Shown here one piece after another: positions 1 through 64,000 of a stretch of 64,000 nt of DNA (within the stretch, counting starts at the first letter, position 1; every line of letters starts with the position of its first letter). This stretch comes from Gammaproteobacteria bacterium. GTDB lineage: Bacteria > Pseudomonadota > Gammaproteobacteria > Eutrophobiales > Eutrophobiaceae. The stretch covers positions 224,001 through 288,000 of the forward strand of contig OZ220696.1 of NCBI GenBank assembly GCA_965116495.1, written 5' to 3'. A program made the position numbers and the translations under genes. The notes under the pieces are model-generated. The model ran no database searches, was not told where the DNA came from, and was given only the letters and a program-made list of their open reading frames with translations.

Positions 1-858
1 GGCAGCGTGATAGACCGCAGCATGGCGACTGTCAGTGTAAGGGATACCCAGGGATACGAACGTTTGCTGGAACTCGACCTCGCCTCAATATCGATTGATG
101 CCATGGCCCAGGGCAACCTGCTGCGCCTGCTGGGTATCGAACCCGTGCGCCCGGCCGTACCCGCCATTATAGGTGAGGTTGCAAACCTGGGCGCCGCCCG
201 GGAAGCCGGCATGGTAGCAGGTGACAGAATAGTAGCCGTTGACGGCGCGCCCGTCAGGAGTTGGCAACACTGGGTGGAACTCATCAGGGCTGCGCCAGGG
301 GTTTCCCTGTCCGTCAGGATAAACAGGGATGGTGAATACCTGGAGACAGAATTAACGCCCGGGGAAAAGGTCTCTGAGCAGGGAGAAACCATTGGTTACA
401 TAGGCGTAGGCCTGGACCCGGACTACGATGTTGACGGTTCGCTGTTTGCGATTGAAGCCTATCCGCTCCATACCGCCCTGGTTAAAGGGATCGGCAAGAC
501 ATTTGACATGACCGTTACCACCCTGCAGATACTGGGCAGGATGATAACCGGTCAGGCTTCGCTGAAAAACCTGAGCGGCCCGGTCAGTATTGCCCAATAT
601 GCAGGGCAGACTGCGCAGCTGGGTATCGTCGCCTTCCTGGGGTTTCTGGCTATTGTCAGTATCAGTCTTGGGGTGTTGAACCTGTTGCCTGTTCCATTAC
701 TGGACGGCGGTCACCTGTTCTATTTTTTCATAGAGTTTTTCAAGGGTAGTCCGGTATCCGTTCCCATACAACTGCTTGGTCAGCGTATCGGTATTATGCT
801 GCTGTTCGGCCTTATGGTCCTAGCCTTTTATAATGATATTACCAGACTTGCCGGGTGA
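1..858 (+). CDS. rseP: RIP metalloprotease RseP (5'-truncated by window edge)
   Basis: PDZ-like segment (GDRIVAVDG), LSGPVSIA and NLLPVPLLDGGH motifs; directly upstream of bamA. Confidence 0.95.
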   Translation, partial: GSVIDRSMATVSVRDTQGYERLLELDLASISIDAMAQGNLLRLLGIEPVRPAVPAIIGEVANLGAAREAGMVAGDRIVAVDGAPVRSWQHWVELIRAAPGVSLSVRINRDGEYLETELTPGEKVSEQGETIGYIGVGLDPDYDVDGSLFAIEAYPLHTALVKGIGKTFDMTVTTLQILGRMITGQASLKNLSGPVSIAQYAGQTAQLGIVAFLGFLAIVSISLGVLNLLPVPLLDGGHLFYFFIEFFKGSPVSVPIQLLGQRIGIMLLFGLMVLAFYNDITRLAG

Positions 859-899
859 ACGATGGATTTGTCGGGCCGAGTGCTTTAATATAGGTAATC

Positions 900-3227
900 A
901 TGTTGTCCGCAAGATTAAAAGCCTGTTTCCGTACATCGATTCTGGCGACGTTGTTGATCACCGGCTTCGTTCCACAGCTATGCGCACAGGAATTTGTTAT
1001 TGAGGATATCCGGGTTGAGGGACTGCAACGCCTGACTCCGGGAACCGTATTCAACTACCTGCCGCTGGAAGTGGGCGACAGTTTTAATCCCGCCGTATCC
1101 GCTGAAGCAGTCAGTGCCCTGTTCAAGACAGGTTTTTTCGATGATGTACAACTGCAGCGGGATGGCAACGTGCTGGTTATTGTCTTGAAGGAAAGGGCGG
1201 CAATCGGCAGTATTGAAATCAGTGGCAACAAGGATATAAAAACCGAAGATTTACTGGATGGCCTGAACCAGATAGGTTTTGCCCAGGGCCGGGTGTTTGA
1301 CCAGTCGCAACTGGATGGACTGGAGCGTGAACTGCGCCGGCAATACTTTTCCGCTGGTAAGTATGCCGTGACAATCAATTCGGAAGTGACGCCGTTAGCC
1401 AACAACAGGGTTGCTGTGACCATCGATATCTCGGAAGGGAAAGCAGCCCGGATCAAACAGATCAATATCGTCGGCAACCAGTCCTACAAGGAAGATGATT
1501 TACTGGCCGATTTTGAATTGTCCAGACCCACGCTGCTTTCCTTCTTTACCAAGGACGACCAGTATTCACGGCAGAAATTATCGGGTGACCTGGAGACCCT
1601 GCGGTCGTTTTATCTGGACCGGGGCTACGTGAACTTCAGCATTGACTCCACCCAGGTGTCCATTACTCCTGACAAGAAAGATATATACATCACAATCAAT
1701 ATCACCGAAGGCGGGCAGTATACCGTGACGGTGGTGAAGCTGGCAGGTGAGTTCATTCTCCCGGAGGAACAGTTGTACAACCTCATCAGCGTCACCCGGG
1801 GAAGCCTGTTCTCCCGCAAACAGGTGACTGACAGCAGTGAGCGGATGACCAACCGCCTGGGCGGCGTCGGCTACGCCTTCGCCAATATTAATTCCATCCC
1901 GGATATTAATGAAGAAGACAATACGGTGGAAGTCACATTTTTTGTTGACCCGGGTAAACGGGTTTACGTGAGAAGAATCAATTTTTCAGGTAATACCAGG
2001 ACCAAGGATGATGTTGTGAGACGGGAAATGCGCCAGCATGAAGGAGGCTGGATTTCCACTCCCAAGGTAGAGCGGGGAAAGATCAGGCTGCAGCGACTGG
2101 GCTACTTCGAAGAGGTCAACGTGGAGACCCCGGCCATAGCCGGTTCCGCGGACCAGGTGGATGTTAATTATACCGTGACTGAAAAGCCGTTCGGTAACTT
2201 TCTGGCCGGCCTGGGCTTTTCCCAGAACCAGGGACTGATATTCCAGACCAGCATCACCCAGGACAATTTCCTGGGTTCCGGGAAACGTATCCAGTTTGCG
2301 TTCAACAACAGTGATATCAATCGCAGGTTTTCACTGGGTTATGTGAATCCTTACTACACTGTTGACGGAATAAGCCGGGGATTTAATGTAAATTACCAGG
2401 AGACCGAGGCCTATGACGCCAATATCACCGCCTTTGACAGCCGGGTCATCGGGGCCGGAGTCAGTTTTGGCGTGCCGGTGACGGAATATAATTTCATCAG
2501 TACCGCATTCAATTACGAAAATACCACGTTGTCCGAGGATCGCTTCTTTGCAGAGCAGGTCAGGGATTTTATTGAGCGGGAAGGTAATAAATTCGATATT
2601 CTCAGGCTCTCTGCTGCGTTTTCCTACGACACGCGCAACCGGGCGATATTACCGACCCGGGGCATACAGCACCGGTTCAGTACGGAGATGGCGGTTCCCT
2701 CATTCGGTGATTCTCTGGAATTTTTCAAAGTCGGGTACAGGACCCAGTGGTACCATCCGGTCCTGCGCAGTTTCATATTTACCATCAAGGGTGATTTCGG
2801 CTATGGAAACGGCCTGTTCGGGACTGACGAACTTCCGTTTTTTGAAAATTTCTATGCCGGTGGCCCCCGTTCCGTACGCGGCTATGAGGAAAATACCCTG
2901 GGGCCGAAGGATACGCCGGTCCATGGCGGGACGAGACGCCGCCCGTTAGGTGGCAATATCAAGGTTGTAGGTGGGGCGGAAATGATATTTCCCCTGCCGT
3001 TTCTCAAGGAATTCAAGCAGGTCAGATTTGCCGCGTTTTTTGACGGCGGCAACGTTTATTCCAGCGATGAATCATTCGAATTCAGCGAACTCAGGTATTC
3101 TACCGGCTTGAGCGGCATCTGGATCTCACCTTTTGGCCTGGTAAGTGTTAGTATAGCCAAACCCATTGGAGACCAGGTAGGAGATGAGACGCAACCGTTC
3201 CAGTTTACCTTTGGATCGACATTTTAG
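900..3227 (+). CDS. bamA: Outer membrane protein assembly factor BamA
   Basis: Signal peptide, POTRA repeats (IEDIRVEGLQR), VRGY motif, C-terminal FQFTFGSTF. Confidence 0.97.
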   Translation: MLSARLKACFRTSILATLLITGFVPQLCAQEFVIEDIRVEGLQRLTPGTVFNYLPLEVGDSFNPAVSAEAVSALFKTGFFDDVQLQRDGNVLVIVLKERAAIGSIEISGNKDIKTEDLLDGLNQIGFAQGRVFDQSQLDGLERELRRQYFSAGKYAVTINSEVTPLANNRVAVTIDISEGKAARIKQINIVGNQSYKEDDLLADFELSRPTLLSFFTKDDQYSRQKLSGDLETLRSFYLDRGYVNFSIDSTQVSITPDKKDIYITINITEGGQYTVTVVKLAGEFILPEEQLYNLISVTRGSLFSRKQVTDSSERMTNRLGGVGYAFANINSIPDINEEDNTVEVTFFVDPGKRVYVRRINFSGNTRTKDDVVRREMRQHEGGWISTPKVERGKIRLQRLGYFEEVNVETPAIAGSADQVDVNYTVTEKPFGNFLAGLGFSQNQGLIFQTSITQDNFLGSGKRIQFAFNNSDINRRFSLGYVNPYYTVDGISRGFNVNYQETEAYDANITAFDSRVIGAGVSFGVPVTEYNFISTAFNYENTTLSEDRFFAEQVRDFIEREGNKFDILRLSAAFSYDTRNRAILPTRGIQHRFSTEMAVPSFGDSLEFFKVGYRTQWYHPVLRSFIFTIKGDFGYGNGLFGTDELPFFENFYAGGPRSVRGYEENTLGPKDTPVHGGTRRRPLGGNIKVVGGAEMIFPLPFLKEFKQVRFAAFFDGGNVYSSDESFEFSELRYSTGLSGIWISPFGLVSVSIAKPIGDQVGDETQPFQFTFGSTF

Positions 3228-3284
3228 AAAAACCCTGTTCCGGTGTGGTGTATACTGAGATTTATTTATAACAAATTGGAGTCT

Positions 3285-3827
3285 ATGAGTGCTATGAGGC
3301 TTACCCATTTCCTGGTATGTTTTTTTGCAGTCGGTTTTATGCAGGATGTGATTGCCGAGGATTACAAGATCGGCGCCGTTAACGCGATACGCATCCTGGA
3401 ACAATCCCCCCAGGCTGAGAAGATGCGTAACTTGCTTGAAAAAGAGTTTGCCCCGCGCGACCGGGAACTGGTTGCCGCGCAGAAGTCATTAAAAGAAATG
3501 GAAGACCGCCTGACAAAAGACGCCCCCATCATGAGCGAGGCGGAAAGGAGCAAGCTGGAGCGGGACATCATCAATGAACGGCGTGACCTGAAACGCAACC
3601 AGGATGAATTCCGCGAAGACCTCACCTTCCGCAGGAATGAGGAAATTGCAAGTATTCAAAAAGATATCGTCGATGCCATCAATACCATCGCCAGAGAAAA
3701 CGGCTTTGACATGATATTGAATGAAGGCGTTATTTTTGCCAGCCCTAAAGTGGATATATCCCAGCTTGTCATAGATAAGTTGAAGATGGAAAATGACTCG
3801 GGGAAAGACATTGATGGAGCGGAATAG
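3285..3827 (+). CDS. skp: Periplasmic chaperone Skp/OmpH
   Basis: KIGAVN start of mature part, long coiled coil, FDMILNE..VIFASP.VDIS; synteny. Start 3285 or 3294 after GGAG. Confidence 0.92.
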   Translation: MSAMRLTHFLVCFFAVGFMQDVIAEDYKIGAVNAIRILEQSPQAEKMRNLLEKEFAPRDRELVAAQKSLKEMEDRLTKDAPIMSEAERSKLERDIINERRDLKRNQDEFREDLTFRRNEEIASIQKDIVDAINTIARENGFDMILNEGVIFASPKVDISQLVIDKLKMENDSGKDIDGAE

Positions 3828-3850
3828 TACGGCCTGGTGTAGCCATAGCC

Positions 3851-4867
3851 ATGACCGCAACATTGGCAGAAATTGCTGCTGTTTGTGACGCAGAACTGCA
3901 AGGCGACCCTGCCGGTGAGATAATCAATGTTGCCAGCCTGCATAATTCTGCAGTGGGCGACCTGTCTTTTTATATTAACAAAAATCATTATGCCGACCTG
4001 GAAACGACCCGCGCCAGCGCGGTGCTATTGACCGCAGCAGATGCCCCGGCGTGCCCGACCGCGAAACTGATCTCGGATGATCCCTACCTCGCTTATGCAA
4101 AAGCGGCCAGGTTCCTTAACCCGGTAGCTGAATTCACCCCCGGTATTCACCCATCGGCAGTAGTGGATGCAACTGCTGTTATCGCGGCCGGTTGTTTTAT
4201 CGGCGCCAACGCCGTAATCGGCGAAAACGTAGTGATCGGTCCGGGGACATATATCGGTCCTGGTTGCGTAATTGAAGCGAACGTTGTAATCGGTAATCAT
4301 TGCCGTTTCTATGCTAACGTGAGCCTGATGGGACGTGTTGAAATCGGTATGCGGGTATTGCTTCACCCTGGGGTTGTGATAGGGGCGGATGGTTACGGCA
4401 TCGCCAATGACGCGGGCCGCTGGTTGAAAATCCCTCAACTCGGTGATGTCGTCATTCAGGATGATGTTGAGATAGGCGCCAACACAACTATTGACAGGGG
4501 GTCGCTGGAAACCACCGTGATAGAAACCGGGGTTAAAATCGATAATCAGGTACAAATCGGACATAATACCCGGATAGGGGAACACACGGCCATTGCCGGC
4601 GCGGCGGTAGTTGCCGGTAGTGTAAAGATAGGCAGGAGATGTATGATTGGCGGAGCCAGCGCCATTACCGGTCATATCGAGATTGCTGATGACGTGGTCA
4701 TTACCGGGATGTCCGGTGTGCCAAACAGTATCAAACAAGCCGGCGTCTATTCTTCGGGAGTGCCCATAACGGATAACAGCACCTGGCGAAAAAATATGGC
4801 GAGACTCAGGCGTCTTGATGAGATTGCAAGGAAAGTAGCCCGAATGGAAAAACAGGCAAAACAGTGA
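3851..4867 (+). CDS. lpxD: UDP-3-O-acylglucosamine N-acyltransferase
   Basis: Hexapeptide repeats, IGADGYG, EIGANTTIDRG, KIDNQVQIGHN. Confidence 0.97.
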   Translation: MTATLAEIAAVCDAELQGDPAGEIINVASLHNSAVGDLSFYINKNHYADLETTRASAVLLTAADAPACPTAKLISDDPYLAYAKAARFLNPVAEFTPGIHPSAVVDATAVIAAGCFIGANAVIGENVVIGPGTYIGPGCVIEANVVIGNHCRFYANVSLMGRVEIGMRVLLHPGVVIGADGYGIANDAGRWLKIPQLGDVVIQDDVEIGANTTIDRGSLETTVIETGVKIDNQVQIGHNTRIGEHTAIAGAAVVAGSVKIGRRCMIGGASAITGHIEIADDVVITGMSGVPNSIKQAGVYSSGVPITDNSTWRKNMARLRRLDEIARKVARMEKQAKQ

Positions 4868-4905
4868 CATACCATACACGCAGATGAATACAGGTTTACG
4901 CTACC

Positions 4906-5355
4906 ATGCCGCAACTGGACGTTGATCAGATCAAGAAGGCGCTACCGCACCGCTATCCCATGCTGTTACTGGACAAAGTGACAGACTATGAACCGGGAGT
5001 TTTCCTGACGGCCATCAAGAACGTCACGGTAAATGAGCCTTTTTTCCAGGGACATTTCCCCCAGCAGCCGATCATGCCCGGCGTATTCATTGTTGAGGCC
5101 ATGGCACAGGCCTCCGCGGTGCTGGGGCTGCTGTCGGCAGAAGGGGAGCGGCACTGGAACAAGCTGTATTACCTGGTCGGCGTAGACAAGGCCAGGTTCA
5201 GGAAAACTGTAGGGCCGGGCGATCAACTGGTGGTCGAGGTAAAATTCGTTGCATTAAGGAGAAATATCTGGCGCTTTTCCTGTGTTGCCAAAGTCAACGG
5301 TACGACAGTGGCTGATGCGGATTTATTGACTACTATTGCGGATCGGGAGACTTGA
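4906..5355 (+). CDS. fabZ: 3-hydroxyacyl-ACP dehydratase
   Basis: [31 protein letters not shown]. Confidence 0.97.
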
Positions 5356-6125
5356 TCGAATCCACAGCGAAAGTGCATCCCGGTGCTGAAATTGGAACAG
5401 GGGTCAGGATTGGGGCCTATTCCATCATAGGGGATCAGGTTCAAATTGCAGACAACTGTGAAATAGGTCCGCACGTAGTTGTCAAAGGCCCCACCCGGAT
5501 TGGCGAAGCAACCCGAATCTCGCAATTCGCATCAATCGGGGACGAGCCCCAGGACAAAAAGTATCAGGGTGAAGCCGGGTCTTTTCTGGAGATCGGCTCC
5601 AGCAACGTCATAAGGGAATTCTGCACTATCAACCGCGGAACGGCGCAGGGCGGAGGGACAACCCGGGTCGGTAATAACAACTGGATTATGGCATACGTGC
5701 ATATAGCGCATGATTGTCTGGTGGGTAATAACACGATCTTCGCCAATAACGCCACCCTGGCAGGGCATGTACACATTGATGATTTTGCCGTTCTGGGCGG
5801 ATTTACCGGCGTGCACCAGTTCTGCCGGGTTGGTTGCCATAGTATTTCGGCTATCGCTTCCATTATCGTAAAAGATGTTCCACCGTACCTGATGGTGTCC
5901 GGAAATACCGCTAAACCGAGCGGGTTGAACAGGGTGGGGCTCAGACGTAACGGATTTTCGGACAAGTCGGTTGATGCGCTCAGAAAGGCTTACCGGATGG
6001 TCTATCGGGAAGGACTGCTTCTGAAAGATGCCCTGAAAAAACTCGAAACACTGGCAGACGCCAACGGGGAAGTTGCCAATTTCACCCGGTTCATCAGGGG
6101 GTCCAAGCGTGGGATTATTCGTTAG
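5352..6125 (+). CDS. lpxA: UDP-N-acetylglucosamine O-acyltransferase
   Basis: Hexapeptide repeats, PQDKKY, IREFCTINRGT, HIAHDC, ATLAGHV. Confidence 0.97.
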   Translation: MIESTAKVHPGAEIGTGVRIGAYSIIGDQVQIADNCEIGPHVVVKGPTRIGEATRISQFASIGDEPQDKKYQGEAGSFLEIGSSNVIREFCTINRGTAQGGGTTRVGNNNWIMAYVHIAHDCLVGNNTIFANNATLAGHVHIDDFAVLGGFTGVHQFCRVGCHSISAIASIIVKDVPPYLMVSGNTAKPSGLNRVGLRRNGFSDKSVDALRKAYRMVYREGLLLKDALKKLETLADANGEVANFTRFIRGSKRGIIR

Positions 6126-6156
6126 CGTCTGGAAGACGAGCGCCTCATGCAGGTGA

Positions 6157-7311
6157 GTGGAAGTGAGAATCGGAATAGTAGCAGGGGAGCCTTCCGGAGA
6201 TTTTTTAGCCGCGCAGCTAATCAGGTCCATCAGAAAAAACAGGCCTGACGTCAGTGTGGAAGGCATAGGGGGGAAAAGGTTATCCGAGGCAGGCTGTGAA
6301 ATTCTGTTCCCCATGGAAAAACTGGCGGTTATGGGACTGGTGGAAGTACTGGGGAAAGTATGGGAACTGCGCGGGTTACGGGCAAGGCTTGCAGACCATT
6401 TCATAAATAATCCACCGGACGTGTTTATCGGAGTCGATTCTCCCGACTTTAATCTCGGCCTGGAAAGGACATTAAGAAAAAACGGCATAAAAACTGTTCA
6501 TTATGTCTGTCCGACGATTTGGGCATGGCGTACCTGGCGAGCGCGGAAGATCAGAAATGCCGCAGATCTCGTACTATCGGTATTTCCTTTCGAGGTGGAA
6601 TTTTTCCGCAAACATCACATTCCGATAAGCTATGTCGGCCATCCGCTGGCCGGGGAGGTGGATATGCAGCCTGATGTGGAAAGCGCACGCCGGCGTTTGG
6701 GTCTGTCCGCACAGGTTTTGACGGTTGCTGTTCTCCCGGGCAGCAGGAGTTCGGAACTGGACAGGATGACAGGCCCTTTCATCGAAACGGCAGCCTGGCT
6801 GGATGCGCGTTATGACGAGATCCAGTTTGTGGCTAACGCAGTGGATGAGGCCGCAGAAATCCGCTTGAACGCGGCTGCAAAAAAAAGGGGGTTGCAGTTA
6901 AAGATAGTTAATAACAGGATTGGTGACACATTGGCGGCTGCGGACGTTGCCCTGGTGGCTTCAGGTACGGTTACCCTTGAAGCGATGCTGCATAAAGTTC
7001 CCATGGTGGTGGCTTACAGAATGCATAGCCTCACGTTTTGGATAGTACGGGCATTGATCAAGGTAAAATTTGTATCCCTGCCCAACCTGCTGGCGAACCG
7101 CAAACTGGTTCCCGAGTACTTTCAGTCGGAATGCCGGGCGGACGTGCTGGGACCTGCACTGCAATACTGGTTGGAAAGTCCCGATAATGTCCGGACATTG
7201 TCCCATTATTTTACGCACCTGCACATGTCCCTGCAGAGATCTGACGAAAGCGCGGCACAGGCGGTCCTGACGCTGGCCGATCCTCAACAGCTACACAGGA
7301 CACAAGGTTAA
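6157..7311 (+). CDS. lpxB: Lipid-A-disaccharide synthase
   Basis: AGEPSGD, DSPDFN, WAWR, LPGSR, SGTVTLE, SLPNLL motifs. Confidence 0.97.
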   Translation: MEVRIGIVAGEPSGDFLAAQLIRSIRKNRPDVSVEGIGGKRLSEAGCEILFPMEKLAVMGLVEVLGKVWELRGLRARLADHFINNPPDVFIGVDSPDFNLGLERTLRKNGIKTVHYVCPTIWAWRTWRARKIRNAADLVLSVFPFEVEFFRKHHIPISYVGHPLAGEVDMQPDVESARRRLGLSAQVLTVAVLPGSRSSELDRMTGPFIETAAWLDARYDEIQFVANAVDEAAEIRLNAAAKKRGLQLKIVNNRIGDTLAAADVALVASGTVTLEAMLHKVPMVVAYRMHSLTFWIVRALIKVKFVSLPNLLANRKLVPEYFQSECRADVLGPALQYWLESPDNVRTLSHYFTHLHMSLQRSDESAAQAVLTLADPQQLHRTQG

Positions 7312-7370
7312 CCCGGTGCCCCCTGTAGCAGAGATATCATGCCGTGTGCCGTGAGCCTGGAATAAAGACT

Positions 7371-7946
7371 ATGCCTGGTTTATTTCTGGTAGCCGGTGTT
7401 GATGAGGCGGGGAGGGGGCCGCTTGCCGGTCCGGTCATCGCAGCCGCAGTAATTCTGGATGAGGCAGAAAGGATTACCGGTTTGGCTGATTCCAAGACCT
7501 TGTCAGAACAGCGCAGGGAAAAACTGGCGCAGGTAATCAGGGACAAGGCGCTGGACTGCTCCATCGGCCGGGCGGACCACCTGGAGATTGACCGTCTGAA
7601 TGTATTGAATGCAAGCCTGCTGGCAATGCAGCGCGCCATTCACGGATTGAACATGGAGCCGGCCCGGGTCCTGGTCGACGGCAATCGATGCCCGGATATC
7701 GACTACCCGGTGACTGCCATAATTAAAGGTGATCGAACCGAAGCCTGCATCAGCGCTGCCTCGATCCTGGCAAAGGTGAGCAGGGACCGGGAAATGCGGG
7801 AAATGGACCGGAAGTATCCAGGCTACGGCTTCGCCCGGCACAAGGGCTATCCGACCCGGGAGCATGTGCGAACATTATCTGATATCGGCCCTTGTCCAAT
7901 TCACCGACGCAGTTTTATGCCGGTGCAGCGCTGTCTGGAGTTGTGA
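7371..7946 (+). CDS. rnhB: Ribonuclease HII
   Basis: [35 protein letters not shown]; ATG at 7371 preferred over GTG 7344. Confidence 0.96.
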
Positions 7947-7953
7947 CTGAGCA

Positions 7954-10900
7954 GTGATGGAAACGGCAGAAAGCAAGTTCGTTCATTTACACGTCCACAC
8001 GGAATATTCCCTGGTAGACGGCCTGTTGCGAGTGGGTGATTACGTTAGCGCCCTGGTGGAAAAAGGCATGACGAGTGCGGCCGTCACCGAATTGCATAAC
8101 GTATTTTCGATGGTTAAATTTTATCGAAAATGCCTGGATATGGGTGTCAAACCGATCATTGGTGCTGAAATTAACCTGGCAGATGAACAGGGCGACGACA
8201 AGGACCACAGACTGGTGCTGCTATGCCGGAATAACGACGGATTCAGAAACCTGGCGGAACTGGTTACCCGCAGCTACACCCACGGTCAGGCTCGCGGTGC
8301 GCCGGTTATCCGGAGAGAGTGGTTAAAACAACACGCAGCAGACCTGATCGCCTTGTCCGGCGCTAGGAACGGTGCAATCGGCCAGTCTCTCATGCACAAT
8401 CAAATCGAAAACGCCAGGGAACATCTCGCCTGGTTCCGGGACTTGTTCCCGGACCGGTTTTACCTGGAACTGCAACGAACCGGCCGGCAAGGAGAGGATA
8501 TATATATAGAGGAAGTCATGGACCTTGCGACCGAATTCGACATGCCCGCGGTTGCAACCAATGACGTGCGGTTTTTAACGCCTGATGATTTTGCCGCCCA
8601 CGAAGCCCGGGTGTGTATCCATAGCGGTTATACACTTAACGATCCCAAGCGGCCGCGCCTTTACAGTAATGAACAATACCTGAAGACAGCAGAGCAAATG
8701 GCAGAGTTGTTTCATGACCTGCCGGAAGCCCTGGAGAACAGTGTAAATATTGCGAGACGCTGTAACCTTGAGTTGCAATTCGACGATTACCACTTGCCCG
8801 AGTTCCCTGTTCCTGAAGGCTTTGACCAGGCCGGCTGGCTGCAGCGGGATGCGCATACCGGGTTGAACAGACTGGTCGAAGAGAAGAATGCATCGGGTGG
8901 TGATATAGACCCGGAGCAATACAGGCAGCGCCTGGACCTTGAACTGGAGGTCATTACTAGCATGGGTTTCCCCGGTTATTTTCTCATCGTTGCCGATTTT
9001 ATCCGTTGGGCAAAACAGCAGGGCATACCGGTGGGTCCCGGGCGCGGTTCCGGAGGTGGTTCCCTGGTCGCTTACGTCCTCGGCATTACCGATCTGGACC
9101 CCATTGATCATGACTTGTTGTTCGAGCGGTTCCTGAATCCTGAAAGGGTATCGTTACCGGATTTCGACGTGGACTTTTGTATGGACAGACGCGATGAAGT
9201 GATTGAATACGTTTCCAGCCGCTACGGCCGCGAGCGTGTTTCCCAGATTATCACTTTCGGAAGCATGGCTGCTAAAGCAGTGGTGCGTGATGTCGGCAGG
9301 GTTCTCGGACATCCTTACGGTTACGTCGACAAGATAGCTAAGCTAATCCCGTTTGAACTGGATATGACACTGGACCGTGCGCTGAACGAAGAGGAGACGC
9401 TCAAGCAGCGCTACGCAGAGGAAGAGGAACTCAGGATACTTATTGACCTGGCAAAAAAACTGGAGGGACTGGTCCGCAACGCGGGAAAACACGCCGGCGG
9501 CATCGTCATCTCGCCACGGGCCTTGACCGAGTACATGCCCCTATATTGCGAAAAGAACACCATGGTCACGTCAACCCAGTTTGACATGGGTGACGTGGAA
9601 ACCATCGGCCTGGTCAAGTTCGATTTTCTGGGTTTGCGGACCCTGACCATTATTGATTGGGCGGTGAAGGATATCAATGAATTGTTACTTGACAAGACTG
9701 CCGCAAAACTGGATATCAGGACCATTGAACTTGATGATATGGATACTTATGCAACGATCAGGCGCATGGATACCAGCGCCGTATTTCAGTTGGAATCGGA
9801 CGGGATGAGAAAACTGATAAAACGGCTTGAGCCGGATAAATTCGATGACCTGGTCGCCCTGGTGGCGTTGTTTCGACCCGGCCCGCTGGATTCGGGGATG
9901 GTTGATGATTTCATCGACAGGAAAAAAGGCAAAGCACAGGTACGCTATCACCACCCATCTCTGGAAACTGTATTGAAACCGACCTATGGCGTCATCCTGT
10001 ACCAGGAACAGGTGATGCAGATTGCCCGGTTGTTAGGAGGCTATACCCTGGGTTCTGCGGATTTGCTGAGACGCGCCATGGGAAAGAAAAAGCGCGAAGA
10101 AATGTCCCTGCAAAGAGATATATTCGTGAACGGAGCGATAAAAAACCAGGTCAGTGAAAAGGTGGCCACATCCATATTCGACCTGATGGAAAAATTTGCG
10201 GGTTATGGGTTCAATAAATCCCACTCCGTCGCTTATGCCTTGCTGGCTTACCAGACAGCCTGGTTGAAAACGCATTATCCCGCGGCATTCATGGCGGCAG
10301 TGCTGTCTGCGGACATGAATAATACGGACAAGATTGTCAGGTTGATTGAAGAGTTGAGGAGAATGAAACTGGTCCTGAAGCCGCCTTCGGTTAATTCCAG
10401 TGATTACAAGTTCAAGGTTGTCGATGCGCACACTATTTTATTCGGCCTGGGTGCAATAAAGGGAGTAGGCCAATCCGCAATCATAAGATTGTGCGAGGAA
10501 AGGCAGGAGCACGGGGACTTCTCCGACCTGTTCGAACTCTGCCGGCGCACCGATCCGCGCAGGGTTAACAAACGCGTTATTGAAGCCCTTATCCGGTCCG
10601 GCGCGCTGGATGATTTCGGTCAGCAGCGGAGTGTGCTGGCGGCCAGCCTGGAGCAGGCCATGAAGTTCGCTGAACAATATGTGGACAATGCGGATACAGG
10701 ACAGGACGACCTGTTCGGGACGGCGCTGCTGGCGGTGTCCGCCGACAGCGGAAACAAGTCTGAGATACCGTATGCCAGTGCGCCTGAGTGGGACGAGCAC
10801 GAACGCCTGATGGGAGAGAAGGAGACCCTGGGGTTCTACCTGGAAGGCCATCCAATCACCCGTTTCGAAAAAGAACTGTCAACATTCACCACATCCAATC

Positions 10901-11442
10901 TGGGCAAGGTCAGGGCCGGGGTGAACCTGGCGGTAGCCGGCTATATCGAGAATATACGTATCCGCAGCGGGGTCAGGGGACGTATGGCCGAGATCATGCT
11001 GGATGATAAAACCGCCCGGGTTCAAATCACGGCATACAGTGAAACCTACCAGCTTTACCGTGAGTTATTGCTGAAGGACCAACTGGTCATTATCAAGGGG
11101 GAAGCGGTGGAAGATGACTATTATGAATCCGGCGTTTCCATCGTCGCCAGGGAGGTTTACTCGCTTGCGCAACTGCGCGAGCGCTTCGCCGTTGTGCGGT
11201 TGAATATAGACAAGAACATGTTGGACAACGGGTTTATTCCCGGCCTGAAAGAGGTATTATCACGGCACGGGACCGGGACAAACCGGGTTTCAATGGAATA
11301 TAATAATAGATTCGTCTCAACCATTCTGGGATTCGGCAGCGGATGGACCGTAAAAATCAGTGACGAATTACTGGCCGAACTCGGCAACATGGTTGGCGCG
11401 GAGAACGTGAACCTGGATTTTCCGGGTAAGGTAAAATTATAG
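7954..11442 (+). CDS. dnaE: DNA polymerase III alpha subunit
   Basis: PHP domain HLHVHTEYSL.DG, GPGRGSG, PDFDVDF, FNKSH; 1162 aa, no obvious intein. Confidence 0.98.
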   Translation: MMETAESKFVHLHVHTEYSLVDGLLRVGDYVSALVEKGMTSAAVTELHNVFSMVKFYRKCLDMGVKPIIGAEINLADEQGDDKDHRLVLLCRNNDGFRNLAELVTRSYTHGQARGAPVIRREWLKQHAADLIALSGARNGAIGQSLMHNQIENAREHLAWFRDLFPDRFYLELQRTGRQGEDIYIEEVMDLATEFDMPAVATNDVRFLTPDDFAAHEARVCIHSGYTLNDPKRPRLYSNEQYLKTAEQMAELFHDLPEALENSVNIARRCNLELQFDDYHLPEFPVPEGFDQAGWLQRDAHTGLNRLVEEKNASGGDIDPEQYRQRLDLELEVITSMGFPGYFLIVADFIRWAKQQGIPVGPGRGSGGGSLVAYVLGITDLDPIDHDLLFERFLNPERVSLPDFDVDFCMDRRDEVIEYVSSRYGRERVSQIITFGSMAAKAVVRDVGRVLGHPYGYVDKIAKLIPFELDMTLDRALNEEETLKQRYAEEEELRILIDLAKKLEGLVRNAGKHAGGIVISPRALTEYMPLYCEKNTMVTSTQFDMGDVETIGLVKFDFLGLRTLTIIDWAVKDINELLLDKTAAKLDIRTIELDDMDTYATIRRMDTSAVFQLESDGMRKLIKRLEPDKFDDLVALVALFRPGPLDSGMVDDFIDRKKGKAQVRYHHPSLETVLKPTYGVILYQEQVMQIARLLGGYTLGSADLLRRAMGKKKREEMSLQRDIFVNGAIKNQVSEKVATSIFDLMEKFAGYGFNKSHSVAYALLAYQTAWLKTHYPAAFMAAVLSADMNNTDKIVRLIEELRRMKLVLKPPSVNSSDYKFKVVDAHTILFGLGAIKGVGQSAIIRLCEERQEHGDFSDLFELCRRTDPRRVNKRVIEALIRSGALDDFGQQRSVLAASLEQAMKFAEQYVDNADTGQDDLFGTALLAVSADSGNKSEIPYASAPEWDEHERLMGEKETLGFYLEGHPITRFEKELSTFTTSNLGKVRAGVNLAVAGYIENIRIRSGVRGRMAEIMLDDKTARVQITAYSETYQLYRELLLKDQLVIIKGEAVEDDYYESGVSIVAREVYSLAQLRERFAVVRLNIDKNMLDNGFIPGLKEVLSRHGTGTNRVSMEYNNRFVSTILGFGSGWTVKISDELLAELGNMVGAENVNLDFPGKVKL

Positions 11443-11454
11443 ACAACCTGTACA

Positions 11455-12426
11455 ATGGAACAACAGAATCAATCGGTTAATTTTCTCGATTTTGAGCAAC
11501 CTATTGCTGAACTGGAGGCAAAGATTGAGGAGTTACGTCATGTCAGTGATGACGGTGAACTGAATATTCACGATGAGATCACCCGGTTGCAGAAACGCAG
11601 CAAGGATCTGACCCAGGCTATTTTTACATCACTCAGCGCCTGGCAGATTTCCCAGATAGCCAGGCATCCGCTCAGACCCTATACCTCGGATTACGTGGGC
11701 AGGATTTTTACCGAGTTCAACGAACTGCACGGCGACCGTAATTATGCCGATGACCCCGCCATGCTGGCCGGTATTGCCCGTTTTGAAGGCGAACCGGTGG
11801 CGCTGATCGGACACCAGAAGGGGAGAGATATAAAGGAGAGAATTTACCGGAATTACGGGATGCCGAAGCCCGAAGGTTACCGCAAGGCGCTACGCATCAT
11901 GCAATTGGCGGAAAGATTTAATTTACCGGTAGTGACTTTTATCGATACGCCGGGGGCTTACCCGGGAATTGGCGCCGAAGAGCGCGGGCAAAGCGAGGCT
12001 ATTGCGAGAAATTTAATGGTCATGTCGGAGTTACGCACCCCTGTGATCGCAATTGTCATCGGTGAAGGAGGTTCTGGCGGCGCGCTGGCAATCGGCATAG
12101 GAGACAGGTTGAATATGCTGCAATACAGCACCTATTCGGTCATTTCCCCCGAAGGATGTGCGTCCATACTATGGAAAGATGCGGGCAGGGCTGAAGACGC
12201 AGCGGAAGCCCTGGGGGTAACCGCACAAAAGCTGCAAAAACTGGATGTGATTGACTGCATAATTGATGAACCCCTGGGTGGGGCGCACAGGGATTACGAC
12301 CAGGTGGCGGCCAACGTCGGTATGGAGATAAAAAAACAGTTGGCCGAACTGAAACAGGTGACCATCGACAAACTCCTGGATACCCGCCAATCACGGCTTC
12401 GCTGTTACGGGCACTATAATGAGTAA
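11455..12426 (+). CDS. accA: Acetyl-CoA carboxylase carboxyltransferase alpha
   Basis: [42 protein letters not shown]. Confidence 0.98.
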
Positions 12427-12469
12427 AACAGGGGAGAGGGTTTTCATCCATACTGACTGACAGAATATT

Positions 12470-13801
12470 GTGAGTAAACTCTCGGAGAACCTTTCAGCCT
12501 TCCTGGAGACCCTTCCAAGTTGTAAACGTTTTCTTATAGCCTATAGCGGCGGTCTGGATTCCCATGTATTGCTGCACCTGATGGCCACCCTGGATGAGGA
12601 ATCCAGCGTCTGCATCAAGGCGATACACATAAACCACAATATACAGCGGGAAAGCCGGGCCTGGGCCGGGCATTGCCGGGATACCTGCTGCGCCCTGGGG
12701 GTTGAATTTGACGTGATTGACGTTGATGCCGCCCGGCCCGGCAAGGAAAGCCCGGAAAGCTGGGCCAGACAACTGCGCTACGCAGCAATTGAGAATATTC
12801 TGACGGAGGGTGAAATCCTGTTGACCGCACATCACCAGGATGATCAGCTTGAGACCTTGTTGTTGCGTTTGTTGCGCGGTTCGGGGGTACTTGGACTGGC
12901 GTCAATGCGTCCCGTTCGGCCATTCGGCAGAGGGTTGCATGCGCGCCCGCTGCTCCACCAGTCACGCGATCAGTTAAGCGATTATGCCGTGCGTAACAGC
13001 CTGGTCTGGATTGACGACCCCTCGAACACGGATAAACGCCTGGACAGAAATTTTGTCCGGCATGAAGTGCTTCCAGTAATAAAGAACAGGTGGCCCTCGG
13101 TAGCCTCGCCGGTTACACGGACCATCCAGATATTTTCCGAAACCCAGGAGTTGCTCGACGATGTGGCGCAGCAGGACCTGCAGGGGTGCAGCACACAAAA
13201 ACCGGATGTACTGGCCATAGACCGGTTAAAAAAACTGTCAACTCCACGGCAGAAGAACCTGGTGCGTTACTGGAGTCGAACCTTGGACCTGCCGTCTCCG
13301 GACAACCGGTCTGTGTCACACATCGTTACCGGGGTAATACAGGCAAGACACGACTCAAAAGGACGGGTCAGGTGGAAAGGCGCGGAATCGCTGCGTTATG
13401 GAAATTACATCCAGCTTGCCGGGCCGTTGAAAGAAATTGACAAGTCAGCGATACGGGAATGGGACTTCGCCGGGCCATGCCCCCTGGAGTTTGGCGAACT
13501 GATCGCGGAGGAGGGTTACGGCAACGGGTTGAAAAAGGAACTATGCAACGGTGCGAGGGTAGAAATCCGCTACCGTTGCGGCGGGGAGAAAATCCGTTTG
13601 CCGGGCAGGACCTGCAGGCATAAGATAAAAAAACTGTTCCAGGAAACCGGGACGCCGCCCTGGCTGCGGGAACGCGCGCCTCTCATCTACGTCGGTGACC
13701 GGCTTGCCATGGTGGCGGGTTTCTGGACCGATGCGGACTTTGTTGCCGCTGCTGACGAACCCTCCTGGACGATTACCTGGAATTATGGCCGGAATGCATG
13801 A
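12470..13801 (+). CDS. tilS: tRNA(Ile)-lysidine synthetase
   Basis: PP-loop AYSGGLDS, TAHHQDDQLET, DPSN, C-terminal KKLFQE.G.PPW.R. Confidence 0.96.
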   Translation: MSKLSENLSAFLETLPSCKRFLIAYSGGLDSHVLLHLMATLDEESSVCIKAIHINHNIQRESRAWAGHCRDTCCALGVEFDVIDVDAARPGKESPESWARQLRYAAIENILTEGEILLTAHHQDDQLETLLLRLLRGSGVLGLASMRPVRPFGRGLHARPLLHQSRDQLSDYAVRNSLVWIDDPSNTDKRLDRNFVRHEVLPVIKNRWPSVASPVTRTIQIFSETQELLDDVAQQDLQGCSTQKPDVLAIDRLKKLSTPRQKNLVRYWSRTLDLPSPDNRSVSHIVTGVIQARHDSKGRVRWKGAESLRYGNYIQLAGPLKEIDKSAIREWDFAGPCPLEFGELIAEEGYGNGLKKELCNGARVEIRYRCGGEKIRLPGRTCRHKIKKLFQETGTPPWLRERAPLIYVGDRLAMVAGFWTDADFVAAADEPSWTITWNYGRNA

Positions 13802-13821
13802 CGGGCACTGACAGGCCTCTG

Positions 13822-14084
13822 GTACTCTTTCAACTTAATATTGCCATGTTCAGCGGGTCGGGAAGCGGTTGAGCGCAAGGCACGCCGCGCAGGTAATGGC
13901 GCGCCCTTGCCAAGCGGTGTAACGCCGCGGGCGACCGCTTCCCGGCCCGCCCGCAGGGAGCCACACAGCAACGCCAATACGGCGTTGCAGCCCTTGACAA
14001 GGGCGCGCCATTCTCTGCGGGCTGCGCCTTGTCTTGACGTCGCTGTGTGGCTCTGAACATGGCAATATTAAGTTGAAAGAGTAC
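13822..14084. mobile_element. 263-bp MITE, copy 1 (IS630-type ends)
   Basis: Perfect 32-bp terminal inverted repeats GTACTCTTTCAACTTAATATTGCCATGTTCAG; followed by TAG; second copy at 43754-44016 with 8 differences. Confidence 0.9.
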
Positions 14085-14108
14085 TAGTAAATCCCGGAGG
14101 ATAAGCTG

Positions 14109-14561
14109 ATGATAATAGCAATGTTTATTTCCAATAAGCGCGGCGAAAAACAAACGGCCGTCAGCAAGGTGGATGTCGTTGCCGGCGGCGGAATTGTGGG
14201 AGACAGGAATTTCCGTAAAGCACGCTGGCCCGGGCAGAATATCACTTTCATTGAATCAGAGGAGATTAATAACTATAACCAGGACTTTGCACAGGATATT
14301 CCACTGGGCGCAACACACCGAAATATCATTACACAAGGCGTCCGTTTGAATTCACTGGTCGGCAAAGAATTTAACATCGGTGATGTCAGGTTCAAAGGAG
14401 TGGAACTTTGTGAGCCGTGCTCAAAGATGGGAAAGAATCTCGAAAACCACACGATCACAAAGAGAGAGGTGGTCAGGGCGTTTGTACATAAAGGAGGGTT
14501 AAGAGCCGACATCCTTTCAGATGGTAAGCTGGCTGTCGGGATGGAAGTTATCATCACGTGA
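14109..14561 (+). CDS. MOSC domain-containing protein
   Basis: GIVGDR, RNIITQG, ELCEPC, GGLRA.I...G.L.VG pattern; GGAGG RBS. Confidence 0.85.
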   Translation: MIIAMFISNKRGEKQTAVSKVDVVAGGGIVGDRNFRKARWPGQNITFIESEEINNYNQDFAQDIPLGATHRNIITQGVRLNSLVGKEFNIGDVRFKGVELCEPCSKMGKNLENHTITKREVVRAFVHKGGLRADILSDGKLAVGMEVIIT

Positions 14562-14711
14562 AAAATACAGCTTCCTGCTTCACCTGTTTCTTCAATACAA
14601 TCAATAGATTTCACCGCTTGTCAATCGCCCGTGACTCCAGCCGGCGTGGGGTCGGCGTCCTGGTGGTGATACCTTCACCCGTACCGACGAATATCCATTA
14701 ACAGGTGACTG

Positions 14712-15431
14712 ATGATGACAAATAAAGAAAAATCCGGGAAAGCTGCACGCAGCCTGATGATGAGCGAATACCAGGGCATCCTGTCCACCCTTTCTGTTGA
14801 AGCCCAGGGCTATCCGTTCGGTTCGGTCACTCCTTACTGCTTTGACAGGCAGGGCAGGCCGGTCATCCTGATCAGCCGAATCGCACAGCATACGAAAAAT
14901 ATCCTGGCCGACCCGAAGGTGTCGCTGATTGCCATTGAACGGGATGCGGATGATATCCAGGATAATGGCCGAGTGACTTACCTGGGGGAGGCAAGGCAGG
15001 TATCAGCGGATGATACGGATACCATGGAACGCTATTACCGTTTCTTTCCCGATGCGCGGGGCTACCACAAGACCCATGACTTCGATTTTTACCGCCTGGA
15101 GTTTCACCGGGTACGGTTCATCGGCGGTTTCGGCAAAATTTACTGGGTCGAACATAACACCTTCCTGAAAGAAAACCCGTTCAGCCCCGATGAGGAAACC
15201 CGGGCAATTGAGCATATGAACCGGGATCATGCCGATGCGATAAAACATTATTGTGGTCTGGGTAATATTCCGGTGACAGGGGACGAACCTCCCGTCATGG
15301 TGGGAATCGACGGTGAGGGCTTCAACCTGTTACTGGGTAAACGCATCCATCGCTTCGGTTTTGCTGAACCTGTCAGCACGATGCCGGAACTGCGCAGTGA
15401 ATTGGTCCGACTGGCAAAGCTGCCGAATTGA
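14712..15431 (+). CDS. HugZ-like pyridoxamine 5'-phosphate oxidase family protein with DUF2470-like C-terminus
   Basis: GILSTLS, GYPFGS, ISRIAQHTKN, RFIGGFG, EHMNRDH, GIDGEG. Confidence 0.85.
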   Translation: MMTNKEKSGKAARSLMMSEYQGILSTLSVEAQGYPFGSVTPYCFDRQGRPVILISRIAQHTKNILADPKVSLIAIERDADDIQDNGRVTYLGEARQVSADDTDTMERYYRFFPDARGYHKTHDFDFYRLEFHRVRFIGGFGKIYWVEHNTFLKENPFSPDEETRAIEHMNRDHADAIKHYCGLGNIPVTGDEPPVMVGIDGEGFNLLLGKRIHRFGFAEPVSTMPELRSELVRLAKLPN

Positions 15432-15494
15432 TCAATAAACGACCAGTTGCCGGACGACCTCCCTGTGTCACAGCACTTCCAGGATCTCGGCCCT
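15360..15494 (+). repeat. ~135-bp direct repeat, copy 1 (partner 17782-17916)
   Basis: Manual alignment gives about 15 mismatches in 135 nt; covers the convergent 3' ends of the hugZ-like gene and the 17854-18459 gene. Confidence 0.9.
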
Positions 15495-15516
15495 CCGGTA
15501 TTGCCAGGGTAGCTTG

Positions 15517-15546
15517 TTGCCAAATTGCAGAATGCACGTTTATAAT
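15517..15546 (+). promoter_or_regulatory. Putative sigma70 promoter of the Phd-PIN operon
   Basis: TTGCCA (15517-22), 18-nt spacer, TATAAT (15541-46), 35 nt before the ATG. Confidence 0.6.
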
Positions 15547-15580
15547 ATGTCCTACGTTTTGCCTACAGCGAGTGTTAACT

Positions 15581-15880
15581 ATGGACTTCATTTCTATTCG
15601 TGAATTCAGAACCCAACCGGGTAAGATATGGGAAAAGCTTGCCAGGGACCACCAGGTGGTTGTCACGAGGAACGGGAAACCGTTTGCTATTCTGACTGAA
15701 ACGTCCCCGTTCGATTTGGAAACCGACCTGCAGAGTCTGCGCCGCGCCCGGTTTGGCCGTGCGCTTGCCTCTATCCGTGCTGAAGCGCAAAAGAAGGGAC
15801 TGGATAAGCTCTCTTCAGATCAGGTTAACGATATAATCCGTGATGCCAGGGAAGCGTATCATGATGAAAGCCGTTCTTGA
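15581..15880 (+). CDS. Phd/YefM family antitoxin
   Basis: MDFISIREFR...VVVTRNGKP.AIL Phd motif; overlaps downstream PIN gene. Confidence 0.85.
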   Translation: MDFISIREFRTQPGKIWEKLARDHQVVVTRNGKPFAILTETSPFDLETDLQSLRRARFGRALASIRAEAQKKGLDKLSSDQVNDIIRDAREAYHDESRS

Positions 15881-16151
15881 TACCAACGTCCTTGTCTCCG
15901 GGTTGTTATCTCATGCCGGACCACCCGGCAAGCTGGTCGATGCAATTGAAACCGGTTTACTCGTTCCGGTGTTTTCTGAGCCGATCCTGTTTGAATACCT
16001 GGAAGTTTTACTGCGTCCGAAATTTCGATTTGAACGGGAAGACATTACCGTATTGATGGAGTCTTTATATCTTTCAGGGATACTGGTTGATGAACTGAAA
16101 ATCGACACTAGTACCCTTTCAATTTAATTCTGATCGATTGGCAGCTGAAAA

Positions 16152-16415
16152 TCAATCAAGCGCCGGGAGTTGACTGCGGGGGATTGCCAGTGACAGGCTG
16201 CGCGCCACGCCGGGCTGTTTCGTGATGAGTCCCTGGTCTGCCAACTGGGTTACCATGCGATGCACAGAGGGTGGCGAGACCCGGAAATAGCGCTGTAAGT
16301 CGGCCTGAGCGGGGGCGATGCCGTTGACCTTGGTGTAGTAATGGATAAAGGCCAGGTACTGGCCTTGCTTATAGGTAAAGGTCGGGGCAATTTTTTTTGT
16401 GTCAGGGATCGACAT
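16152..16415 (-). CDS. LexA/MarR-like winged-HTH protein inside the IS
   Basis: FTYKQGQYLAFI..Y....G.AP..ADL..YF.VSPPSVH.MV..L...GLI...PGVARS, resembling the LexA DNA-binding domain; start could be 16415-16478. Confidence 0.8.
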   Translation of the reverse strand: MSIPDTKKIAPTFTYKQGQYLAFIHYYTKVNGIAPAQADLQRYFRVSPPSVHRMVTQLADQGLITKQPGVARSLSLAIPRSQLPALD

Positions 16416-16467
16416 GGCAGGCATTTTATGATCCATTATCCCTTTTATGACAAGCGGGGACAATGGC

Positions 16468-17592
16468 ATGCATATCACCTACCGGGTTGAGTTGACGGCG
16501 GCGGAGCGGACGTATTTGGAGACGTTTACATCGCAGGGGAAACAGCGTGTACGGGCGCTGAATCGGGCCCGGATTTTACTGCTGGCGGACGGACGTGGGA
16601 TGACGGACCAAGCGATCACGGCGGCGTTATCGGTGAGCACCTCGACGGTGTACCGGGTGAAGCGGGATTTTGTGGAGTACGGGTTGGAGGCGGCGTTGTC
16701 GGAAGGGTCTCGTCCGGGGCAGCCGCGCAAGACGGGGGCGCATGAGGATGCGTTGCTGGTATCGATTGCGTGCAGTACCCCGCCGTCGGGGCGGTGTCGC
16801 TGGACGCTGTCGTTGCTGGCGGAACGGTGGGTGGCGTTGACGGCTATGGAAGAGGTATCGCTGGAGTGCATACGACAACGTTTGAAGGCGAATCAGTTAA
16901 AGCCCTGGCAGCAGAAGATGTGGTGTGTGGGACAGATGGATGCGGCGTATATTGCGCAGATGGAGCATATACTGGATGTGTATGCTGAGCCGTCCTGTCC
17001 TGAGAGACCACTGGTGAACGTGGATGAGGCGGGCAAGCAATTGGTGGGGGAAGTGCAGGCGGGCACGTCGATGACACCCGGGCAGGTGAGTAAGGTGGAT
17101 TATGAATACGAGCGCAAGGGGGTGGCCAACATTTATCTGTGTTTTGACCGGCATCGTGGCTGGCGTCATGCCAAGGCGACGCACACCAAAAAAGCGGCTG
17201 ATTTTGCCGAGTTGATGCGGGAGTTGGTGGACGTGCATTACCCGGCGGCCGAGTGCATCCGGGTAGTGCTGGATAATTTGAACACGCACCAGCCTGCTTC
17301 GCTGTACCGGGCGTTCCCGGCCCCGGAGGCGCGGCGGTTATTGCGCAAGCTGGAATTTCATTATACGCCCAAGCATGCCAGTTGGTTGAACATGGTGGAA
17401 ATAGAGATCGGCAATATGAACCGGCAATGTCTGGACCGTCGTATTGACAGCATGGACTTGTTAGAATCGGAACTGGCAGCCTGGGAGACCCGACGTAACC
17501 GGGAGCGGGCCAGTATCAACTGGATGTTTGATGTCGACAAGGCCCGGACTAAACTGCACCGGGCCTATGACAAGTTAACCGGTCAGAATTAA
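16468..17592 (+). CDS. IS630 family transposase
   Basis: N-terminal HTH (RARILLL, WTL..LA), DDE triad NVDE / LDNL / YTPKHASWLNMVEIE; single uninterrupted frame. Confidence 0.95.
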   Translation: MHITYRVELTAAERTYLETFTSQGKQRVRALNRARILLLADGRGMTDQAITAALSVSTSTVYRVKRDFVEYGLEAALSEGSRPGQPRKTGAHEDALLVSIACSTPPSGRCRWTLSLLAERWVALTAMEEVSLECIRQRLKANQLKPWQQKMWCVGQMDAAYIAQMEHILDVYAEPSCPERPLVNVDEAGKQLVGEVQAGTSMTPGQVSKVDYEYERKGVANIYLCFDRHRGWRHAKATHTKKAADFAELMRELVDVHYPAAECIRVVLDNLNTHQPASLYRAFPAPEARRLLRKLEFHYTPKHASWLNMVEIEIGNMNRQCLDRRIDSMDLLESELAAWETRRNRERASINWMFDVDKARTKLHRAYDKLTGQN

Positions 17593-17781
17593 ATTGAAAC
17601 GGTACTAGTGAATTTAACGATGTGCGTGATGTGCCTTTCTATACTGCTGCGATACAGGAAAACAGTGTTTTAATTACCGGAAATCTAAAACATTTCCCCC
17701 TTGATGGGCCTGTTGAGGTTTTGACTCCGAGGCTGGCGTTGAATAAATTGGAGGAGTTATCCTGATCCCGGGCGACCCGAA

Positions 17782-17916
17782 TTTGCCGAAACTGTCAGCA
17801 CCATGCCGGAATTGCGCAGTGAACTGGCCAGGCTGGCAAAGCTGCCGATTTGATCAATAAACGACCAGTTGCCGGACGACCTCCGTATGTCCGAGAACTT
17901 CCAGGATCTCAGCCCT
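17782..17916 (+). repeat. ~135-bp direct repeat, copy 2
   Basis: About 89% identical to 15360-15494. Confidence 0.9.
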
Positions 17917-18459
17917 GATGCCGGTAATGGTTTCCTCTCCAAGCGCGGGGTCGTCCCGGGTGAGCACCAGGACCGTGGCCGGATGGACGAAGGTGTCTTT
18001 TACGTGGTAGCACTCCGGCGGCGCTTGCGGCAATGCGCCGTCGTGATGATAGTCCTTTTCCGGTACTTCCAGTGTAATGTCAGATATCTTTGTCTTGAGT
18101 TCCAGAGCTTTTCCCAGGTATTCATTGCACTGTGCCAGGCGGAAACGGGCCCAGTCCATAATCTTTTCGCCCGCTGAGAGCAGGACGCCAGCCTGCCGGT
18201 CAACCTCGTTCCTGCCGGCATTGTCATCAAGTCCATCCAGCAGCTTCCTGCCCTCGATCTCGTATTCGGCCAGCATCACCGCGATGGCCTGGCGTTGCTT
18301 TTCCTCTTCATCCGTGTCAATCGCCGCTTTCTCGACAGCCTGAGCCTGAGTCTCGCTGAGTTTGGTGTTGCTTGCATACAGGACTAGAGGCGTGAACAGG
18401 ACTGCGCTTGTTAACAGCGTGCATATGGCCAGGCTTTCAGTGTGCAACGGACTTGACAT
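17854..18459 (-). CDS. Hypothetical exported protein
   Basis: 201-aa ORF with signal-peptide-like N-terminus and YHHDGALP...CYH.KD..VHPAT motif; family not recognised. Confidence 0.7.
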   Translation of the reverse strand: MSSPLHTESLAICTLLTSAVLFTPLVLYASNTKLSETQAQAVEKAAIDTDEEEKQRQAIAVMLAEYEIEGRKLLDGLDDNAGRNEVDRQAGVLLSAGEKIMDWARFRLAQCNEYLGKALELKTKISDITLEVPEKDYHHDGALPQAPPECYHVKDTFVHPATVLVLTRDDPALGEETITGIRAEILEVLGHTEVVRQLVVY

Positions 18460-18570
18460 AGAATGACAGTAACCTGTAAATGGATGATGTCAAGGCTTAT
18501 CCGCCAGAGCAAAGCCAACAAAAACCAAAAGCTTTCGGTAGTAAATGAACTCCAGGATTATACTGATTAA

Positions 18571-19173
18571 ATGATCAAGCCGTATTCCGCCGCCTGCGAT
18601 AACAACCGGCAACCAATCCTCGATATTATTGAGGTGTTGCTTGCCGGCTGCAAGGAAGTTCTGGAGATCGGCAGTGGTACCGGCCAGCACGCCGTCTATT
18701 TCGCAGAAAAACTGCCACACCTGGTCTGGCGCAGCAGCGACCTGCGGGAGAATCATGCAGGCATCGAAGCATGGCTGAGTGACGCAAGGCTGGCCAATGC
18801 ACCGGCGCCGCTGGAACTGGACGTGAACCAGGCGCACTGGCCAAGGCTAAACGTGGACGCAGTATTTTGCGCAAATACGATACATATCGTCGACTGGGAC
18901 TCGGTCAAGGCCATGATAGCCGGAGCAGGGAGGCTATTGCCCGACAAGGGCATATTGGCGCTGTACGGCCCGTTCAACTACAACGACGCCTACACCAGCG
19001 AGAGTAATGCGAGATTCGACATCTGGCTGAGACAGCGGGACCCGGACAGCGGTATCAGGAACTTTGAAGATGTTGACGAACTGGCAAATTCAGCAAACCT
19101 GTACTTGCAACAAGACTATGCCATGCCGGCGAATAACCGGCTTATTTGCTGGAGAAAACGATGTTGGAAATAA
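18571..19173 (+). CDS. DUF938 family SAM-dependent methyltransferase
   Basis: N..PIL, LEIGSGTGQH, ANTIHI, YGPF, SN..FD..L, MPANN. Confidence 0.9.
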   Translation: MIKPYSAACDNNRQPILDIIEVLLAGCKEVLEIGSGTGQHAVYFAEKLPHLVWRSSDLRENHAGIEAWLSDARLANAPAPLELDVNQAHWPRLNVDAVFCANTIHIVDWDSVKAMIAGAGRLLPDKGILALYGPFNYNDAYTSESNARFDIWLRQRDPDSGIRNFEDVDELANSANLYLQQDYAMPANNRLICWRKRCWK

Positions 19174-19214
19174 AATGGCCTTGTCAATCAGGTAACGAAT
19201 GAACGTCTGTCAGA

Positions 19215-19547
19215 CTATCGGCCGGCAGCCTCCGACAGTTTTTCTTTAGCCCACCGATTTATGCTGACGCCCTTGATTCCTGCCGCCTCGGCTACCGCAG
19301 CATGTACTTCCGGATCAATGCGCAACAAGAGTTTTCCCGAATAGGGTTTATTCGGGGCCTCTCCACGTTCGTCACAGCTGTCCAGGTAGAATTCAACCGC
19401 TTCTTCAAAGGCATTACGAACTTCGCCTACGTTATTCCCATGGAATGTTATGATGTCACGGATGCCAGCCACGCGGCCAACGAAGCATCCGTCCTCGTCA
19501 CTGTATTCGATTCGTGCCGGGTATCCTTTGTAGCGCATTGGTTTCAT
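19215..19547 (-). CDS. hicB: HicB family antitoxin
   Basis: YKGY.ARIEYS..D..FVG.V.GI.D.ITF.G, KPYSGKL.LRI.PEVH, S.N.W. Confidence 0.92.
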   Translation of the reverse strand: MKPMRYKGYPARIEYSDEDGCFVGRVAGIRDIITFHGNNVGEVRNAFEEAVEFYLDSCDERGEAPNKPYSGKLLLRIDPEVHAAVAEAAGIKGVSINRWAKEKLSEAAGR

Positions 19548-19798
19548 GGTGTTACTCCCATACGTTTGAGAAACTCCCGTGCAGCGCGAACCTGATAGGG
19601 TTTGGCCTCCTTGCGTGGATGAGGACGATGGAAATCAGCCCGTAATATACCGTACTTGAAAGCTATTCGGGATCCACCGCCTCTAATCACGTCACAACCC
19701 ACAGAAACAAGAAGTGTCTCAATTTGTCTCCATTTAATATTTGAGGATACCGGGTCGGTGAAAATCGCTTCGAGGTTCTTACGCTTACGACTGTTCAT
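19544..19798 (-). CDS. hicA: HicA family mRNA interferase toxin
   Basis: L.AIF..P...NIKW..IE.L, G.GSR, FHRPHP.KEAK.YQV; ATGA overlap with hicB. Confidence 0.9.
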   Translation of the reverse strand: MNSRKRKNLEAIFTDPVSSNIKWRQIETLLVSVGCDVIRGGGSRIAFKYGILRADFHRPHPRKEAKPYQVRAAREFLKRMGVTP

Positions 19799-19801
19799 AT
19801 C

Positions 19802-19828
19802 ATATGATATCAGATTATAATATCACAT
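19802..19828. promoter_or_regulatory. Inverted-repeat operator upstream of hicA
   Basis: TGATAT-N9-ATATCA palindrome immediately upstream of the hicA start. Confidence 0.55.
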
Positions 19829-19952
19829 ACAAGTGCTTTTGTCATCACTTCAAACGGACCATCAATCCCCAGCCCTAAACCCTCATGATCAGGGCACTGC
19901 ACACTCCGCGATATTCCGTTTTAAGAGAAACTGAGGCGTGGCGCATGACTCG

Positions 19953-20375
19953 TTATGACTGATCCACGTTACGTGAGTAACCGCCGGGTCTTTTAAACAG
20001 TTCATCCGAATCCGTATCCAGCCTGGGGATATCCATTAGCGCGTCGGCCAATGAGCGTTTTTTCTCATTGCTGATTTTCCTTAAAGAATCTTCCAGCATT
20101 TCATAATCACCTAGGTGGGCCCGCATCAGACTTTTCCAGAGCTTCCCGTGATTCGGAACGAAAAAATGAAGCAGTTCGTGGACGATGACGTAATCCCAGA
20201 GTTCATCATCAAGGGCGAGTAGTTCGTCATTGAAGTTCAGGTGTCCGTTTGTTGAGCAGGATGCCCACTTGTTATTCATTGGTCGGATGCCCAGCCAGAC
20301 GATGTTGACGTCCAACTGTTCAGCCCAGTGACGAACGCGTTGTTTGAACTCCTGTTTTTGAGCGGCTGACGTCAT
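19953..20375 (-). CDS. YgjP/SprT-like (DUF45) metal-dependent hydrolase
   Basis: KWASCS, YVIVHELLH..VPNH HEXXH motif; directly after hsdR. Confidence 0.85.
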   Translation of the reverse strand: MTSAAQKQEFKQRVRHWAEQLDVNIVWLGIRPMNNKWASCSTNGHLNFNDELLALDDELWDYVIVHELLHFFVPNHGKLWKSLMRAHLGDYEMLEDSLRKISNEKKRSLADALMDIPRLDTDSDELFKRPGGYSRNVDQS

Positions 20376-20378
20376 AAA

Positions 20379-23315
20379 TCAAATCCTGTCTGCTGTCTCC
20401 AGTAACGTGAACAAATCATCAACGAGGGACGCAACTTTATTGAGATCCTCTGTTTCCTCGTATATTACAAATGTCACTCTTTTGCGCAGTTCACGCAAGG
20501 CATCCTCACTTACTCTCCAATTAGGAAAGTCAGAAAAAGCCCGGCGAATTTTTCGACTTGCCACCTCTGAGTTTTCAATCCCGGCATCCAGCAGGCTTCG
20601 ATAAACAAAATATGTCAGTCCGTCAAAGGACTTCTCCACCTGTTCCCTTTTACGTTCCTCGTTCTTTTCCGCTTCCTTGATTAGTTCTTCAAGGGCTTCC
20701 GCTGTGCTGGACTGGCGGTTTTCAAAACTTTCCTGAACGGCCTGGGCACGTTTGGCCATGGCAATGAGATATGGATCGTCGCTGCTTTCGTCCGCCGACT
20801 TCTCGATGGCCTTGATCAAGTTAACGACCTTGATTGCATCGCCACTGTTTTGTTTCTTGATGAGTTCAATGGTGTCCGCATTGATCTCAATGCGATCTTC
20901 TAACGGTCTTACGCCATAAGAATCCACATGAGCACGGACCAGGTCTTGCGTTTTTCTTTGAAATTCCCTGTCGACCTGGACGCGTTTGGTATAGGCCTTG
21001 CGTACCACCTGAAACATTGCGGTTAATGTCCCATAAGTCTCGATGAAAGGACGTAAAAAAACATCGGGGGAGATGATTTCATACAGCATCTCGATCTCTC
21101 TGTATTCCTTGAAGAACGCTTTCCGGCGCTCAGGGTCGCGGAAATGTTCAGTAAGTGTGTCAACGTCCTTGTCGTTGAATCCGCTTTCAATAAGAGACAG
21201 GTATCCGGGAACCTGTTGCTCCATCTTGTTCCGGAACAGGAGTTTGAGCAACTTGATGTCTTTTACGATGGCGTTGATTTCATCACTGTCGAAGGCGAGG
21301 GCTTTTTCAAGTTGTTCGAAAATACCGACAAAATCGAGAACAAAGCCGTGGGGCTTGACCATCTTCTGCGCCTCGTTCTCATAAGGACGGTTCACCCGCG
21401 CGATGGCCTGGAGCAGTGTATGGTCGCGCATCGGCTTGTCGAGATACATTGCATAGAGCAATGGCGCATCAAAGCCGGTCAGCAGTTTTTCGGTGACAAT
21501 CAGAATCTTCGGTTGCTGGTCAAGCTTTGTGAAACGCTTGCGAATCTGCCGCTCCTTTTTTTTATCAAGGTGAAATTCCTTCAACAGGGCAGAATCATTG
21601 TTGTTTCCGGTGTAAACGACCTCGGAATAATCGGGTGGGAGACCAAGCTTATCGAATTCAGTATCCAGAGCATGCTTGTAGTGGGCACAGGCTTCGCGGT
21701 CAACACCAACGAGGAAGGCTTTGTAACCGAGCGGCTCGACATGCTCGCGGTAATGCCCGGCCACGAACTGTGCTACCCGTTTGACACGCTCATTGCCTTT
21801 AAGGAAGTTTTTGAGGTTGACTGCGCGCTCCAGGACTTTATTCAATTCTTCGATGTCGGCAACGCCCTCAGCTTCAGCGAGGGAGAGGAACTCCGCATCC
21901 AATGTCTCGTGCGGCACGCGCATTTCGTTGGGGGCAAGCTGGTAGTACAGCGGCAGGGTCGTGCCGTCATCTATACTGTCGGAGATGGAATATTTGTGCA
22001 GGTAGCCCTGGTCGTCCTCGCAGCCGAAAGTCTTGAATGTGCCCTTTCCATATGCGGTTTTGTCCACCGGGGTGCCGGTGAAACCGATGTAGGTTGCCTT
22101 CGGCAAGCCGGCCATAAGATAGTTGCCCAGGTCGCCGCCGGTGGTCCGGTGGGCTTCGTCGATGAGTACGTATATGTTTGAGCGGGTATTAAGATCTGCC
22201 GGCATACCATGAAACTTGTGGATCATCGTTACGATAATGCCGCGGTAGTCGTCCTTCAGCAGACGGTTAAGCCGGGCGATGGTGTCGGCGTGCTTCAGGT
22301 TGCTGAGACCGACCGCTTCCAGGTTCTTGAGCATCTGATCTTCCAGTTCGTTACGGTCGATCATCAGTAGAATGGTTGGCTTGTCTGCCGCCGGCGCGCG
22401 GAAAAGCAGTTCCGCCGCCTTAATCATGGTGAAGGTCTTTCCACTGCCCTGGGTATGCCAGATGAGGCCGCGGGTCCGGTCAGGATTGAGCGCGCGCTCA
22501 ATGATTGCGCCCACGGCGCCGGTCTGGTGCTGGCTTAAACTGTATTTGTTCAGTTCCTCGTCTTTCTCGGCAAAGATAATGTAGTCCTTCAGGTACGAGA
22601 GCACCTGCGGAATGGCACAGAAGCTTTTCACCTTGGCTTCCAACTGACCGATCTGTTCGTTTTTCCAGTTGAAAATATTACGCCGCGCCGTATTCCACGT
22701 TACGCCGTAGGAAAAACCGATAGCGTCGGTGGCGGTGAAGAGTTGCTCGGGGACGAACAGTTCCGGCGTCTCCCGGTGGTAACGACGGATTTGATCTACG
22801 CCGAGGGCGATAGCCTCGTCTTTGTCGGCGTTTTTACATTCGATTACCAGTACCGGGATACCGTTGATGAGAAACACCACATCTTCGCGCGTGCCGTAAT
22901 GACCGTTGTTAAAGGCCCATTCTTCGGTGACCTCGAAAATATTTCGCTTTGGGTCGTCATAATCGATCAGGATCAGGTCGCGTTCGCGGTTATTATCCTG
23001 GTCAAAAAACTTGCCCTTGTTGCGCAGGTAATCGATGAATTCGCGGTTGCCATAGATGTTAGTGTGCAGGTGGCGAAATTGGTTGAGTAGCGCGCCCTGC
23101 TGCTCAGTGTAAAGGGGATTAAATTCCCGTACCTTGGTATAGAGCAAGTCGTCGAAGTAGAGCGAGGCATCTCTGTTGCGATCGGTGGCCGACGCATCCG
23201 GATCAAACCCGCGCCGCTGCTCAGCCTCCTCGCTAGGTACAAATATCCAGCCAATATCCTGTGCGTACTGAAGAATACGGGCCTGGACGGTTTTGTGTTC
23301 GGAAGGAGTGGGCAT
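20379..23315 (-). CDS. hsdR: Type I restriction endonuclease subunit R
   Basis: EDVVFLINGIPV.VIECK nuclease motif, HTQGSGKT, DEAH, FTGTP, LLTGFDAP, LLQAIARVNR. Confidence 0.95.
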   Translation of the reverse strand: MPTPSEHKTVQARILQYAQDIGWIFVPSEEAEQRRGFDPDASATDRNRDASLYFDDLLYTKVREFNPLYTEQQGALLNQFRHLHTNIYGNREFIDYLRNKGKFFDQDNNRERDLILIDYDDPKRNIFEVTEEWAFNNGHYGTREDVVFLINGIPVLVIECKNADKDEAIALGVDQIRRYHRETPELFVPEQLFTATDAIGFSYGVTWNTARRNIFNWKNEQIGQLEAKVKSFCAIPQVLSYLKDYIIFAEKDEELNKYSLSQHQTGAVGAIIERALNPDRTRGLIWHTQGSGKTFTMIKAAELLFRAPAADKPTILLMIDRNELEDQMLKNLEAVGLSNLKHADTIARLNRLLKDDYRGIIVTMIHKFHGMPADLNTRSNIYVLIDEAHRTTGGDLGNYLMAGLPKATYIGFTGTPVDKTAYGKGTFKTFGCEDDQGYLHKYSISDSIDDGTTLPLYYQLAPNEMRVPHETLDAEFLSLAEAEGVADIEELNKVLERAVNLKNFLKGNERVKRVAQFVAGHYREHVEPLGYKAFLVGVDREACAHYKHALDTEFDKLGLPPDYSEVVYTGNNNDSALLKEFHLDKKKERQIRKRFTKLDQQPKILIVTEKLLTGFDAPLLYAMYLDKPMRDHTLLQAIARVNRPYENEAQKMVKPHGFVLDFVGIFEQLEKALAFDSDEINAIVKDIKLLKLLFRNKMEQQVPGYLSLIESGFNDKDVDTLTEHFRDPERRKAFFKEYREIEMLYEIISPDVFLRPFIETYGTLTAMFQVVRKAYTKRVQVDREFQRKTQDLVRAHVDSYGVRPLEDRIEINADTIELIKKQNSGDAIKVVNLIKAIEKSADESSDDPYLIAMAKRAQAVQESFENRQSSTAEALEELIKEAEKNEERKREQVEKSFDGLTYFVYRSLLDAGIENSEVASRKIRRAFSDFPNWRVSEDALRELRKRVTFVIYEETEDLNKVASLVDDLFTLLETADRI

Positions 23316-23483
23316 GAGCTTCAGTTCCAGGTTCGATACGCCTCCATGAATCGGCAGTACTTCAAGATCGCGACACAATGTCGCGATTTATGTCGCGATA
23401 GCAACCCTTTGCATGGCCCCTGTTTGGTTGAACAACAGTTGCGCCGAGTATAGCAGCAATGACATCTTGTTTCTCAATACAAT

Positions 23484-23816
23484 TTGGAGTTATGGTTATA
23501 CATTATGAAACACACAGTGGCATTAGACGAGGCGAAAATACGCACCATCGTGGATAAGAATCCAGTTATGGAGGAGACCTTCAAAGTGTGGCGCGACCTG
23601 TCGGTAGACCCTGAGATATTGGGTATTGAGGAAGCGCACCGCAAGGCCCGGCTGGACTGTAACACGAACATGTTGGTGAGCAGGGCAGAAGGCAGGGCAG
23701 AGGGCAAAATTGAAAGCGCCCGCGTTATGTTGGAGAAAGACTACCCCTTGCAAGAGGTCAGTGAAATCACAGGTCTCAGCCCCAAACAGCTTAGAGACGC
23801 TGGTTTAATCCGGTAA
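23484..23816 (+). CDS. Orphan C-terminal portion of an Rpn (PD-(D/E)XK) family protein
   Basis: LWLYIMK, RAEGRAEGKIE.AR.ML, EITGLS tail typical of Rpn C-termini; nuclease domain absent. Confidence 0.65.
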   Translation: MELWLYIMKHTVALDEAKIRTIVDKNPVMEETFKVWRDLSVDPEILGIEEAHRKARLDCNTNMLVSRAEGRAEGKIESARVMLEKDYPLQEVSEITGLSPKQLRDAGLIR

Positions 23817-23928
23817 TACTAGGGAGCCACCTTCGGTAACGTGTTATCGACCGGAGACCGGGTCAGGCCCGGCATGGCGGTTCTGGATGGCTTTGTGTTC
23901 GGTGGGAGCCTGCATCTCTCCTCTTTTT

Positions 23929-25086
23929 CTACCTGTTCTTCGCTTCCCCAGGACGCTTCGTGGGTAATCCAATGGCCGCGCCCAGTTCATCCGCCGTTGG
24001 CAGCTTGCCTTTCAGTTCCTTCGGCAAGGTTGGTTTTAACTGATATTCCGCCACACCGATCGGGTTGGTTTTTGATTTAAGTGCAAACTCGACCACCACG
24101 TCATCCTTTTCTGCGCATAGGATAATCCCGATGGATGGGTTGTCATCGGTCGCCCGTTCCTTTTCATTCAGCGCATTCAGATAGAAATCCATCTTGCCGG
24201 CGAACTCCGGCTGAAATTCACCGATCTTCAGTTCAATAGCGACGAGGCATTTGAGGAAGCGATGATAGAAGAGCAGATCAATAAAGTATTCCTTCTTCCC
24301 GGCTACCACCCGATGTTGCCTGCCGATGAAACAGAAACCGTAACCGAGTTCCAGGATGAAATCTTTCAACTGCTCAATCAGCTTGTCTTCCAACTCCCGT
24401 TCCTTAATCTCCCGACCAATGCCAAGAAATTCCAGGTTGTAGGAACTTTTCAGCGATTCCTCCGCCTGCTCAGCAAGGTGCTCCGGCAGAGCGAGAGGGA
24501 AATTGTGTGCTTTTCCTTCGGCCAGGCTGCGCCCGTAGGCATCCGCTTTGATTTGGTTCAGCAGAACAGACCGTGTCCAGCCGCATTGGGCCGTGGTGTA
24601 AAGGTAGTAAAGGCGTTCTTTGGGTTCGGATAGCTTGTTGAGGATTAGCAAATTGTGGCTCCAAGGAACTTCTACGACGAGTTGTCTCAGCTTGTCTGTG
24701 ATTTCAGTTTCTTCCAATTTGGCAACAGCTTGTTGCCGATTTGGAGCAGGCAATCCCATGGCGGGCAATTTGGCAACAGCTTGTTGCCAAATTGCAGTGT
24801 TGGCGTAAGTGCTGAACAAACGTTTCATATTTCGCAGATTTCGTGATGAAAATCCTTTCGTCTCTGGAAAAGCTCGCCTGAGATCTCCCGAAAGCTGCTC
24901 TATTACCGATTCGCCCCAGCCAAGTTCCTCCTGTTTCTCCACGATCCCGCGTCCGATGTCCCAGTAGAGCAGGGTCAGGTCGCGGTTCACCGAGCGTGCC
25001 GCCGAGATCCGGGCCGATTGAATCCGCGATTTTACTTCGACCAGCCAAGCGGCGTAGTCAGGAGATAGGATTATTTTGACAGGCAT
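23929..25086 (-). CDS. YhcG/DUF1016 PDDEXK nuclease domain protein
   Basis: LYWDIG..I, GWG..VI..LS.DL, GFS.RNL..M, PWSHN, ELGYGF.FIGRQ, IDLLFYH, IELK, GIILC. Confidence 0.92.
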   Translation of the reverse strand: MPVKIILSPDYAAWLVEVKSRIQSARISAARSVNRDLTLLYWDIGRGIVEKQEELGWGESVIEQLSGDLRRAFPETKGFSSRNLRNMKRLFSTYANTAIWQQAVAKLPAMGLPAPNRQQAVAKLEETEITDKLRQLVVEVPWSHNLLILNKLSEPKERLYYLYTTAQCGWTRSVLLNQIKADAYGRSLAEGKAHNFPLALPEHLAEQAEESLKSSYNLEFLGIGREIKERELEDKLIEQLKDFILELGYGFCFIGRQHRVVAGKKEYFIDLLFYHRFLKCLVAIELKIGEFQPEFAGKMDFYLNALNEKERATDDNPSIGIILCAEKDDVVVEFALKSKTNPIGVAEYQLKPTLPKELKGKLPTADELGAAIGLPTKRPGEAKNR

Positions 25087-25092
25087 GGTCTT

Positions 25093-25434
25093 TCACAGAA
25101 ATTCTATCTGCTGGGTAATTGTCTCGTCCTTGTGGGCGTTCTTGCACTCACTCACCAGGACTGGACTGCGGTTGGTGTGAATATGGAAATGGTGAAATTG
25201 ATTGAGAAAGGCGCCCTCGGTTTCAGCACAGTGAGGGATAAATTTCCGCACCTGGGTATCAAGTAAGTTGTCGAAGAAGAGCGAGACACCCTTGGGGCGA
25301 TCTTCGGATGGCGCATCTGGACCATAACTGCGCTGGTGCTCGGCTTCATCGCGAGACACAACGATCCAGCCGATGTCCTGTGCGAATTTGAGAAAGCGGG
25401 CATGGGCGTTTTTGTGTACGGAGTGTGTTGACAT
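25093..25434 (-). pseudogene. Degenerate 5' fragment of hsdR
   Basis: AQDIGW, SLFFDNLL, LNQF.H and PVLVSECKNAHKDE align with the N-terminus of intact HsdR, with a large internal deletion. Confidence 0.85.
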
Positions 25435-25437
25435 AAT

Positions 25438-27294
25438 TTATTCGGCCATTCGGTTAGCGATCTTAGTAATCTCAGCTTCGGTTAGGCGAGCCAGAGTCCA
25501 ACCCTTCGCGAACTTAGCAGTCTCCGATTTTGGGAGTTGTTCATCTGCTAGATCACGTATGCGAACCCGCGCTGGCATAGCTGCACCTTCACCGACAAAG
25601 ATGGCCTCCTGCTGAGCTAGATTCGGTAAAGCCTTAGTCATTCCGGACAAGCCATCGGGCAAGAAACGAGAAACGTGTTGTTGATCCGCTGCATTCGTAA
25701 GCCTCAGAACAAGCCACGTAGCGCACTGAGATATCACGGTGCTTTCAATATCGGACGGCCTCTGACTAACAAGCATCAACCCAATGCCGTATTTTCGCCC
25801 TTCTCGAGCTATCCTGCGGATAGCTGTTTGAGCTGCTGCATATTCCGCTTCGCCCCTGTCTGGTACATATCGGTGCGCTTCCTCACATACAAGAACAACT
25901 GGATCTCGCCTTCTTTCATCAGTGGTTTGATAGACTTTATACTGAAACAAGAGGCGAGCCAACATTGCGGCCAATGGACCAGCGACTTCGTTCGGGAGGC
26001 CGGAGATATCCAATATCCGAATATCCTGCTCGGCACCGCCGTTGCTCTGGATTTGGCCGACTAACTGACCAATAATGTGACCAAGAGGGTAGCTTTCATT
26101 GGTCCACTCTCGCATCATGAACTGAATTCTTGGATCGCGGCGTAATACGGAGAGCTTATCCAAAATTGATTTAAAATCCTTCGTAAAGTCACCTGCAGGA
26201 ACGCGTTCTGTTACTTGCGTCCCCTTCTTCAAGCGAGCTGCTTGGAGAAACTCTATATGCTTCCTAACTTCATCAAGACTAAATGGTCGAGGTTTATCTC
26301 TATCGAACTCTACGATTCTCTCGACCTTAATACCGCCCTTCGGACGTGGCGAATCTGGCTCGGAACCATCGTTCGGAATCTCAACCCCATATTCTGAGGG
26401 AGACGGCTCAATTAGACCTGCAGCTACCATGCGAGCGTAAGTCAATGCCTTGTAAATAATATTATTTTGAGACGTTGCTTCTCTCTCGGTTTTTCCAATA
26501 ACGAGTAATCTGAACTCATCGGCACTCATTAGCCAGTAGGGAAGACTTATCGGAATACCAGTCGTCTCTTCATTTCCAAGTGGGTCGTAGGCACGATAAA
26601 CGATAGCACGCTCATTGAACGCATTGCCGTATTCCCCATGAGGATCAATGACGAGAATTCGCGGATGGCAGGCCATGTTCGGCACTGGGGAGTGATCCAG
26701 CATGCTGTGAAGCAAGGCAGCGACAGCACCAGACTTTCCTGAACCTGTAGAACCAAGCACTGCACAATGCATACCCAGCATTTTATCCACGTTTGCCCGG
26801 CAGGCGGTATTGTCTGCTCCTACATAATAAGCAAATGGAACGAGGGGGTTATATTCTTCGTGCTTCTGTTGCCCTTCAGCAGCAGAGTAAATCTGCTTAG
26901 TCTCTTCGCGTGTAAGAAGATGCACGCTTTGACGAGGTAATGGGTAGGTTGTAACACCCCGAATAAACCGCAATTGTTGTTCTGCTGCATTCCAAATGCC
27001 TTCTGCGAATAACTCTACTTCCATTATCCGTTGATCTGCGTCTGGAGGAATGGGTTTCGTAATTTCAAGAAGTTCCTCGGATCGCATTCGCAACAGAGTC
27101 ACAAATCCGAAAACAAGGTGCCTTCCAAAATGGACCTTTACGATGCTTCCAATTTGTCCGATGGGATAAACCCGTCCTTCATAAATTCGGGTAAGCTCAG
27201 TGACGTCTCCCGATAGCTCTACCCGAATGGTAGTTCCTGATACCTCGACGATGTGTCCAATCTTCAGGTCGGAAATAAGATCAAACGTACTCAT
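25438..27294 (-). CDS. HerA/FtsK-family ATPase (Sir2-HerA defence system)
   Basis: HAS-barrel N-terminus, Walker A GSTGSGKS, IDPHGEY, Walker B EEAHRY, REGRKYG, SQRPS; ATGA-coupled to the SIR2 gene. Confidence 0.92.
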   Translation of the reverse strand: MSTFDLISDLKIGHIVEVSGTTIRVELSGDVTELTRIYEGRVYPIGQIGSIVKVHFGRHLVFGFVTLLRMRSEELLEITKPIPPDADQRIMEVELFAEGIWNAAEQQLRFIRGVTTYPLPRQSVHLLTREETKQIYSAAEGQQKHEEYNPLVPFAYYVGADNTACRANVDKMLGMHCAVLGSTGSGKSGAVAALLHSMLDHSPVPNMACHPRILVIDPHGEYGNAFNERAIVYRAYDPLGNEETTGIPISLPYWLMSADEFRLLVIGKTEREATSQNNIIYKALTYARMVAAGLIEPSPSEYGVEIPNDGSEPDSPRPKGGIKVERIVEFDRDKPRPFSLDEVRKHIEFLQAARLKKGTQVTERVPAGDFTKDFKSILDKLSVLRRDPRIQFMMREWTNESYPLGHIIGQLVGQIQSNGGAEQDIRILDISGLPNEVAGPLAAMLARLLFQYKVYQTTDERRRDPVVLVCEEAHRYVPDRGEAEYAAAQTAIRRIAREGRKYGIGLMLVSQRPSDIESTVISQCATWLVLRLTNAADQQHVSRFLPDGLSGMTKALPNLAQQEAIFVGEGAAMPARVRIRDLADEQLPKSETAKFAKGWTLARLTEAEITKIANRMAE

Positions 27295-28469
27295 AGTGCG
27301 CATGCCTCCGCTCCGCTGTTTAGTATTTTGATGACGCCAGCAAACTTCCACCAATCTCGTTTTTTTCCGGTAGCCTGTGGCGGATGTGATATATCAGCGC
27401 CGACATGCAATCCATGCTTAGAGATTACATAGACCCGGTTACTCCACGGTTCTGACCCCCATTTTTTAAGGGTCGGATTTAGATTTGGTGTGAAAGCGAG
27501 AACCGTCGTTTTATTCTCTGGGTGTTGAAGTGCCAATTCAATCTCTTGATTAATGTGCTCGTCTCCAAAACTGTATCCACAGGTTACGAGGACGTTCTCT
27601 TCCCGTTGTCCAAGTGATTTACGAAATAGATCAAATTGGGCTGCGAAGGGGTCACGTTGAGTAGCGAGATACTTGGTTGATTGTGGGTAGATGAGTACCC
27701 GGGAAATCTTTTTCGGATAAAGGTCTCCATCCCGGACTCTCCAGACTCGGCCATCTTCCCCCAAGTGCCAATCGATCGACCCATGGAGTTTGATCACGTG
27801 GGCTCTAAAGTGGAGATTTGGTTCATCGTCGCCATATCGATAGCTGCGATGCGCGACTGCGCCGCCGGAGAATCCATCCCAGTATGAGAAGCCTCCAAGT
27901 GCAAGAGCATCTTCGAGGAGAGTGTCATAGTTGGTTGTGAATAGTCTGACTGCTCTCCGGCGTTCTGCCACGCCTGCTTGGCTTCGATTGAAGAGCGCAT
28001 TGACGAATTCCGAATGATTGTTTATAACAACTATTCGATTTTCGTGGGTTCCGACCTCCTCTGGAGTCCCGTCATCTTTCTCAGGCTTGTATCCCCAACG
28101 GATCGTTTCGGCGATCCAAGTTAAAACTCGCTGGTGCAGTTGGTCTAAGTCATCAATTGAAAGGGTGATGTTATCAAATTTGACGATTTTTTCGCTGGAA
28201 CGGTCAGCGATAGTTTTATAGTCACCGAGTTGACTTAAAATGTGTTCAATGTGCGTTTCGTCAGAGAGTTGGTTTTTGATGTATTCAAGTACCTTTAGGT
28301 CGTTCACCACCTCGCTTTCTCTCGCCCTCGCAAACACACGGTCCGTAAGAGGACGCATGAGTGGGACTCCCGCGTCGCGACTGATTCCTGCTCCAAATAA
28401 CCACGACTGGTTGCTCGCAGCCAATAGATTGTCGAGTTGTTTGAGATTGTCATTTGTTATTTGATCCAT
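27291..28469 (-). CDS. SIR2-family NADase (Sir2-HerA defence system)
   Basis: LFGAGIS, FTTNYD, KLHGSIDW, GYSFGDEHIN. Confidence 0.92.
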   Translation of the reverse strand: MDQITNDNLKQLDNLLAASNQSWLFGAGISRDAGVPLMRPLTDRVFARARESEVVNDLKVLEYIKNQLSDETHIEHILSQLGDYKTIADRSSEKIVKFDNITLSIDDLDQLHQRVLTWIAETIRWGYKPEKDDGTPEEVGTHENRIVVINNHSEFVNALFNRSQAGVAERRRAVRLFTTNYDTLLEDALALGGFSYWDGFSGGAVAHRSYRYGDDEPNLHFRAHVIKLHGSIDWHLGEDGRVWRVRDGDLYPKKISRVLIYPQSTKYLATQRDPFAAQFDLFRKSLGQREENVLVTCGYSFGDEHINQEIELALQHPENKTTVLAFTPNLNPTLKKWGSEPWSNRVYVISKHGLHVGADISHPPQATGKKRDWWKFAGVIKILNSGAEACAL

Positions 28470-28490
28470 GAGGTTTGCTTCTCATTGAGG

Positions 28491-29753
28491 TTAGGTTGAA
28501 AGTTCAAAATTCCGTACGCGAATCTTTGCGGTCATCAGTTGGTGAAGGAGAGTGCGGAAAAGGGATTGAAGTGCCAGCTTTTTCTCTTGGTGTGTTTGTA
28601 TTTTTTCATCAATGCCGTGAATTGCGCTCGCAATCTCAACCTGCTCTTCATAGGTAGGATTTGGAATTTGTAGTGAAGAAATCTCGTTCTTATTGTAGTT
28701 GGCTTGATTTACTGCTCTTCGAGCCAGTTTTACGAACACACCTTCTTCCCTGTAGTAATTCATCAAGTGTTTGAGAAAGTAATTGTGAGACTTTTTTTCA
28801 CCAGTGATTATTCGGAGGATAAACGAGGCAAAAATGTGTTTTTCATTTTGGGTACGATAAACCGCGCTTTTGCCAATTAGCGGAGGGCTATTGCGCCAGT
28901 TGAATAAAACGTCGCCATCGTTTAATACAAGACGATTCTTAGTTTTTTCAGGGACTTTGATCCGACGAATATTCGAATAAAGCAGGTTTCCTTGTTTATC
29001 AATATCGGCGGTGCTGACAATCTTTACGCCATCAACAGGTGGCATTTTAGGAATAGCTTGAGAGACACCGTAATCAATTGCCTCAACCGTTTCGACTAAT
29101 GGCTTCACTCCCCAGCTTTCGGGAATTGGGCCGACTTCGGTTTGTTTTTTGGGTTTGTTGCGGATGCCTTCAGTAAAGAGTTTGTTCATAATTGCTTTTT
29201 TCAGTTCGGTAGTTGTCTGAATGATCCGTTCCTGTGCTTCTATCGCCCGTTGTACTGTCGAAAGGATATGCGCGATTTTCTTCTGCTCGCGGAGTGTGGG
29301 GAGTGATAGTTGAAAAACCTTTAGCGACGACCAGGAAGTGCGCGGATGCTGAACGCCAGATGTTGTGGATTTCGCATGATTGATGAACTCATCGCAGTGG
29401 ATCAGGTACTTCAGAAATCCCGATTCACACCTGCCATTTGCACGGAAGACAAGAATGTCAGTTGAACTGATTCCATCGAAATCTGCGTGTGTTCCTTTTC
29501 TCAAATATGGCCGAAGTTTGCCGAATAAAATATCTCCAATTTCGAAAGCTGTTTTCGAAGACTTGACGTCGTTTTCTATTCCACAACCAACGAAAGCAGG
29601 AAACCCTTGAGCAAGATGCTCTAAGCCGACGTAAGGAGTGGTTCCCCCTTCAACTGGCCTGTAGGCATCCTTTACGCGCTCACAGACTTCACCGAACTGG
29701 TAGTTATTCCAACCAGTAGGTAAAGGTCTGATCAGTAGGTTGGAATCACTCAT
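28491..29753 (-). CDS. hsdS: Type I restriction specificity subunit
   Basis: Two TRDs with conserved regions LP.GW, LP.L.EQ.KI..IL, GPIPESW, P..EEQ.EIA, LL..LMT. Confidence 0.93.
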   Translation of the reverse strand: MSDSNLLIRPLPTGWNNYQFGEVCERVKDAYRPVEGGTTPYVGLEHLAQGFPAFVGCGIENDVKSSKTAFEIGDILFGKLRPYLRKGTHADFDGISSTDILVFRANGRCESGFLKYLIHCDEFINHAKSTTSGVQHPRTSWSSLKVFQLSLPTLREQKKIAHILSTVQRAIEAQERIIQTTTELKKAIMNKLFTEGIRNKPKKQTEVGPIPESWGVKPLVETVEAIDYGVSQAIPKMPPVDGVKIVSTADIDKQGNLLYSNIRRIKVPEKTKNRLVLNDGDVLFNWRNSPPLIGKSAVYRTQNEKHIFASFILRIITGEKKSHNYFLKHLMNYYREEGVFVKLARRAVNQANYNKNEISSLQIPNPTYEEQVEIASAIHGIDEKIQTHQEKKLALQSLFRTLLHQLMTAKIRVRNFELST

Positions 29754-30256
29754 ACCCCGATCTTCTCCAAAATCCTCCACAATGCTTTGTCTGTCTCTTT
29801 GACATCGGCTTCCTTCCATCTGAGGAGAGTGTTGGCGACATGGGTAATGCTCTCGGGCCGGTTGGACAGCAATGACCCCGACATTGTTGTTCTGCTGATG
29901 TAGCGCCCCTGATAGTTGATGGGGCCAGACCTGACGATTACTGCCGATTCCGATCGGGAAATCGGACGATTGTCGGATGATTCCGTCGTCCGGGTGCGGG
30001 CAAACCGGATTGGTGATTGTCGCCGCAGTGCAGCGACAATCTCTTCACCGGGGACGGTTTCATGAAGCTTGACCATCCAGGTAAGAGCGGAATAACTGTA
30101 ACCGCGACCGTATTCAGCGCTCAATTCTTGCGACAGTGTCGCAAGAATCCGCCTTCCATATTCAGTGCGTTCGTACTTAAGGACTTCTATTTGGATAGGT
30201 TTGCCAATAGCGAGACCGGCATTACTCTGGATGATGTTTTGATTATCCCGGTTCAT
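29750..30256 (-). pseudogene. Chimeric ORF: DUF1016 N-terminal fragment fused to an hsdM-like C-terminal tail
   Basis: R.EYG..ILATLSQEL..EYGRGYS (DUF1016_N-like), then ...TLLRWKEADVKETDKALWRILEKIGV resembling the HsdM tail; ATGA-coupled at both ends. Confidence 0.7.
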
Positions 30257-31830
30257 GCTTCAAACTGCTTGAGAATTGTGCGAAGTGCCCTGTCCGCCTC
30301 CTTCGCCTCAGCCTCAATCACGTCCAGTTCCTCAACGATCTCCGCCAGTGGCCGGTATATCTCCGCATCGCCGGTGTGAATATAGCGACTGGGGGAAATG
30401 TTGTAGTCATTTTTGCTCAATTCAGTGTGACCAACGATGCGGCTGAATTTTTCTTCTTCTTTCCACGCAGTCAGTGTCTCTACAATTCGGTCTATGCCCT
30501 CCCGTGGAACAAAGTTTTTGGGGTCGCCCTTCTCAAAAACCTGGCTGGCATTAACGAGGAATATCTTGCCTTGCCGGGGGGCGGGCTTGTCCTTGTTGAG
30601 GAAAATTACGATCCCCGGGGCAGAGGTGTTGTAGAACAGGTTTTCTGGCAGGTAGAGGACACTTTCGATAAGGTCCTGATCTACGAACCACTTTCGGGCG
30701 TCTTTCTCCTTATTTGTGCCGGCATTGCCTGAGCCGCGTGAAGCGGCGCCGGTGTCCAGCACGATGGCGGCGCGACCGCCTTGTTGGGTCCCGGATTTGG
30801 ATTTGAGGCTGGCCTGTATGTGCTGTAACCAGCCCCAGTCGGCGGACGATTTGCCCGGGAAACCGGCAGAGAAGCGATCCAATTCATCATTCTCATAGTC
30901 GGCCTCCGCGAACCAGTTCTGGTTCCACATGGGGTTGGCAACCACACGATCAAATGTGCGGAGCTTTCCGTTTTTCTCATTGCGGAACCTGGGGTTTTTG
31001 AAGGTATCGCCGATCTCAATCTTGCCCTCCATGTCATGGATGATCATGTTCATGTTGGCCATTGCCCAGGTTTCAGGGACATACTCCTGTCCGAACAGTT
31101 TGACGGGAGTGATATTTTTCTGTTTGGCGGTACGCATTTTTGCTTCCATGGCGAGTTCGCACCTGATCAGAAGGCTCCCGGAACCGCAAGTCGGGTCGTA
31201 AATCTCCATACCCGGGTCGGGAGAGAGTGTGCGAGCCATGATTTCGCTGACTTCGCCAGGGGTGTAAATCTCGCCGGCGCTCCTGCCGCTGTTCTCGGCA
31301 AATTTACGGATGAGGTATTCGTAACTCTTACCAATGATGTCTGCCTCGACGTCCTCAAGCCCCAGGCGCTTGGTGCTGATGGCCTCGATGAGGTTGGAGA
31401 GACGGTCGTCATCAAGATCGCGCTGGCCGTGAGTAGTGGCATTGAAATCCACGCGGTCAATGATGCCTTCCAGCAGCGGATTTTTACGAGCGATAGCCCG
31501 CATATGGGTGGTGACGCCTTCACCAATCTTGTCCGAAAGCTTACGTATGACCGACCAGACCGGCTGTTCGGGATCGTCCGGTTCGAGCGGAAGAAAGAAG
31601 CGGACGAGTTCATGGTCTGCCTTAACGAGTTGGAAGGCCTTCCTGCGCGAGCCGATCTCCTCGGCAATACGATTTACTTCGTCATCGAAGACGTCGCAGA
31701 GGCGCTTGGTGAAGATGAGGGGGAGAATATAGTCCTTGTATTTTGCTGCGTCCTTGGCCCCGCGTATGGAGCAGGCGGCGTCCCATATCCACGATTCGAT
31801 GGATTTGTCTTTGGAAACAGGCTCAGCCAT
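30253..31830 (-). CDS. hsdM: Type I DNA methyltransferase subunit M
   Basis: IWDAAC.IRG, GEIYTP, YDPTCGSGSLL, GQE, ANPMW motif IV, LPENLFYNT. Confidence 0.95.
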   Translation of the reverse strand: MAEPVSKDKSIESWIWDAACSIRGAKDAAKYKDYILPLIFTKRLCDVFDDEVNRIAEEIGSRRKAFQLVKADHELVRFFLPLEPDDPEQPVWSVIRKLSDKIGEGVTTHMRAIARKNPLLEGIIDRVDFNATTHGQRDLDDDRLSNLIEAISTKRLGLEDVEADIIGKSYEYLIRKFAENSGRSAGEIYTPGEVSEIMARTLSPDPGMEIYDPTCGSGSLLIRCELAMEAKMRTAKQKNITPVKLFGQEYVPETWAMANMNMIIHDMEGKIEIGDTFKNPRFRNEKNGKLRTFDRVVANPMWNQNWFAEADYENDELDRFSAGFPGKSSADWGWLQHIQASLKSKSGTQQGGRAAIVLDTGAASRGSGNAGTNKEKDARKWFVDQDLIESVLYLPENLFYNTSAPGIVIFLNKDKPAPRQGKIFLVNASQVFEKGDPKNFVPREGIDRIVETLTAWKEEEKFSRIVGHTELSKNDYNISPSRYIHTGDAEIYRPLAEIVEELDVIEAEAKEADRALRTILKQFEA

Positions 31831-31990
31831 GTGGGTAATTCTTAAACTGCAGAAAATCCTATGTTGATTGGTTTTTGTGCTTTATCCCGGATTGTACAGA
31901 ATTTAATGAAGACGGGAATTTATAATCCTAACGAACTACGGGAGTAATGGAGTCAAACAGACACAGGAGTTCTGAAAATGCTTCAAGGGT

Positions 31991-32530
31991 TCAGAGCCTT
32001 CTCCAATCAACCAAGTCTTCAACTTTCAGTTTCTTTTTAGGCCAGCGAGGCATCCAGGCGGGAGGTTCTGCAGGAAAGCCGACGCCGATGCACAGGCTGG
32101 GGTCCAACTCGTCCGGCAGATCCAGCAACACCCGCAGGGCTTCCGTGCTGAATGAAGTCATGGGGCCGGCGACCAGTCCGGTTGCATGCGCGGCCAGGAG
32201 CATATTCTGCGAATAGTGTCCGACGTCGTAATAGACCTCTTCATAGCTCTTTACCAGGCAGTCATGGCCGGCCAGCGTCCAGTCGATGCAAATGAAGATC
32301 AGTGCAGACGGTAACCCGGCAACCATTCCCGGGAAAAAGAGCTTGATTTTTTTAATCAGGTCCTTATCCGTTATACAGACAAAACGGTGAACGCGCATAT
32401 TGCCGCCTGTCGGCGCCCAGCGCCCCGCTTCCAGAATAGTCCATAACATCTCATCGGGTACGGCCTTGTCCTGGTCGTAGTATTTGGCGACCCGTCTGGT
32501 ACGGATCGCTTCCAGTGTGTCAAGCGTCAT
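31991..32530 (-). CDS. Nitroreductase family protein
   Basis: AIRTRR, ILEAGRWAPTGGN, DVG...QNMLLAAHATGL, IGVGFP. Confidence 0.9.
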   Translation of the reverse strand: MTLDTLEAIRTRRVAKYYDQDKAVPDEMLWTILEAGRWAPTGGNMRVHRFVCITDKDLIKKIKLFFPGMVAGLPSALIFICIDWTLAGHDCLVKSYEEVYYDVGHYSQNMLLAAHATGLVAGPMTSFSTEALRVLLDLPDELDPSLCIGVGFPAEPPAWMPRWPKKKLKVEDLVDWRRL

Positions 32531-32858
32531 TGTTGCTCTCCCCGAAGTCTCTCTCCTTTACGATTTGGGCCAGTTCAGTGATTTTTTCGCTCAAATATTG
32601 TTTGAAAGCATCGAGGTCGCCGCCCTGCGTCCGGGCAGATTCGACCGGCATCCGTTTATTCAGGTCATCAAGGAATTGCGCCAGGTCTCCGGCGGATCTT
32701 GGCGCCCACATGCCGGCCATCCGATCAGCGACGCTGACCATGCGCAGTACCGCATAATCCGGCGGTTCCTTGAGCAGGCCCTGGGCACTGGTCAGGATGT
32801 AAGCGATTAATTCTATCGCTTCGTCTTCATTCAATGTGATGTTGTCGTCGTTATTCAT
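32520..32858 (-). CDS. Small helical protein, DUF6092-like
   Basis: EL.AY..TSA.GL..EP..Y..LR pattern; overlaps the nitroreductase start. Confidence 0.6.
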   Translation of the reverse strand: MNNDDNITLNEDEAIELIAYILTSAQGLLKEPPDYAVLRMVSVADRMAGMWAPRSAGDLAQFLDDLNKRMPVESARTQGGDLDAFKQYLSEKITELAQIVKERDFGESNNDA

Positions 32859-32866
32859 ATTCCTCT

Positions 32867-34063
32867 TTACTGTTGTGCCAGGTCTTTGCGGTCTACATAG
32901 GTAAATACGCCGGCGCCGGTGATGAAAACCAATGCAGTGATAGTGAGCATGGCAGTAACACCCCAGAATTCCAGGGCAAAACCGTTGATGACAGGGCCGA
33001 TTACAGAGCCGAGAGCTTCACTCGCGGGGATCAATGCAACGAAACGGCCAACCTTATCAACTTCGGCTATCAGCGCCATAATCAGACAAAAACCGGCGTT
33101 TATCCAGAATTGGAATGAGCAGACGAGAACCAGATAGATCATATCCGATAAAGAAAGCCCATCCAGTAAAAGCAAGGTTAATACAATACATAGAATCGTA
33201 ATGCCATAGCCGTAATACATGGGAATACGTCTGCGAAACCAGGCAGCCAACGGTGCGCCTATTGCGCCAAACAGAGTACCAATCGCTAAAGCATAACCAG
33301 TTGCCGCGGGCGAGAGATCGGCATAATGGGCAATCCTTTCAAAAAATGTCCATGCCCCACCGAATCCCAGTGTGAACGTTACCATCACCAGGTGAGCCAG
33401 CAAAGGTTGGGAGATAAGGCCTTTGCCTGTCTCAACGCTCCCCAATTTGTTTTCGGTAATTCTTACGGGCGATTTTTTGTCTGAATTATTGCCGACGGGA
33501 ATGATTGGGATTAAAAATAATGATAATAGTGTCGTTCCGCACATCAGGTAAACCACGCCGGCAAAACCGGCAGATCCGCTTGCCCAGGGGAACAGTGCCA
33601 ATAATACGGCCGCGCTGCTCACGGAACAGATGATCATAGTGCTGAAGCCTTTCTCCGGCCTGGAACCGTCACCGAGTATGGTGATGGAGGGCGAAGCGAA
33701 TAAGCCGCTGCTTAAACCGTTCAGCAAATTTAACCAGATCAGTGCCGGGTAATTCTCCGTCATGCCCATCAGGGCAAATGTGAGGCCCATCAGTACAATT
33801 CCGACCGAGCAGGTAACCCGCCAGTTTACTTCCCTGATCCAGAGGTAGGCGCTGGCCCCCGAGAGTCCGAATCCGGCAAAGAATACGCTGGCAAAAATTC
33901 CCAGCCGTGATTCCGGCCATTGGAATGATTCGGCGGCGGCGCCGACTATTCCCGGCGTGACTGCCCCCGGCATAACGGCAAATGAAAACAGGAGGGCGGC
34001 AGCGAGGATAACCGGAAAACGATCCACATCAGGGTTTGCCGCCCCTGTGGTGATTGCAGTCAT
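32867..34063 (-). CDS. MFS transporter
   Basis: About 12 hydrophobic segments, W.F.ERI motif, 398 aa. Confidence 0.88.
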   Translation of the reverse strand: MTAITTGAANPDVDRFPVILAAALLFSFAVMPGAVTPGIVGAAAESFQWPESRLGIFASVFFAGFGLSGASAYLWIREVNWRVTCSVGIVLMGLTFALMGMTENYPALIWLNLLNGLSSGLFASPSITILGDGSRPEKGFSTMIICSVSSAAVLLALFPWASGSAGFAGVVYLMCGTTLLSLFLIPIIPVGNNSDKKSPVRITENKLGSVETGKGLISQPLLAHLVMVTFTLGFGGAWTFFERIAHYADLSPAATGYALAIGTLFGAIGAPLAAWFRRRIPMYYGYGITILCIVLTLLLLDGLSLSDMIYLVLVCSFQFWINAGFCLIMALIAEVDKVGRFVALIPASEALGSVIGPVINGFALEFWGVTAMLTITALVFITGAGVFTYVDRKDLAQQ

Positions 34064-34779
34064 GATATGCGCCGTGAAATACCTAGCGGTTCAGGGTAAC
34101 TGACCCGGCTTGGCGATAAATCCAAATCTACAAGGGCTTCCGCAAGTTTTACGGCCGCCGAAGGACCGTCAACGACAGGGACCGGGCAGTCTTTTTCGTG
34201 GAGCCGTTCCTGTAATCGTTGTGCCAGGTGCGACGTTAATGTGCATGCAGGTATTATTACATGAGCACGATCCTCGACAATTGCAGCTATCGCAGTTTGT
34301 TCGAGAACGTCCAGTGTTGTTGCATCACTGGAGCGGATACCTTCAAGACCACAGGACAGGTAGCGAATTGAAGCAAGCATTGGTGCCAATTGGTGATGCG
34401 CCACCAGCCGTTCCATCAGCGTTATTTGCTGTAAGGGGTATAAAATTGAAAATTTGTAACCTAATGTGGCCGCCAGGTTCATGGCGGCATGCCCCGGCCC
34501 GATTACCGGTATATCTACCAGGCGCCGGCCTTCTTCCACGCCCGGGTCTTCCATACAGTCAATGATGACGGCATCCGCCATGTCCTGCTCTGCTTCCATA
34601 ATTTGTTGCAGGATTTCCGGTAACATAAAACTGTCACTGGGATCAGCCTCCGGCGGTACCCGCTTATCCAGCAGGCGCGTACTGACCTGCGTGCCGGGTC
34701 TTGCCCAGCGTGCGTAAAGGGCCTGCCTGTCGGCCAGCAAGTCAGGGTTTGAGGTGGGCAGGACGACGCCGATCTTCAC
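34060..34779 (-). CDS. Asp/Glu/hydantoin racemase family protein (1)
   Basis: IIDCMEDPG, IPVIGPG, IIPACT, PVVDG: both catalytic Cys present. Confidence 0.88.
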   Translation of the reverse strand: MKIGVVLPTSNPDLLADRQALYARWARPGTQVSTRLLDKRVPPEADPSDSFMLPEILQQIMEAEQDMADAVIIDCMEDPGVEEGRRLVDIPVIGPGHAAMNLAATLGYKFSILYPLQQITLMERLVAHHQLAPMLASIRYLSCGLEGIRSSDATTLDVLEQTAIAAIVEDRAHVIIPACTLTSHLAQRLQERLHEKDCPVPVVDGPSAAVKLAEALVDLDLSPSRVSYPEPLGISRRIS

Positions 34780-34788
34780 AGGTCAATC

Positions 34789-35514
34789 TCATGGGTGAAT
34801 TATTTTTTTCCGGGGCGGGTCGGGGTAAGTCAGTTTGCTGTGACACAGGCGCAGGTCAACCAGGCTCTCAGCCAGTTTCACCGAGGCCGCCACCGGGTCG
34901 ATGACCGGCACGTTAAAACCTTCTGCCGCCAGGTTTGATTTTATCTCCCCGACTATACCGCTCAGGCCTGTGCAATCAAATGTGATGGCTTCGGCGCGAT
35001 CTTCCGTCAATGCCAGCAAGGCTGCCTCTGTCATGGCACGGATGGATTTTTCCCGATCCTGGAATAATTCAAGCACCGGCATATTCATTACCCTTACGGA
35101 TGCAACCCGGTCCAGCACCCCATAAACACGGAACATGCGGTCCAGGTCAGGGATGTCCCGTTCCAGAATGGCCACCACGGAAAATTTTTGTGCCAGCGCA
35201 GTGGCAAGAGAGAAGGCGGCCTGGGCGACGCCAATCACCGGAATCGATGCAAGTTCCCTGGCTGCATCCAGACCTGGGTCGGATGCGCAGTTGATAATTA
35301 CCGCATCCATCCCGTCCGCCTGGGCTTTTTCCACCTGGCGCAAGGTGTCCGGCAGGGCCAGTGCTTCGTCGTATTCACTTTCTATAGATGCGGGGCCGCG
35401 TTCGATAATGACGTGGGAAAGTTTAGTATCAGGCCGGGCAACAGAGCCAAACTCACGCTCGCTTTCAGCGAGGACTTCCCTGGTGATGACCGGAGTGATG
35501 ATACGGATTTTCAT
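34789..35514 (-). CDS. Asp/Glu/hydantoin racemase family protein (2)
   Basis: GPASIE, IINCASDPG, FDCTG, PVIDP, HSK.TYP. Confidence 0.92.
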   Translation of the reverse strand: MKIRIITPVITREVLAESEREFGSVARPDTKLSHVIIERGPASIESEYDEALALPDTLRQVEKAQADGMDAVIINCASDPGLDAARELASIPVIGVAQAAFSLATALAQKFSVVAILERDIPDLDRMFRVYGVLDRVASVRVMNMPVLELFQDREKSIRAMTEAALLALTEDRAEAITFDCTGLSGIVGEIKSNLAAEGFNVPVIDPVAASVKLAESLVDLRLCHSKLTYPDPPRKKIIHP

Positions 35515-35529
35515 GATTCAAGAGAGTGA

Positions 35530-36573
35530 TTATTTCCGTAACAGGGGCATCACTTCCTCGGCAAACAGGCGCATGCCGCCCAGCCAGCGGCCCGCCCATC
35601 CGGAAAAACCACCGGTATCCACGTCAACATCATCACAGGCCACGAAGGAACACATCATTTCATTAAACCCCTTATCGAAAACTGCTGTCTGTAATTTTTC
35701 CGCTATGGTATCAGGACGTCCGAATACCATCAGGTCGGGGTCGGCCCCTTCAGGTACGATTGCCTGTGTCGCGGTCTGGGGTTCCGTATCGATGGGAAAA
35801 CTGGTAATTTCGTGAACATTCTTTCTCGCCTTTGCCTCGTTCTCATCGTTGCGAAATACAATGTAGGCTGAACGCAAGGCAGTATAGTCTTCCTCACTAC
35901 GGCCTGCTGCCTGCCACTCTTCCTGAAACGCGTTCACTACAGTGCGCACTGTTTCTTCATGACCCCACATCATTGCCAGGGCATCACCCTGTTGCGCGGC
36001 AATTCTCGGCATTAATCTTTTACTGGTATTACAGGCAATATAAATCGGCGGGTTTGGTTTCTGTATGGGTTTGGGACTTAATATGGCATCTCTCAACTGG
36101 AAATGCTCGCCGGCGTAATTGGCAAGTTCCTCAGTCCACATGCACTTCATCACTTCGATGGTTTCTATCAGTATCTGCCGTCTCTCCTGAATAGTGTCGG
36201 GGAAGCGCTGTCCGATCATCTCATACTGGTGCCAGTCGTCCCCGGCGCCCAGTCCGACGCTGACACGGCCATTGGAAATAACGTCGATCGACGCAATGGT
36301 CTTTGACAGCAAGGGGGCGAATCGTCTTACTGCCGGGGTGGCCATGGATCCTAAGCGGATGGTTGTCGTGCTTGCTGCAATGGCTGATAGAAAACTCCAG
36401 GTGTCAAAAATCTCGATGTCTCTCGGGATGGGTGCATGGCCGGTAATGTTGTCCTGGGTCCAGATGGCTTCAAAGCCGAGTTGTTCCGCTTCCCGGGCAA
36501 CGGCCTGGTAGAAGGGAAAAGTAAAACCGCTGCCGTAACCCATGAACAGGCTGAATGTTCGCTTGTTATTCAT
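35530..36573 (-). CDS. LLM-class (luciferase-like) flavin-dependent oxidoreductase
   Basis: AEQLGFEAIW, AIAAST..IRLG, D.ISNGR..VGLGAG, PKPIQKP.PPI. Confidence 0.9.
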   Translation of the reverse strand: MNNKRTFSLFMGYGSGFTFPFYQAVAREAEQLGFEAIWTQDNITGHAPIPRDIEIFDTWSFLSAIAASTTTIRLGSMATPAVRRFAPLLSKTIASIDVISNGRVSVGLGAGDDWHQYEMIGQRFPDTIQERRQILIETIEVMKCMWTEELANYAGEHFQLRDAILSPKPIQKPNPPIYIACNTSKRLMPRIAAQQGDALAMMWGHEETVRTVVNAFQEEWQAAGRSEEDYTALRSAYIVFRNDENEAKARKNVHEITSFPIDTEPQTATQAIVPEGADPDLMVFGRPDTIAEKLQTAVFDKGFNEMMCSFVACDDVDVDTGGFSGWAGRWLGGMRLFAEEVMPLLRK

Positions 36574-36639
36574 CCGGTTTACCCAGAGACCTGCCCGATC
36601 ATTTTAATCACCACACGCAAAAATGGGGAACCTGCGTCC

Positions 36640-36664
36640 GGGGACAGATTTGAAATCTGTCCCC
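36640..36664. repeat. REP-like palindrome
   Basis: GGGGACAGATTT-G-AAATCTGTCCCC, perfect 12-bp arms, intergenic. Confidence 0.7.
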
Positions 36665-36693
36665 TATGGCAACATAAACGCGGCCATGGCAGC

Positions 36694-37776
36694 TCATACA
36701 TCACAGAATATCCTGCCGTTTTCTGCAAATACATCATCGTCAAGCAGGATCTTTGGCTGCAGGACTGTCCAGTCCCAGTGAACGGATGATTTACTCAATG
36801 CCATATCCAATTCCATATCTCCAATGTTGCTGAGCATACTCAGGTCACCCATGCCGCAGGTGATGGAACTGTAGACTCGTTCCCATTCCTGGCTCTGGGT
36901 GAGTAGGGCATTGGGGTTATTGCCGATATTGAAATGCACCGGGCCGTTATAAGCGCCGTCATCGCCTAAGTCTTCCAGCCATTGTTCCAGGCGTGAGGCA
37001 AGCACAGGGTCACCGCCTATATTAACCAGGCGGCCTTTCTCAAAGGTAAGACGGACAGGAGTATCCGGTTTTTCGTGATAGTCAGGGTGGTACAACAGGG
37101 TTCCGTCTACATTAATGGTTCCGTTGCCAAGTCCCATGGGCACCAGTACTCCAGGCTGGGCGGGAGGCAAAAATGCCCATGGCGCTTTCCATTCTTTCTT
37201 GTCGGGGTCCCACAGAAACCCGTCTCCCGCGGCGCCGTCAAGGTCAGCTATATCCAGGGTAAACTCATCTTGTCCGGTGGATACGGTACAGAACTTTGCT
37301 TCGGTAAAGCGTTCGGCAATCCGGTCCGCGTGCCGCCTGATCGCGTGAATATCGGTATGCAGCATGGTGCGGATCAAAACATCATCCATAAACGGCCCAC
37401 CAATGCCGTCACCCGGACAGAGGATGCGTGCCCCATTATTAATGGCATCGATGATGAATGTTGCATAGCCTACTGCCATATCGATAATCAGGTCGGCTTC
37501 CAGAGCCGCCGCGGCCAGCATGGACGGCCAATGTGAGCCGGGTTGGTAGGTCGCACCGCCTCTCGGAATACGGCATTCAACCCGGATGGCCTCTGCTCCC
37601 ATTGTCTGCGCCAGCCCGTGAAACGTTGCAACGACATAATCAGGCGTGCGGGCATCGCTGATAATCAATACCTTGTGCTCCGGTTGCAGGTTACAGACGT
37701 CCCTGTATATCAGGTTTACAACTTCAATAAAATCCGGTTTGAGCCTGGATGAGTTGTCAGGTGTAATGGCTGCCAT
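36694..37776 (-). CDS. M29-peptidase/NicX-fold metalloenzyme (paralogue 1)
   Basis: NG.I.VDG, P..LTFEKG, VHFNIGNNPNA, C-terminal HWD; GGAGG RBS before ATG 37776. Confidence 0.75.
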   Translation of the reverse strand: MAAITPDNSSRLKPDFIEVVNLIYRDVCNLQPEHKVLIISDARTPDYVVATFHGLAQTMGAEAIRVECRIPRGGATYQPGSHWPSMLAAAALEADLIIDMAVGYATFIIDAINNGARILCPGDGIGGPFMDDVLIRTMLHTDIHAIRRHADRIAERFTEAKFCTVSTGQDEFTLDIADLDGAAGDGFLWDPDKKEWKAPWAFLPPAQPGVLVPMGLGNGTINVDGTLLYHPDYHEKPDTPVRLTFEKGRLVNIGGDPVLASRLEQWLEDLGDDGAYNGPVHFNIGNNPNALLTQSQEWERVYSSITCGMGDLSMLSNIGDMELDMALSKSSVHWDWTVLQPKILLDDDVFAENGRIFCDV

Positions 37777-37796
37777 GGTATTTAAACCCTCCGTTA

Positions 37797-38579
37797 TCAG
37801 TTTATGGTAATACGGTTGCCGACGGGTGGTTCGTCCTGAAACAGTCCGAATTCCTCTATACTCTCTTCGGGTGGCGGAGCACAGCTCCATTTTCGGCTCG
37901 GCTTCCAGCCGAACCTGTTTTTGATGTCTGCCAGGTGCTCTGCCGTTTTATAAGCCGCATAAACACTATCAACGACCGGTACATCCAGTTGCTCCTGTAG
38001 CTGCCGGTAAAAACCGAATTCAAGGGTACAACCGAGAATAATGCCTTCCGCAAAGTCATGTTTAATCGCTTCACCTGCATGCTGCAACATGGCTTGTTCC
38101 GTGAGTTGTTTATTGTGCAGGAAGTCGGTCGTAGTCAGGCCCATCGCCCGTATGGATGCCAGTTGTCTGCCGTAACCGTAATGATGAATATTGTCATGCA
38201 TCTGGTTCACTTCTTTCTGACTGCCGACAATGACGGAAAACCGGTTACACAGGTTGGCCATGATTTGAATACTGGCCTGGCAAGGTCCTACTACGACCAT
38301 TTCCCCGGATATTTCCCGTGCGTCGGCAAGGATGGGATCGTAAAAACAACCCAGTACTGCTGCATCATAATGGTTGTTTGCCGCATGGCGTACCAGGCGG
38401 ATGATATCGGTATAAAACAGCGCTTCATAGGCGCGGTATTCCAGGTCAACGGGGGAAGGCGATGTATTAAGTGATACCACATCCACTTCAGCCTCTGCTG
38501 ATTTAATATCCCTTATCAGAGCTGCGATTGCCTCATCGGCATAAGGCCGCCCCAAAGGATTAACCCAGATGATTTTCAT
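37797..38579 (-). CDS. Asp/Glu/hydantoin racemase family protein (3)
   Basis: WVNP, LGCFYDP, AREIS, ILGCT, VPVVD. Confidence 0.9.
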   Translation of the reverse strand: MKIIWVNPLGRPYADEAIAALIRDIKSAEAEVDVVSLNTSPSPVDLEYRAYEALFYTDIIRLVRHAANNHYDAAVLGCFYDPILADAREISGEMVVVGPCQASIQIMANLCNRFSVIVGSQKEVNQMHDNIHHYGYGRQLASIRAMGLTTTDFLHNKQLTEQAMLQHAGEAIKHDFAEGIILGCTLEFGFYRQLQEQLDVPVVDSVYAAYKTAEHLADIKNRFGWKPSRKWSCAPPPEESIEEFGLFQDEPPVGNRITIN

Positions 38580-38768
38580 ATCGGTTTATTGGCGGAGTGG
38601 ACAAGGATACGGGAACAAGCATAACTGATGCTTTAACTGTAATCTATCAGATTGTTGAAAAGTAAAATTCGTGATTTTCACATGTACACGGAAAATGGGT
38701 TCACTTAAGGTATTCTGAAGGTAATCCAGAACAAAAATAACGGGTTTATTCCTGATACTATAGACAGC

Positions 38769-39854
38769 ATGGCTGAAACAACAGATGTCAGTACCGGATT
38801 AAAACCGGAATTTGTCGCGGTGGTCGATAAAATCTACCGTGATTTATGTAACCTGCAACCTGGAACCAGGGTATTGATCATCGCTGATTCCCGTACGCCT
38901 GAACATGTTGTTTCACTGTTTATGGGCATGGGCATGGCAATGGGCGCCGAGGTATCGGTATCGCGGAACAAGATGCCGCCACCGCCGTCATTGCAACCGG
39001 GATATGTGTGGAATCCCATGGTAGTAGCGGCCGCGCGTGAAGCGGACCTGATCGTCGACCTGGCTGTAGGCTATGCAGAGTTCATGGCGGAAGCGGTTGA
39101 GCGGGGCGCCCGGATTATTTCGCCGGGTGACGGTACCGGTGGGCATCATCTTGAAGATACCCTGATCCGGACCATGTTGAACGTGGACATACACGCCCTG
39201 CGTAAGGAAGCCCAGGAAATTGCTGAAATGTTTACTCAGGCAAACAGTTTGCGGATGACTTCGGAGGAGGGTACGGATTTCGAGTTGGATATTCAGGGAC
39301 TGGAAGGAATTTCATCAGATGAGTTCCTTTGGGACCCAGACCTGAAAAAATGGACGGGCACCTGGGCGTCGTTGCCGCCGGCAGCGCCGGGTATTGTTAT
39401 CCCCAAGGGCAGGGGCAACGGCGTGCTGGCCGTTGACGGTTTCCTGCTCTATGAACCGGCTTATGATCATGAAACGCCGAATTCGCCGATACTGCTGACT
39501 TTTGAACAGGGCAGGATCATGGATATCCAGGGGGCAGCCTTATTCCGGGATCGACTCAAGAACTGGCTGGATGCGCAACCGGACGACTCGCCGCGTTACG
39601 GACCTGTACACCTGAACCTGGGTACAAACTCAAGGGCTATGCTGACGCAACACCAGGAATTTGAAAAACTGCGCGGCACCGTTTGTTGCGGGATCGGTGA
39701 CAGCAGCCTGCTCACGCGTATGTGGCATGGTTCCGACCTTGAACCCGTCGTATCCCATATCCACTGGGACATATTGCTTATGCGACCCACGGTTATGCTG
39801 GATGAGCAGACTATCTGTGAAAAAGGCGTTATTCCTGCCGATTTAATAGTCTGA
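38769..39854 (+). CDS. M29-peptidase/NicX-fold metalloenzyme (paralogue 2)
   Basis: Colinear with 36694-37776 (LKP.F, IYRD.CNLQP, DLAVGYA, FLWDPD.K.W, GPVH.N.G, HWD). Confidence 0.75.
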   Translation: MAETTDVSTGLKPEFVAVVDKIYRDLCNLQPGTRVLIIADSRTPEHVVSLFMGMGMAMGAEVSVSRNKMPPPPSLQPGYVWNPMVVAAAREADLIVDLAVGYAEFMAEAVERGARIISPGDGTGGHHLEDTLIRTMLNVDIHALRKEAQEIAEMFTQANSLRMTSEEGTDFELDIQGLEGISSDEFLWDPDLKKWTGTWASLPPAAPGIVIPKGRGNGVLAVDGFLLYEPAYDHETPNSPILLTFEQGRIMDIQGAALFRDRLKNWLDAQPDDSPRYGPVHLNLGTNSRAMLTQHQEFEKLRGTVCCGIGDSSLLTRMWHGSDLEPVVSHIHWDILLMRPTVMLDEQTICEKGVIPADLIV

Positions 39855-41057
39855 CTGGTTTCCTGCCTGGGCAGGAAAAGGTTGAGCACGTTCTTTATTG
39901 ATAGTTGAAAACACCAGAATAAGGATGGCGCTGATGATGAAACCAATAATCGTCATGAGGATGGATGAATCGAATTTACCATCCTCCAGGAAAAGTGAAA
40001 CCAGTGCCGGTCCGGAAGAAAAACCTAGCCACATGATCAGGTTCCCCCATAATACGCCGCGGCCTGACGGCGTCATTCGGCCCAGCAGGATAAAGTAATA
40101 CGGCGTGAGAAAGGTGATGGAGAAGTTGAACATCGCCGTGGCACAAAAAAAGACGGTTAATGATGCCGAGTGAAACAGGAAGAATGTACTTATCGTTATC
40201 AAAACCGTACCGGCCAGGATCGGCTTAATCTCGCCCAAACGGCCGCCGATCGCTGCCGCACAAAATACCCCTGCCAAAGCCACTAGTTGGCTAGCGCCCA
40301 CTACCGGGCCTACGGTTTTGGCGGCGTGGCCGTAAGAAACGCCAAGCCGTTCAAAGTAGGCCCAGATACCGGCATTGGCAGCGTAGTTTATGAACAATGC
40401 CAGCAAGAGAACACCAAGACCGAGCCATGGAACCTGGTTATCGGTTAGAGGTTTACTGTTTTCTTCACCTACAGGTAATGGGTGAGGGTCTTCCGGGTAA
40501 TACAACAGCAGGAAGGGTACGGCAGCAATACAGATCAGGATAATCGTGTAATAGGCGCCGGAGACGCCGTAATACGGGTAAATCAGGGGTAGAAAGGACA
40601 ACCCCAGGGCGCTCATGAAATAAGGTGAGCCGTATAGTATGGCGGTGGTTCGTTCCACGTCCCGGACCCTGGTGACGGCTATAGCCGCGGTACACCAGGT
40701 AATGCCGGCGACAAAACCGGATATGAAGCGGCAGGCGGAAAATATTGCCAGGCTGCCAAAAGCAAAGATGGTCATGAGGTTACACAGAACGAGTATGCAT
40801 AAACAGAACAGTGCAATCCGTTTAAGATTTAATCCCGGGCGGTGCAGGTACAAAGTGGATGCTACAGTGCCCAGTGATGTTGCCCAGAATTCCAGTGATG
40901 CCAGCCTGCCCGCGGTTTCCAGGGAGAATTCCAGGTAGTCGACCAGGGCGCCGATAATTGAAGGAGCGAATGGCGTAAACGCATTGCCGGCAGTACCGAC
41001 CATGAGGATACTGAAGGCGACTATAAGCCTGTGCTTAAGGTCAGTACTGTCTCTCAT
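39843..41057 (-). CDS. MFS transporter
   Basis: About 12 hydrophobic segments, RFISG, WAYFERLG. Confidence 0.88.
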   Translation of the reverse strand: MRDSTDLKHRLIVAFSILMVGTAGNAFTPFAPSIIGALVDYLEFSLETAGRLASLEFWATSLGTVASTLYLHRPGLNLKRIALFCLCILVLCNLMTIFAFGSLAIFSACRFISGFVAGITWCTAAIAVTRVRDVERTTAILYGSPYFMSALGLSFLPLIYPYYGVSGAYYTIILICIAAVPFLLLYYPEDPHPLPVGEENSKPLTDNQVPWLGLGVLLLALFINYAANAGIWAYFERLGVSYGHAAKTVGPVVGASQLVALAGVFCAAAIGGRLGEIKPILAGTVLITISTFFLFHSASLTVFFCATAMFNFSITFLTPYYFILLGRMTPSGRGVLWGNLIMWLGFSSGPALVSLFLEDGKFDSSILMTIIGFIISAILILVFSTINKERAQPFPAQAGNQSDY

Positions 41058-41096
41058 CGGTCCGGTTCATATCCATAATGCATAAAGGAACGGAAG

Positions 41097-42206
41097 TCAT
41101 TCCGTCCTTACGCTTTCCAGTCTTTGTTCTACAGGTATGTACTCCACGTCAATGCCAAAGCACCCTGGACCGATAACTTTCAGGGCCTGTTCGGTACGCA
41201 GGATTTCCGGAGCAAGAATACCCATAATGGTGACGCGTTGTCCGTAACGCAGCGTTTCCTGGGTGATTGGCTGCACCGTGTCATTGTCCAGCATACAGAT
41301 CAGGTCGGGCACCGTGGCCAGCATATGGGTTCCCAGTCTCGCGGTCAGGAATTCATTCTGAATGTCCATGGTCATTGTCTCTCCATCATCACCGAACTCC
41401 TGCAGGGTGACAATTCCGACGTCATAGCCGCCTTTTACCTGGCGATCAACATCGATTACCTTGCCCTCAAACAAGACATTCGCTTTACCGTAATGGGCGG
41501 CCTGCAAAATTGCATCCAGTTCCTGCCTGAAATTTCTCATGTTGCCATGGTTTTCCCGCAGACAACGACCCAGGCGTAAACTCAGGCTGATCGTATCCGG
41601 GACAGAGACCTGTTTTACCGTACTACCGTCTATAATGTGTTCCGCGCTGTAACAGGTTCCTCCTCCACCCAGGATGGTGAACTGCCGGATCAGTTTTTCA
41701 GCCGTTGCCGCGTCAGTCATGTTCATGATGGCACTGTTGCCTTCATTACCCACCAGTGTAAGAGGTGTCGCGGAGACGCCGTAGATACTGAATGTCTCCA
41801 TTTGCATTTCGGGAAAGGCGCGACCCATGCCATCCGCATCCAGTACCGGTATCTTCAGTTGCGAAGCAGTCATTACCGGGATCAGTGAATTAAAACCGCC
41901 TGCTTCAAATGCGATCAATGCATCTGCTTTGCGGCCGACGTATTCCTCGAGCAAACGTAGCGCGGCTATCACTTCCGTTCCATTTGATACCTTTTCATTC
42001 ATGATGGAAGGGGCGCCGACCCCTCCCACGGCGATGACCATCGCATTATCGCTTATTGCATGGAGTGGAATTAAATCCACATCCCCGTGTTCACGTAATA
42101 CCCGTTCCGTCACCATGCGGCCGACCATGACATCACCTCCACCCCCACAGGCGAGAAAGGCGCCGCCCAGTGCAATATCAGCAACGTCATTCCAGGTGAT
42201 TTTCAT
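41097..42206 (-). CDS. DUF917 family protein
   Basis: G.AFL.CGGGG, GAPS...EK, EAGG.N, DADGMGRAFPE, QNE.L, PDLI, LRYG. Confidence 0.9.
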   Translation of the reverse strand: MKITWNDVADIALGGAFLACGGGGDVMVGRMVTERVLREHGDVDLIPLHAISDNAMVIAVGGVGAPSIMNEKVSNGTEVIAALRLLEEYVGRKADALIAFEAGGFNSLIPVMTASQLKIPVLDADGMGRAFPEMQMETFSIYGVSATPLTLVGNEGNSAIMNMTDAATAEKLIRQFTILGGGGTCYSAEHIIDGSTVKQVSVPDTISLSLRLGRCLRENHGNMRNFRQELDAILQAAHYGKANVLFEGKVIDVDRQVKGGYDVGIVTLQEFGDDGETMTMDIQNEFLTARLGTHMLATVPDLICMLDNDTVQPITQETLRYGQRVTIMGILAPEILRTEQALKVIGPGCFGIDVEYIPVEQRLESVRTE

Positions 42207-43744
42207 ATTTTCATCTCGCCCACGGCCTTTACCCGTAACCTGACAATGGGATCTTCGAGATAGCTGATGGGTATTTCATCCACTTCAGTGATCTCAATGG
42301 TTGCTTCCTCCGCGCCGGCCGCTATTGTCCGTTCAATAGCTTGTCTGCGAACTTCATCGTGGGCTGAACTGCGTCCCTGGTCACCCCGGGAATATACTAT
42401 CTCGGCTTCAGCGCCAATTTTGCCTATGGCGGCGCCGACCGCGTTGGCTACATCTGCATACTCAGGCCGGACCACTTCCGTTATTCCGGGAAGATCGTCA
42501 GGGATAAGAAAACTGCCGCCCCCCACGGCGATCAACGGGAGAGGATCCGGGCTGGTCTTCATCCGGTCAACTACGCTCGTATACATCTCGAACATGGTAG
42601 CCATGGCCGTATCTATCACGGTTGTGTCAATGTCTGTCAACAGGTCTGCCCGGCCAATGCCGATTTGTCCGGCGGCGCAGGCAATATCCGTGGCAGTCAG
42701 TATCTCACCGGCAAAGCATTTCGCTTTTTTTGTCAACTCGTGGCCTACAGACAACGGCCCCAGTTTGTTCCCCTGTTGTTCGACGCGACTCCCCCCGCCC
42801 AGGCCGATAGCCAGGACATCCGGCATGCGAAAATTGGTCAATACACCGCCTATTTCCACCTCGATACCGGAGCGGCGGGGGAAGCCGTTCATCAGCATGC
42901 CTACATCACTGGTAGTTCCCCCTACGTCTATGACCATGGCATCTGCAAGTCCGGTAAGGTGTGCAGCACCTCGCATGGAATTGGTCGGACCGGAAGAAAT
43001 CGTGAGTACCGGATAGCGCGTGGCAAAGTCCGCTTCCATCAAGGTGCCGTCGTTCTGGCTGATAAACAGTTTTGCAGACAGCCCCAGTTCACCGAAAGCT
43101 GAGCGAAATGCCTGTATGGTGCTTGCTGCCAGCGGCATCAATGCCGCGTTGAGCAAGGTGGCATTTTCTCTTTGATAAATACCTATGCCACCCAGTTCAC
43201 TGGAAAGGGAAACGTAATGCGTCAACTGTCTTTTTGTGGCCTGTTGCCCTATCCAGAGTTCGGTTTCCGGGTTGACGGACGAGAACATGCCGCATACGGA
43301 CAATGAATCCGGTCCGGTCCGGACTATTTCTTCACAGGCCGTGTTGAATGCGTCCTCATCGAAAGTGGTAATTGGCTTACCGTCGAATTCATGACCGCCA
43401 TTTATCATGGCGGCGTGTCCCTTGACTGCCTCTTCCAGGTCGGGCGGCCAATCATAAAACGGAGGCAGGGCCGAGGTTGACTGCGCGCCTACCCGCAGCG
43501 CTGCCACCCTGGCCAGGCCGCGGCGTTGTACAACGGCATTGGTAAATTGCGTTGTGCCAATCATGACGGCTGCAATAGAAGAACCCGGTACCCGGGCATC
43601 AGAAAGAACTGTCTTTGCAGCCGCGACAATACCACTTGCTATATCAGTGCTGGTCGATGCTTTAAATGTAGCGATAATATCCTTGCCATCCATGATAACC
43701 GCGTCGGTATGGGTGCTGCCGACGTCAATTCCTATTCGCCGCAT
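42203..43744 (-). CDS. Hydantoinase/oxoprolinase family protein
   Basis: IGIDVG.T.TDAV, IGTT.FTNA, RENA.LLNA, SGPTNS.RGAA, DVGGTT.D, VANAVGAA; ATG 43744 is the likely start because the ORF-track extension lies inside the MITE. Confidence 0.92.
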   Translation of the reverse strand: MRRIGIDVGSTHTDAVIMDGKDIIATFKASTSTDIASGIVAAAKTVLSDARVPGSSIAAVMIGTTQFTNAVVQRRGLARVAALRVGAQSTSALPPFYDWPPDLEEAVKGHAAMINGGHEFDGKPITTFDEDAFNTACEEIVRTGPDSLSVCGMFSSVNPETELWIGQQATKRQLTHYVSLSSELGGIGIYQRENATLLNAALMPLAASTIQAFRSAFGELGLSAKLFISQNDGTLMEADFATRYPVLTISSGPTNSMRGAAHLTGLADAMVIDVGGTTSDVGMLMNGFPRRSGIEVEIGGVLTNFRMPDVLAIGLGGGSRVEQQGNKLGPLSVGHELTKKAKCFAGEILTATDIACAAGQIGIGRADLLTDIDTTVIDTAMATMFEMYTSVVDRMKTSPDPLPLIAVGGGSFLIPDDLPGITEVVRPEYADVANAVGAAIGKIGAEAEIVYSRGDQGRSSAHDEVRRQAIERTIAAGAEEATIEITEVDEIPISYLEDPIVRLRVKAVGEMKI

Positions 43745-43753
43745 CGGATAATG

Positions 43754-44016
43754 GTACTCTTTCAACTTAATATTGACATGTTCAGCGGGTCGGGAAGCGG
43801 TTGAGCGCCAGGCACGCCGCGCAGGTAATGGCGCGCCCTTGCCAAGCGGCGTAACGCCGCGGGCGACCGCTTCCCGGCCCGCCCGCAGGGAGCCACACAG
43901 CGGCGCCAATACGGCGTTGCAGCCCTTGACAAGGGCGCGCCATTCTCTGCGGGCTGCGCCTTGTCTTGACGCCGCTGTGTGGCTCTGAACATGTCAATAT
44001 TAAGTTGAAAGAGCAC
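43754..44016. mobile_element. 263-bp MITE, copy 2
   Basis: About 97% identical to 13822-14084, same orientation, 32-bp TIRs with one mismatch, followed by TAG. Confidence 0.9.
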
Positions 44017-44042
44017 TAGTCCTGTCAAGCAATGGTCGCCGG

Positions 44043-45269
44043 TTAGTTCGGGCGTTTGTAGAACTTGCCCGATTTCATGATGTGGGTAATCGTGGCATCC
44101 GGTTGTTGCAGGATCGAAATGTTGCGCAACGGATTACCGTCCACGATTAATATATCAGCCAAGGCGCCGGGTTTAATACAACCCAGCCTGGCATCCATAT
44201 TCAGCAGTTCAGCATTGATTTTCGTCGCAGACCGTAATATTTCAAACGGTGACAGTACCTCGGCGCGAATCTCAAATTCACGGGACTGCATATCATGTAA
44301 AGGGCCGAACAAGTCTGTCCCAAACCCGGTACTGGTTCCTGCTTCTTTTAAATTTTCCAGGCTTTTAAGCCCCGCCTGGTGAACCACCGAGACTTTTTTC
44401 GAACTGTATTCAGGCAAGCCTATTTCTTTCCCGCGGTCTATCATCGCCTGGTAGGTTACCAGGGTAGGATTAACGAAGGCGTTGGATCGTGTGGCAAGTA
44501 ACGCTGTTTCCAATTCAATGAAATTGGCGTGTTCTATGGAACGAACACCGCATTCCAGCGACCTGCGGATTGCTTCATCGCTGTATGCGTGAGCGAGGAC
44601 GTAAGTTCCACGGTGTTCAGCTTCTTCAACGGCAGCGCGTATTTCATCTTCTGAATATTGCAGGCCCAGGAGAGGGTCGCTTGGGGAGGTAACCCCGCCG
44701 GAAGCCATGATTTTAATTGCATGGGCGCCTTTGCGTAATTCCTCCCGAGCCGCTTTTCTTACCGCCGACACACCATCGGCTACAATGGTCATGCCGGCCC
44801 CGCTACATGAGCAGGCAACAGCATTATTGCCCGGCTCCCTGAAGTCGCCGTGCCCGCCGGTTTGGCTGAGACCGCGACCGCAATGAAACAACCTTGGGCC
44901 GATAATCAAATCTTCCTCCACCGCTCTTGACAGCCCGCTATCGGCGCCGGCGGCATCACGGATGGAAGTAAAACCCCGAAACAACATTTCCCGCATCAGT
45001 CTCGCAGCTTTCAACGCTACCCATGACGGCGGCAGTTCCTGAAGCCGGGCAGGGGAGACGTCGTGGTCGGTTACGTGGACGTGGGCGTCGATCAATCCCG
45101 GCATAAGCGTCTTGCCTTTTACATCGACTATTTCTGCCGAAGCAGACCGGAGCGGCCGATCCGACACCTCACGGATGTCCGTTCCTTCAACAAGGACATG
45201 ATAACCCTGCTTGACTTCGTCCACTTCTCCGTCAAACAGGTTTGCGTTGGTAAACAGTGTTGGGACCAT
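44043..45269 (-). CDS. Metal-dependent amidohydrolase (Xaa-Pro dipeptidase-like subgroup)
   Basis: PGLIDAHVH, GFTSIRDAAG, SQTGGHGD, IKIMASGG, AHAY, IEH, GTD. Confidence 0.92.
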   Translation of the reverse strand: MVPTLFTNANLFDGEVDEVKQGYHVLVEGTDIREVSDRPLRSASAEIVDVKGKTLMPGLIDAHVHVTDHDVSPARLQELPPSWVALKAARLMREMLFRGFTSIRDAAGADSGLSRAVEEDLIIGPRLFHCGRGLSQTGGHGDFREPGNNAVACSCSGAGMTIVADGVSAVRKAAREELRKGAHAIKIMASGGVTSPSDPLLGLQYSEDEIRAAVEEAEHRGTYVLAHAYSDEAIRRSLECGVRSIEHANFIELETALLATRSNAFVNPTLVTYQAMIDRGKEIGLPEYSSKKVSVVHQAGLKSLENLKEAGTSTGFGTDLFGPLHDMQSREFEIRAEVLSPFEILRSATKINAELLNMDARLGCIKPGALADILIVDGNPLRNISILQQPDATITHIMKSGKFYKRPN

Positions 45270-45368
45270 TTGTTATTTACATCCGGATGCAATAATATAA
45301 TTATACAACGATTGGCCAGTATCTTATTTATCCTTTTGTCCATCAAGGTAGTTAGGGGGGATTAAACA

Positions 45369-47762
45369 ATGAAAACGTTCATTCGCAAACCGCTTGTTAT
45401 TGCTGTAGGTCTTGCAATACAGTCGATTTCTGTCCAGGCGCAGGAGGAAGCTTCGGGTGCGGTTCTGGAAGAGATACTCGTCACCGCCAATCGCCGGTCA
45501 GAATCAGCACTGGATGTTCCCTATAACGTCACTGCATTATCCGCCGACCAGCTTGAAGCAGCGGGCGTCAGTGACATTTCCGGGATGCTTCGCATGGTGC
45601 CGGGTCTCAGTTCATTCGATGAAGGACCACGGGTGTCGGGTAATCGGAACAATTTTAATATTCGCGGATTAAATGCCAACAACCTCGGCAATGAGGACGA
45701 TAACCCCCGTATCGGTCAGGCAACGGTTTCAACCTACGTGGGCGAGACGCCGGTATTTTTTCCATTAAAACTCGTTGATCTCGATCGAGTAGAGGTATTA
45801 CGAGGACCGCAGGGCACACTCTATGGCTCAGGTTCGGTTGGTGGCACGGTCAGATTTATTCCTAATAAACCGGAGTTTGACGGGTTCACGCTGGATGTGA
45901 ATGCAGAAGCTTCCCTGACCAAGAAATCCGACGATGTCGGCTACGAGGGAAATTTCACCGTCAACGTACCGCTCAGCGAAGCATTCGCAGTGCGGGCTAC
46001 CGCCGGTTATGAAGAGATTCCCGGTTTCATCGATGCGCTCGGCCTGGTACAGCAGACGGGTACGCCGGAAGATCCTGGAGCAGTGGTGCTGGCTGACCCC
46101 GGAGATATTCTCGGCAGCCTGCCTGCATATGGTCCCGAAAAGGAAGACGTCAACGATGCAGAAGTTACTTTTGCCCGTGTCAGTCTGCGTTTCCTTCCCA
46201 GCGATCGGTTGGATGTGAATGTGAATTACCATTATCAACAGACCAAAGTAGGCAGTCGCTACGAAGATAACCCGGAATATGGAACCGGTGAAGAGTACGT
46301 TATGTACAAGGCATTTACCGACCCGCATGATGCATCCATACAACTGGGTAATATTGATATGGAGTTCGACCTCGGATTTGCCAGGTTGACGTCGGCGTCT
46401 GCGTATTCCGAGATTAATATAGACAGCGTTTCTGAATCATCCGGATTTCTGAGAACCAATATTCCGCAGTATTACTTCGGTCTGCCCCGTATTATTTCGC
46501 CGATTATCCGCGGTCAAAACTCGCAGACATTTACCCAGGAAATCCGCTTGGTATCAGAGGCTGGAGGAAGGTTTGAATGGGTAGCAGGCGGGTTTTACCT
46601 GGAGAACGACCTGGATTTCGACTTGTTTCAACCCCTGTTTGGCGTAAATGATTACGCCAATGCGTATTTTGGTTTGAATCCCCCTTTGAATTTTACCGAC
46701 ACATTGGCAACGGGTGGCACCGAACAGGAATTCAGGGATATGGCCGTGTTTGGCGAATTGACCGTGAATATCACCGATCGCTGGCAGGTCACCGGTGGAA
46801 TCCGTATCTTCGATCAGGAACTGGATGGAACTTCGGGCATCCCGCTGCCGTTTGCATCCCGGACATTTGAATTTTTCTATTACGGTAGTGCAACGGATGA
46901 TTTTCTGCTCGGTGGTATCAACCCGACGGAAAACGAGGTGTCGGATGAAATATTCAAGGTGAATACCTCTTACGAAGTGACTGATGACATGTTGGCCTTT
47001 TTTACCTGGTCCCAGGGCTTTCGGGCTGGCGGCGCCAACCAGTTGCCAGAGATAGATCCGTTTGGTAACGACTATTCCGATATTCTCCGGTTTCAATCAG
47101 ATGATGCGGAGAACTACGAAATCGGAATCAAGGGTACCTGGAACGCGCAGGTCAATTACACGGCCACGGCATTCTGGGTGGACTGGACGAATTTTCAATC
47201 AACCCTGTTTTCACCATTCGGCATCGCCTTTGTGGACAACATAGGCGGCGCTCGGTCCCGCGGCCTGGAACTGGAATTGAATGGCTACCTGACCGACCAA
47301 CTTGGATTCGGGCTCAGCTATACCTATATAGATGCAGAGACCACCGATCCGTTCGAGCAGCAGTCAGGCAATCCTGCGACCACGGTTCCGGATGGTACGA
47401 CATTGCCGGGTTCATCGGAGAGCACGTTTTTCGGCCATCTCCAGTACGAATATCCCCTGGCGACATCAAAACTCGTCTTTTATACGGATTTGGCTTACCG
47501 CAGTGACACCAACAGCGCCTTTATCGATCAACCGTTGCTTGCATCTGAAAATTTTGTACCGCTGGATGGTTTCGCGGTCTGGAATCTTTCCGTTACCTGG
47601 GCCAGGGATAATTACAGTATTACCGCATTCGGGGAAAATGTTTCAAACACCCGTGCAACCTCGGTTGTGTCATCACCGGATTCCTTTGGTGAGCAGGATC
47701 AGGGATATGGAGTGATCAAACCCCAGACCTTCGGATTACGCTTCAAATGGTCTTATCAGTGA
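45369..47762 (+). CDS. TonB-dependent receptor
   Basis: Signal peptide, TonB box LEEILVTA, RVEVLRGPQGTLYG, C-terminal P.TFG..F.W.Y. Confidence 0.95.
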   Translation: MKTFIRKPLVIAVGLAIQSISVQAQEEASGAVLEEILVTANRRSESALDVPYNVTALSADQLEAAGVSDISGMLRMVPGLSSFDEGPRVSGNRNNFNIRGLNANNLGNEDDNPRIGQATVSTYVGETPVFFPLKLVDLDRVEVLRGPQGTLYGSGSVGGTVRFIPNKPEFDGFTLDVNAEASLTKKSDDVGYEGNFTVNVPLSEAFAVRATAGYEEIPGFIDALGLVQQTGTPEDPGAVVLADPGDILGSLPAYGPEKEDVNDAEVTFARVSLRFLPSDRLDVNVNYHYQQTKVGSRYEDNPEYGTGEEYVMYKAFTDPHDASIQLGNIDMEFDLGFARLTSASAYSEINIDSVSESSGFLRTNIPQYYFGLPRIISPIIRGQNSQTFTQEIRLVSEAGGRFEWVAGGFYLENDLDFDLFQPLFGVNDYANAYFGLNPPLNFTDTLATGGTEQEFRDMAVFGELTVNITDRWQVTGGIRIFDQELDGTSGIPLPFASRTFEFFYYGSATDDFLLGGINPTENEVSDEIFKVNTSYEVTDDMLAFFTWSQGFRAGGANQLPEIDPFGNDYSDILRFQSDDAENYEIGIKGTWNAQVNYTATAFWVDWTNFQSTLFSPFGIAFVDNIGGARSRGLELELNGYLTDQLGFGLSYTYIDAETTDPFEQQSGNPATTVPDGTTLPGSSESTFFGHLQYEYPLATSKLVFYTDLAYRSDTNSAFIDQPLLASENFVPLDGFAVWNLSVTWARDNYSITAFGENVSNTRATSVVSSPDSFGEQDQGYGVIKPQTFGLRFKWSYQ

Positions 47763-47811
47763 TGAGGGTTATATATCTCTGAACAAAAAACAACCAATCC
47801 GCGTTTGCGCA

Positions 47812-48483
47812 ATGATTGCCATACGCGCCGGATTGGAGTCATGGGGCGCGGTAACCCGGGAGCTTGTTGATGAAATTATAGCTCCCGATGTTGAAGTAAC
47901 CATTCGGGATCTGCCTGACGCCCCTGTCACTTCTATCATGAGCGCCTGTGATCATGACCTTGTCGCGCCGTATAATGTCCAGGCTGCAATTCAGGCAGAA
48001 CAGGAGGGTTTCGATGCCATTACCACGGGTTGTTTGCTTGACCCCGGCATTGAAGCCATGAAAGAAGCCGTGGACAGGCTCGTTGTCGTGGGGGATTGTG
48101 AAGCCGTAATGCATCTGGGCTCTCTGTTGGGACGCCGAATCTGCGTTTTACTTCCGAACAAAACAACCTCCGGTTTGATTACATTCAACGTATTTGAAGA
48201 TCTGGTGCGTAAATACGGATTCCAGGACAAGCTGGCCTCCATACGCGCTGTTCAATCCACCAGCCTGGATTTTGCAGCCGAACGGGACGACCTGCCGGGG
48301 AAAATGCTGGAACAGGCGCGACTTGCAATCAGGGAAGACAGGGCGGACGTGATCGTAGGTTACGGCAGTTTGACGGTTATTAATCATTTGCGTGCGCACC
48401 TCGCCGTGCCCGTCCTCGAATCAATACAATGTACATTATCCCTGGCGACTGAACTGGTTCGACATCGCGATTGGCAGGAATAA
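47812..48483 (+). CDS. Asp/Glu/hydantoin racemase family protein (4), second catalytic Cys missing
   Basis: GFDAI.TGCLLDPG, LASIR, ADVIVGYGS, VPVLE. Confidence 0.8.
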   Translation: MIAIRAGLESWGAVTRELVDEIIAPDVEVTIRDLPDAPVTSIMSACDHDLVAPYNVQAAIQAEQEGFDAITTGCLLDPGIEAMKEAVDRLVVVGDCEAVMHLGSLLGRRICVLLPNKTTSGLITFNVFEDLVRKYGFQDKLASIRAVQSTSLDFAAERDDLPGKMLEQARLAIREDRADVIVGYGSLTVINHLRAHLAVPVLESIQCTLSLATELVRHRDWQE

Positions 48484-50078
48484 TGGACAGCAGTGCCCGC
48501 GACTTGAATAACCAACTGGAGGCCGCATCGACGTTGATGCAACAGGGAAATCTACCTGCAGCAGAAGCAACAATCGCAAAACTCAAGACAACCCACGACT
48601 CCATTTCTGCCGTATGGGCATTGGCAAGTGAGATATCCTTACGCCAGGGCAAGACAGGTCATGCCTGGACGGAAATAAACCGTGCGGTGGGCCTTGACGC
48701 ACATAATGCCAGGCGGCACGTGCAGCGGGCGCGATGCGCTATTCTTGCCGGGTTTGTTTCAGAGGCGAAGCAGTCTGTTGAAGCCGCTACAATATCCGGG
48801 GTGACGGAAGTTGATGATCAGTTGATGCTGGCCTCTGTCCTGGTGCGTTGCGATGACCATGAGAGCGCACTTGCCTGGTACAAAAAAGCTGAGGTAATAC
48901 AGCCTGACCGAAATGAACTGCAACGCGGCATGGCTTCGGTTTACCGTTTTCTCGGCGATATACAAAAGGCTGAACAGGCTTGTGACAAGGCCCTGGCAAG
49001 CGAACCGCACGACTACGAAATGCTCAACCTTCGTTCGTCTTTGCGAAAGCACACAAAAGACAGTAATCATATACGGGAACTGAAAGAACTCCTGGGGATG
49101 GGAATCAGGAACTGGCGCGGGGCGGTACAGGTTGCCTATGCCGTATCCAAGGAACTTGAGGACATTGAAGAATACAATGAAGCATTTGAATACCTGGAAA
49201 AAGGTGCATCTTTAAGGCGCAGGAATCTGAAATATGACCTGAAAGATGACATTAAAATCTTTAATGCCATAATCAATGCTTTCACCGGAGAAGCCCTGCA
49301 GGCTGCTGCCGAACACGGTTACGCATCGGATGCGCCTGTCTTTATACTTGGTCTGCCGCGGACGGGATCAACGCTTGTCGAGCGTATTATTTCATCACAC
49401 AGCATGGTGATTTCAGCAGGTGAACTCAATGATTTTGCCCTGGAACTGTTGAAATTGACCGGTGCCGGCAACAAAGGCGGGCAACCTGCGCGATTGGATT
49501 TACCAAAGGCTTCACTAGAGGTCGATATGCACAGCCTTGGTCAAAATTATGTAAATGCTGTTAGGCCGCTGATCAAGGATACTCCCCGGTTTATTGATAA
49601 ACTCCCCCTGAACAGTCTTTATGTCGGGTTAATCTATCTCGCGTTGCCGCATGCCAAGGTGGTACATGTTAATCGCCATCCGGTGGATACCTGTTTTGCC
49701 ATATACAAATACCTGTTTAAAAATGCTTATCCGTTTTCGTACAATCTGGATGAACTGGGAGATTATTTTATCGGACATCACAGGTTGATGGAACACTGGC
49801 GGAAGATACTGCCGGACGGGTGGATGTATGACATCCTGTATGAAGATATCATCTCTAATCAGAAAGAGGCGACAGAGAACCTTCTTCATTATCTTGATTT
49901 GGAATGGGAAGACTCCTGTCTTGAATTTTATCTTAACGAGCAGGCATCCACGACGGGCAGTGCAAGCCAGGTACGAGAGCCATTGTACAAGTCGTCGGTG
50001 GGCAAATGGAGTTACTATGAAAAGCAGTTGCTGCCACTGGTTGATAAACTGAAAAACGCCGGTATCAACATCGATTGA
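48483..50078 (+). CDS. TPR-repeat sulfotransferase family protein
   Basis: TPR-like helices, then FILGLPRTGSTLVERI, FIDKLPLN, R.P.D, YED, TGSASQVREP. Confidence 0.9.
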   Translation: MDSSARDLNNQLEAASTLMQQGNLPAAEATIAKLKTTHDSISAVWALASEISLRQGKTGHAWTEINRAVGLDAHNARRHVQRARCAILAGFVSEAKQSVEAATISGVTEVDDQLMLASVLVRCDDHESALAWYKKAEVIQPDRNELQRGMASVYRFLGDIQKAEQACDKALASEPHDYEMLNLRSSLRKHTKDSNHIRELKELLGMGIRNWRGAVQVAYAVSKELEDIEEYNEAFEYLEKGASLRRRNLKYDLKDDIKIFNAIINAFTGEALQAAAEHGYASDAPVFILGLPRTGSTLVERIISSHSMVISAGELNDFALELLKLTGAGNKGGQPARLDLPKASLEVDMHSLGQNYVNAVRPLIKDTPRFIDKLPLNSLYVGLIYLALPHAKVVHVNRHPVDTCFAIYKYLFKNAYPFSYNLDELGDYFIGHHRLMEHWRKILPDGWMYDILYEDIISNQKEATENLLHYLDLEWEDSCLEFYLNEQASTTGSASQVREPLYKSSVGKWSYYEKQLLPLVDKLKNAGINID

Positions 50079-50104
50079 TCAAAGCCTGAACGGGGAGAAC
50101 GCCT

Positions 50105-51094
50105 ATGCTTTACCGGATTCCAAAATGCCTCCTGTTTGTTACATCTATGGGTCTTTTTGGTCTTTATACCTGCCCTGTAATCTCAGGACCGGTCCGCGAC
50201 ATGGATATGACCTGGGTGGAAAAGTATGTCACATACACTCAGGACCATCACGGACAGTTGAATGCTACCGATTTTCATTTTCTGGCGGAGGTCATTTATG
50301 CGAAAAGATCAACGATCAAAAATGTAGACTCTTTCCTGTACGTTAAAGGGAGCGATACGCCTCTGGCAAGCTACACTGAAAAAGATCCGTACGCATTCAC
50401 AAACGGCCTGTTCTACACAAGAAAATCAAAGTCCTATGATGATCTGACGTCGCTTGAGGCTGCACATCCTGCCTCCACCCGGTATGTATGGGAAATACAT
50501 GGGCCCGGGGGGAATATTCAACTCGATCCGATACGGATTGGCGGACCGGAATTACGTACCCAAATCCCGGACATGAGTCCGATTTACCTGTCCCAGTCCG
50601 GTCAGCCGGTGACCGACTTTAATAATATAGATCCTGATATGTCACTGGGTATCGGTTGGGACCCGTTTACCATTGGCGCTCCCCTGGAAGGAACCAACTG
50701 GGATGACCTGGTATTTGTGCTGGTCAGTGACTGTCATGGCAAGGTCATATATACCAGCGGCGCACCGGAGGATGAGGACGGGTTTGCCGACTTCAGTGCA
50801 ACGTCAACGGAAATGCCGCCAGCGTTACTGGAACCCGGGATGGGCTACGTAGTGTTCATCTCCCAGGTCAATTATGTGGATGCGAATGTCAGTCATGGCA
50901 TTGAACAATTGGCGGCGAATTCATTCGCGGTGGAACTGGAGGTCAGGACTGCAGGCCAAATAGACCCGGCCCGAACCTGTCCGGAACCGGCGTACAAGGC
51001 CGCTTACCTGTGGTCCGGGAGAACACCTGCCGGGACCGGGATGGTCCCGTGGCCGGCCTTTCTGGACCCGTCGAATACAACACCAGAGGATTAA
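50105..51094 (+). CDS. Hypothetical exported protein
   Basis: 329-aa ORF, GGAG RBS, signal-like N-terminus, beta-rich; family not recognised. Confidence 0.7.
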   Translation: MLYRIPKCLLFVTSMGLFGLYTCPVISGPVRDMDMTWVEKYVTYTQDHHGQLNATDFHFLAEVIYAKRSTIKNVDSFLYVKGSDTPLASYTEKDPYAFTNGLFYTRKSKSYDDLTSLEAAHPASTRYVWEIHGPGGNIQLDPIRIGGPELRTQIPDMSPIYLSQSGQPVTDFNNIDPDMSLGIGWDPFTIGAPLEGTNWDDLVFVLVSDCHGKVIYTSGAPEDEDGFADFSATSTEMPPALLEPGMGYVVFISQVNYVDANVSHGIEQLAANSFAVELEVRTAGQIDPARTCPEPAYKAAYLWSGRTPAGTGMVPWPAFLDPSNTTPED

Positions 51095-51097
51095 ACT

Positions 51098-51820
51098 TTG
51101 GCTGAGGCGATAAGACATAACATTAATTGTGCTGATTTATTTCCGGTTCCCCTGGTCATTGATAATTTTGGAGAGAGCGCCAGGGAGTTAAACCGGAGAT
51201 TAATGGACGATATTCATATCGAGATGAAACAGGAAGCCGCTTCTGCCTCAAGGAGTTTTGTTTCAGCGTGGCAATCGGAATCCGGGCTCGAAAAGAAGTA
51301 TGCTTCTTTTCTGGAACTGCAAAACCACATTGAGGCAACTGCCGCGACCTACCTGGCTCATATCAAATTCGCTGAAACCATTTCCGTTAAATGTGCCGGT
51401 TTATGGGCGAACTGTATGTCAGGTGGAGGGGGACATTCGATGTATCACATTCATGGTTCCGGCGCGGTCATCGCGACAGGTGTCTATTATCCGGCATCGC
51501 TGATGAAGGATGGGGAAAGCAAGGAAGAAGACCTGGATGATTTCAACCCGCAAACCATCTTCAGGGAAACCGGAGTAGGCGGGGAACTAATCATATATGA
51601 TCCCAGTTATATAATTAAAAGACAGGTAATCAAACCATCGGGATCACACTACTACGAAGCGATTAAAGAGATATCTCCCAGGGAATCCCTGTTAATCCTG
51701 TTCCCTCAATACCTTCCGCATTCCGTCGAGCCGTTGCTTGATGATCAATTCAAACGCTACAGTATTTCCTTTACCATTGAAAAGGTCCGGGGTGAACAGT
51801 TAAAGTTGAGACGGGTTTAG
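51098..51820 (+). CDS. Putative 2OG-Fe(II) oxygenase (TIGR02466-like)
   Basis: LFP.P, W.S, WAN, H.H, GVYY, LFP.YLPHSV.P, R.SISF. Confidence 0.8.
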   Translation: MAEAIRHNINCADLFPVPLVIDNFGESARELNRRLMDDIHIEMKQEAASASRSFVSAWQSESGLEKKYASFLELQNHIEATAATYLAHIKFAETISVKCAGLWANCMSGGGGHSMYHIHGSGAVIATGVYYPASLMKDGESKEEDLDDFNPQTIFRETGVGGELIIYDPSYIIKRQVIKPSGSHYYEAIKEISPRESLLILFPQYLPHSVEPLLDDQFKRYSISFTIEKVRGEQLKLRRV

Positions 51821-51855
51821 TCAAAACTTGCATTTTTTTTATGCCGTGATACAGG

Positions 51856-51861
51856 TATAAT
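51856..51861 (+). promoter_or_regulatory. Perfect -10 box 8 nt upstream of the nuoA ATG
   Basis: TATAAT at 51856-61; no SD; no correctly spaced -35. Confidence 0.45.
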
Positions 51862-51869
51862 CTCCGTTC

Positions 51870-52226
51870 ATGCTGGAAAATTATCTACCAATACTGATCT
51901 TCCTGATCGTCGGGCTGGGGTTCGGCGGGATATTGTTTGTCCTCGGTTATTTTCTCGGGCCGAACAGCCCCGACGAAGCGAAACAGTCACCTTACGAATG
52001 CGGGTTTGATGCCTTCGAAGACGCCAGAATTCAATTCGACGTACGCTATTACCTCATTGCCATCCTGTTTATAATCTTTGACTTGGAAATTGCCTTTTTC
52101 TTTCCCTGGGCGGTCGCCCTGCGGGAGATAGGCATGGTCGGTTTCTGGGCCATGATGCTGTTCCTTGCAGTCCTCGTGGTCGGCTTCATCTACGAGTGGC
52201 GTAAGGGCGCCCTGGAATGGGAGTAA
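51870..52226 (+). CDS. nuoA: NADH-quinone oxidoreductase subunit A
   Basis: K.SPYECGF, FDLE, YEW.KGALEWE. Confidence 0.97.
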
Positions 52227-52230
52227 CAGA

Positions 52231-52716
52231 ATGAATTCCGAAGAACAGATTCACCACCAGGGTATCGTTACTACCACGGTGGATAACCTGGTGAACTGGG
52301 CGCGTACCGGTTCCTTGTGGCCGATGACGTTCGGCCTGGCCTGTTGTGCAGTGGAAATGATGCATGCGGGCGCCTCGCGTTACGACCTGGACCGGTTCGG
52401 TGTCATATTTCGCCCGAGCCCCAGGCAATCAGACGTCATGATCGTTGCGGGAACACTGGTTAACAAGATGGCGCCTGCGTTGCGCAGGGTTTATGACCAG
52501 ATGCCGGATCCCAAGTGGGTGATCTCGATGGGGTCCTGTGCCAACGGCGGTGGCTATTACCATTATTCCTATTCCGTTGTACGCGGCTGCGACCGCATTG
52601 TCCCGGTGGATATCTATGTACCGGGTTGCCCACCCACTGCAGAAGCCCTGTTGTTCGGCGTATTGCAATTACAGAAAAAGATCAAGCGTACCGGCACCAA
52701 TACGATCAGAAGATAG
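52231..52716 (+). CDS. nuoB: NADH-quinone oxidoreductase subunit B
   Basis: [27 protein letters not shown]. Confidence 0.97.
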
Positions 52717-52743
52717 GACAGCTTGATTTTACGTTAAACGGCT

Positions 52744-53418
52744 ATGGATACGCTTATCAACGACCTGCGCGAGCGTCTGGGCGCCAGAATCATCAATGAC
52801 AAGCTCGAAACGGGTCAGGTAACCATTGAGGTCAACGCCGCTGACCTGACTGATGTATGTCTTATCCTGCGGGACGATGAGGCCCTGGTATTCAACCAGT
52901 TATCCGATTTGTGCGGGGTCGATTACCTGTCCTACGGCAAGGCGGACTGGGAAACCCAGGATACGACCCGTACCGGTTTCAGCCGCGGGGTCAGCCAGGG
53001 TGTTTATATCGATACCCAGGATATCGACGACCGTTTTGCGGTGGTCTACCACCTGTTGTCGTTAAAACATAACCGGCGCCTCAGGCTGCGCAGTTTTATC
53101 TCCGGCCAACCGGCCAGGATTGCTTCGGTAACCCCCATCTGGGCCGGCGCCGACTGGTTCGAACGGGAAGCCTTTGACCTGTTCGGCATCATGTTCGACG
53201 GACATCCCGACCTGAGACGCATACTGACCGACTATGGGTTCAGGGGGCACCCGTTCCGCAAGGATTTTCCGCTGGAGGGCAACGTGGAGGTTCGTTATGA
53301 CCCGGAGCAGGGGCGGGTCGTGTACCAGCCTGTGACGATCAAGAACCGCGTGCTGGTCCCCAAGACGATACGCCACGATAACCGCTACGCTGGACCGGGA
53401 GAAAACCATGGCGATTGA
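52744..53418 (+). CDS. nuoC: NADH-quinone oxidoreductase subunit C
   Basis: [34 protein letters not shown]. Confidence 0.97.
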
Positions 53419-53438
53419 CCTGGTTAACAATGATATTT

Positions 53439-53481
53439 GGGGTCAGAGCAAAAACTCCCCTGGAGTTTTTGCTCTGACCCC
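53439..53481. repeat. REP-like palindrome (GGGGTCAGAG family)
   Basis: GGGGTCAGAGCAAAAACTCC-CCT-GGAGTTTTTGCTCTGACCCC, perfect 20-bp stem. Confidence 0.85.
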
Positions 53482-53495
53482 TGGAAGTTTTAAAA

Positions 53496-54749
53496 ATGCC
53501 TGAAATCAGGAACATGACGATGAACTTCGGCCCGCAGCACCCGGCGGCTCACGGGGTGTTGCGCCTGGTGTTGGAGATGGACGGGGAGGTGATCGAGCGA
53601 GCCGACCCGCATATCGGGTTACTGCATCGCGCGACCGAAAAACTGGCCGAGAGCAAGCCTTATAACCAGAGTATCGGTTACATGGACCGCCTCGATTACG
53701 TGTCCATGATGTGCAATGAACATGCTTACGTGCTGGCCATTGAAAAATTGCTGGGTGTGACGCCACCCATACGGGCCCGTTATATCCGGGTAATGTTCGA
53801 TGAGATCACCCGTGTGCTTAATCACCTGATGTGGCTGGGTGCCCACGGTCTGGACATCGGCGCCATGAGCATATTCCTGTATTGCTTCCGGGAACGGGAA
53901 GACCTGATGGATTGTTACGAAGCGGTGTCAGGCACGAGAATGCATGCAACCTATTACCGGCCGGGTGGTGTGTACCGAGACCTGCCGGCGGAAATGCCGC
54001 GCTACCAGGTGACGGTGAACCGTTCAAAGGCAGAGGTAAATAAATTAAACGAGACGCGCCAGGGTTCCCTGCTCGATTTTATCGCGACGTTTACCGAACG
54101 TTTTCCGGATCGCATTGACGAATATGAAACCCTGTTGACCGACAACCGGATCTGGAAGCAGCGCACGGTAGGAATAGGCGTGGTCTCAGCAGAGAGGGCG
54201 ATACAGCTCGGCTTTACCGGCCCCATGTTGCGCGGCTCGGGCGTAGAGTGGGACCTGCGCAGAAAACAGCCTTACGAAGTTTATAACCAACTGGATTTTG
54301 CCATTCCCGTCGGCGCCAATGGAGATTGTTATGATCGTTACCTGGTGCGCGTTGAGGAGATGCGCCAGTCAAATGCAATCATCAGGCAATGTGTGGACTG
54401 GCTGCGGAGTAATCCCGGGCCGGTGATCATCGATGACCATAAACTGGTCCCACCCAGGAGGGAAACGATGAAAGATGACATGGAGTCGTTAATTCACCAT
54501 TTCAAGCTGTTTACCGAAGGTTACTGCGTGCCGGAAGGAGAGGTTTATGCAGCCGTGGAACACCCGAAAGGTGAGTTTGGGATATACCTGGTGTCGGACG
54601 GAGCCAACAAGCCGTATCGGTTGAAGATACGGCCTCCGGGTTTCGTCCACCTGGCGTCCCTGAATGAAATGGTGCAGGGACACATGCTGGCAGACGTGGT
54701 CGCAGTGATTGGGACGCAGGATGTCGTGTTCGGCGAAATCGATCGTTGA
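53496..54749 (+). CDS. nuoD: NADH-quinone oxidoreductase subunit D
   Basis: [33 protein letters not shown]. Confidence 0.98.
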
Positions 54750-54767
54750 CCGGCCACCGGGTATGTA

Positions 54768-55268
54768 ATGAGGATGACCACGACCAAACAAAAATTACCT
54801 CTGCGCGTCAGGAAAGAAATTGATCGCTGGACCGCCATATTCCCGGCGGATCAGAAGCAGTCCGCCGTGCTCGCGGCATTACGCGAGGCGCAGCATGAGA
54901 ACGGGGGGTACCTGACCAGGGAGCTGATGGACGCGGTCGCCGATTACCTGCAGATGCCGCGCATCGCGGTGTATGAGGCGGCCAGCTTTTATTCCATGCT
55001 GGAAACCGAACCGTGCGGCCGTCACAGCGTGTCCGTATGCACCAATATCTCCTGCATGTTGCGTGGAGCGGATGATATCGTTGCTCATATTGAAGGCAAG
55101 CTGGGGGTTAAAGTCGGTGGGACCACCGGTGACAATCGCATTTACCTGAAACAGGAAGAGGAGTGTCTGGCCGCCTGTTGCGGGGCGCCCATGATGATGG
55201 TCGATCATAAATACTATGAAAACCTGACTCCCGATATCGTGGATGAAGTGCTGGACGGGCTGGACTGA
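54768..55268 (+). CDS. nuoE: NADH-quinone oxidoreductase subunit E
   Basis: [21 protein letters not shown] 2Fe-2S motifs. Confidence 0.96.
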
Positions 55269-56557
55269 TGGACAGGAACGCAATCAACTCGGTTTGTTAC
55301 GCCACCCTCGGGTTTGACCAGCCCTGGACCCTGGAGAATTACTACCGGGTAGACGGTTACAAGGCCTGGAAGAAAATTCTTGATGAAAAAATTCCGCCCC
55401 GCGAGGTAACGGAAGAGATCAAGGGCTCGGGATTGCGCGGTCGCGGTGGTGCAGGGTTCCCCACGGGGTTGAAATGGAGTTTCATGAATCCCGATGCGCC
55501 CAACCCGAAATATGTCGTCTGCAATTCCGACGAGAGCGAACCGGGCACCTGCAAGGACCGGGATATCCTGCGCTTCAATCCCCACTCCCTGGTTGAAGGC
55601 CTTGCCATTGCCTGCTATGCCATGGGCGCATCAGTGGCTTATAATTATATCCGCGGCGAGTTCATGCAAGAACCGTACGAACGCTTTGAGAATGCCTTGA
55701 AGGAAGCCTACGACGCGGGTTTTCTGGGGAAGGATATCTGTGGTTCGGGAATAGACATCGATATTTATTCGGTGCTGGGCGCCGGCGCCTATATATGCGG
55801 GGAAGAGACGGCCCTGCTGGAATCCCTGGAAGGGAAACCCGGCAAGCCCAGGTTCAAACCGCCGTTTCCTGCGCAATACGGTTTATACGGTAAGCCCACA
55901 ACGCTCAACAACACGGAAAGCTTCTGTTCCGCGCCGACAATCATGTTGAAGGGCGCACGCTGGTTTGCCGATGTGGGAGTGGAGAACAGCGGCGGCACCA
56001 AGTGTTTTTCCGTGAGCGGCCACGTGGCAAAACCGGGCAATTTTGAGGTGCCCCTGGGTCTGCCGTTTCGCGAGTTGCTGGACATGGCCGGCGGTATGTG
56101 GCATGGGAGGAAATTGAAAGCGGTGATTCCCGGCGGTTCATCGGTGCCGGTGGTGCCGGGAGAGATCATGCTGGAAGCCAATATGGATTATGATTCCCTG
56201 CGCGCGGCGGGTTCATCCATCGGTTCCGGCGCGGTGGTGGTCATGGACGAGACCACCTGCATGGTCAGGATGCTGCAGCGTATCTCCAGGTTTTATTTTG
56301 CCGAATCATGCGGCCAGTGCACCCCGTGCCGCGAGGGAACCGGCTGGCTGTACCGTATGCTGTCCCGCATTATCGACGGCCGGGGCCGGATGGCAGACCT
56401 GGACAAGCTGGTTGACGTGGCCAACAAGATAGAAGGGCGGACTATCTGCGCCCTGGGTGATGCCGCGGCATGGCCGGTACAGAGTTTCATGAAACATTAC
56501 CGGCACGAATTCGAATACATGATAGAAAACCAGGGCCGCTCAATTATTAATGTCTGA
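55268..56557 (+). CDS. nuoF: NADH-quinone oxidoreductase subunit F
   Basis: [36 protein letters not shown]. Confidence 0.98.
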
Positions 56558-58919
56558 TAATTCCATAACACTTGAGATTGACGGCCGGGAAGTCGAGGCC
56601 CGGCCCGGCCAGATGCTGATCGAGGTGACTGATCGGATCGGGAACTACGTGCCGCGCTTCTGTTACCACGACAAGCTGACCGTCGCGGCAAACTGCAGGA
56701 TGTGCCTGGTGGAAGTGGAAAAGGCGCCCAAGCCTTTACCGGCTTGCGCCACACCGGTTATGAACGGCATGAAAGTTCATACAAAATCGGAACTGGCGCT
56801 GGAAGCGCAGAAATCAGTCATGGAATTTCTACTGATTAACCATCCCCTGGATTGCCCTATCTGCGACCAGGGTGGGGAGTGTGAATTGCAGGACCTGGCA
56901 ATGGGTTACGGCAGGGACGTATCCCGTTACCAGGAAAAGAAACGGGTCGTGAAGGACAAGAACATAGGTCCCCTGGTACAGACGGACATGACCCGGTGTA
57001 TCCACTGTACCCGCTGCGTACGTTTCGGCGAGGAGATCGCAGGTTTGCGCGAACTGGGCGCAACCGGGCGCAGTGAGTTCATGGAGATCGGCACCTACAT
57101 CGAAAAGAGTATGGATTCCGAATTGTCCGGCAACGTGATTGACCTGTGTCCGGTCGGCGCACTCACTTCCAAACCGTTCCGGTATACCGCACGCACCTGG
57201 GAGATGACCCAGCACAGCGGAATCGGGGTGCACGATGCGGTGGGTTCAAACCTTCACTTTCATGTAAAGGATGATCGGATAAAACGGGTTGTGCCCGCAG
57301 ACAATGAAGACATCAACGAGGTCTGGCTGTCGGACCGCGATCGATTCAGTTATGAAGGGCTGAATAGTGCCGGGCGTCTTACGGCTCCCATGGTCAGGGA
57401 TGAACATGGCTGGCGGGAAGTCGATTGGAATACGGCGCTCAACCATGTAAAGGGCAAGCTGCGTAGCGTGACTGAGCAGCATGGCGCAGATCAGGTCGGT
57501 GCATTGGTCTCTCCTTCGGCCACTTCCGAGGAACTTTACCTGACGCAGAAATTCATGCGGAAACTGGGGTCCGGCAATATCGATCATCGATTGCGGCAAA
57601 CGGATTTCAGTGACCAGTCAGTGGCCCCGGCGTACCCGGGATTGGGGATGTCCCTGGCCGACGTTGAGCGGCTTGAAGCGGTCCTGATAGTCGGTGGCTT
57701 TCCGCGCAAGGATCAGCCAATCTTCAATCACCGTTTGCGTAAAGCCGTCATGGCCGGCGCAGAAGTGATGGTGATCAACCCGGTAGACTTCAGTTTCAAT
57801 TATGAGATTGCCCATAAATGTATTGAATCACCCGCCAAACTCGTGCAGGAACTGGCCGCCGTACTGAAGGTTGCCGCCGGTAAGACGGACAAGGACAGCG
57901 CACACGCCCGCTTGCTGGAGGCACTACGGCCGAAGACCGTGCATAGAAACATTGCGAGGACGCTTTTGAATGCAGACAGGGCGGCGGTCTTCATCGGCAG
58001 CCTGGGCGTTTCCCACCCGCAGTTGTCCCTGTTGCGTTACCTGTCAGGATCATTGGCGCAACGGATTTCGGGCACTTTCGGTTACCTGGAGAACGGGGCG
58101 AACAGTGCCGGGGCCTGGCTGACCGGGGCCATACCCCACAGGTTACCGGGTATGAACAATGCCACTGCCGGCGGCCTGGATGCCGGCGCCATGCTGACTG
58201 AACAACTGGCGGCCTACCTGTTGCTGGACGTGGAACCGGAGTTCGATTTTTTTGACGGAAACCTGGCTCGGGATGCGCTGCTCAAGGCTGCCTGTGTGGT
58301 TGCCGTAACAGGGTATAAAACAACGGCAGAGTATGCCGACGTGTTGCTGCCGATGGCAATGTATGCGGAAAATGCAGGTTCATACCTGAACATGGAGGGC
58401 CGGGGCCAATGTTTCAATAGGGTGGTATCGCCACCCGGGGGTGCCCGCCCGGCCTGGAAAATAGTCTGTTCCCTGGCAGGCAACCTGGGTCTTGACGGCT
58501 TCAGTTATAAGGGGTTCGAGGAAGTCCGGACAGAAGCGGCTGAAAAGATGGGGAATATACAACCGGATAATATGGATGCATGGACCACGCCTGAAGCAAT
58601 CCCGGCAAGTAGCGGGGACCTGCAGCGTATCGGTTATGTGCCCATGAATTCCGTTGATGCGCTGGTGCGCCATGCCCCGGCATTACAACAGACCGTGGAC
58701 GTAGCAGACGGGGTTGCTCATATCAACAGGAAGACGGCGCGCAGGTTGGGTGTGGCAGGAGAGGAGAATATCATGGTATCCAGCCAGGACAACGTTGTGC
58801 AGCTTCCCCTGCAGATCGATGACACCGTGGCGGATGACTGTGTGATGATACACGGTGGACACGCCGGCAGCGGCAGTCTGGGGCCGTTATCAGGCCCGGT
58901 TTCGGTTTCCAGGGTTTAA
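56550..58919 (+). CDS. nuoG: NADH-quinone oxidoreductase subunit G
   Basis: [34 protein letters not shown]. Confidence 0.98.
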
Positions 58920-58936
58920 TACGGGTTTCTGTCGCA

Positions 58937-60055
58937 ATGCTCGAATACCTGTTCAACATCATCAGCGATAATATCCTGGCGCCTGTGGTTGCCTGGCTTG
59001 TCCCGGACAATTATGCGGATTATTCGCTGTACACCCTGGAAGTACTGGTGAAAATCCTCGCCATAGTGATTCCCTTGCTCGTCGTTGTCGCTTACATGAC
59101 CTACGCGGAACGCAGGATCATCGGTTACATACAATGCAGGCTGGGACCGAACAGGGTCGGGTTTTTCGGTTTCCGTTTCTGGGGGCTGGGCCAGCCCATC
59201 GCCGATGCGGTCAAGCTTCTGTTCAAGGAAATTATTATTCCAACGGGGGCAAACAAACGCCTGTTCGTGATGGCGCCCATACTGGCCATTGCGCCGTCCC
59301 TTGCCGCCTGGGCCGTGATACCGTTTGCCGACACCCTGGTGCTGGCGGATATTAATGCAGGGTTGTTATACATCCTGGCCCTGACGTCATTAGCCGTATA
59401 CGGCATCATCATTGCAGGCTGGGCGTCAAATTCCAAGTACGCGTTCCTGGGCGCCATGCGCTCCGCCGCACAGATCGTTTCCTACGAGATTGCCATGGGC
59501 TTTGCGCTGGTATGTGTACTGATTGCCGCCGGCAGTTTAAACCTGGGTCAGATTACCGCGGCACAAAGCGGCAGTATCCTGCATTGGTACTGGTTGCCGC
59601 TGTTGCCGATTTTCCTGGTCTATTTTATATCCGGCGTGGCCGAGACCAACAGGGCGCCGTTTGACGTGGCCGAGGGTGAATCCGAACTTGTGGCCGGTTT
59701 CCACGTTGAATATGGCGGAATGGCATTTTCTATTTTCTTTATGGCGGAATATGCCAATATGGTGCTTATTGCCGTATTGACTGCCGTGCTGTTCTGTGGC
59801 GGGTGGCTGTCTCCCTTCCAGGGTTTGGCGCTGCTCGAAGGCATACCTTATATCACTGAACCGAATATAATGTGGCTGTTGTTAAAAACTTCGGTGTTTT
59901 TGTTCATGTTCCTGTGGTTCAGGGCAACATTCCCCCGTTACCGCTACGACCAGATTATGCGTCTTGGCTGGAAAGTATTCCTGCCCATCACCATTATCTG
60001 GATTGTGGTTATCTCCGGCATGGTCGTTGCAGAGGCGCCGCCGTGGTTTGACTGA
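58937..60055 (+). CDS. nuoH: NADH-quinone oxidoreductase subunit H
   Basis: [38 protein letters not shown]. Confidence 0.98.
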
Positions 60056-60069
60056 TAAAGAAGATATTT

Positions 60070-60140
60070 GGGGTCAGAGTAAAACGCTTAAAAGAATATA
60101 GGATAAGTGAGATAAATTTGCAGAGTTTTACTCTGACCCC
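60070..60140. repeat. REP-like inverted repeat (GGGGTCAGAG family) with 39-nt loop
   Basis: GGGGTCAGAGTAAAAC ... GTTTTACTCTGACCCC; same GATATTT left flank as the 53439 copy. Confidence 0.85.
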
Positions 60141-60155
60141 TGAATTGGCAAATTG

Positions 60156-60641
60156 ATGAAAATTAAAGATTATTTCCGGAGTTTCCTGTTGTGGGAACTG
60201 TTGAAAGGCCTGCGTTTGACGGGGCGTTACTTGTTCAGGCGCAAGATCACTGTGCAATATCCGGAGGAGAAGACCCCCCAGTCGCCTCGCTTCAGGGGCC
60301 TCCATGCGTTGCGCCGATATCCCAATGGTGAAGAGCGTTGTATCGCCTGCAAGTTATGTGAGGCGGTCTGTCCCGCGGTGGCCATCACCATCGAGTCAGA
60401 GCAACGGGATGACGGCACCCGCAGGACGACCCGTTACGATATCGATTTGGCAAAATGCATTTTTTGCGGGTTCTGTGAAGAATCATGTCCGGTCGACTCC
60501 ATTGTTGAGACGCGCATTTACGAATACCACGGCGAACAGCGCTCCGACCTGCTGATGACAAAGCAAAGGTTACTGGAAGTCGGAGACATAGCTGAAGAGC
60601 AGATTGCCCGGGACCGCGCCGCAGAAGCGTTGTATCGGTGA
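60156..60641 (+). CDS. nuoI: NADH-quinone oxidoreductase subunit I
   Basis: Two CxxCxxCxxxCP motifs, RFRGLH. Confidence 0.98.
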
Positions 60642-60646
60642 CCCAT

Positions 60647-60883
60647 TAGCTACAGAGGACACAGAGTTGATTGGTTTTAAGAAGCAACAATAGTTCACCA
60701 TTCCCGCGCAAGCGGGACTCCGGTATGCAAACATTCCTTATAAGGAGCTTTGTTGTCTACCGGATTCTGGTCCCTGCCTTCGCAGGGATAAACATTTGCA
60801 GGAATGACGAGCGGAGGGACTGTTCATTCTGTGATCTCTGTGTCCCCCTGCTTAAGGCATACAGGGGCATGCTCTGTGGCAAA
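60647..60883. repeat. Nested palindromic repeat cluster
   Basis: Outer (C/T)ACAGAG / CTCTGTG arms; inner ATTCCCGCGCAAGCGGGA, TCCCTGCCTTCGCAGGGA and CCCCTG...CAGGGG hairpins. Confidence 0.65.
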
Positions 60884-60896
60884 TAATTAAACTCTT

Positions 60897-61502
60897 ATGT
60901 TGGAACAATCCATATTTTATGTTTTTGCGGTCCTGCTGGTGATGTCGGCCTGCATGGTTATTTCCGTGCGCAACCCGGTTCATGCAGCACTTTTTCTGAT
61001 CCTGTCGTTTTTTTGCAGCGCGGCCATCTGGTTGCTATTGGAAGCAGAATTCCTGGCTATTGCGCTGGTGCTGGTCTACGTGGGCGCGGTGATGGTGTTA
61101 TTCCTGTTTGTGGTGATGATGCTGGATATTAACATCTCAACACTGCGGGAAGGATTTTCCCGGTTTTTACCCGTCGGCTTAGCAGTTGCCGTACTGATGC
61201 TGATTGCCATGGGATTGATTGTAGGCGCCGGCCATATTTTGCCTGGTTCAGGGTCAACAGGCGATCAGCTTGCAATCGGCATCGATAATACCCGGTTGCT
61301 CGGCAAGGCACTGTTTACCGAATATATTTACCCTTTCGAGATTGCCGGCGCCATCCTGTTGACCGCGATTATCGCAGCGATCAGTCTGACCATGCGTAAA
61401 CCGCGGGCGCAACGCACGCCCAAAGCCGGGAAACAGGTCAATGTCAAACCAGAGACGCGCGTGCGCCTGGTCGACATGGAGTCGGAGAAGGAAGATGATT
61501 GA
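60897..61502 (+). CDS. nuoJ: NADH-quinone oxidoreductase subunit J
   Basis: NPVHAAL.L, AEF, VYVGAV.VLFLFV.MML, PFE. Confidence 0.97.
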
Positions 61503-61800
61503 ACTGGCCGAAGTCCTGACATTAGCCGCGTTACTGTTCTGCATCAGTGTGGCGGGCGTTTTTATCAACAGGAAGAACGTCATTATTTTATTGATGTGCA
61601 TCGAATTGATGCTGCTGTCCGTGAATTTGAACTTCATCGCGTTTTCCCATTTCCTCGGTGATATTCACGGCCAGGTTTTTGTCTTCTTCATCCTGACTGT
61701 TGCCGCGGCTGAAGCTGCGATCGGTCTTGCGATCCTGGTGGTTCTGTTTCGCAATCGAAATACCATAAACGTTGTAGACCTGGATAGTCTTAAGGGATAG
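61495..61800 (+). CDS. nuoK: NADH-quinone oxidoreductase subunit K
   Basis: [26 protein letters not shown]. Confidence 0.97.
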
Positions 61801-61805
61801 CACTG

Positions 61806-63776
61806 GTGGATAATATGGAACATATCTATCTTGCGATCGTGCTGGCGCCACTAGCCGGAGCGATAATCGCCGGCCTGGCAGGTCACCTTATCGGCAGGAG
61901 TGGTGCACACTGGGTGACCATAATCGGAGTCGGTATTTCCACGGTGTTATCCCTGGTTGCTTACAAACACCTCATGTTTGACGGTGGTGAGGTCTATAAC
62001 GCCGGGATATATACCTGGCTGACGCTCGGCGAACTGGAATTCACGGTGGGATTCCTGGTGGACCAGTTATCCGTGACCATGATGGTGGTAGTGACTTTCG
62101 TTTCCTGGATGATTCATATTTATACCATCGGCTATATGCACGACGACCCGGGATACCAGCGATTTTTCAGTTACATCTCGCTGTTTACCTTCGCCATGCT
62201 GGTGCTGGTGATGTCGAACAATTTCGTCCAGTTGTTTTTCGGCTGGGAAGCGGTCGGGTTGGTGTCCTACCTGTTGATCGGTTTCTGGTTTAAACGTGAA
62301 TCAGCCATTTTTGCCGGCCTGAAAGCATTTATCGTCAACCGGGTGGGCGATTTCGGCTTCCTGACCGGTATTGCTGCGGTCCTGATGTATTTCAATTCTC
62401 TGGATTATGTGCAGGTATTCGACCAGGCCGGGGCGCACGTGGAGTCGACAATTTCCCTTATCCCCGGGCTTGAATGGTCCGCACTGACCTTTATCTGTAT
62501 CTGCCTGTTTATCGGCGCAATGGGAAAATCCGCACAGGTTCCCCTGCATGTCTGGCTGCCTGATTCCATGGAGGGTCCAACGCCTATTTCTGCGTTAATT
62601 CACGCAGCCACGATGGTGACGGCGGGCATTTTCATGGTGGCGCGTATGTCGCCCCTGTATGAGTTGTCCGAGGTCGCCCTCAGCCTGATCTTGCTGGTTG
62701 GCGCGCTGACGGCTTTTTTCATGGGCCTGCTGGGACTGGTCCAGCATGACATCAAACGGGTGGTTGCCTATTCAACCCTATCCCAATTAGGGTATATGAC
62801 CGTGGCGCTGGGCGCGTCCGCCTACTCTGTCGCGATCTTTCACCTGGTGACGCACGCTTTTTTCAAGGCCTTGCTGTTCCTGGCCGCAGGATCCGTGATC
62901 ATTGCGCTGCACCATGAGCAGGACATGCGCAAGATGGGGGGGCTGTACCGTTATATGCCGGTAACATGGTTTACCGCGCTGGTTGGTTCTCTTGCACTGG
63001 TCGGTTTCCCGCCGACGTCCGGGTTTTTCTCGAAGGATGCCATTATCGAGGCGGTCCATTACTCACAACTCCCGGGCGCCGGTATCGCCTACGCGGCCGT
63101 GTTGTCCGGCGTTTTCATTACGGCGCTGTATACATTCCGGTTATTTTTTCTGACCTTCCATGGCGAGGAACGGATGGACCGGCATACCTGGGAACATCTG
63201 AAAGAATCGTCGGGAGTCGTTACCGTACCACTGTTCATCCTCGCAATACCTTCTCTTGTCATCGGCGCTTTCCTGGTCGGGCCCATGGTGCTGGGTGATT
63301 ATTATGTGGACGCGATCCGCGTGTCCGCGGAGCATGCCGGCGGCCTGCAGGAAATAGCTGCACATTATTCCGGCGCGTTAGATTTTGTGGTGAATTCGTA
63401 CAAGCATGCCCCCGTCTGGCTGGCCTTGTCAGGGATATTTGTTGCCTGGTTGTGTTATATCAGGTTCCCGCATTGGCCGGGTAAGATTGCCGGCCTGTTT
63501 GCCGTACCATACCGGCTGCTTGTCAGAAAATATTATTTTGATGAAGTCTACCAGGCTGTTTTTGCCGATGGCGCCCGTAATGCCGGCAATTCGCTCTGGC
63601 AATGGGGCGACGTACGTATAATCGACGACTTCCTGGTTAACGGAACAGCCCGGATGGTACGCCGGTTTTCGGCTTTAATAAGAAGGCTGCAAACCGGTTA
63701 TCTGTACCACTATGCCTTCGCCATGATTATCGGCCTGTTATTACTGCTGGCTGTGTTCGTCCACCAGTTAGTCTAA
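61806..63776 (+). CDS. nuoL: NADH-quinone oxidoreductase subunit L
   Basis: GWE.VGL.SY.LI, NRVGD, GKSAQ.PLH.WLPDSMEGPTP, HAFFKALLF. Confidence 0.98.
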   Translation: MDNMEHIYLAIVLAPLAGAIIAGLAGHLIGRSGAHWVTIIGVGISTVLSLVAYKHLMFDGGEVYNAGIYTWLTLGELEFTVGFLVDQLSVTMMVVVTFVSWMIHIYTIGYMHDDPGYQRFFSYISLFTFAMLVLVMSNNFVQLFFGWEAVGLVSYLLIGFWFKRESAIFAGLKAFIVNRVGDFGFLTGIAAVLMYFNSLDYVQVFDQAGAHVESTISLIPGLEWSALTFICICLFIGAMGKSAQVPLHVWLPDSMEGPTPISALIHAATMVTAGIFMVARMSPLYELSEVALSLILLVGALTAFFMGLLGLVQHDIKRVVAYSTLSQLGYMTVALGASAYSVAIFHLVTHAFFKALLFLAAGSVIIALHHEQDMRKMGGLYRYMPVTWFTALVGSLALVGFPPTSGFFSKDAIIEAVHYSQLPGAGIAYAAVLSGVFITALYTFRLFFLTFHGEERMDRHTWEHLKESSGVVTVPLFILAIPSLVIGAFLVGPMVLGDYYVDAIRVSAEHAGGLQEIAAHYSGALDFVVNSYKHAPVWLALSGIFVAWLCYIRFPHWPGKIAGLFAVPYRLLVRKYYFDEVYQAVFADGARNAGNSLWQWGDVRIIDDFLVNGTARMVRRFSALIRRLQTGYLYHYAFAMIIGLLLLLAVFVHQLV

Positions 63777-63924
63777 GTCCGGATATTGCGCCAGTCCGCT
63801 TGGAGGAAGACTATAATTTTCTTACAATCAAGTAGTTACATGACAAATTCTAACTTTTATGCCGTTCTAAACTGCGCTGGATGCGCCCTCGCTTGTCTTT
63901 TTGGCGCTGACGGGCACGTGCTCA

Positions 63925-63995
63925 TTGCGCCCATCCCTGGACGCAACCCTTCGGGCGGCTATCGCCGTGCAAATCGGCTGTCCTGCCGATTTGTC
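63925..63995. repeat. Multi-hairpin intergenic repeat element (runs to window edge)
   Basis: TTGCGCCCA/TGGACGCAA, CCCTTCGGG and CAAATCGGC-N6-GCCGATTTG hairpins in series. Confidence 0.5.
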
Positions 63996-64000
63996 CCTCA

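What the first reader, a model, noticed from the sequence alone, without database searches (positions are those of the whole stretch)
31991..51820. 20-kb uncharacterised catabolic island, probably for an N-heterocycle or (thio)hydantoin-type compound
Seen: a TonB receptor, two MFS transporters, an LLM oxidoreductase with nitroreductase and a DUF6092-like protein, two NicX/M29-fold paralogues, four racemase-family genes, DUF917 with hydantoinase/oxoprolinase, an amidohydrolase, a sulfotransferase and a 2OG oxygenase. Many genes have overlapping stop/start codons. Established: DUF917 members act as thiohydantoin desulfhydrases in ergothioneine catabolism, and NicX and the racemase-fold maleate isomerase act in pyridine ring degradation. 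No ergothionase or urocanase-like gene is in the window. Inference: an undescribed uptake, oxidation, ring-opening, isomerisation and hydrolysis pathway. This is the best candidate here for a new metabolic system; the substrate cannot be read from sequence.
Basis: partly seen in the sequence, partly recalled or inferred. Interest (0 to 1): 0.75.

Follow-up and report, generated by a model that had tools for sequence, protein, structure and literature searches.

The report
Likely cyclic-dipeptide breakdown gene cluster
This is a conserved 18-gene bacterial cluster that likely takes up and breaks down cyclic dipeptides (very stable ring-shaped peptides), which matters because bacteria are known to degrade these molecules but the ring-opening enzymes were not found in the papers searched.

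Summary
The cluster is real. All 18 genes are at the stated places. Order is conserved in six congeneric genomes (18, 18, 18, 18, 16 and 14 genes), and subsets recur rearranged in distant bacteria. Other parts point the same way. The amidohydrolase is about 52% identical to a characterised Xaa-Pro prolidase. The racemases keep the Cys dyad (3 of 4) but lack allantoin/hydantoin-binding residues, like the DKP epimerase NozR. HyuA and DUF917 are predicted to form a complex (0.88 against best control 0.18). The NicX-fold pair lacks NicX Ser302/Arg293 and the M29 dimetal ligands. Best reading (0.5): catabolism of 2,5-diketopiperazines, probably proline-containing, by uptake, epimerisation, ring opening and dipeptide hydrolysis, with a redox side branch. 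Ergothioneine and nicotinate pathway membership failed the tests run. The CDO–racemase–DUF917 association was already noted in silico (Andreas & Giessen 2024), read there as hydantoin/purine metabolism or biosynthesis. No substrate is shown experimentally.

The parts
31991..32530 (-). CDO subunit A (AlbA-like nitroreductase), non-CDPS type: AlbA C115 is Asp102, S54 is Gly43
   Evidence: Top PDB hits 9exv_A E 6e-19 and albonoursin synthase 8uc3_A E 1e-17; residues
32520..32858 (-). CDO subunit B (AlbB-like, PF19585/DUF6092) with E31, P32, Y35, R39 matching AlbB E33, P34, Y37, R41
   Evidence: Pfam E 3e-14; AlbB 8uc3_D E 2e-4; Y and R in 15 of 15 session homologues
32867..34063 (-). MFS transporter 1
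   Evidence: Pfam PF07690
34060..34779 (-). Racemase-fold protein rac1, Cys75/Cys179 dyad; likely DKP epimerase
   Evidence: PF01177
34789..35514 (-). Racemase-fold protein rac2, Cys76/Cys181 dyad, hydrophobic pocket (V9, V14, A115, I116); likely DKP epimerase
   Evidence: Hits allantoin/hydantoin racemases and OpaE
35530..36573 (-). LLM oxidoreductase, possibly F420H2-dependent
   Evidence: Best NCBIfam model TIGR03560, 151 bits, below cut-off 231; genome has CofC, CofD, CofE and FbiC/CofH matches
36694..37776 (-). M29/NicX-fold protein A, predicted mononuclear site H/E/H/D
   Evidence: start from relatives
37797..38579 (-). Racemase-fold protein rac3, Cys78/Cys184; dispensable (absent from the G004 and G005 clusters)
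38769..39854 (+). M29/NicX-fold protein B (H281, E299, H332, D334); likely ring-opening metalloenzyme
   Evidence: AF2 pLDDT 91.6; Foldseek NicX TM 0.75, M29 peptidases 0.62; conservation
39843..41057 (-). MFS transporter 2, the usual neighbour of M29b and the amidohydrolase elsewhere
41097..42206 (-). DUF917/S-Me-THD-family protein, predicted partner of HyuA
42203..43744 (-). Stand-alone hydantoinase/oxoprolinase A-type ATPase subunit (513 aa), no HyuB at the locus
43752..44020 (.). MITE with terminal inverted repeats, inserted between amidohydrolase and hyuA; absent at this junction in G015; not part of the pathway
   Evidence: 15 near-full copies in the genome; junction comparison
44043..45269 (-). 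M38 amidohydrolase close to prolidases Sgx9260b/c; likely Xaa-Pro dipeptidase or N-acyl-proline hydrolase
   Evidence: 3MKV E 2e-123, about 52% identity counted by hand; 3FEQ/3N2C E 7e-118; ligands H63, H65, K186, H227, H247, D319
45369..47762 (+). TonB-dependent receptor
   Evidence: orthologue in 12 of 21 dereplicated locus groups
47812..48483 (+). Racemase-fold protein rac4, second catalytic Cys missing; dispensable
48471..50078 (+). TPR-sulfotransferase-family protein; role unexplained
   Evidence: PAPS-loop-like GLPRTGST; in 13 of 21 groups
50105..51094 (+). 329-aa protein with two Ig/FN3-like beta-sandwiches, likely an exported partner of the TonB receptor
   Evidence: AF2 pLDDT 83.7; only weak fold matches, TM 0.2-0.27; in 10 of 21 groups
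51098..51820 (+). 2OG-Fe(II) oxygenase (TIGR02466-like, below cut-off); peripheral
   Evidence: in 1 of 21 distant groups

Best explanation
The cluster likely imports and degrades cyclic dipeptides (2,5-diketopiperazines, DKPs), most probably proline-containing ones, to free amino acids. Shown: gene identities, conservation, active-site residues, co-occurrence. All of the following steps are inferred. (1) The TonB receptor with the Ig-fold protein, and two MFS transporters, bring DKPs in. (2) The Cys-dyad racemase-fold proteins epimerise D-residues in the ring, as NozR does. (3) The ring is opened by the M29/NicX-fold mononuclear metalloenzymes; I favour hydrolysis (about 55%) over NicX-type dioxygenation (about 35%). 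For other DKPs it is opened by an ATP-driven HyuA-DUF917 heterodimer in which DUF917 takes the place of HyuB. (4) The prolidase-like amidohydrolase splits the resulting Xaa-Pro or N-acyl-proline. (5) The AlbAB-like oxidase and the LLM (possibly F420H2-linked) form a redox side branch that makes or removes alpha,beta-dehydro residues. The sulfotransferase and 2OG oxygenase are not explained.
For: CDO pair. PF19585 is CDO subunit B (PMC11055893). A related CDO oxidises cyclo(Leu-Pro), first on proline (PMC11760959). No CDPS in the genome, and no scaffold synthetase in the cluster. Amidohydrolase close to Sgx9260b/c, which hydrolyse Xaa-Pro and N-acyl-prolines (PMC11511702). Racemases: 0 of 27 have Asn at the Asn12 position (one Asp in a doubtful column, one gap) and 0 of 27 have Thr119. 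Asn/Asp12 is 100% conserved in allantoin-hydantoin racemases, while OpaE/NozR-like enzymes are hydrophobic there (PMC12661438); NozR is a DKP D/L isomerase (PMC10156859). HyuA-DUF917 model: score 0.88, best of 3 controls 0.18, runs agree in at least 95% of contacts, partner pLDDT at least 89; the mark was reached by 116 of 157 solved and 2 of 215 mismatched pairs. The only solved DUF917 relative found is the lone 2O3I. Co-occurrence among 21 dereplicated M29-anchored groups with at least 6 kb: CDO pair 6, racemase 8, amidohydrolase 6, DUF917 5, ProC 4, cyclophilin 3, although DUF6092 is in only 1 of 400 class genomes. An unrelated second CDO cluster in G008 holds a 49%-identical amidohydrolase, HyuA+HyuB, a racemase and a TonB receptor. 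An Arthrobacter plasmid has permease, M29-like gene and proC adjacent. M29 genes occur in genomes with no DUF6092 match (G004, G428, G429) and directly beside the amidohydrolase (L078-L081), matching the two-step 'DKP hydrolase plus dipeptidase' route reported without genes (PMC3852281).
Against: No biochemical or genetic data; every step is guilt by association. The authors who first saw non-CDPS CDO clusters proposed hydantoin/allantoin substrates or biosynthesis and warned the enzymes may not be oxidases. AlbA Ser54, whose loss cut activity 62-fold, is Gly here and in 13 of 21 homologues. About 52% identity to a prolidase does not fix specificity, and the same family holds ochratoxinases. 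The most constant partners, TPR-sulfotransferase (13 of 21) and TonB receptor (12 of 21), have no DKP link. Two of the six CDO groups probably come from the same organisms anchored by the two paralogues, and one ProC group (L067) is likely housekeeping. Some loci carry polyamine-type or purine/allantoin-type transporters instead. HyuA was seen in only 2 of 21 distant groups. The complex model may not reflect real binding.
Confidence: 0.5

Rival explanations
1. The cluster catabolises hydantoin-, thiohydantoin- or imidazolinone-type rings (oxidised purines, histidine or creatinine derivatives), with racemisation at C5, ATP-dependent opening and desulfuration or deamination by DUF917.
For: Family names of racemases, HyuA and DUF917; 154 of 274 CDO operons were classed as hydantoin-associated (PMC11055893 supplement); an NCS1 permease lies beside a DUF917-HyuA pair in G427.
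Against: Allantoin/hydantoin racemase signature missing; thiohydantoin desulfurase cut-offs missed threefold; no ergothionase or second urocanase found; no carbamoylase in the cluster; amidohydrolase is prolidase-like, scoring 33 bits on the dihydropyrimidinase model.
Confidence: 0.17
2. It degrades another lactam or hydroxylated N-heteroaromatic (pyridone, pyrrole or pyrazinone alkaloid): the LLM hydroxylates or cleaves, the NicX-like pair dioxygenates the ring, and the racemase-fold proteins act as maleate-isomerase-like cis-trans isomerases.
For: M29b is structurally closest to NicX (TM 0.75 against 0.62) and keeps the Fe ligands His265, His318, Asp320.
Against: Ser302 (essential in NicX), Arg293 and His105 are replaced by Gly, Glu and Tyr; a true NicX-type paralogue exists elsewhere in the genome; no deformylase or maleamate amidase in the cluster; does not explain the CDO pair or the prolidase.
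Confidence: 0.13
3. It is a patchwork of two or three co-located modules with different substrates (M29-amidohydrolase-MFS-TonB-sulfotransferase; CDO-racemase-LLM; HyuA-DUF917), not one pathway.
For: Gene content varies between loci; DUF917-HyuA-racemase operons occur without CDO or M29 in Rhizobiales and in this genome at about 1.33 Mb; the genome holds many such catabolic blocks (23 HyuB matches).
Against: The modules are interleaved in different orders in unrelated hosts (L032, L041, L064, L091, L112), which argues for shared selection.
Confidence: 0.12
4. It is a tailoring or detoxifying system that modifies imported DKPs (dehydrogenation, epimerisation, hydroxylation, sulfation) and exports them, rather than mineralising them.
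For: CDO, NozR-like epimerases, a 2OG oxygenase and a sulfotransferase are all known as tailoring enzyme types; two MFS could be exporters.
Against: No CDPS in the genome and no NRPS in the cluster; three predicted hydrolases and an uptake receptor fit catabolism better.
Confidence: 0.08

Closest known systems
Non-CDPS cyclodipeptide-oxidase-like clusters (Andreas & Giessen 2024, PMC11055893)
   Same: CDOA/CDOB pair without CDPS or covalent-FMN Cys, with PF01177 racemases and DUF917. Their table lists a gammaproteobacterial pair (A0A3C0BYQ7/A0A3C0C0X2) whose sequence, compared by eye, closely matches the L039 pair, itself 74% and 68% identical to ours.
   Different: They proposed hydantoin/purine metabolism or biosynthesis. 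The passages read do not mention M29/NicX-fold proteins, a prolidase orthologue, TonB uptake or a HyuA-DUF917 complex. No function was tested.
AlbAB / NdasCDO cyclodipeptide oxidases
   Same: Top structural homologues; B-subunit E, P, Y, R catalytic set conserved.
   Different: Biosynthetic, CDPS-linked, covalent FMN through Cys115; here Asp102, Gly at Ser54, no CDPS.
NozR and OpaE (Asp/Glu racemase family epimerases of DKP or ketopiperazine scaffolds)
   Same: Cys dyad and hydrophobic pocket positions.
   Different: Biosynthetic; orthology to NozR not tested; four paralogues here.
NicX 2,5-dihydroxypyridine dioxygenase
   Same: Fold and three Fe ligands.
   Different: 18% identity; Ser302, Arg293, His105 replaced; no nic pathway neighbours.
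Sgx9260b/Sgx9260c prolidases (M38)
   Same: About 52% identity to 3MKV, all metal ligands present.
   Different: Their genomic context was not examined; activity here untested.
ATP-dependent lactamases HyuAB/CapAB/OplAB; thiohydantoin desulfurases (DUF917)
   Same: ASKHA-type A subunit; DUF917 family membership.
   Different: Short 513-aa A subunit, no B subunit at the locus, predicted to pair with DUF917; far below desulfurase cut-offs.

Membership tests
Cyclodipeptide oxidase (AlbAB type) | Nitroreductase-like A gene adjacent to PF19585 B gene | tested here: met
   11-bp overlap
Cyclodipeptide oxidase (AlbAB type) | B-subunit E33, P34, Y37, R41 | tested here: met
   E31, P32, Y35, R39
Cyclodipeptide oxidase (AlbAB type) | A-subunit R24, R28, N55, S139 | tested here: met
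   R12, K16 (conservative), N44, S126
Cyclodipeptide oxidase (AlbAB type) | A-subunit Ser54 | tested here: not met
   Gly43; Ser in 5 of 21 homologues
CDPS-linked biosynthetic CDO | Cys115 for covalent FMN and a CDPS gene | tested here: not met
   Asp102; no PF16715 match in a 99.5% complete genome, control rang
Cyclodipeptide oxidase (AlbAB type) | Filament formation and alpha,beta-dehydrogenation of a DKP | not testable with these tools
   Needs purified protein
NicX dioxygenase | Fold and Fe ligands His265, His318, Asp320 | tested here: met
   TM 0.75; H281, H332, D334 each in 117 of 118 close homologues
NicX dioxygenase | Ser302 ligand, Arg293, His105 | tested here: not met
   G308, E299, Y102 each in 118 of 118
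M29 aminopeptidase | Six-ligand dimetal site E, E, E, H, H, D (pattern recalled; seen as the majority in the distant set) | tested here: not met
   Positions 206, 281, 306 are Q/A, H and T/V/D/C, against E, E, H in 54, 74, 74 of 118 distant relatives
Thiohydantoin / S-methyl-thiohydantoin desulfurase | NCBIfam equivalog cut-off | tested here: not met
   113 of 440 and 136 of 450 bits
Ergothioneine catabolic pathway | Ergothionase and thiourocanate hydratase in addition to hutHU | tested here: not met
   One PF01175 and one PF00221 match, adjacent, with ASG motif
Allantoin/hydantoin racemase | Two catalytic cysteines | tested here: met
   rac1-3 yes, rac4 lacks the second
Allantoin/hydantoin racemase | Asn/Asp12, Thr/Ser118, Thr119 | tested here: not met
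   None of the four window proteins has any of the three; mapped through rac2 onto 3QVJ
NozR-type DKP isomerase | Clustering with NozR in a tree | not tested
   No NozR sequence was returned by a tool
Sgx9260b/c prolidases (M38) | High identity and dimetal ligands with carboxylated Lys | tested here: met
   NCBIfam Xaa-Pro dipeptidase 242 bits, below its 500 cut-off
Sgx9260b/c prolidases (M38) | Xaa-Pro hydrolysis | not testable with these tools
   Needs assay
HyuAB-type ATP-dependent lactamase | HyuB (PF02538) partner encoded with HyuA | tested here: not met
   23 HyuB matches in the genome, none at this locus; DUF917 predicted as partner
F420-dependent LLM | Score above an F420-LLM family cut-off and host F420 synthesis | tested here: inconclusive
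   Below cut-off; F420 genes present, the CofC match has one TGA inside

The most novel reading that the evidence does not exclude
This is a genetically defined catabolic pathway for cyclic dipeptides with two new types of ring-opening enzyme: an M29/NicX-fold mononuclear metalloenzyme and an ATP-driven HyuA-DUF917 heterodimer. In its boldest form, a filament-forming oxidase makes a dehydro-DKP, a racemase-fold protein tautomerises it to a 5-hydroxypyrazin-2-one (the aza-analogue of NicX's substrate), and the NicX-like pair cleaves it with O2. It would also assign DKP catabolism to many of the 241 non-CDPS CDO operons and give the widespread HyuA-DUF917 pairs a function.
Probability: 0.35. Interest if true: 0.87.

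Novelty: new variant of a known kind. Interest (0 to 1): 0.72.

Why it matters
DKPs are protease-resistant signals, antimicrobials and protein breakdown products. Bacteria degrade them, but in 2013 the ring-opening enzymes were stated to be unknown, and 15 peptidases and two D-hydantoinases failed on them (PMC3852281). My searches found no later gene-level pathway (the library lacks most subscription papers). This cluster names specific candidates and a small substrate panel, making that open question directly testable. It also offers a testable reinterpretation of the majority class of CDO-like operons and of the very common HyuA-DUF917 pair (4617 DUF917 homologues among 7997 scored).

Tried and rejected
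Single-sequence PDB search with M29b found nothing; only the profile and the fold found NicX. Literature searches for DUF917 with thiohydantoin or ergothioneine gave 0 papers, and a five-term search gave 4 irrelevant ones, so the desulfurase chemistry is recalled or taken from NCBIfam names. The original prolidase paper was not held; a review was used. DUF6092 was not found in plasmids or in 301 genomes of G428's phylum, where the control also did not ring, so that is no evidence of absence. The Atlas and fold search gave no function for the 329-aa protein; the wide structural search was not run. Promoter and terminator scans were at or near chance (19 against 20.5; 28 against 21.7 ± 4.6). RNA: four metatranscriptome runs of one study hold short low-depth contigs of related strains over 19-23 of 30 bins. 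No silent-stretch control was laid, so expression is not shown; the depth peak is the multi-copy MITE. Four look-ups of earlier findings returned nothing. Rejected readings: nitroreductase as the LLM's flavin reductase (it pairs with DUF6092 and best matches AlbA); recent foreign island (no GC shift, no tRNA); polyamine catabolism (only scattered neighbours).

Full report
Observation. The NicX/M29 assignment needed more than Pfam: a 42-sequence profile hits NicX 7CN3 at E 2e-5, and the AlphaFold model (pLDDT 91.6) matches NicX at TM 0.75 and M29 peptidases at 0.62. Two starts should move (HyuA 43744, M29a 37776). The block sits between a type I R-M/SIR2-HerA region and nuoA, with normal GC and no tRNA.

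Conservation. A close M29b match is in 8 of 23 genus genomes, counting the own, and in none of 18 other genomes sampled. I mapped six of the seven relatives (G007 is fragmented): four keep all 18 genes in order, G005 keeps 16 and G004 keeps 14 at another chromosomal place. Three carry a LysR gene between amidohydrolase and TonB receptor; the own genome has no close copy (best 28%). A metagenome scan gave 75 loci. With three genome loci these 78 fall into 36 groups at 85% anchor identity, 21 of which have a locus of at least 6 kb; the 15 shorter groups were left out of the counts. Among the 21: TPR-sulfotransferase 13, MFS 13, TonB receptor 12, 329-aa protein 10, racemase 8, CDO pair 6, amidohydrolase 6, DUF917 5, LLM 4, ProC 4, cyclophilin 3, HyuA 2, 2OG oxygenase 1. 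These are family-level best hits. Groups 1 and 6 are probably the same organisms seen through the two paralogues, and one ProC group is likely housekeeping. Orders differ between hosts, so this is selected linkage rather than one inherited block.

The key pair. The top PDB hits of the nitroreductase are the A subunits of two cyclodipeptide oxidases, and DUF6092 hits AlbB. Andreas & Giessen (PMC11055893; passages, one table part and searched supplements seen; one PDF supplement and the operon figure not readable) define PF19585 as CDO subunit B. They report that 88% of 274 operons lack a CDPS and are enriched in hydantoin racemases, DUF917, AroM, peptide transporters and peptidases. The B-subunit catalytic set is conserved; Cys115 is absent as in other non-CDPS CDOs, and Ser54 is Gly. 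The genome has no CDPS match. DUF6092 is rare: 1 of 400 class genomes and 7 of 23 genus genomes.

Three further parts point to DKPs. First, the amidohydrolase is about 52% identical (counted by hand) to Sgx9260b, described with Sgx9260c as hydrolysing Xaa-Pro and N-acyl-prolines (PMC11511702, passages). Second, rac1-3 keep the Cys dyad, but none of 27 aligned cluster racemases has Asn at position 12 or Thr at 119. Asn/Asp12 is invariant in allantoin-hydantoin racemases, and hydrophobic residues mark the OpaE and NozR groups (PMC12661438, passages and section 8). NozR epimerises cyclo(Trp-Trp) (PMC10156859, passages). Third, ProC genes above the family cut-off lie inside three distant locus groups and beside an M29-like gene on an Arthrobacter plasmid. 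A separate CDO cluster in G008 has the same logic with different genes: amidohydrolase (49%), HyuA+HyuB, racemase, TonB receptor.

Ring opening. In 118 close homologues H281, E297, H332 and D334 are each present in 117, and E299 in all 118. This keeps three NicX iron ligands (PMC7910607, passages) but not Ser302, Arg293 or His105, and loses the M29 dimetal pattern seen in most distant relatives. A true NicX-type gene lies elsewhere in the genome. So the pair is neither NicX nor an M29 aminopeptidase. It occurs in genomes with no DUF6092 match (G004, G428, G429) and directly beside the amidohydrolase, so I favour direct hydrolysis of the ring. Dioxygenation of a hydroxypyrazinone tautomer of the CDO product remains the bolder alternative (chemical inference). 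HyuA has its phosphate-binding motifs but no HyuB at the locus. The HyuA-DUF917 complex scored 0.88 against a best control of 0.18, with at least 95% contact agreement and partner pLDDT of at least 89; the mark was reached by 116 of 157 solved and 2 of 215 mismatched pairs. No like solved complex was found. This supports, but does not show, a new two-subunit ATP-dependent lactamase; the ATP-driven mechanism of HyuAB is recalled. The LLM scores best on F420-type models below cut-off; the genome has F420 genes, and one distant cluster holds an above-cut-off F420 LLM.

Against. Nothing is assayed. The sulfotransferase, the most constant partner, is unexplained. Some loci have polyamine-type or NCS1 transporters. 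DUF917-HyuA-racemase operons also occur alone, and DUF917-HyuA without a racemase in Haloferax. The published reading of such clusters is hydantoin/purine metabolism or biosynthesis.

Novelty. The CDO-racemase-DUF917 association is in print as an untested in-silico class, and a close homologue of this pair is in that table. I found no paper describing this cluster, the M29-fold family in it, a HyuA-DUF917 complex or a gene-level DKP catabolic pathway (most subscription papers are not searched). PMC3852281 (passages) states that the ring-opening enzymes were unknown. PMC11760959 (two passages) shows CDO action on cyclo(Leu-Pro). Verdict: a real, conserved, uncharacterised pathway; DKP catabolism at 0.5; new variant of a known kind; interest 0.72.

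Noticed in passing
window 43752-44020 and about 13820-14085: A roughly 260-bp MITE with long terminal inverted repeats, 15 near-full copies in the genome at 90-100% identity; the copy here interrupts the amidohydrolase-hyuA spacer and is absent in G015. A transposase-like ORF at 16447-17592 (IS630-like by recall) is a possible mobiliser.
   Followed up: partly
window 20379-31830: Defence block: type I restriction-modification genes (HsdM, HsdS, HsdR-like ORF) with a SIR2-HerA pair (25438-28469) inserted between HsdS and HsdR; both score below the NCBIfam anti-phage cut-offs. Content at this spot differs among relatives.
   Followed up: no
G000:C1 about 1329860-1335518: Second HyuA-DUF917-TonB receptor-racemase operon (38-45% identical to the window's), near a dipeptidase-like ORF judged by eye.
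   Followed up: partly
L114:1602-13149 (G008:C184): A different CDO cluster with canonical HyuA+HyuB, prolidase-like amidohydrolase, racemase, TonB receptor and Rieske protein.
   Followed up: partly
G000:C1 whole genome: Large expansion of ATP-dependent hydantoinase/oxoprolinase genes (23 HyuB matches), many LLMs and TonB receptors, and an F420 biosynthesis set in a gammaproteobacterium.
   Followed up: no
G000:C1 3968368-3969387: A NicX-type paralogue that keeps His, Arg, Ser, His, Asp at the NicX positions, next to sugar-ABC and ribokinase-like ORFs rather than nic genes.
   Followed up: no
G000:C1 about 1188000-1204000: A paralogous block with two LLMs, two TPR-sulfotransferases, MFS genes and the closest TonB receptor paralogue (35%), suggesting a recurring TonB/TPR-sulfotransferase uptake module of unknown role.
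   Followed up: no
L041, L064, L070, L074: These loci carry two CDO A genes (two full A/B pairs detected in L041, L064, L074), and L070, L073, L074 carry several divergent M29/NicX-like paralogues.
   Followed up: no
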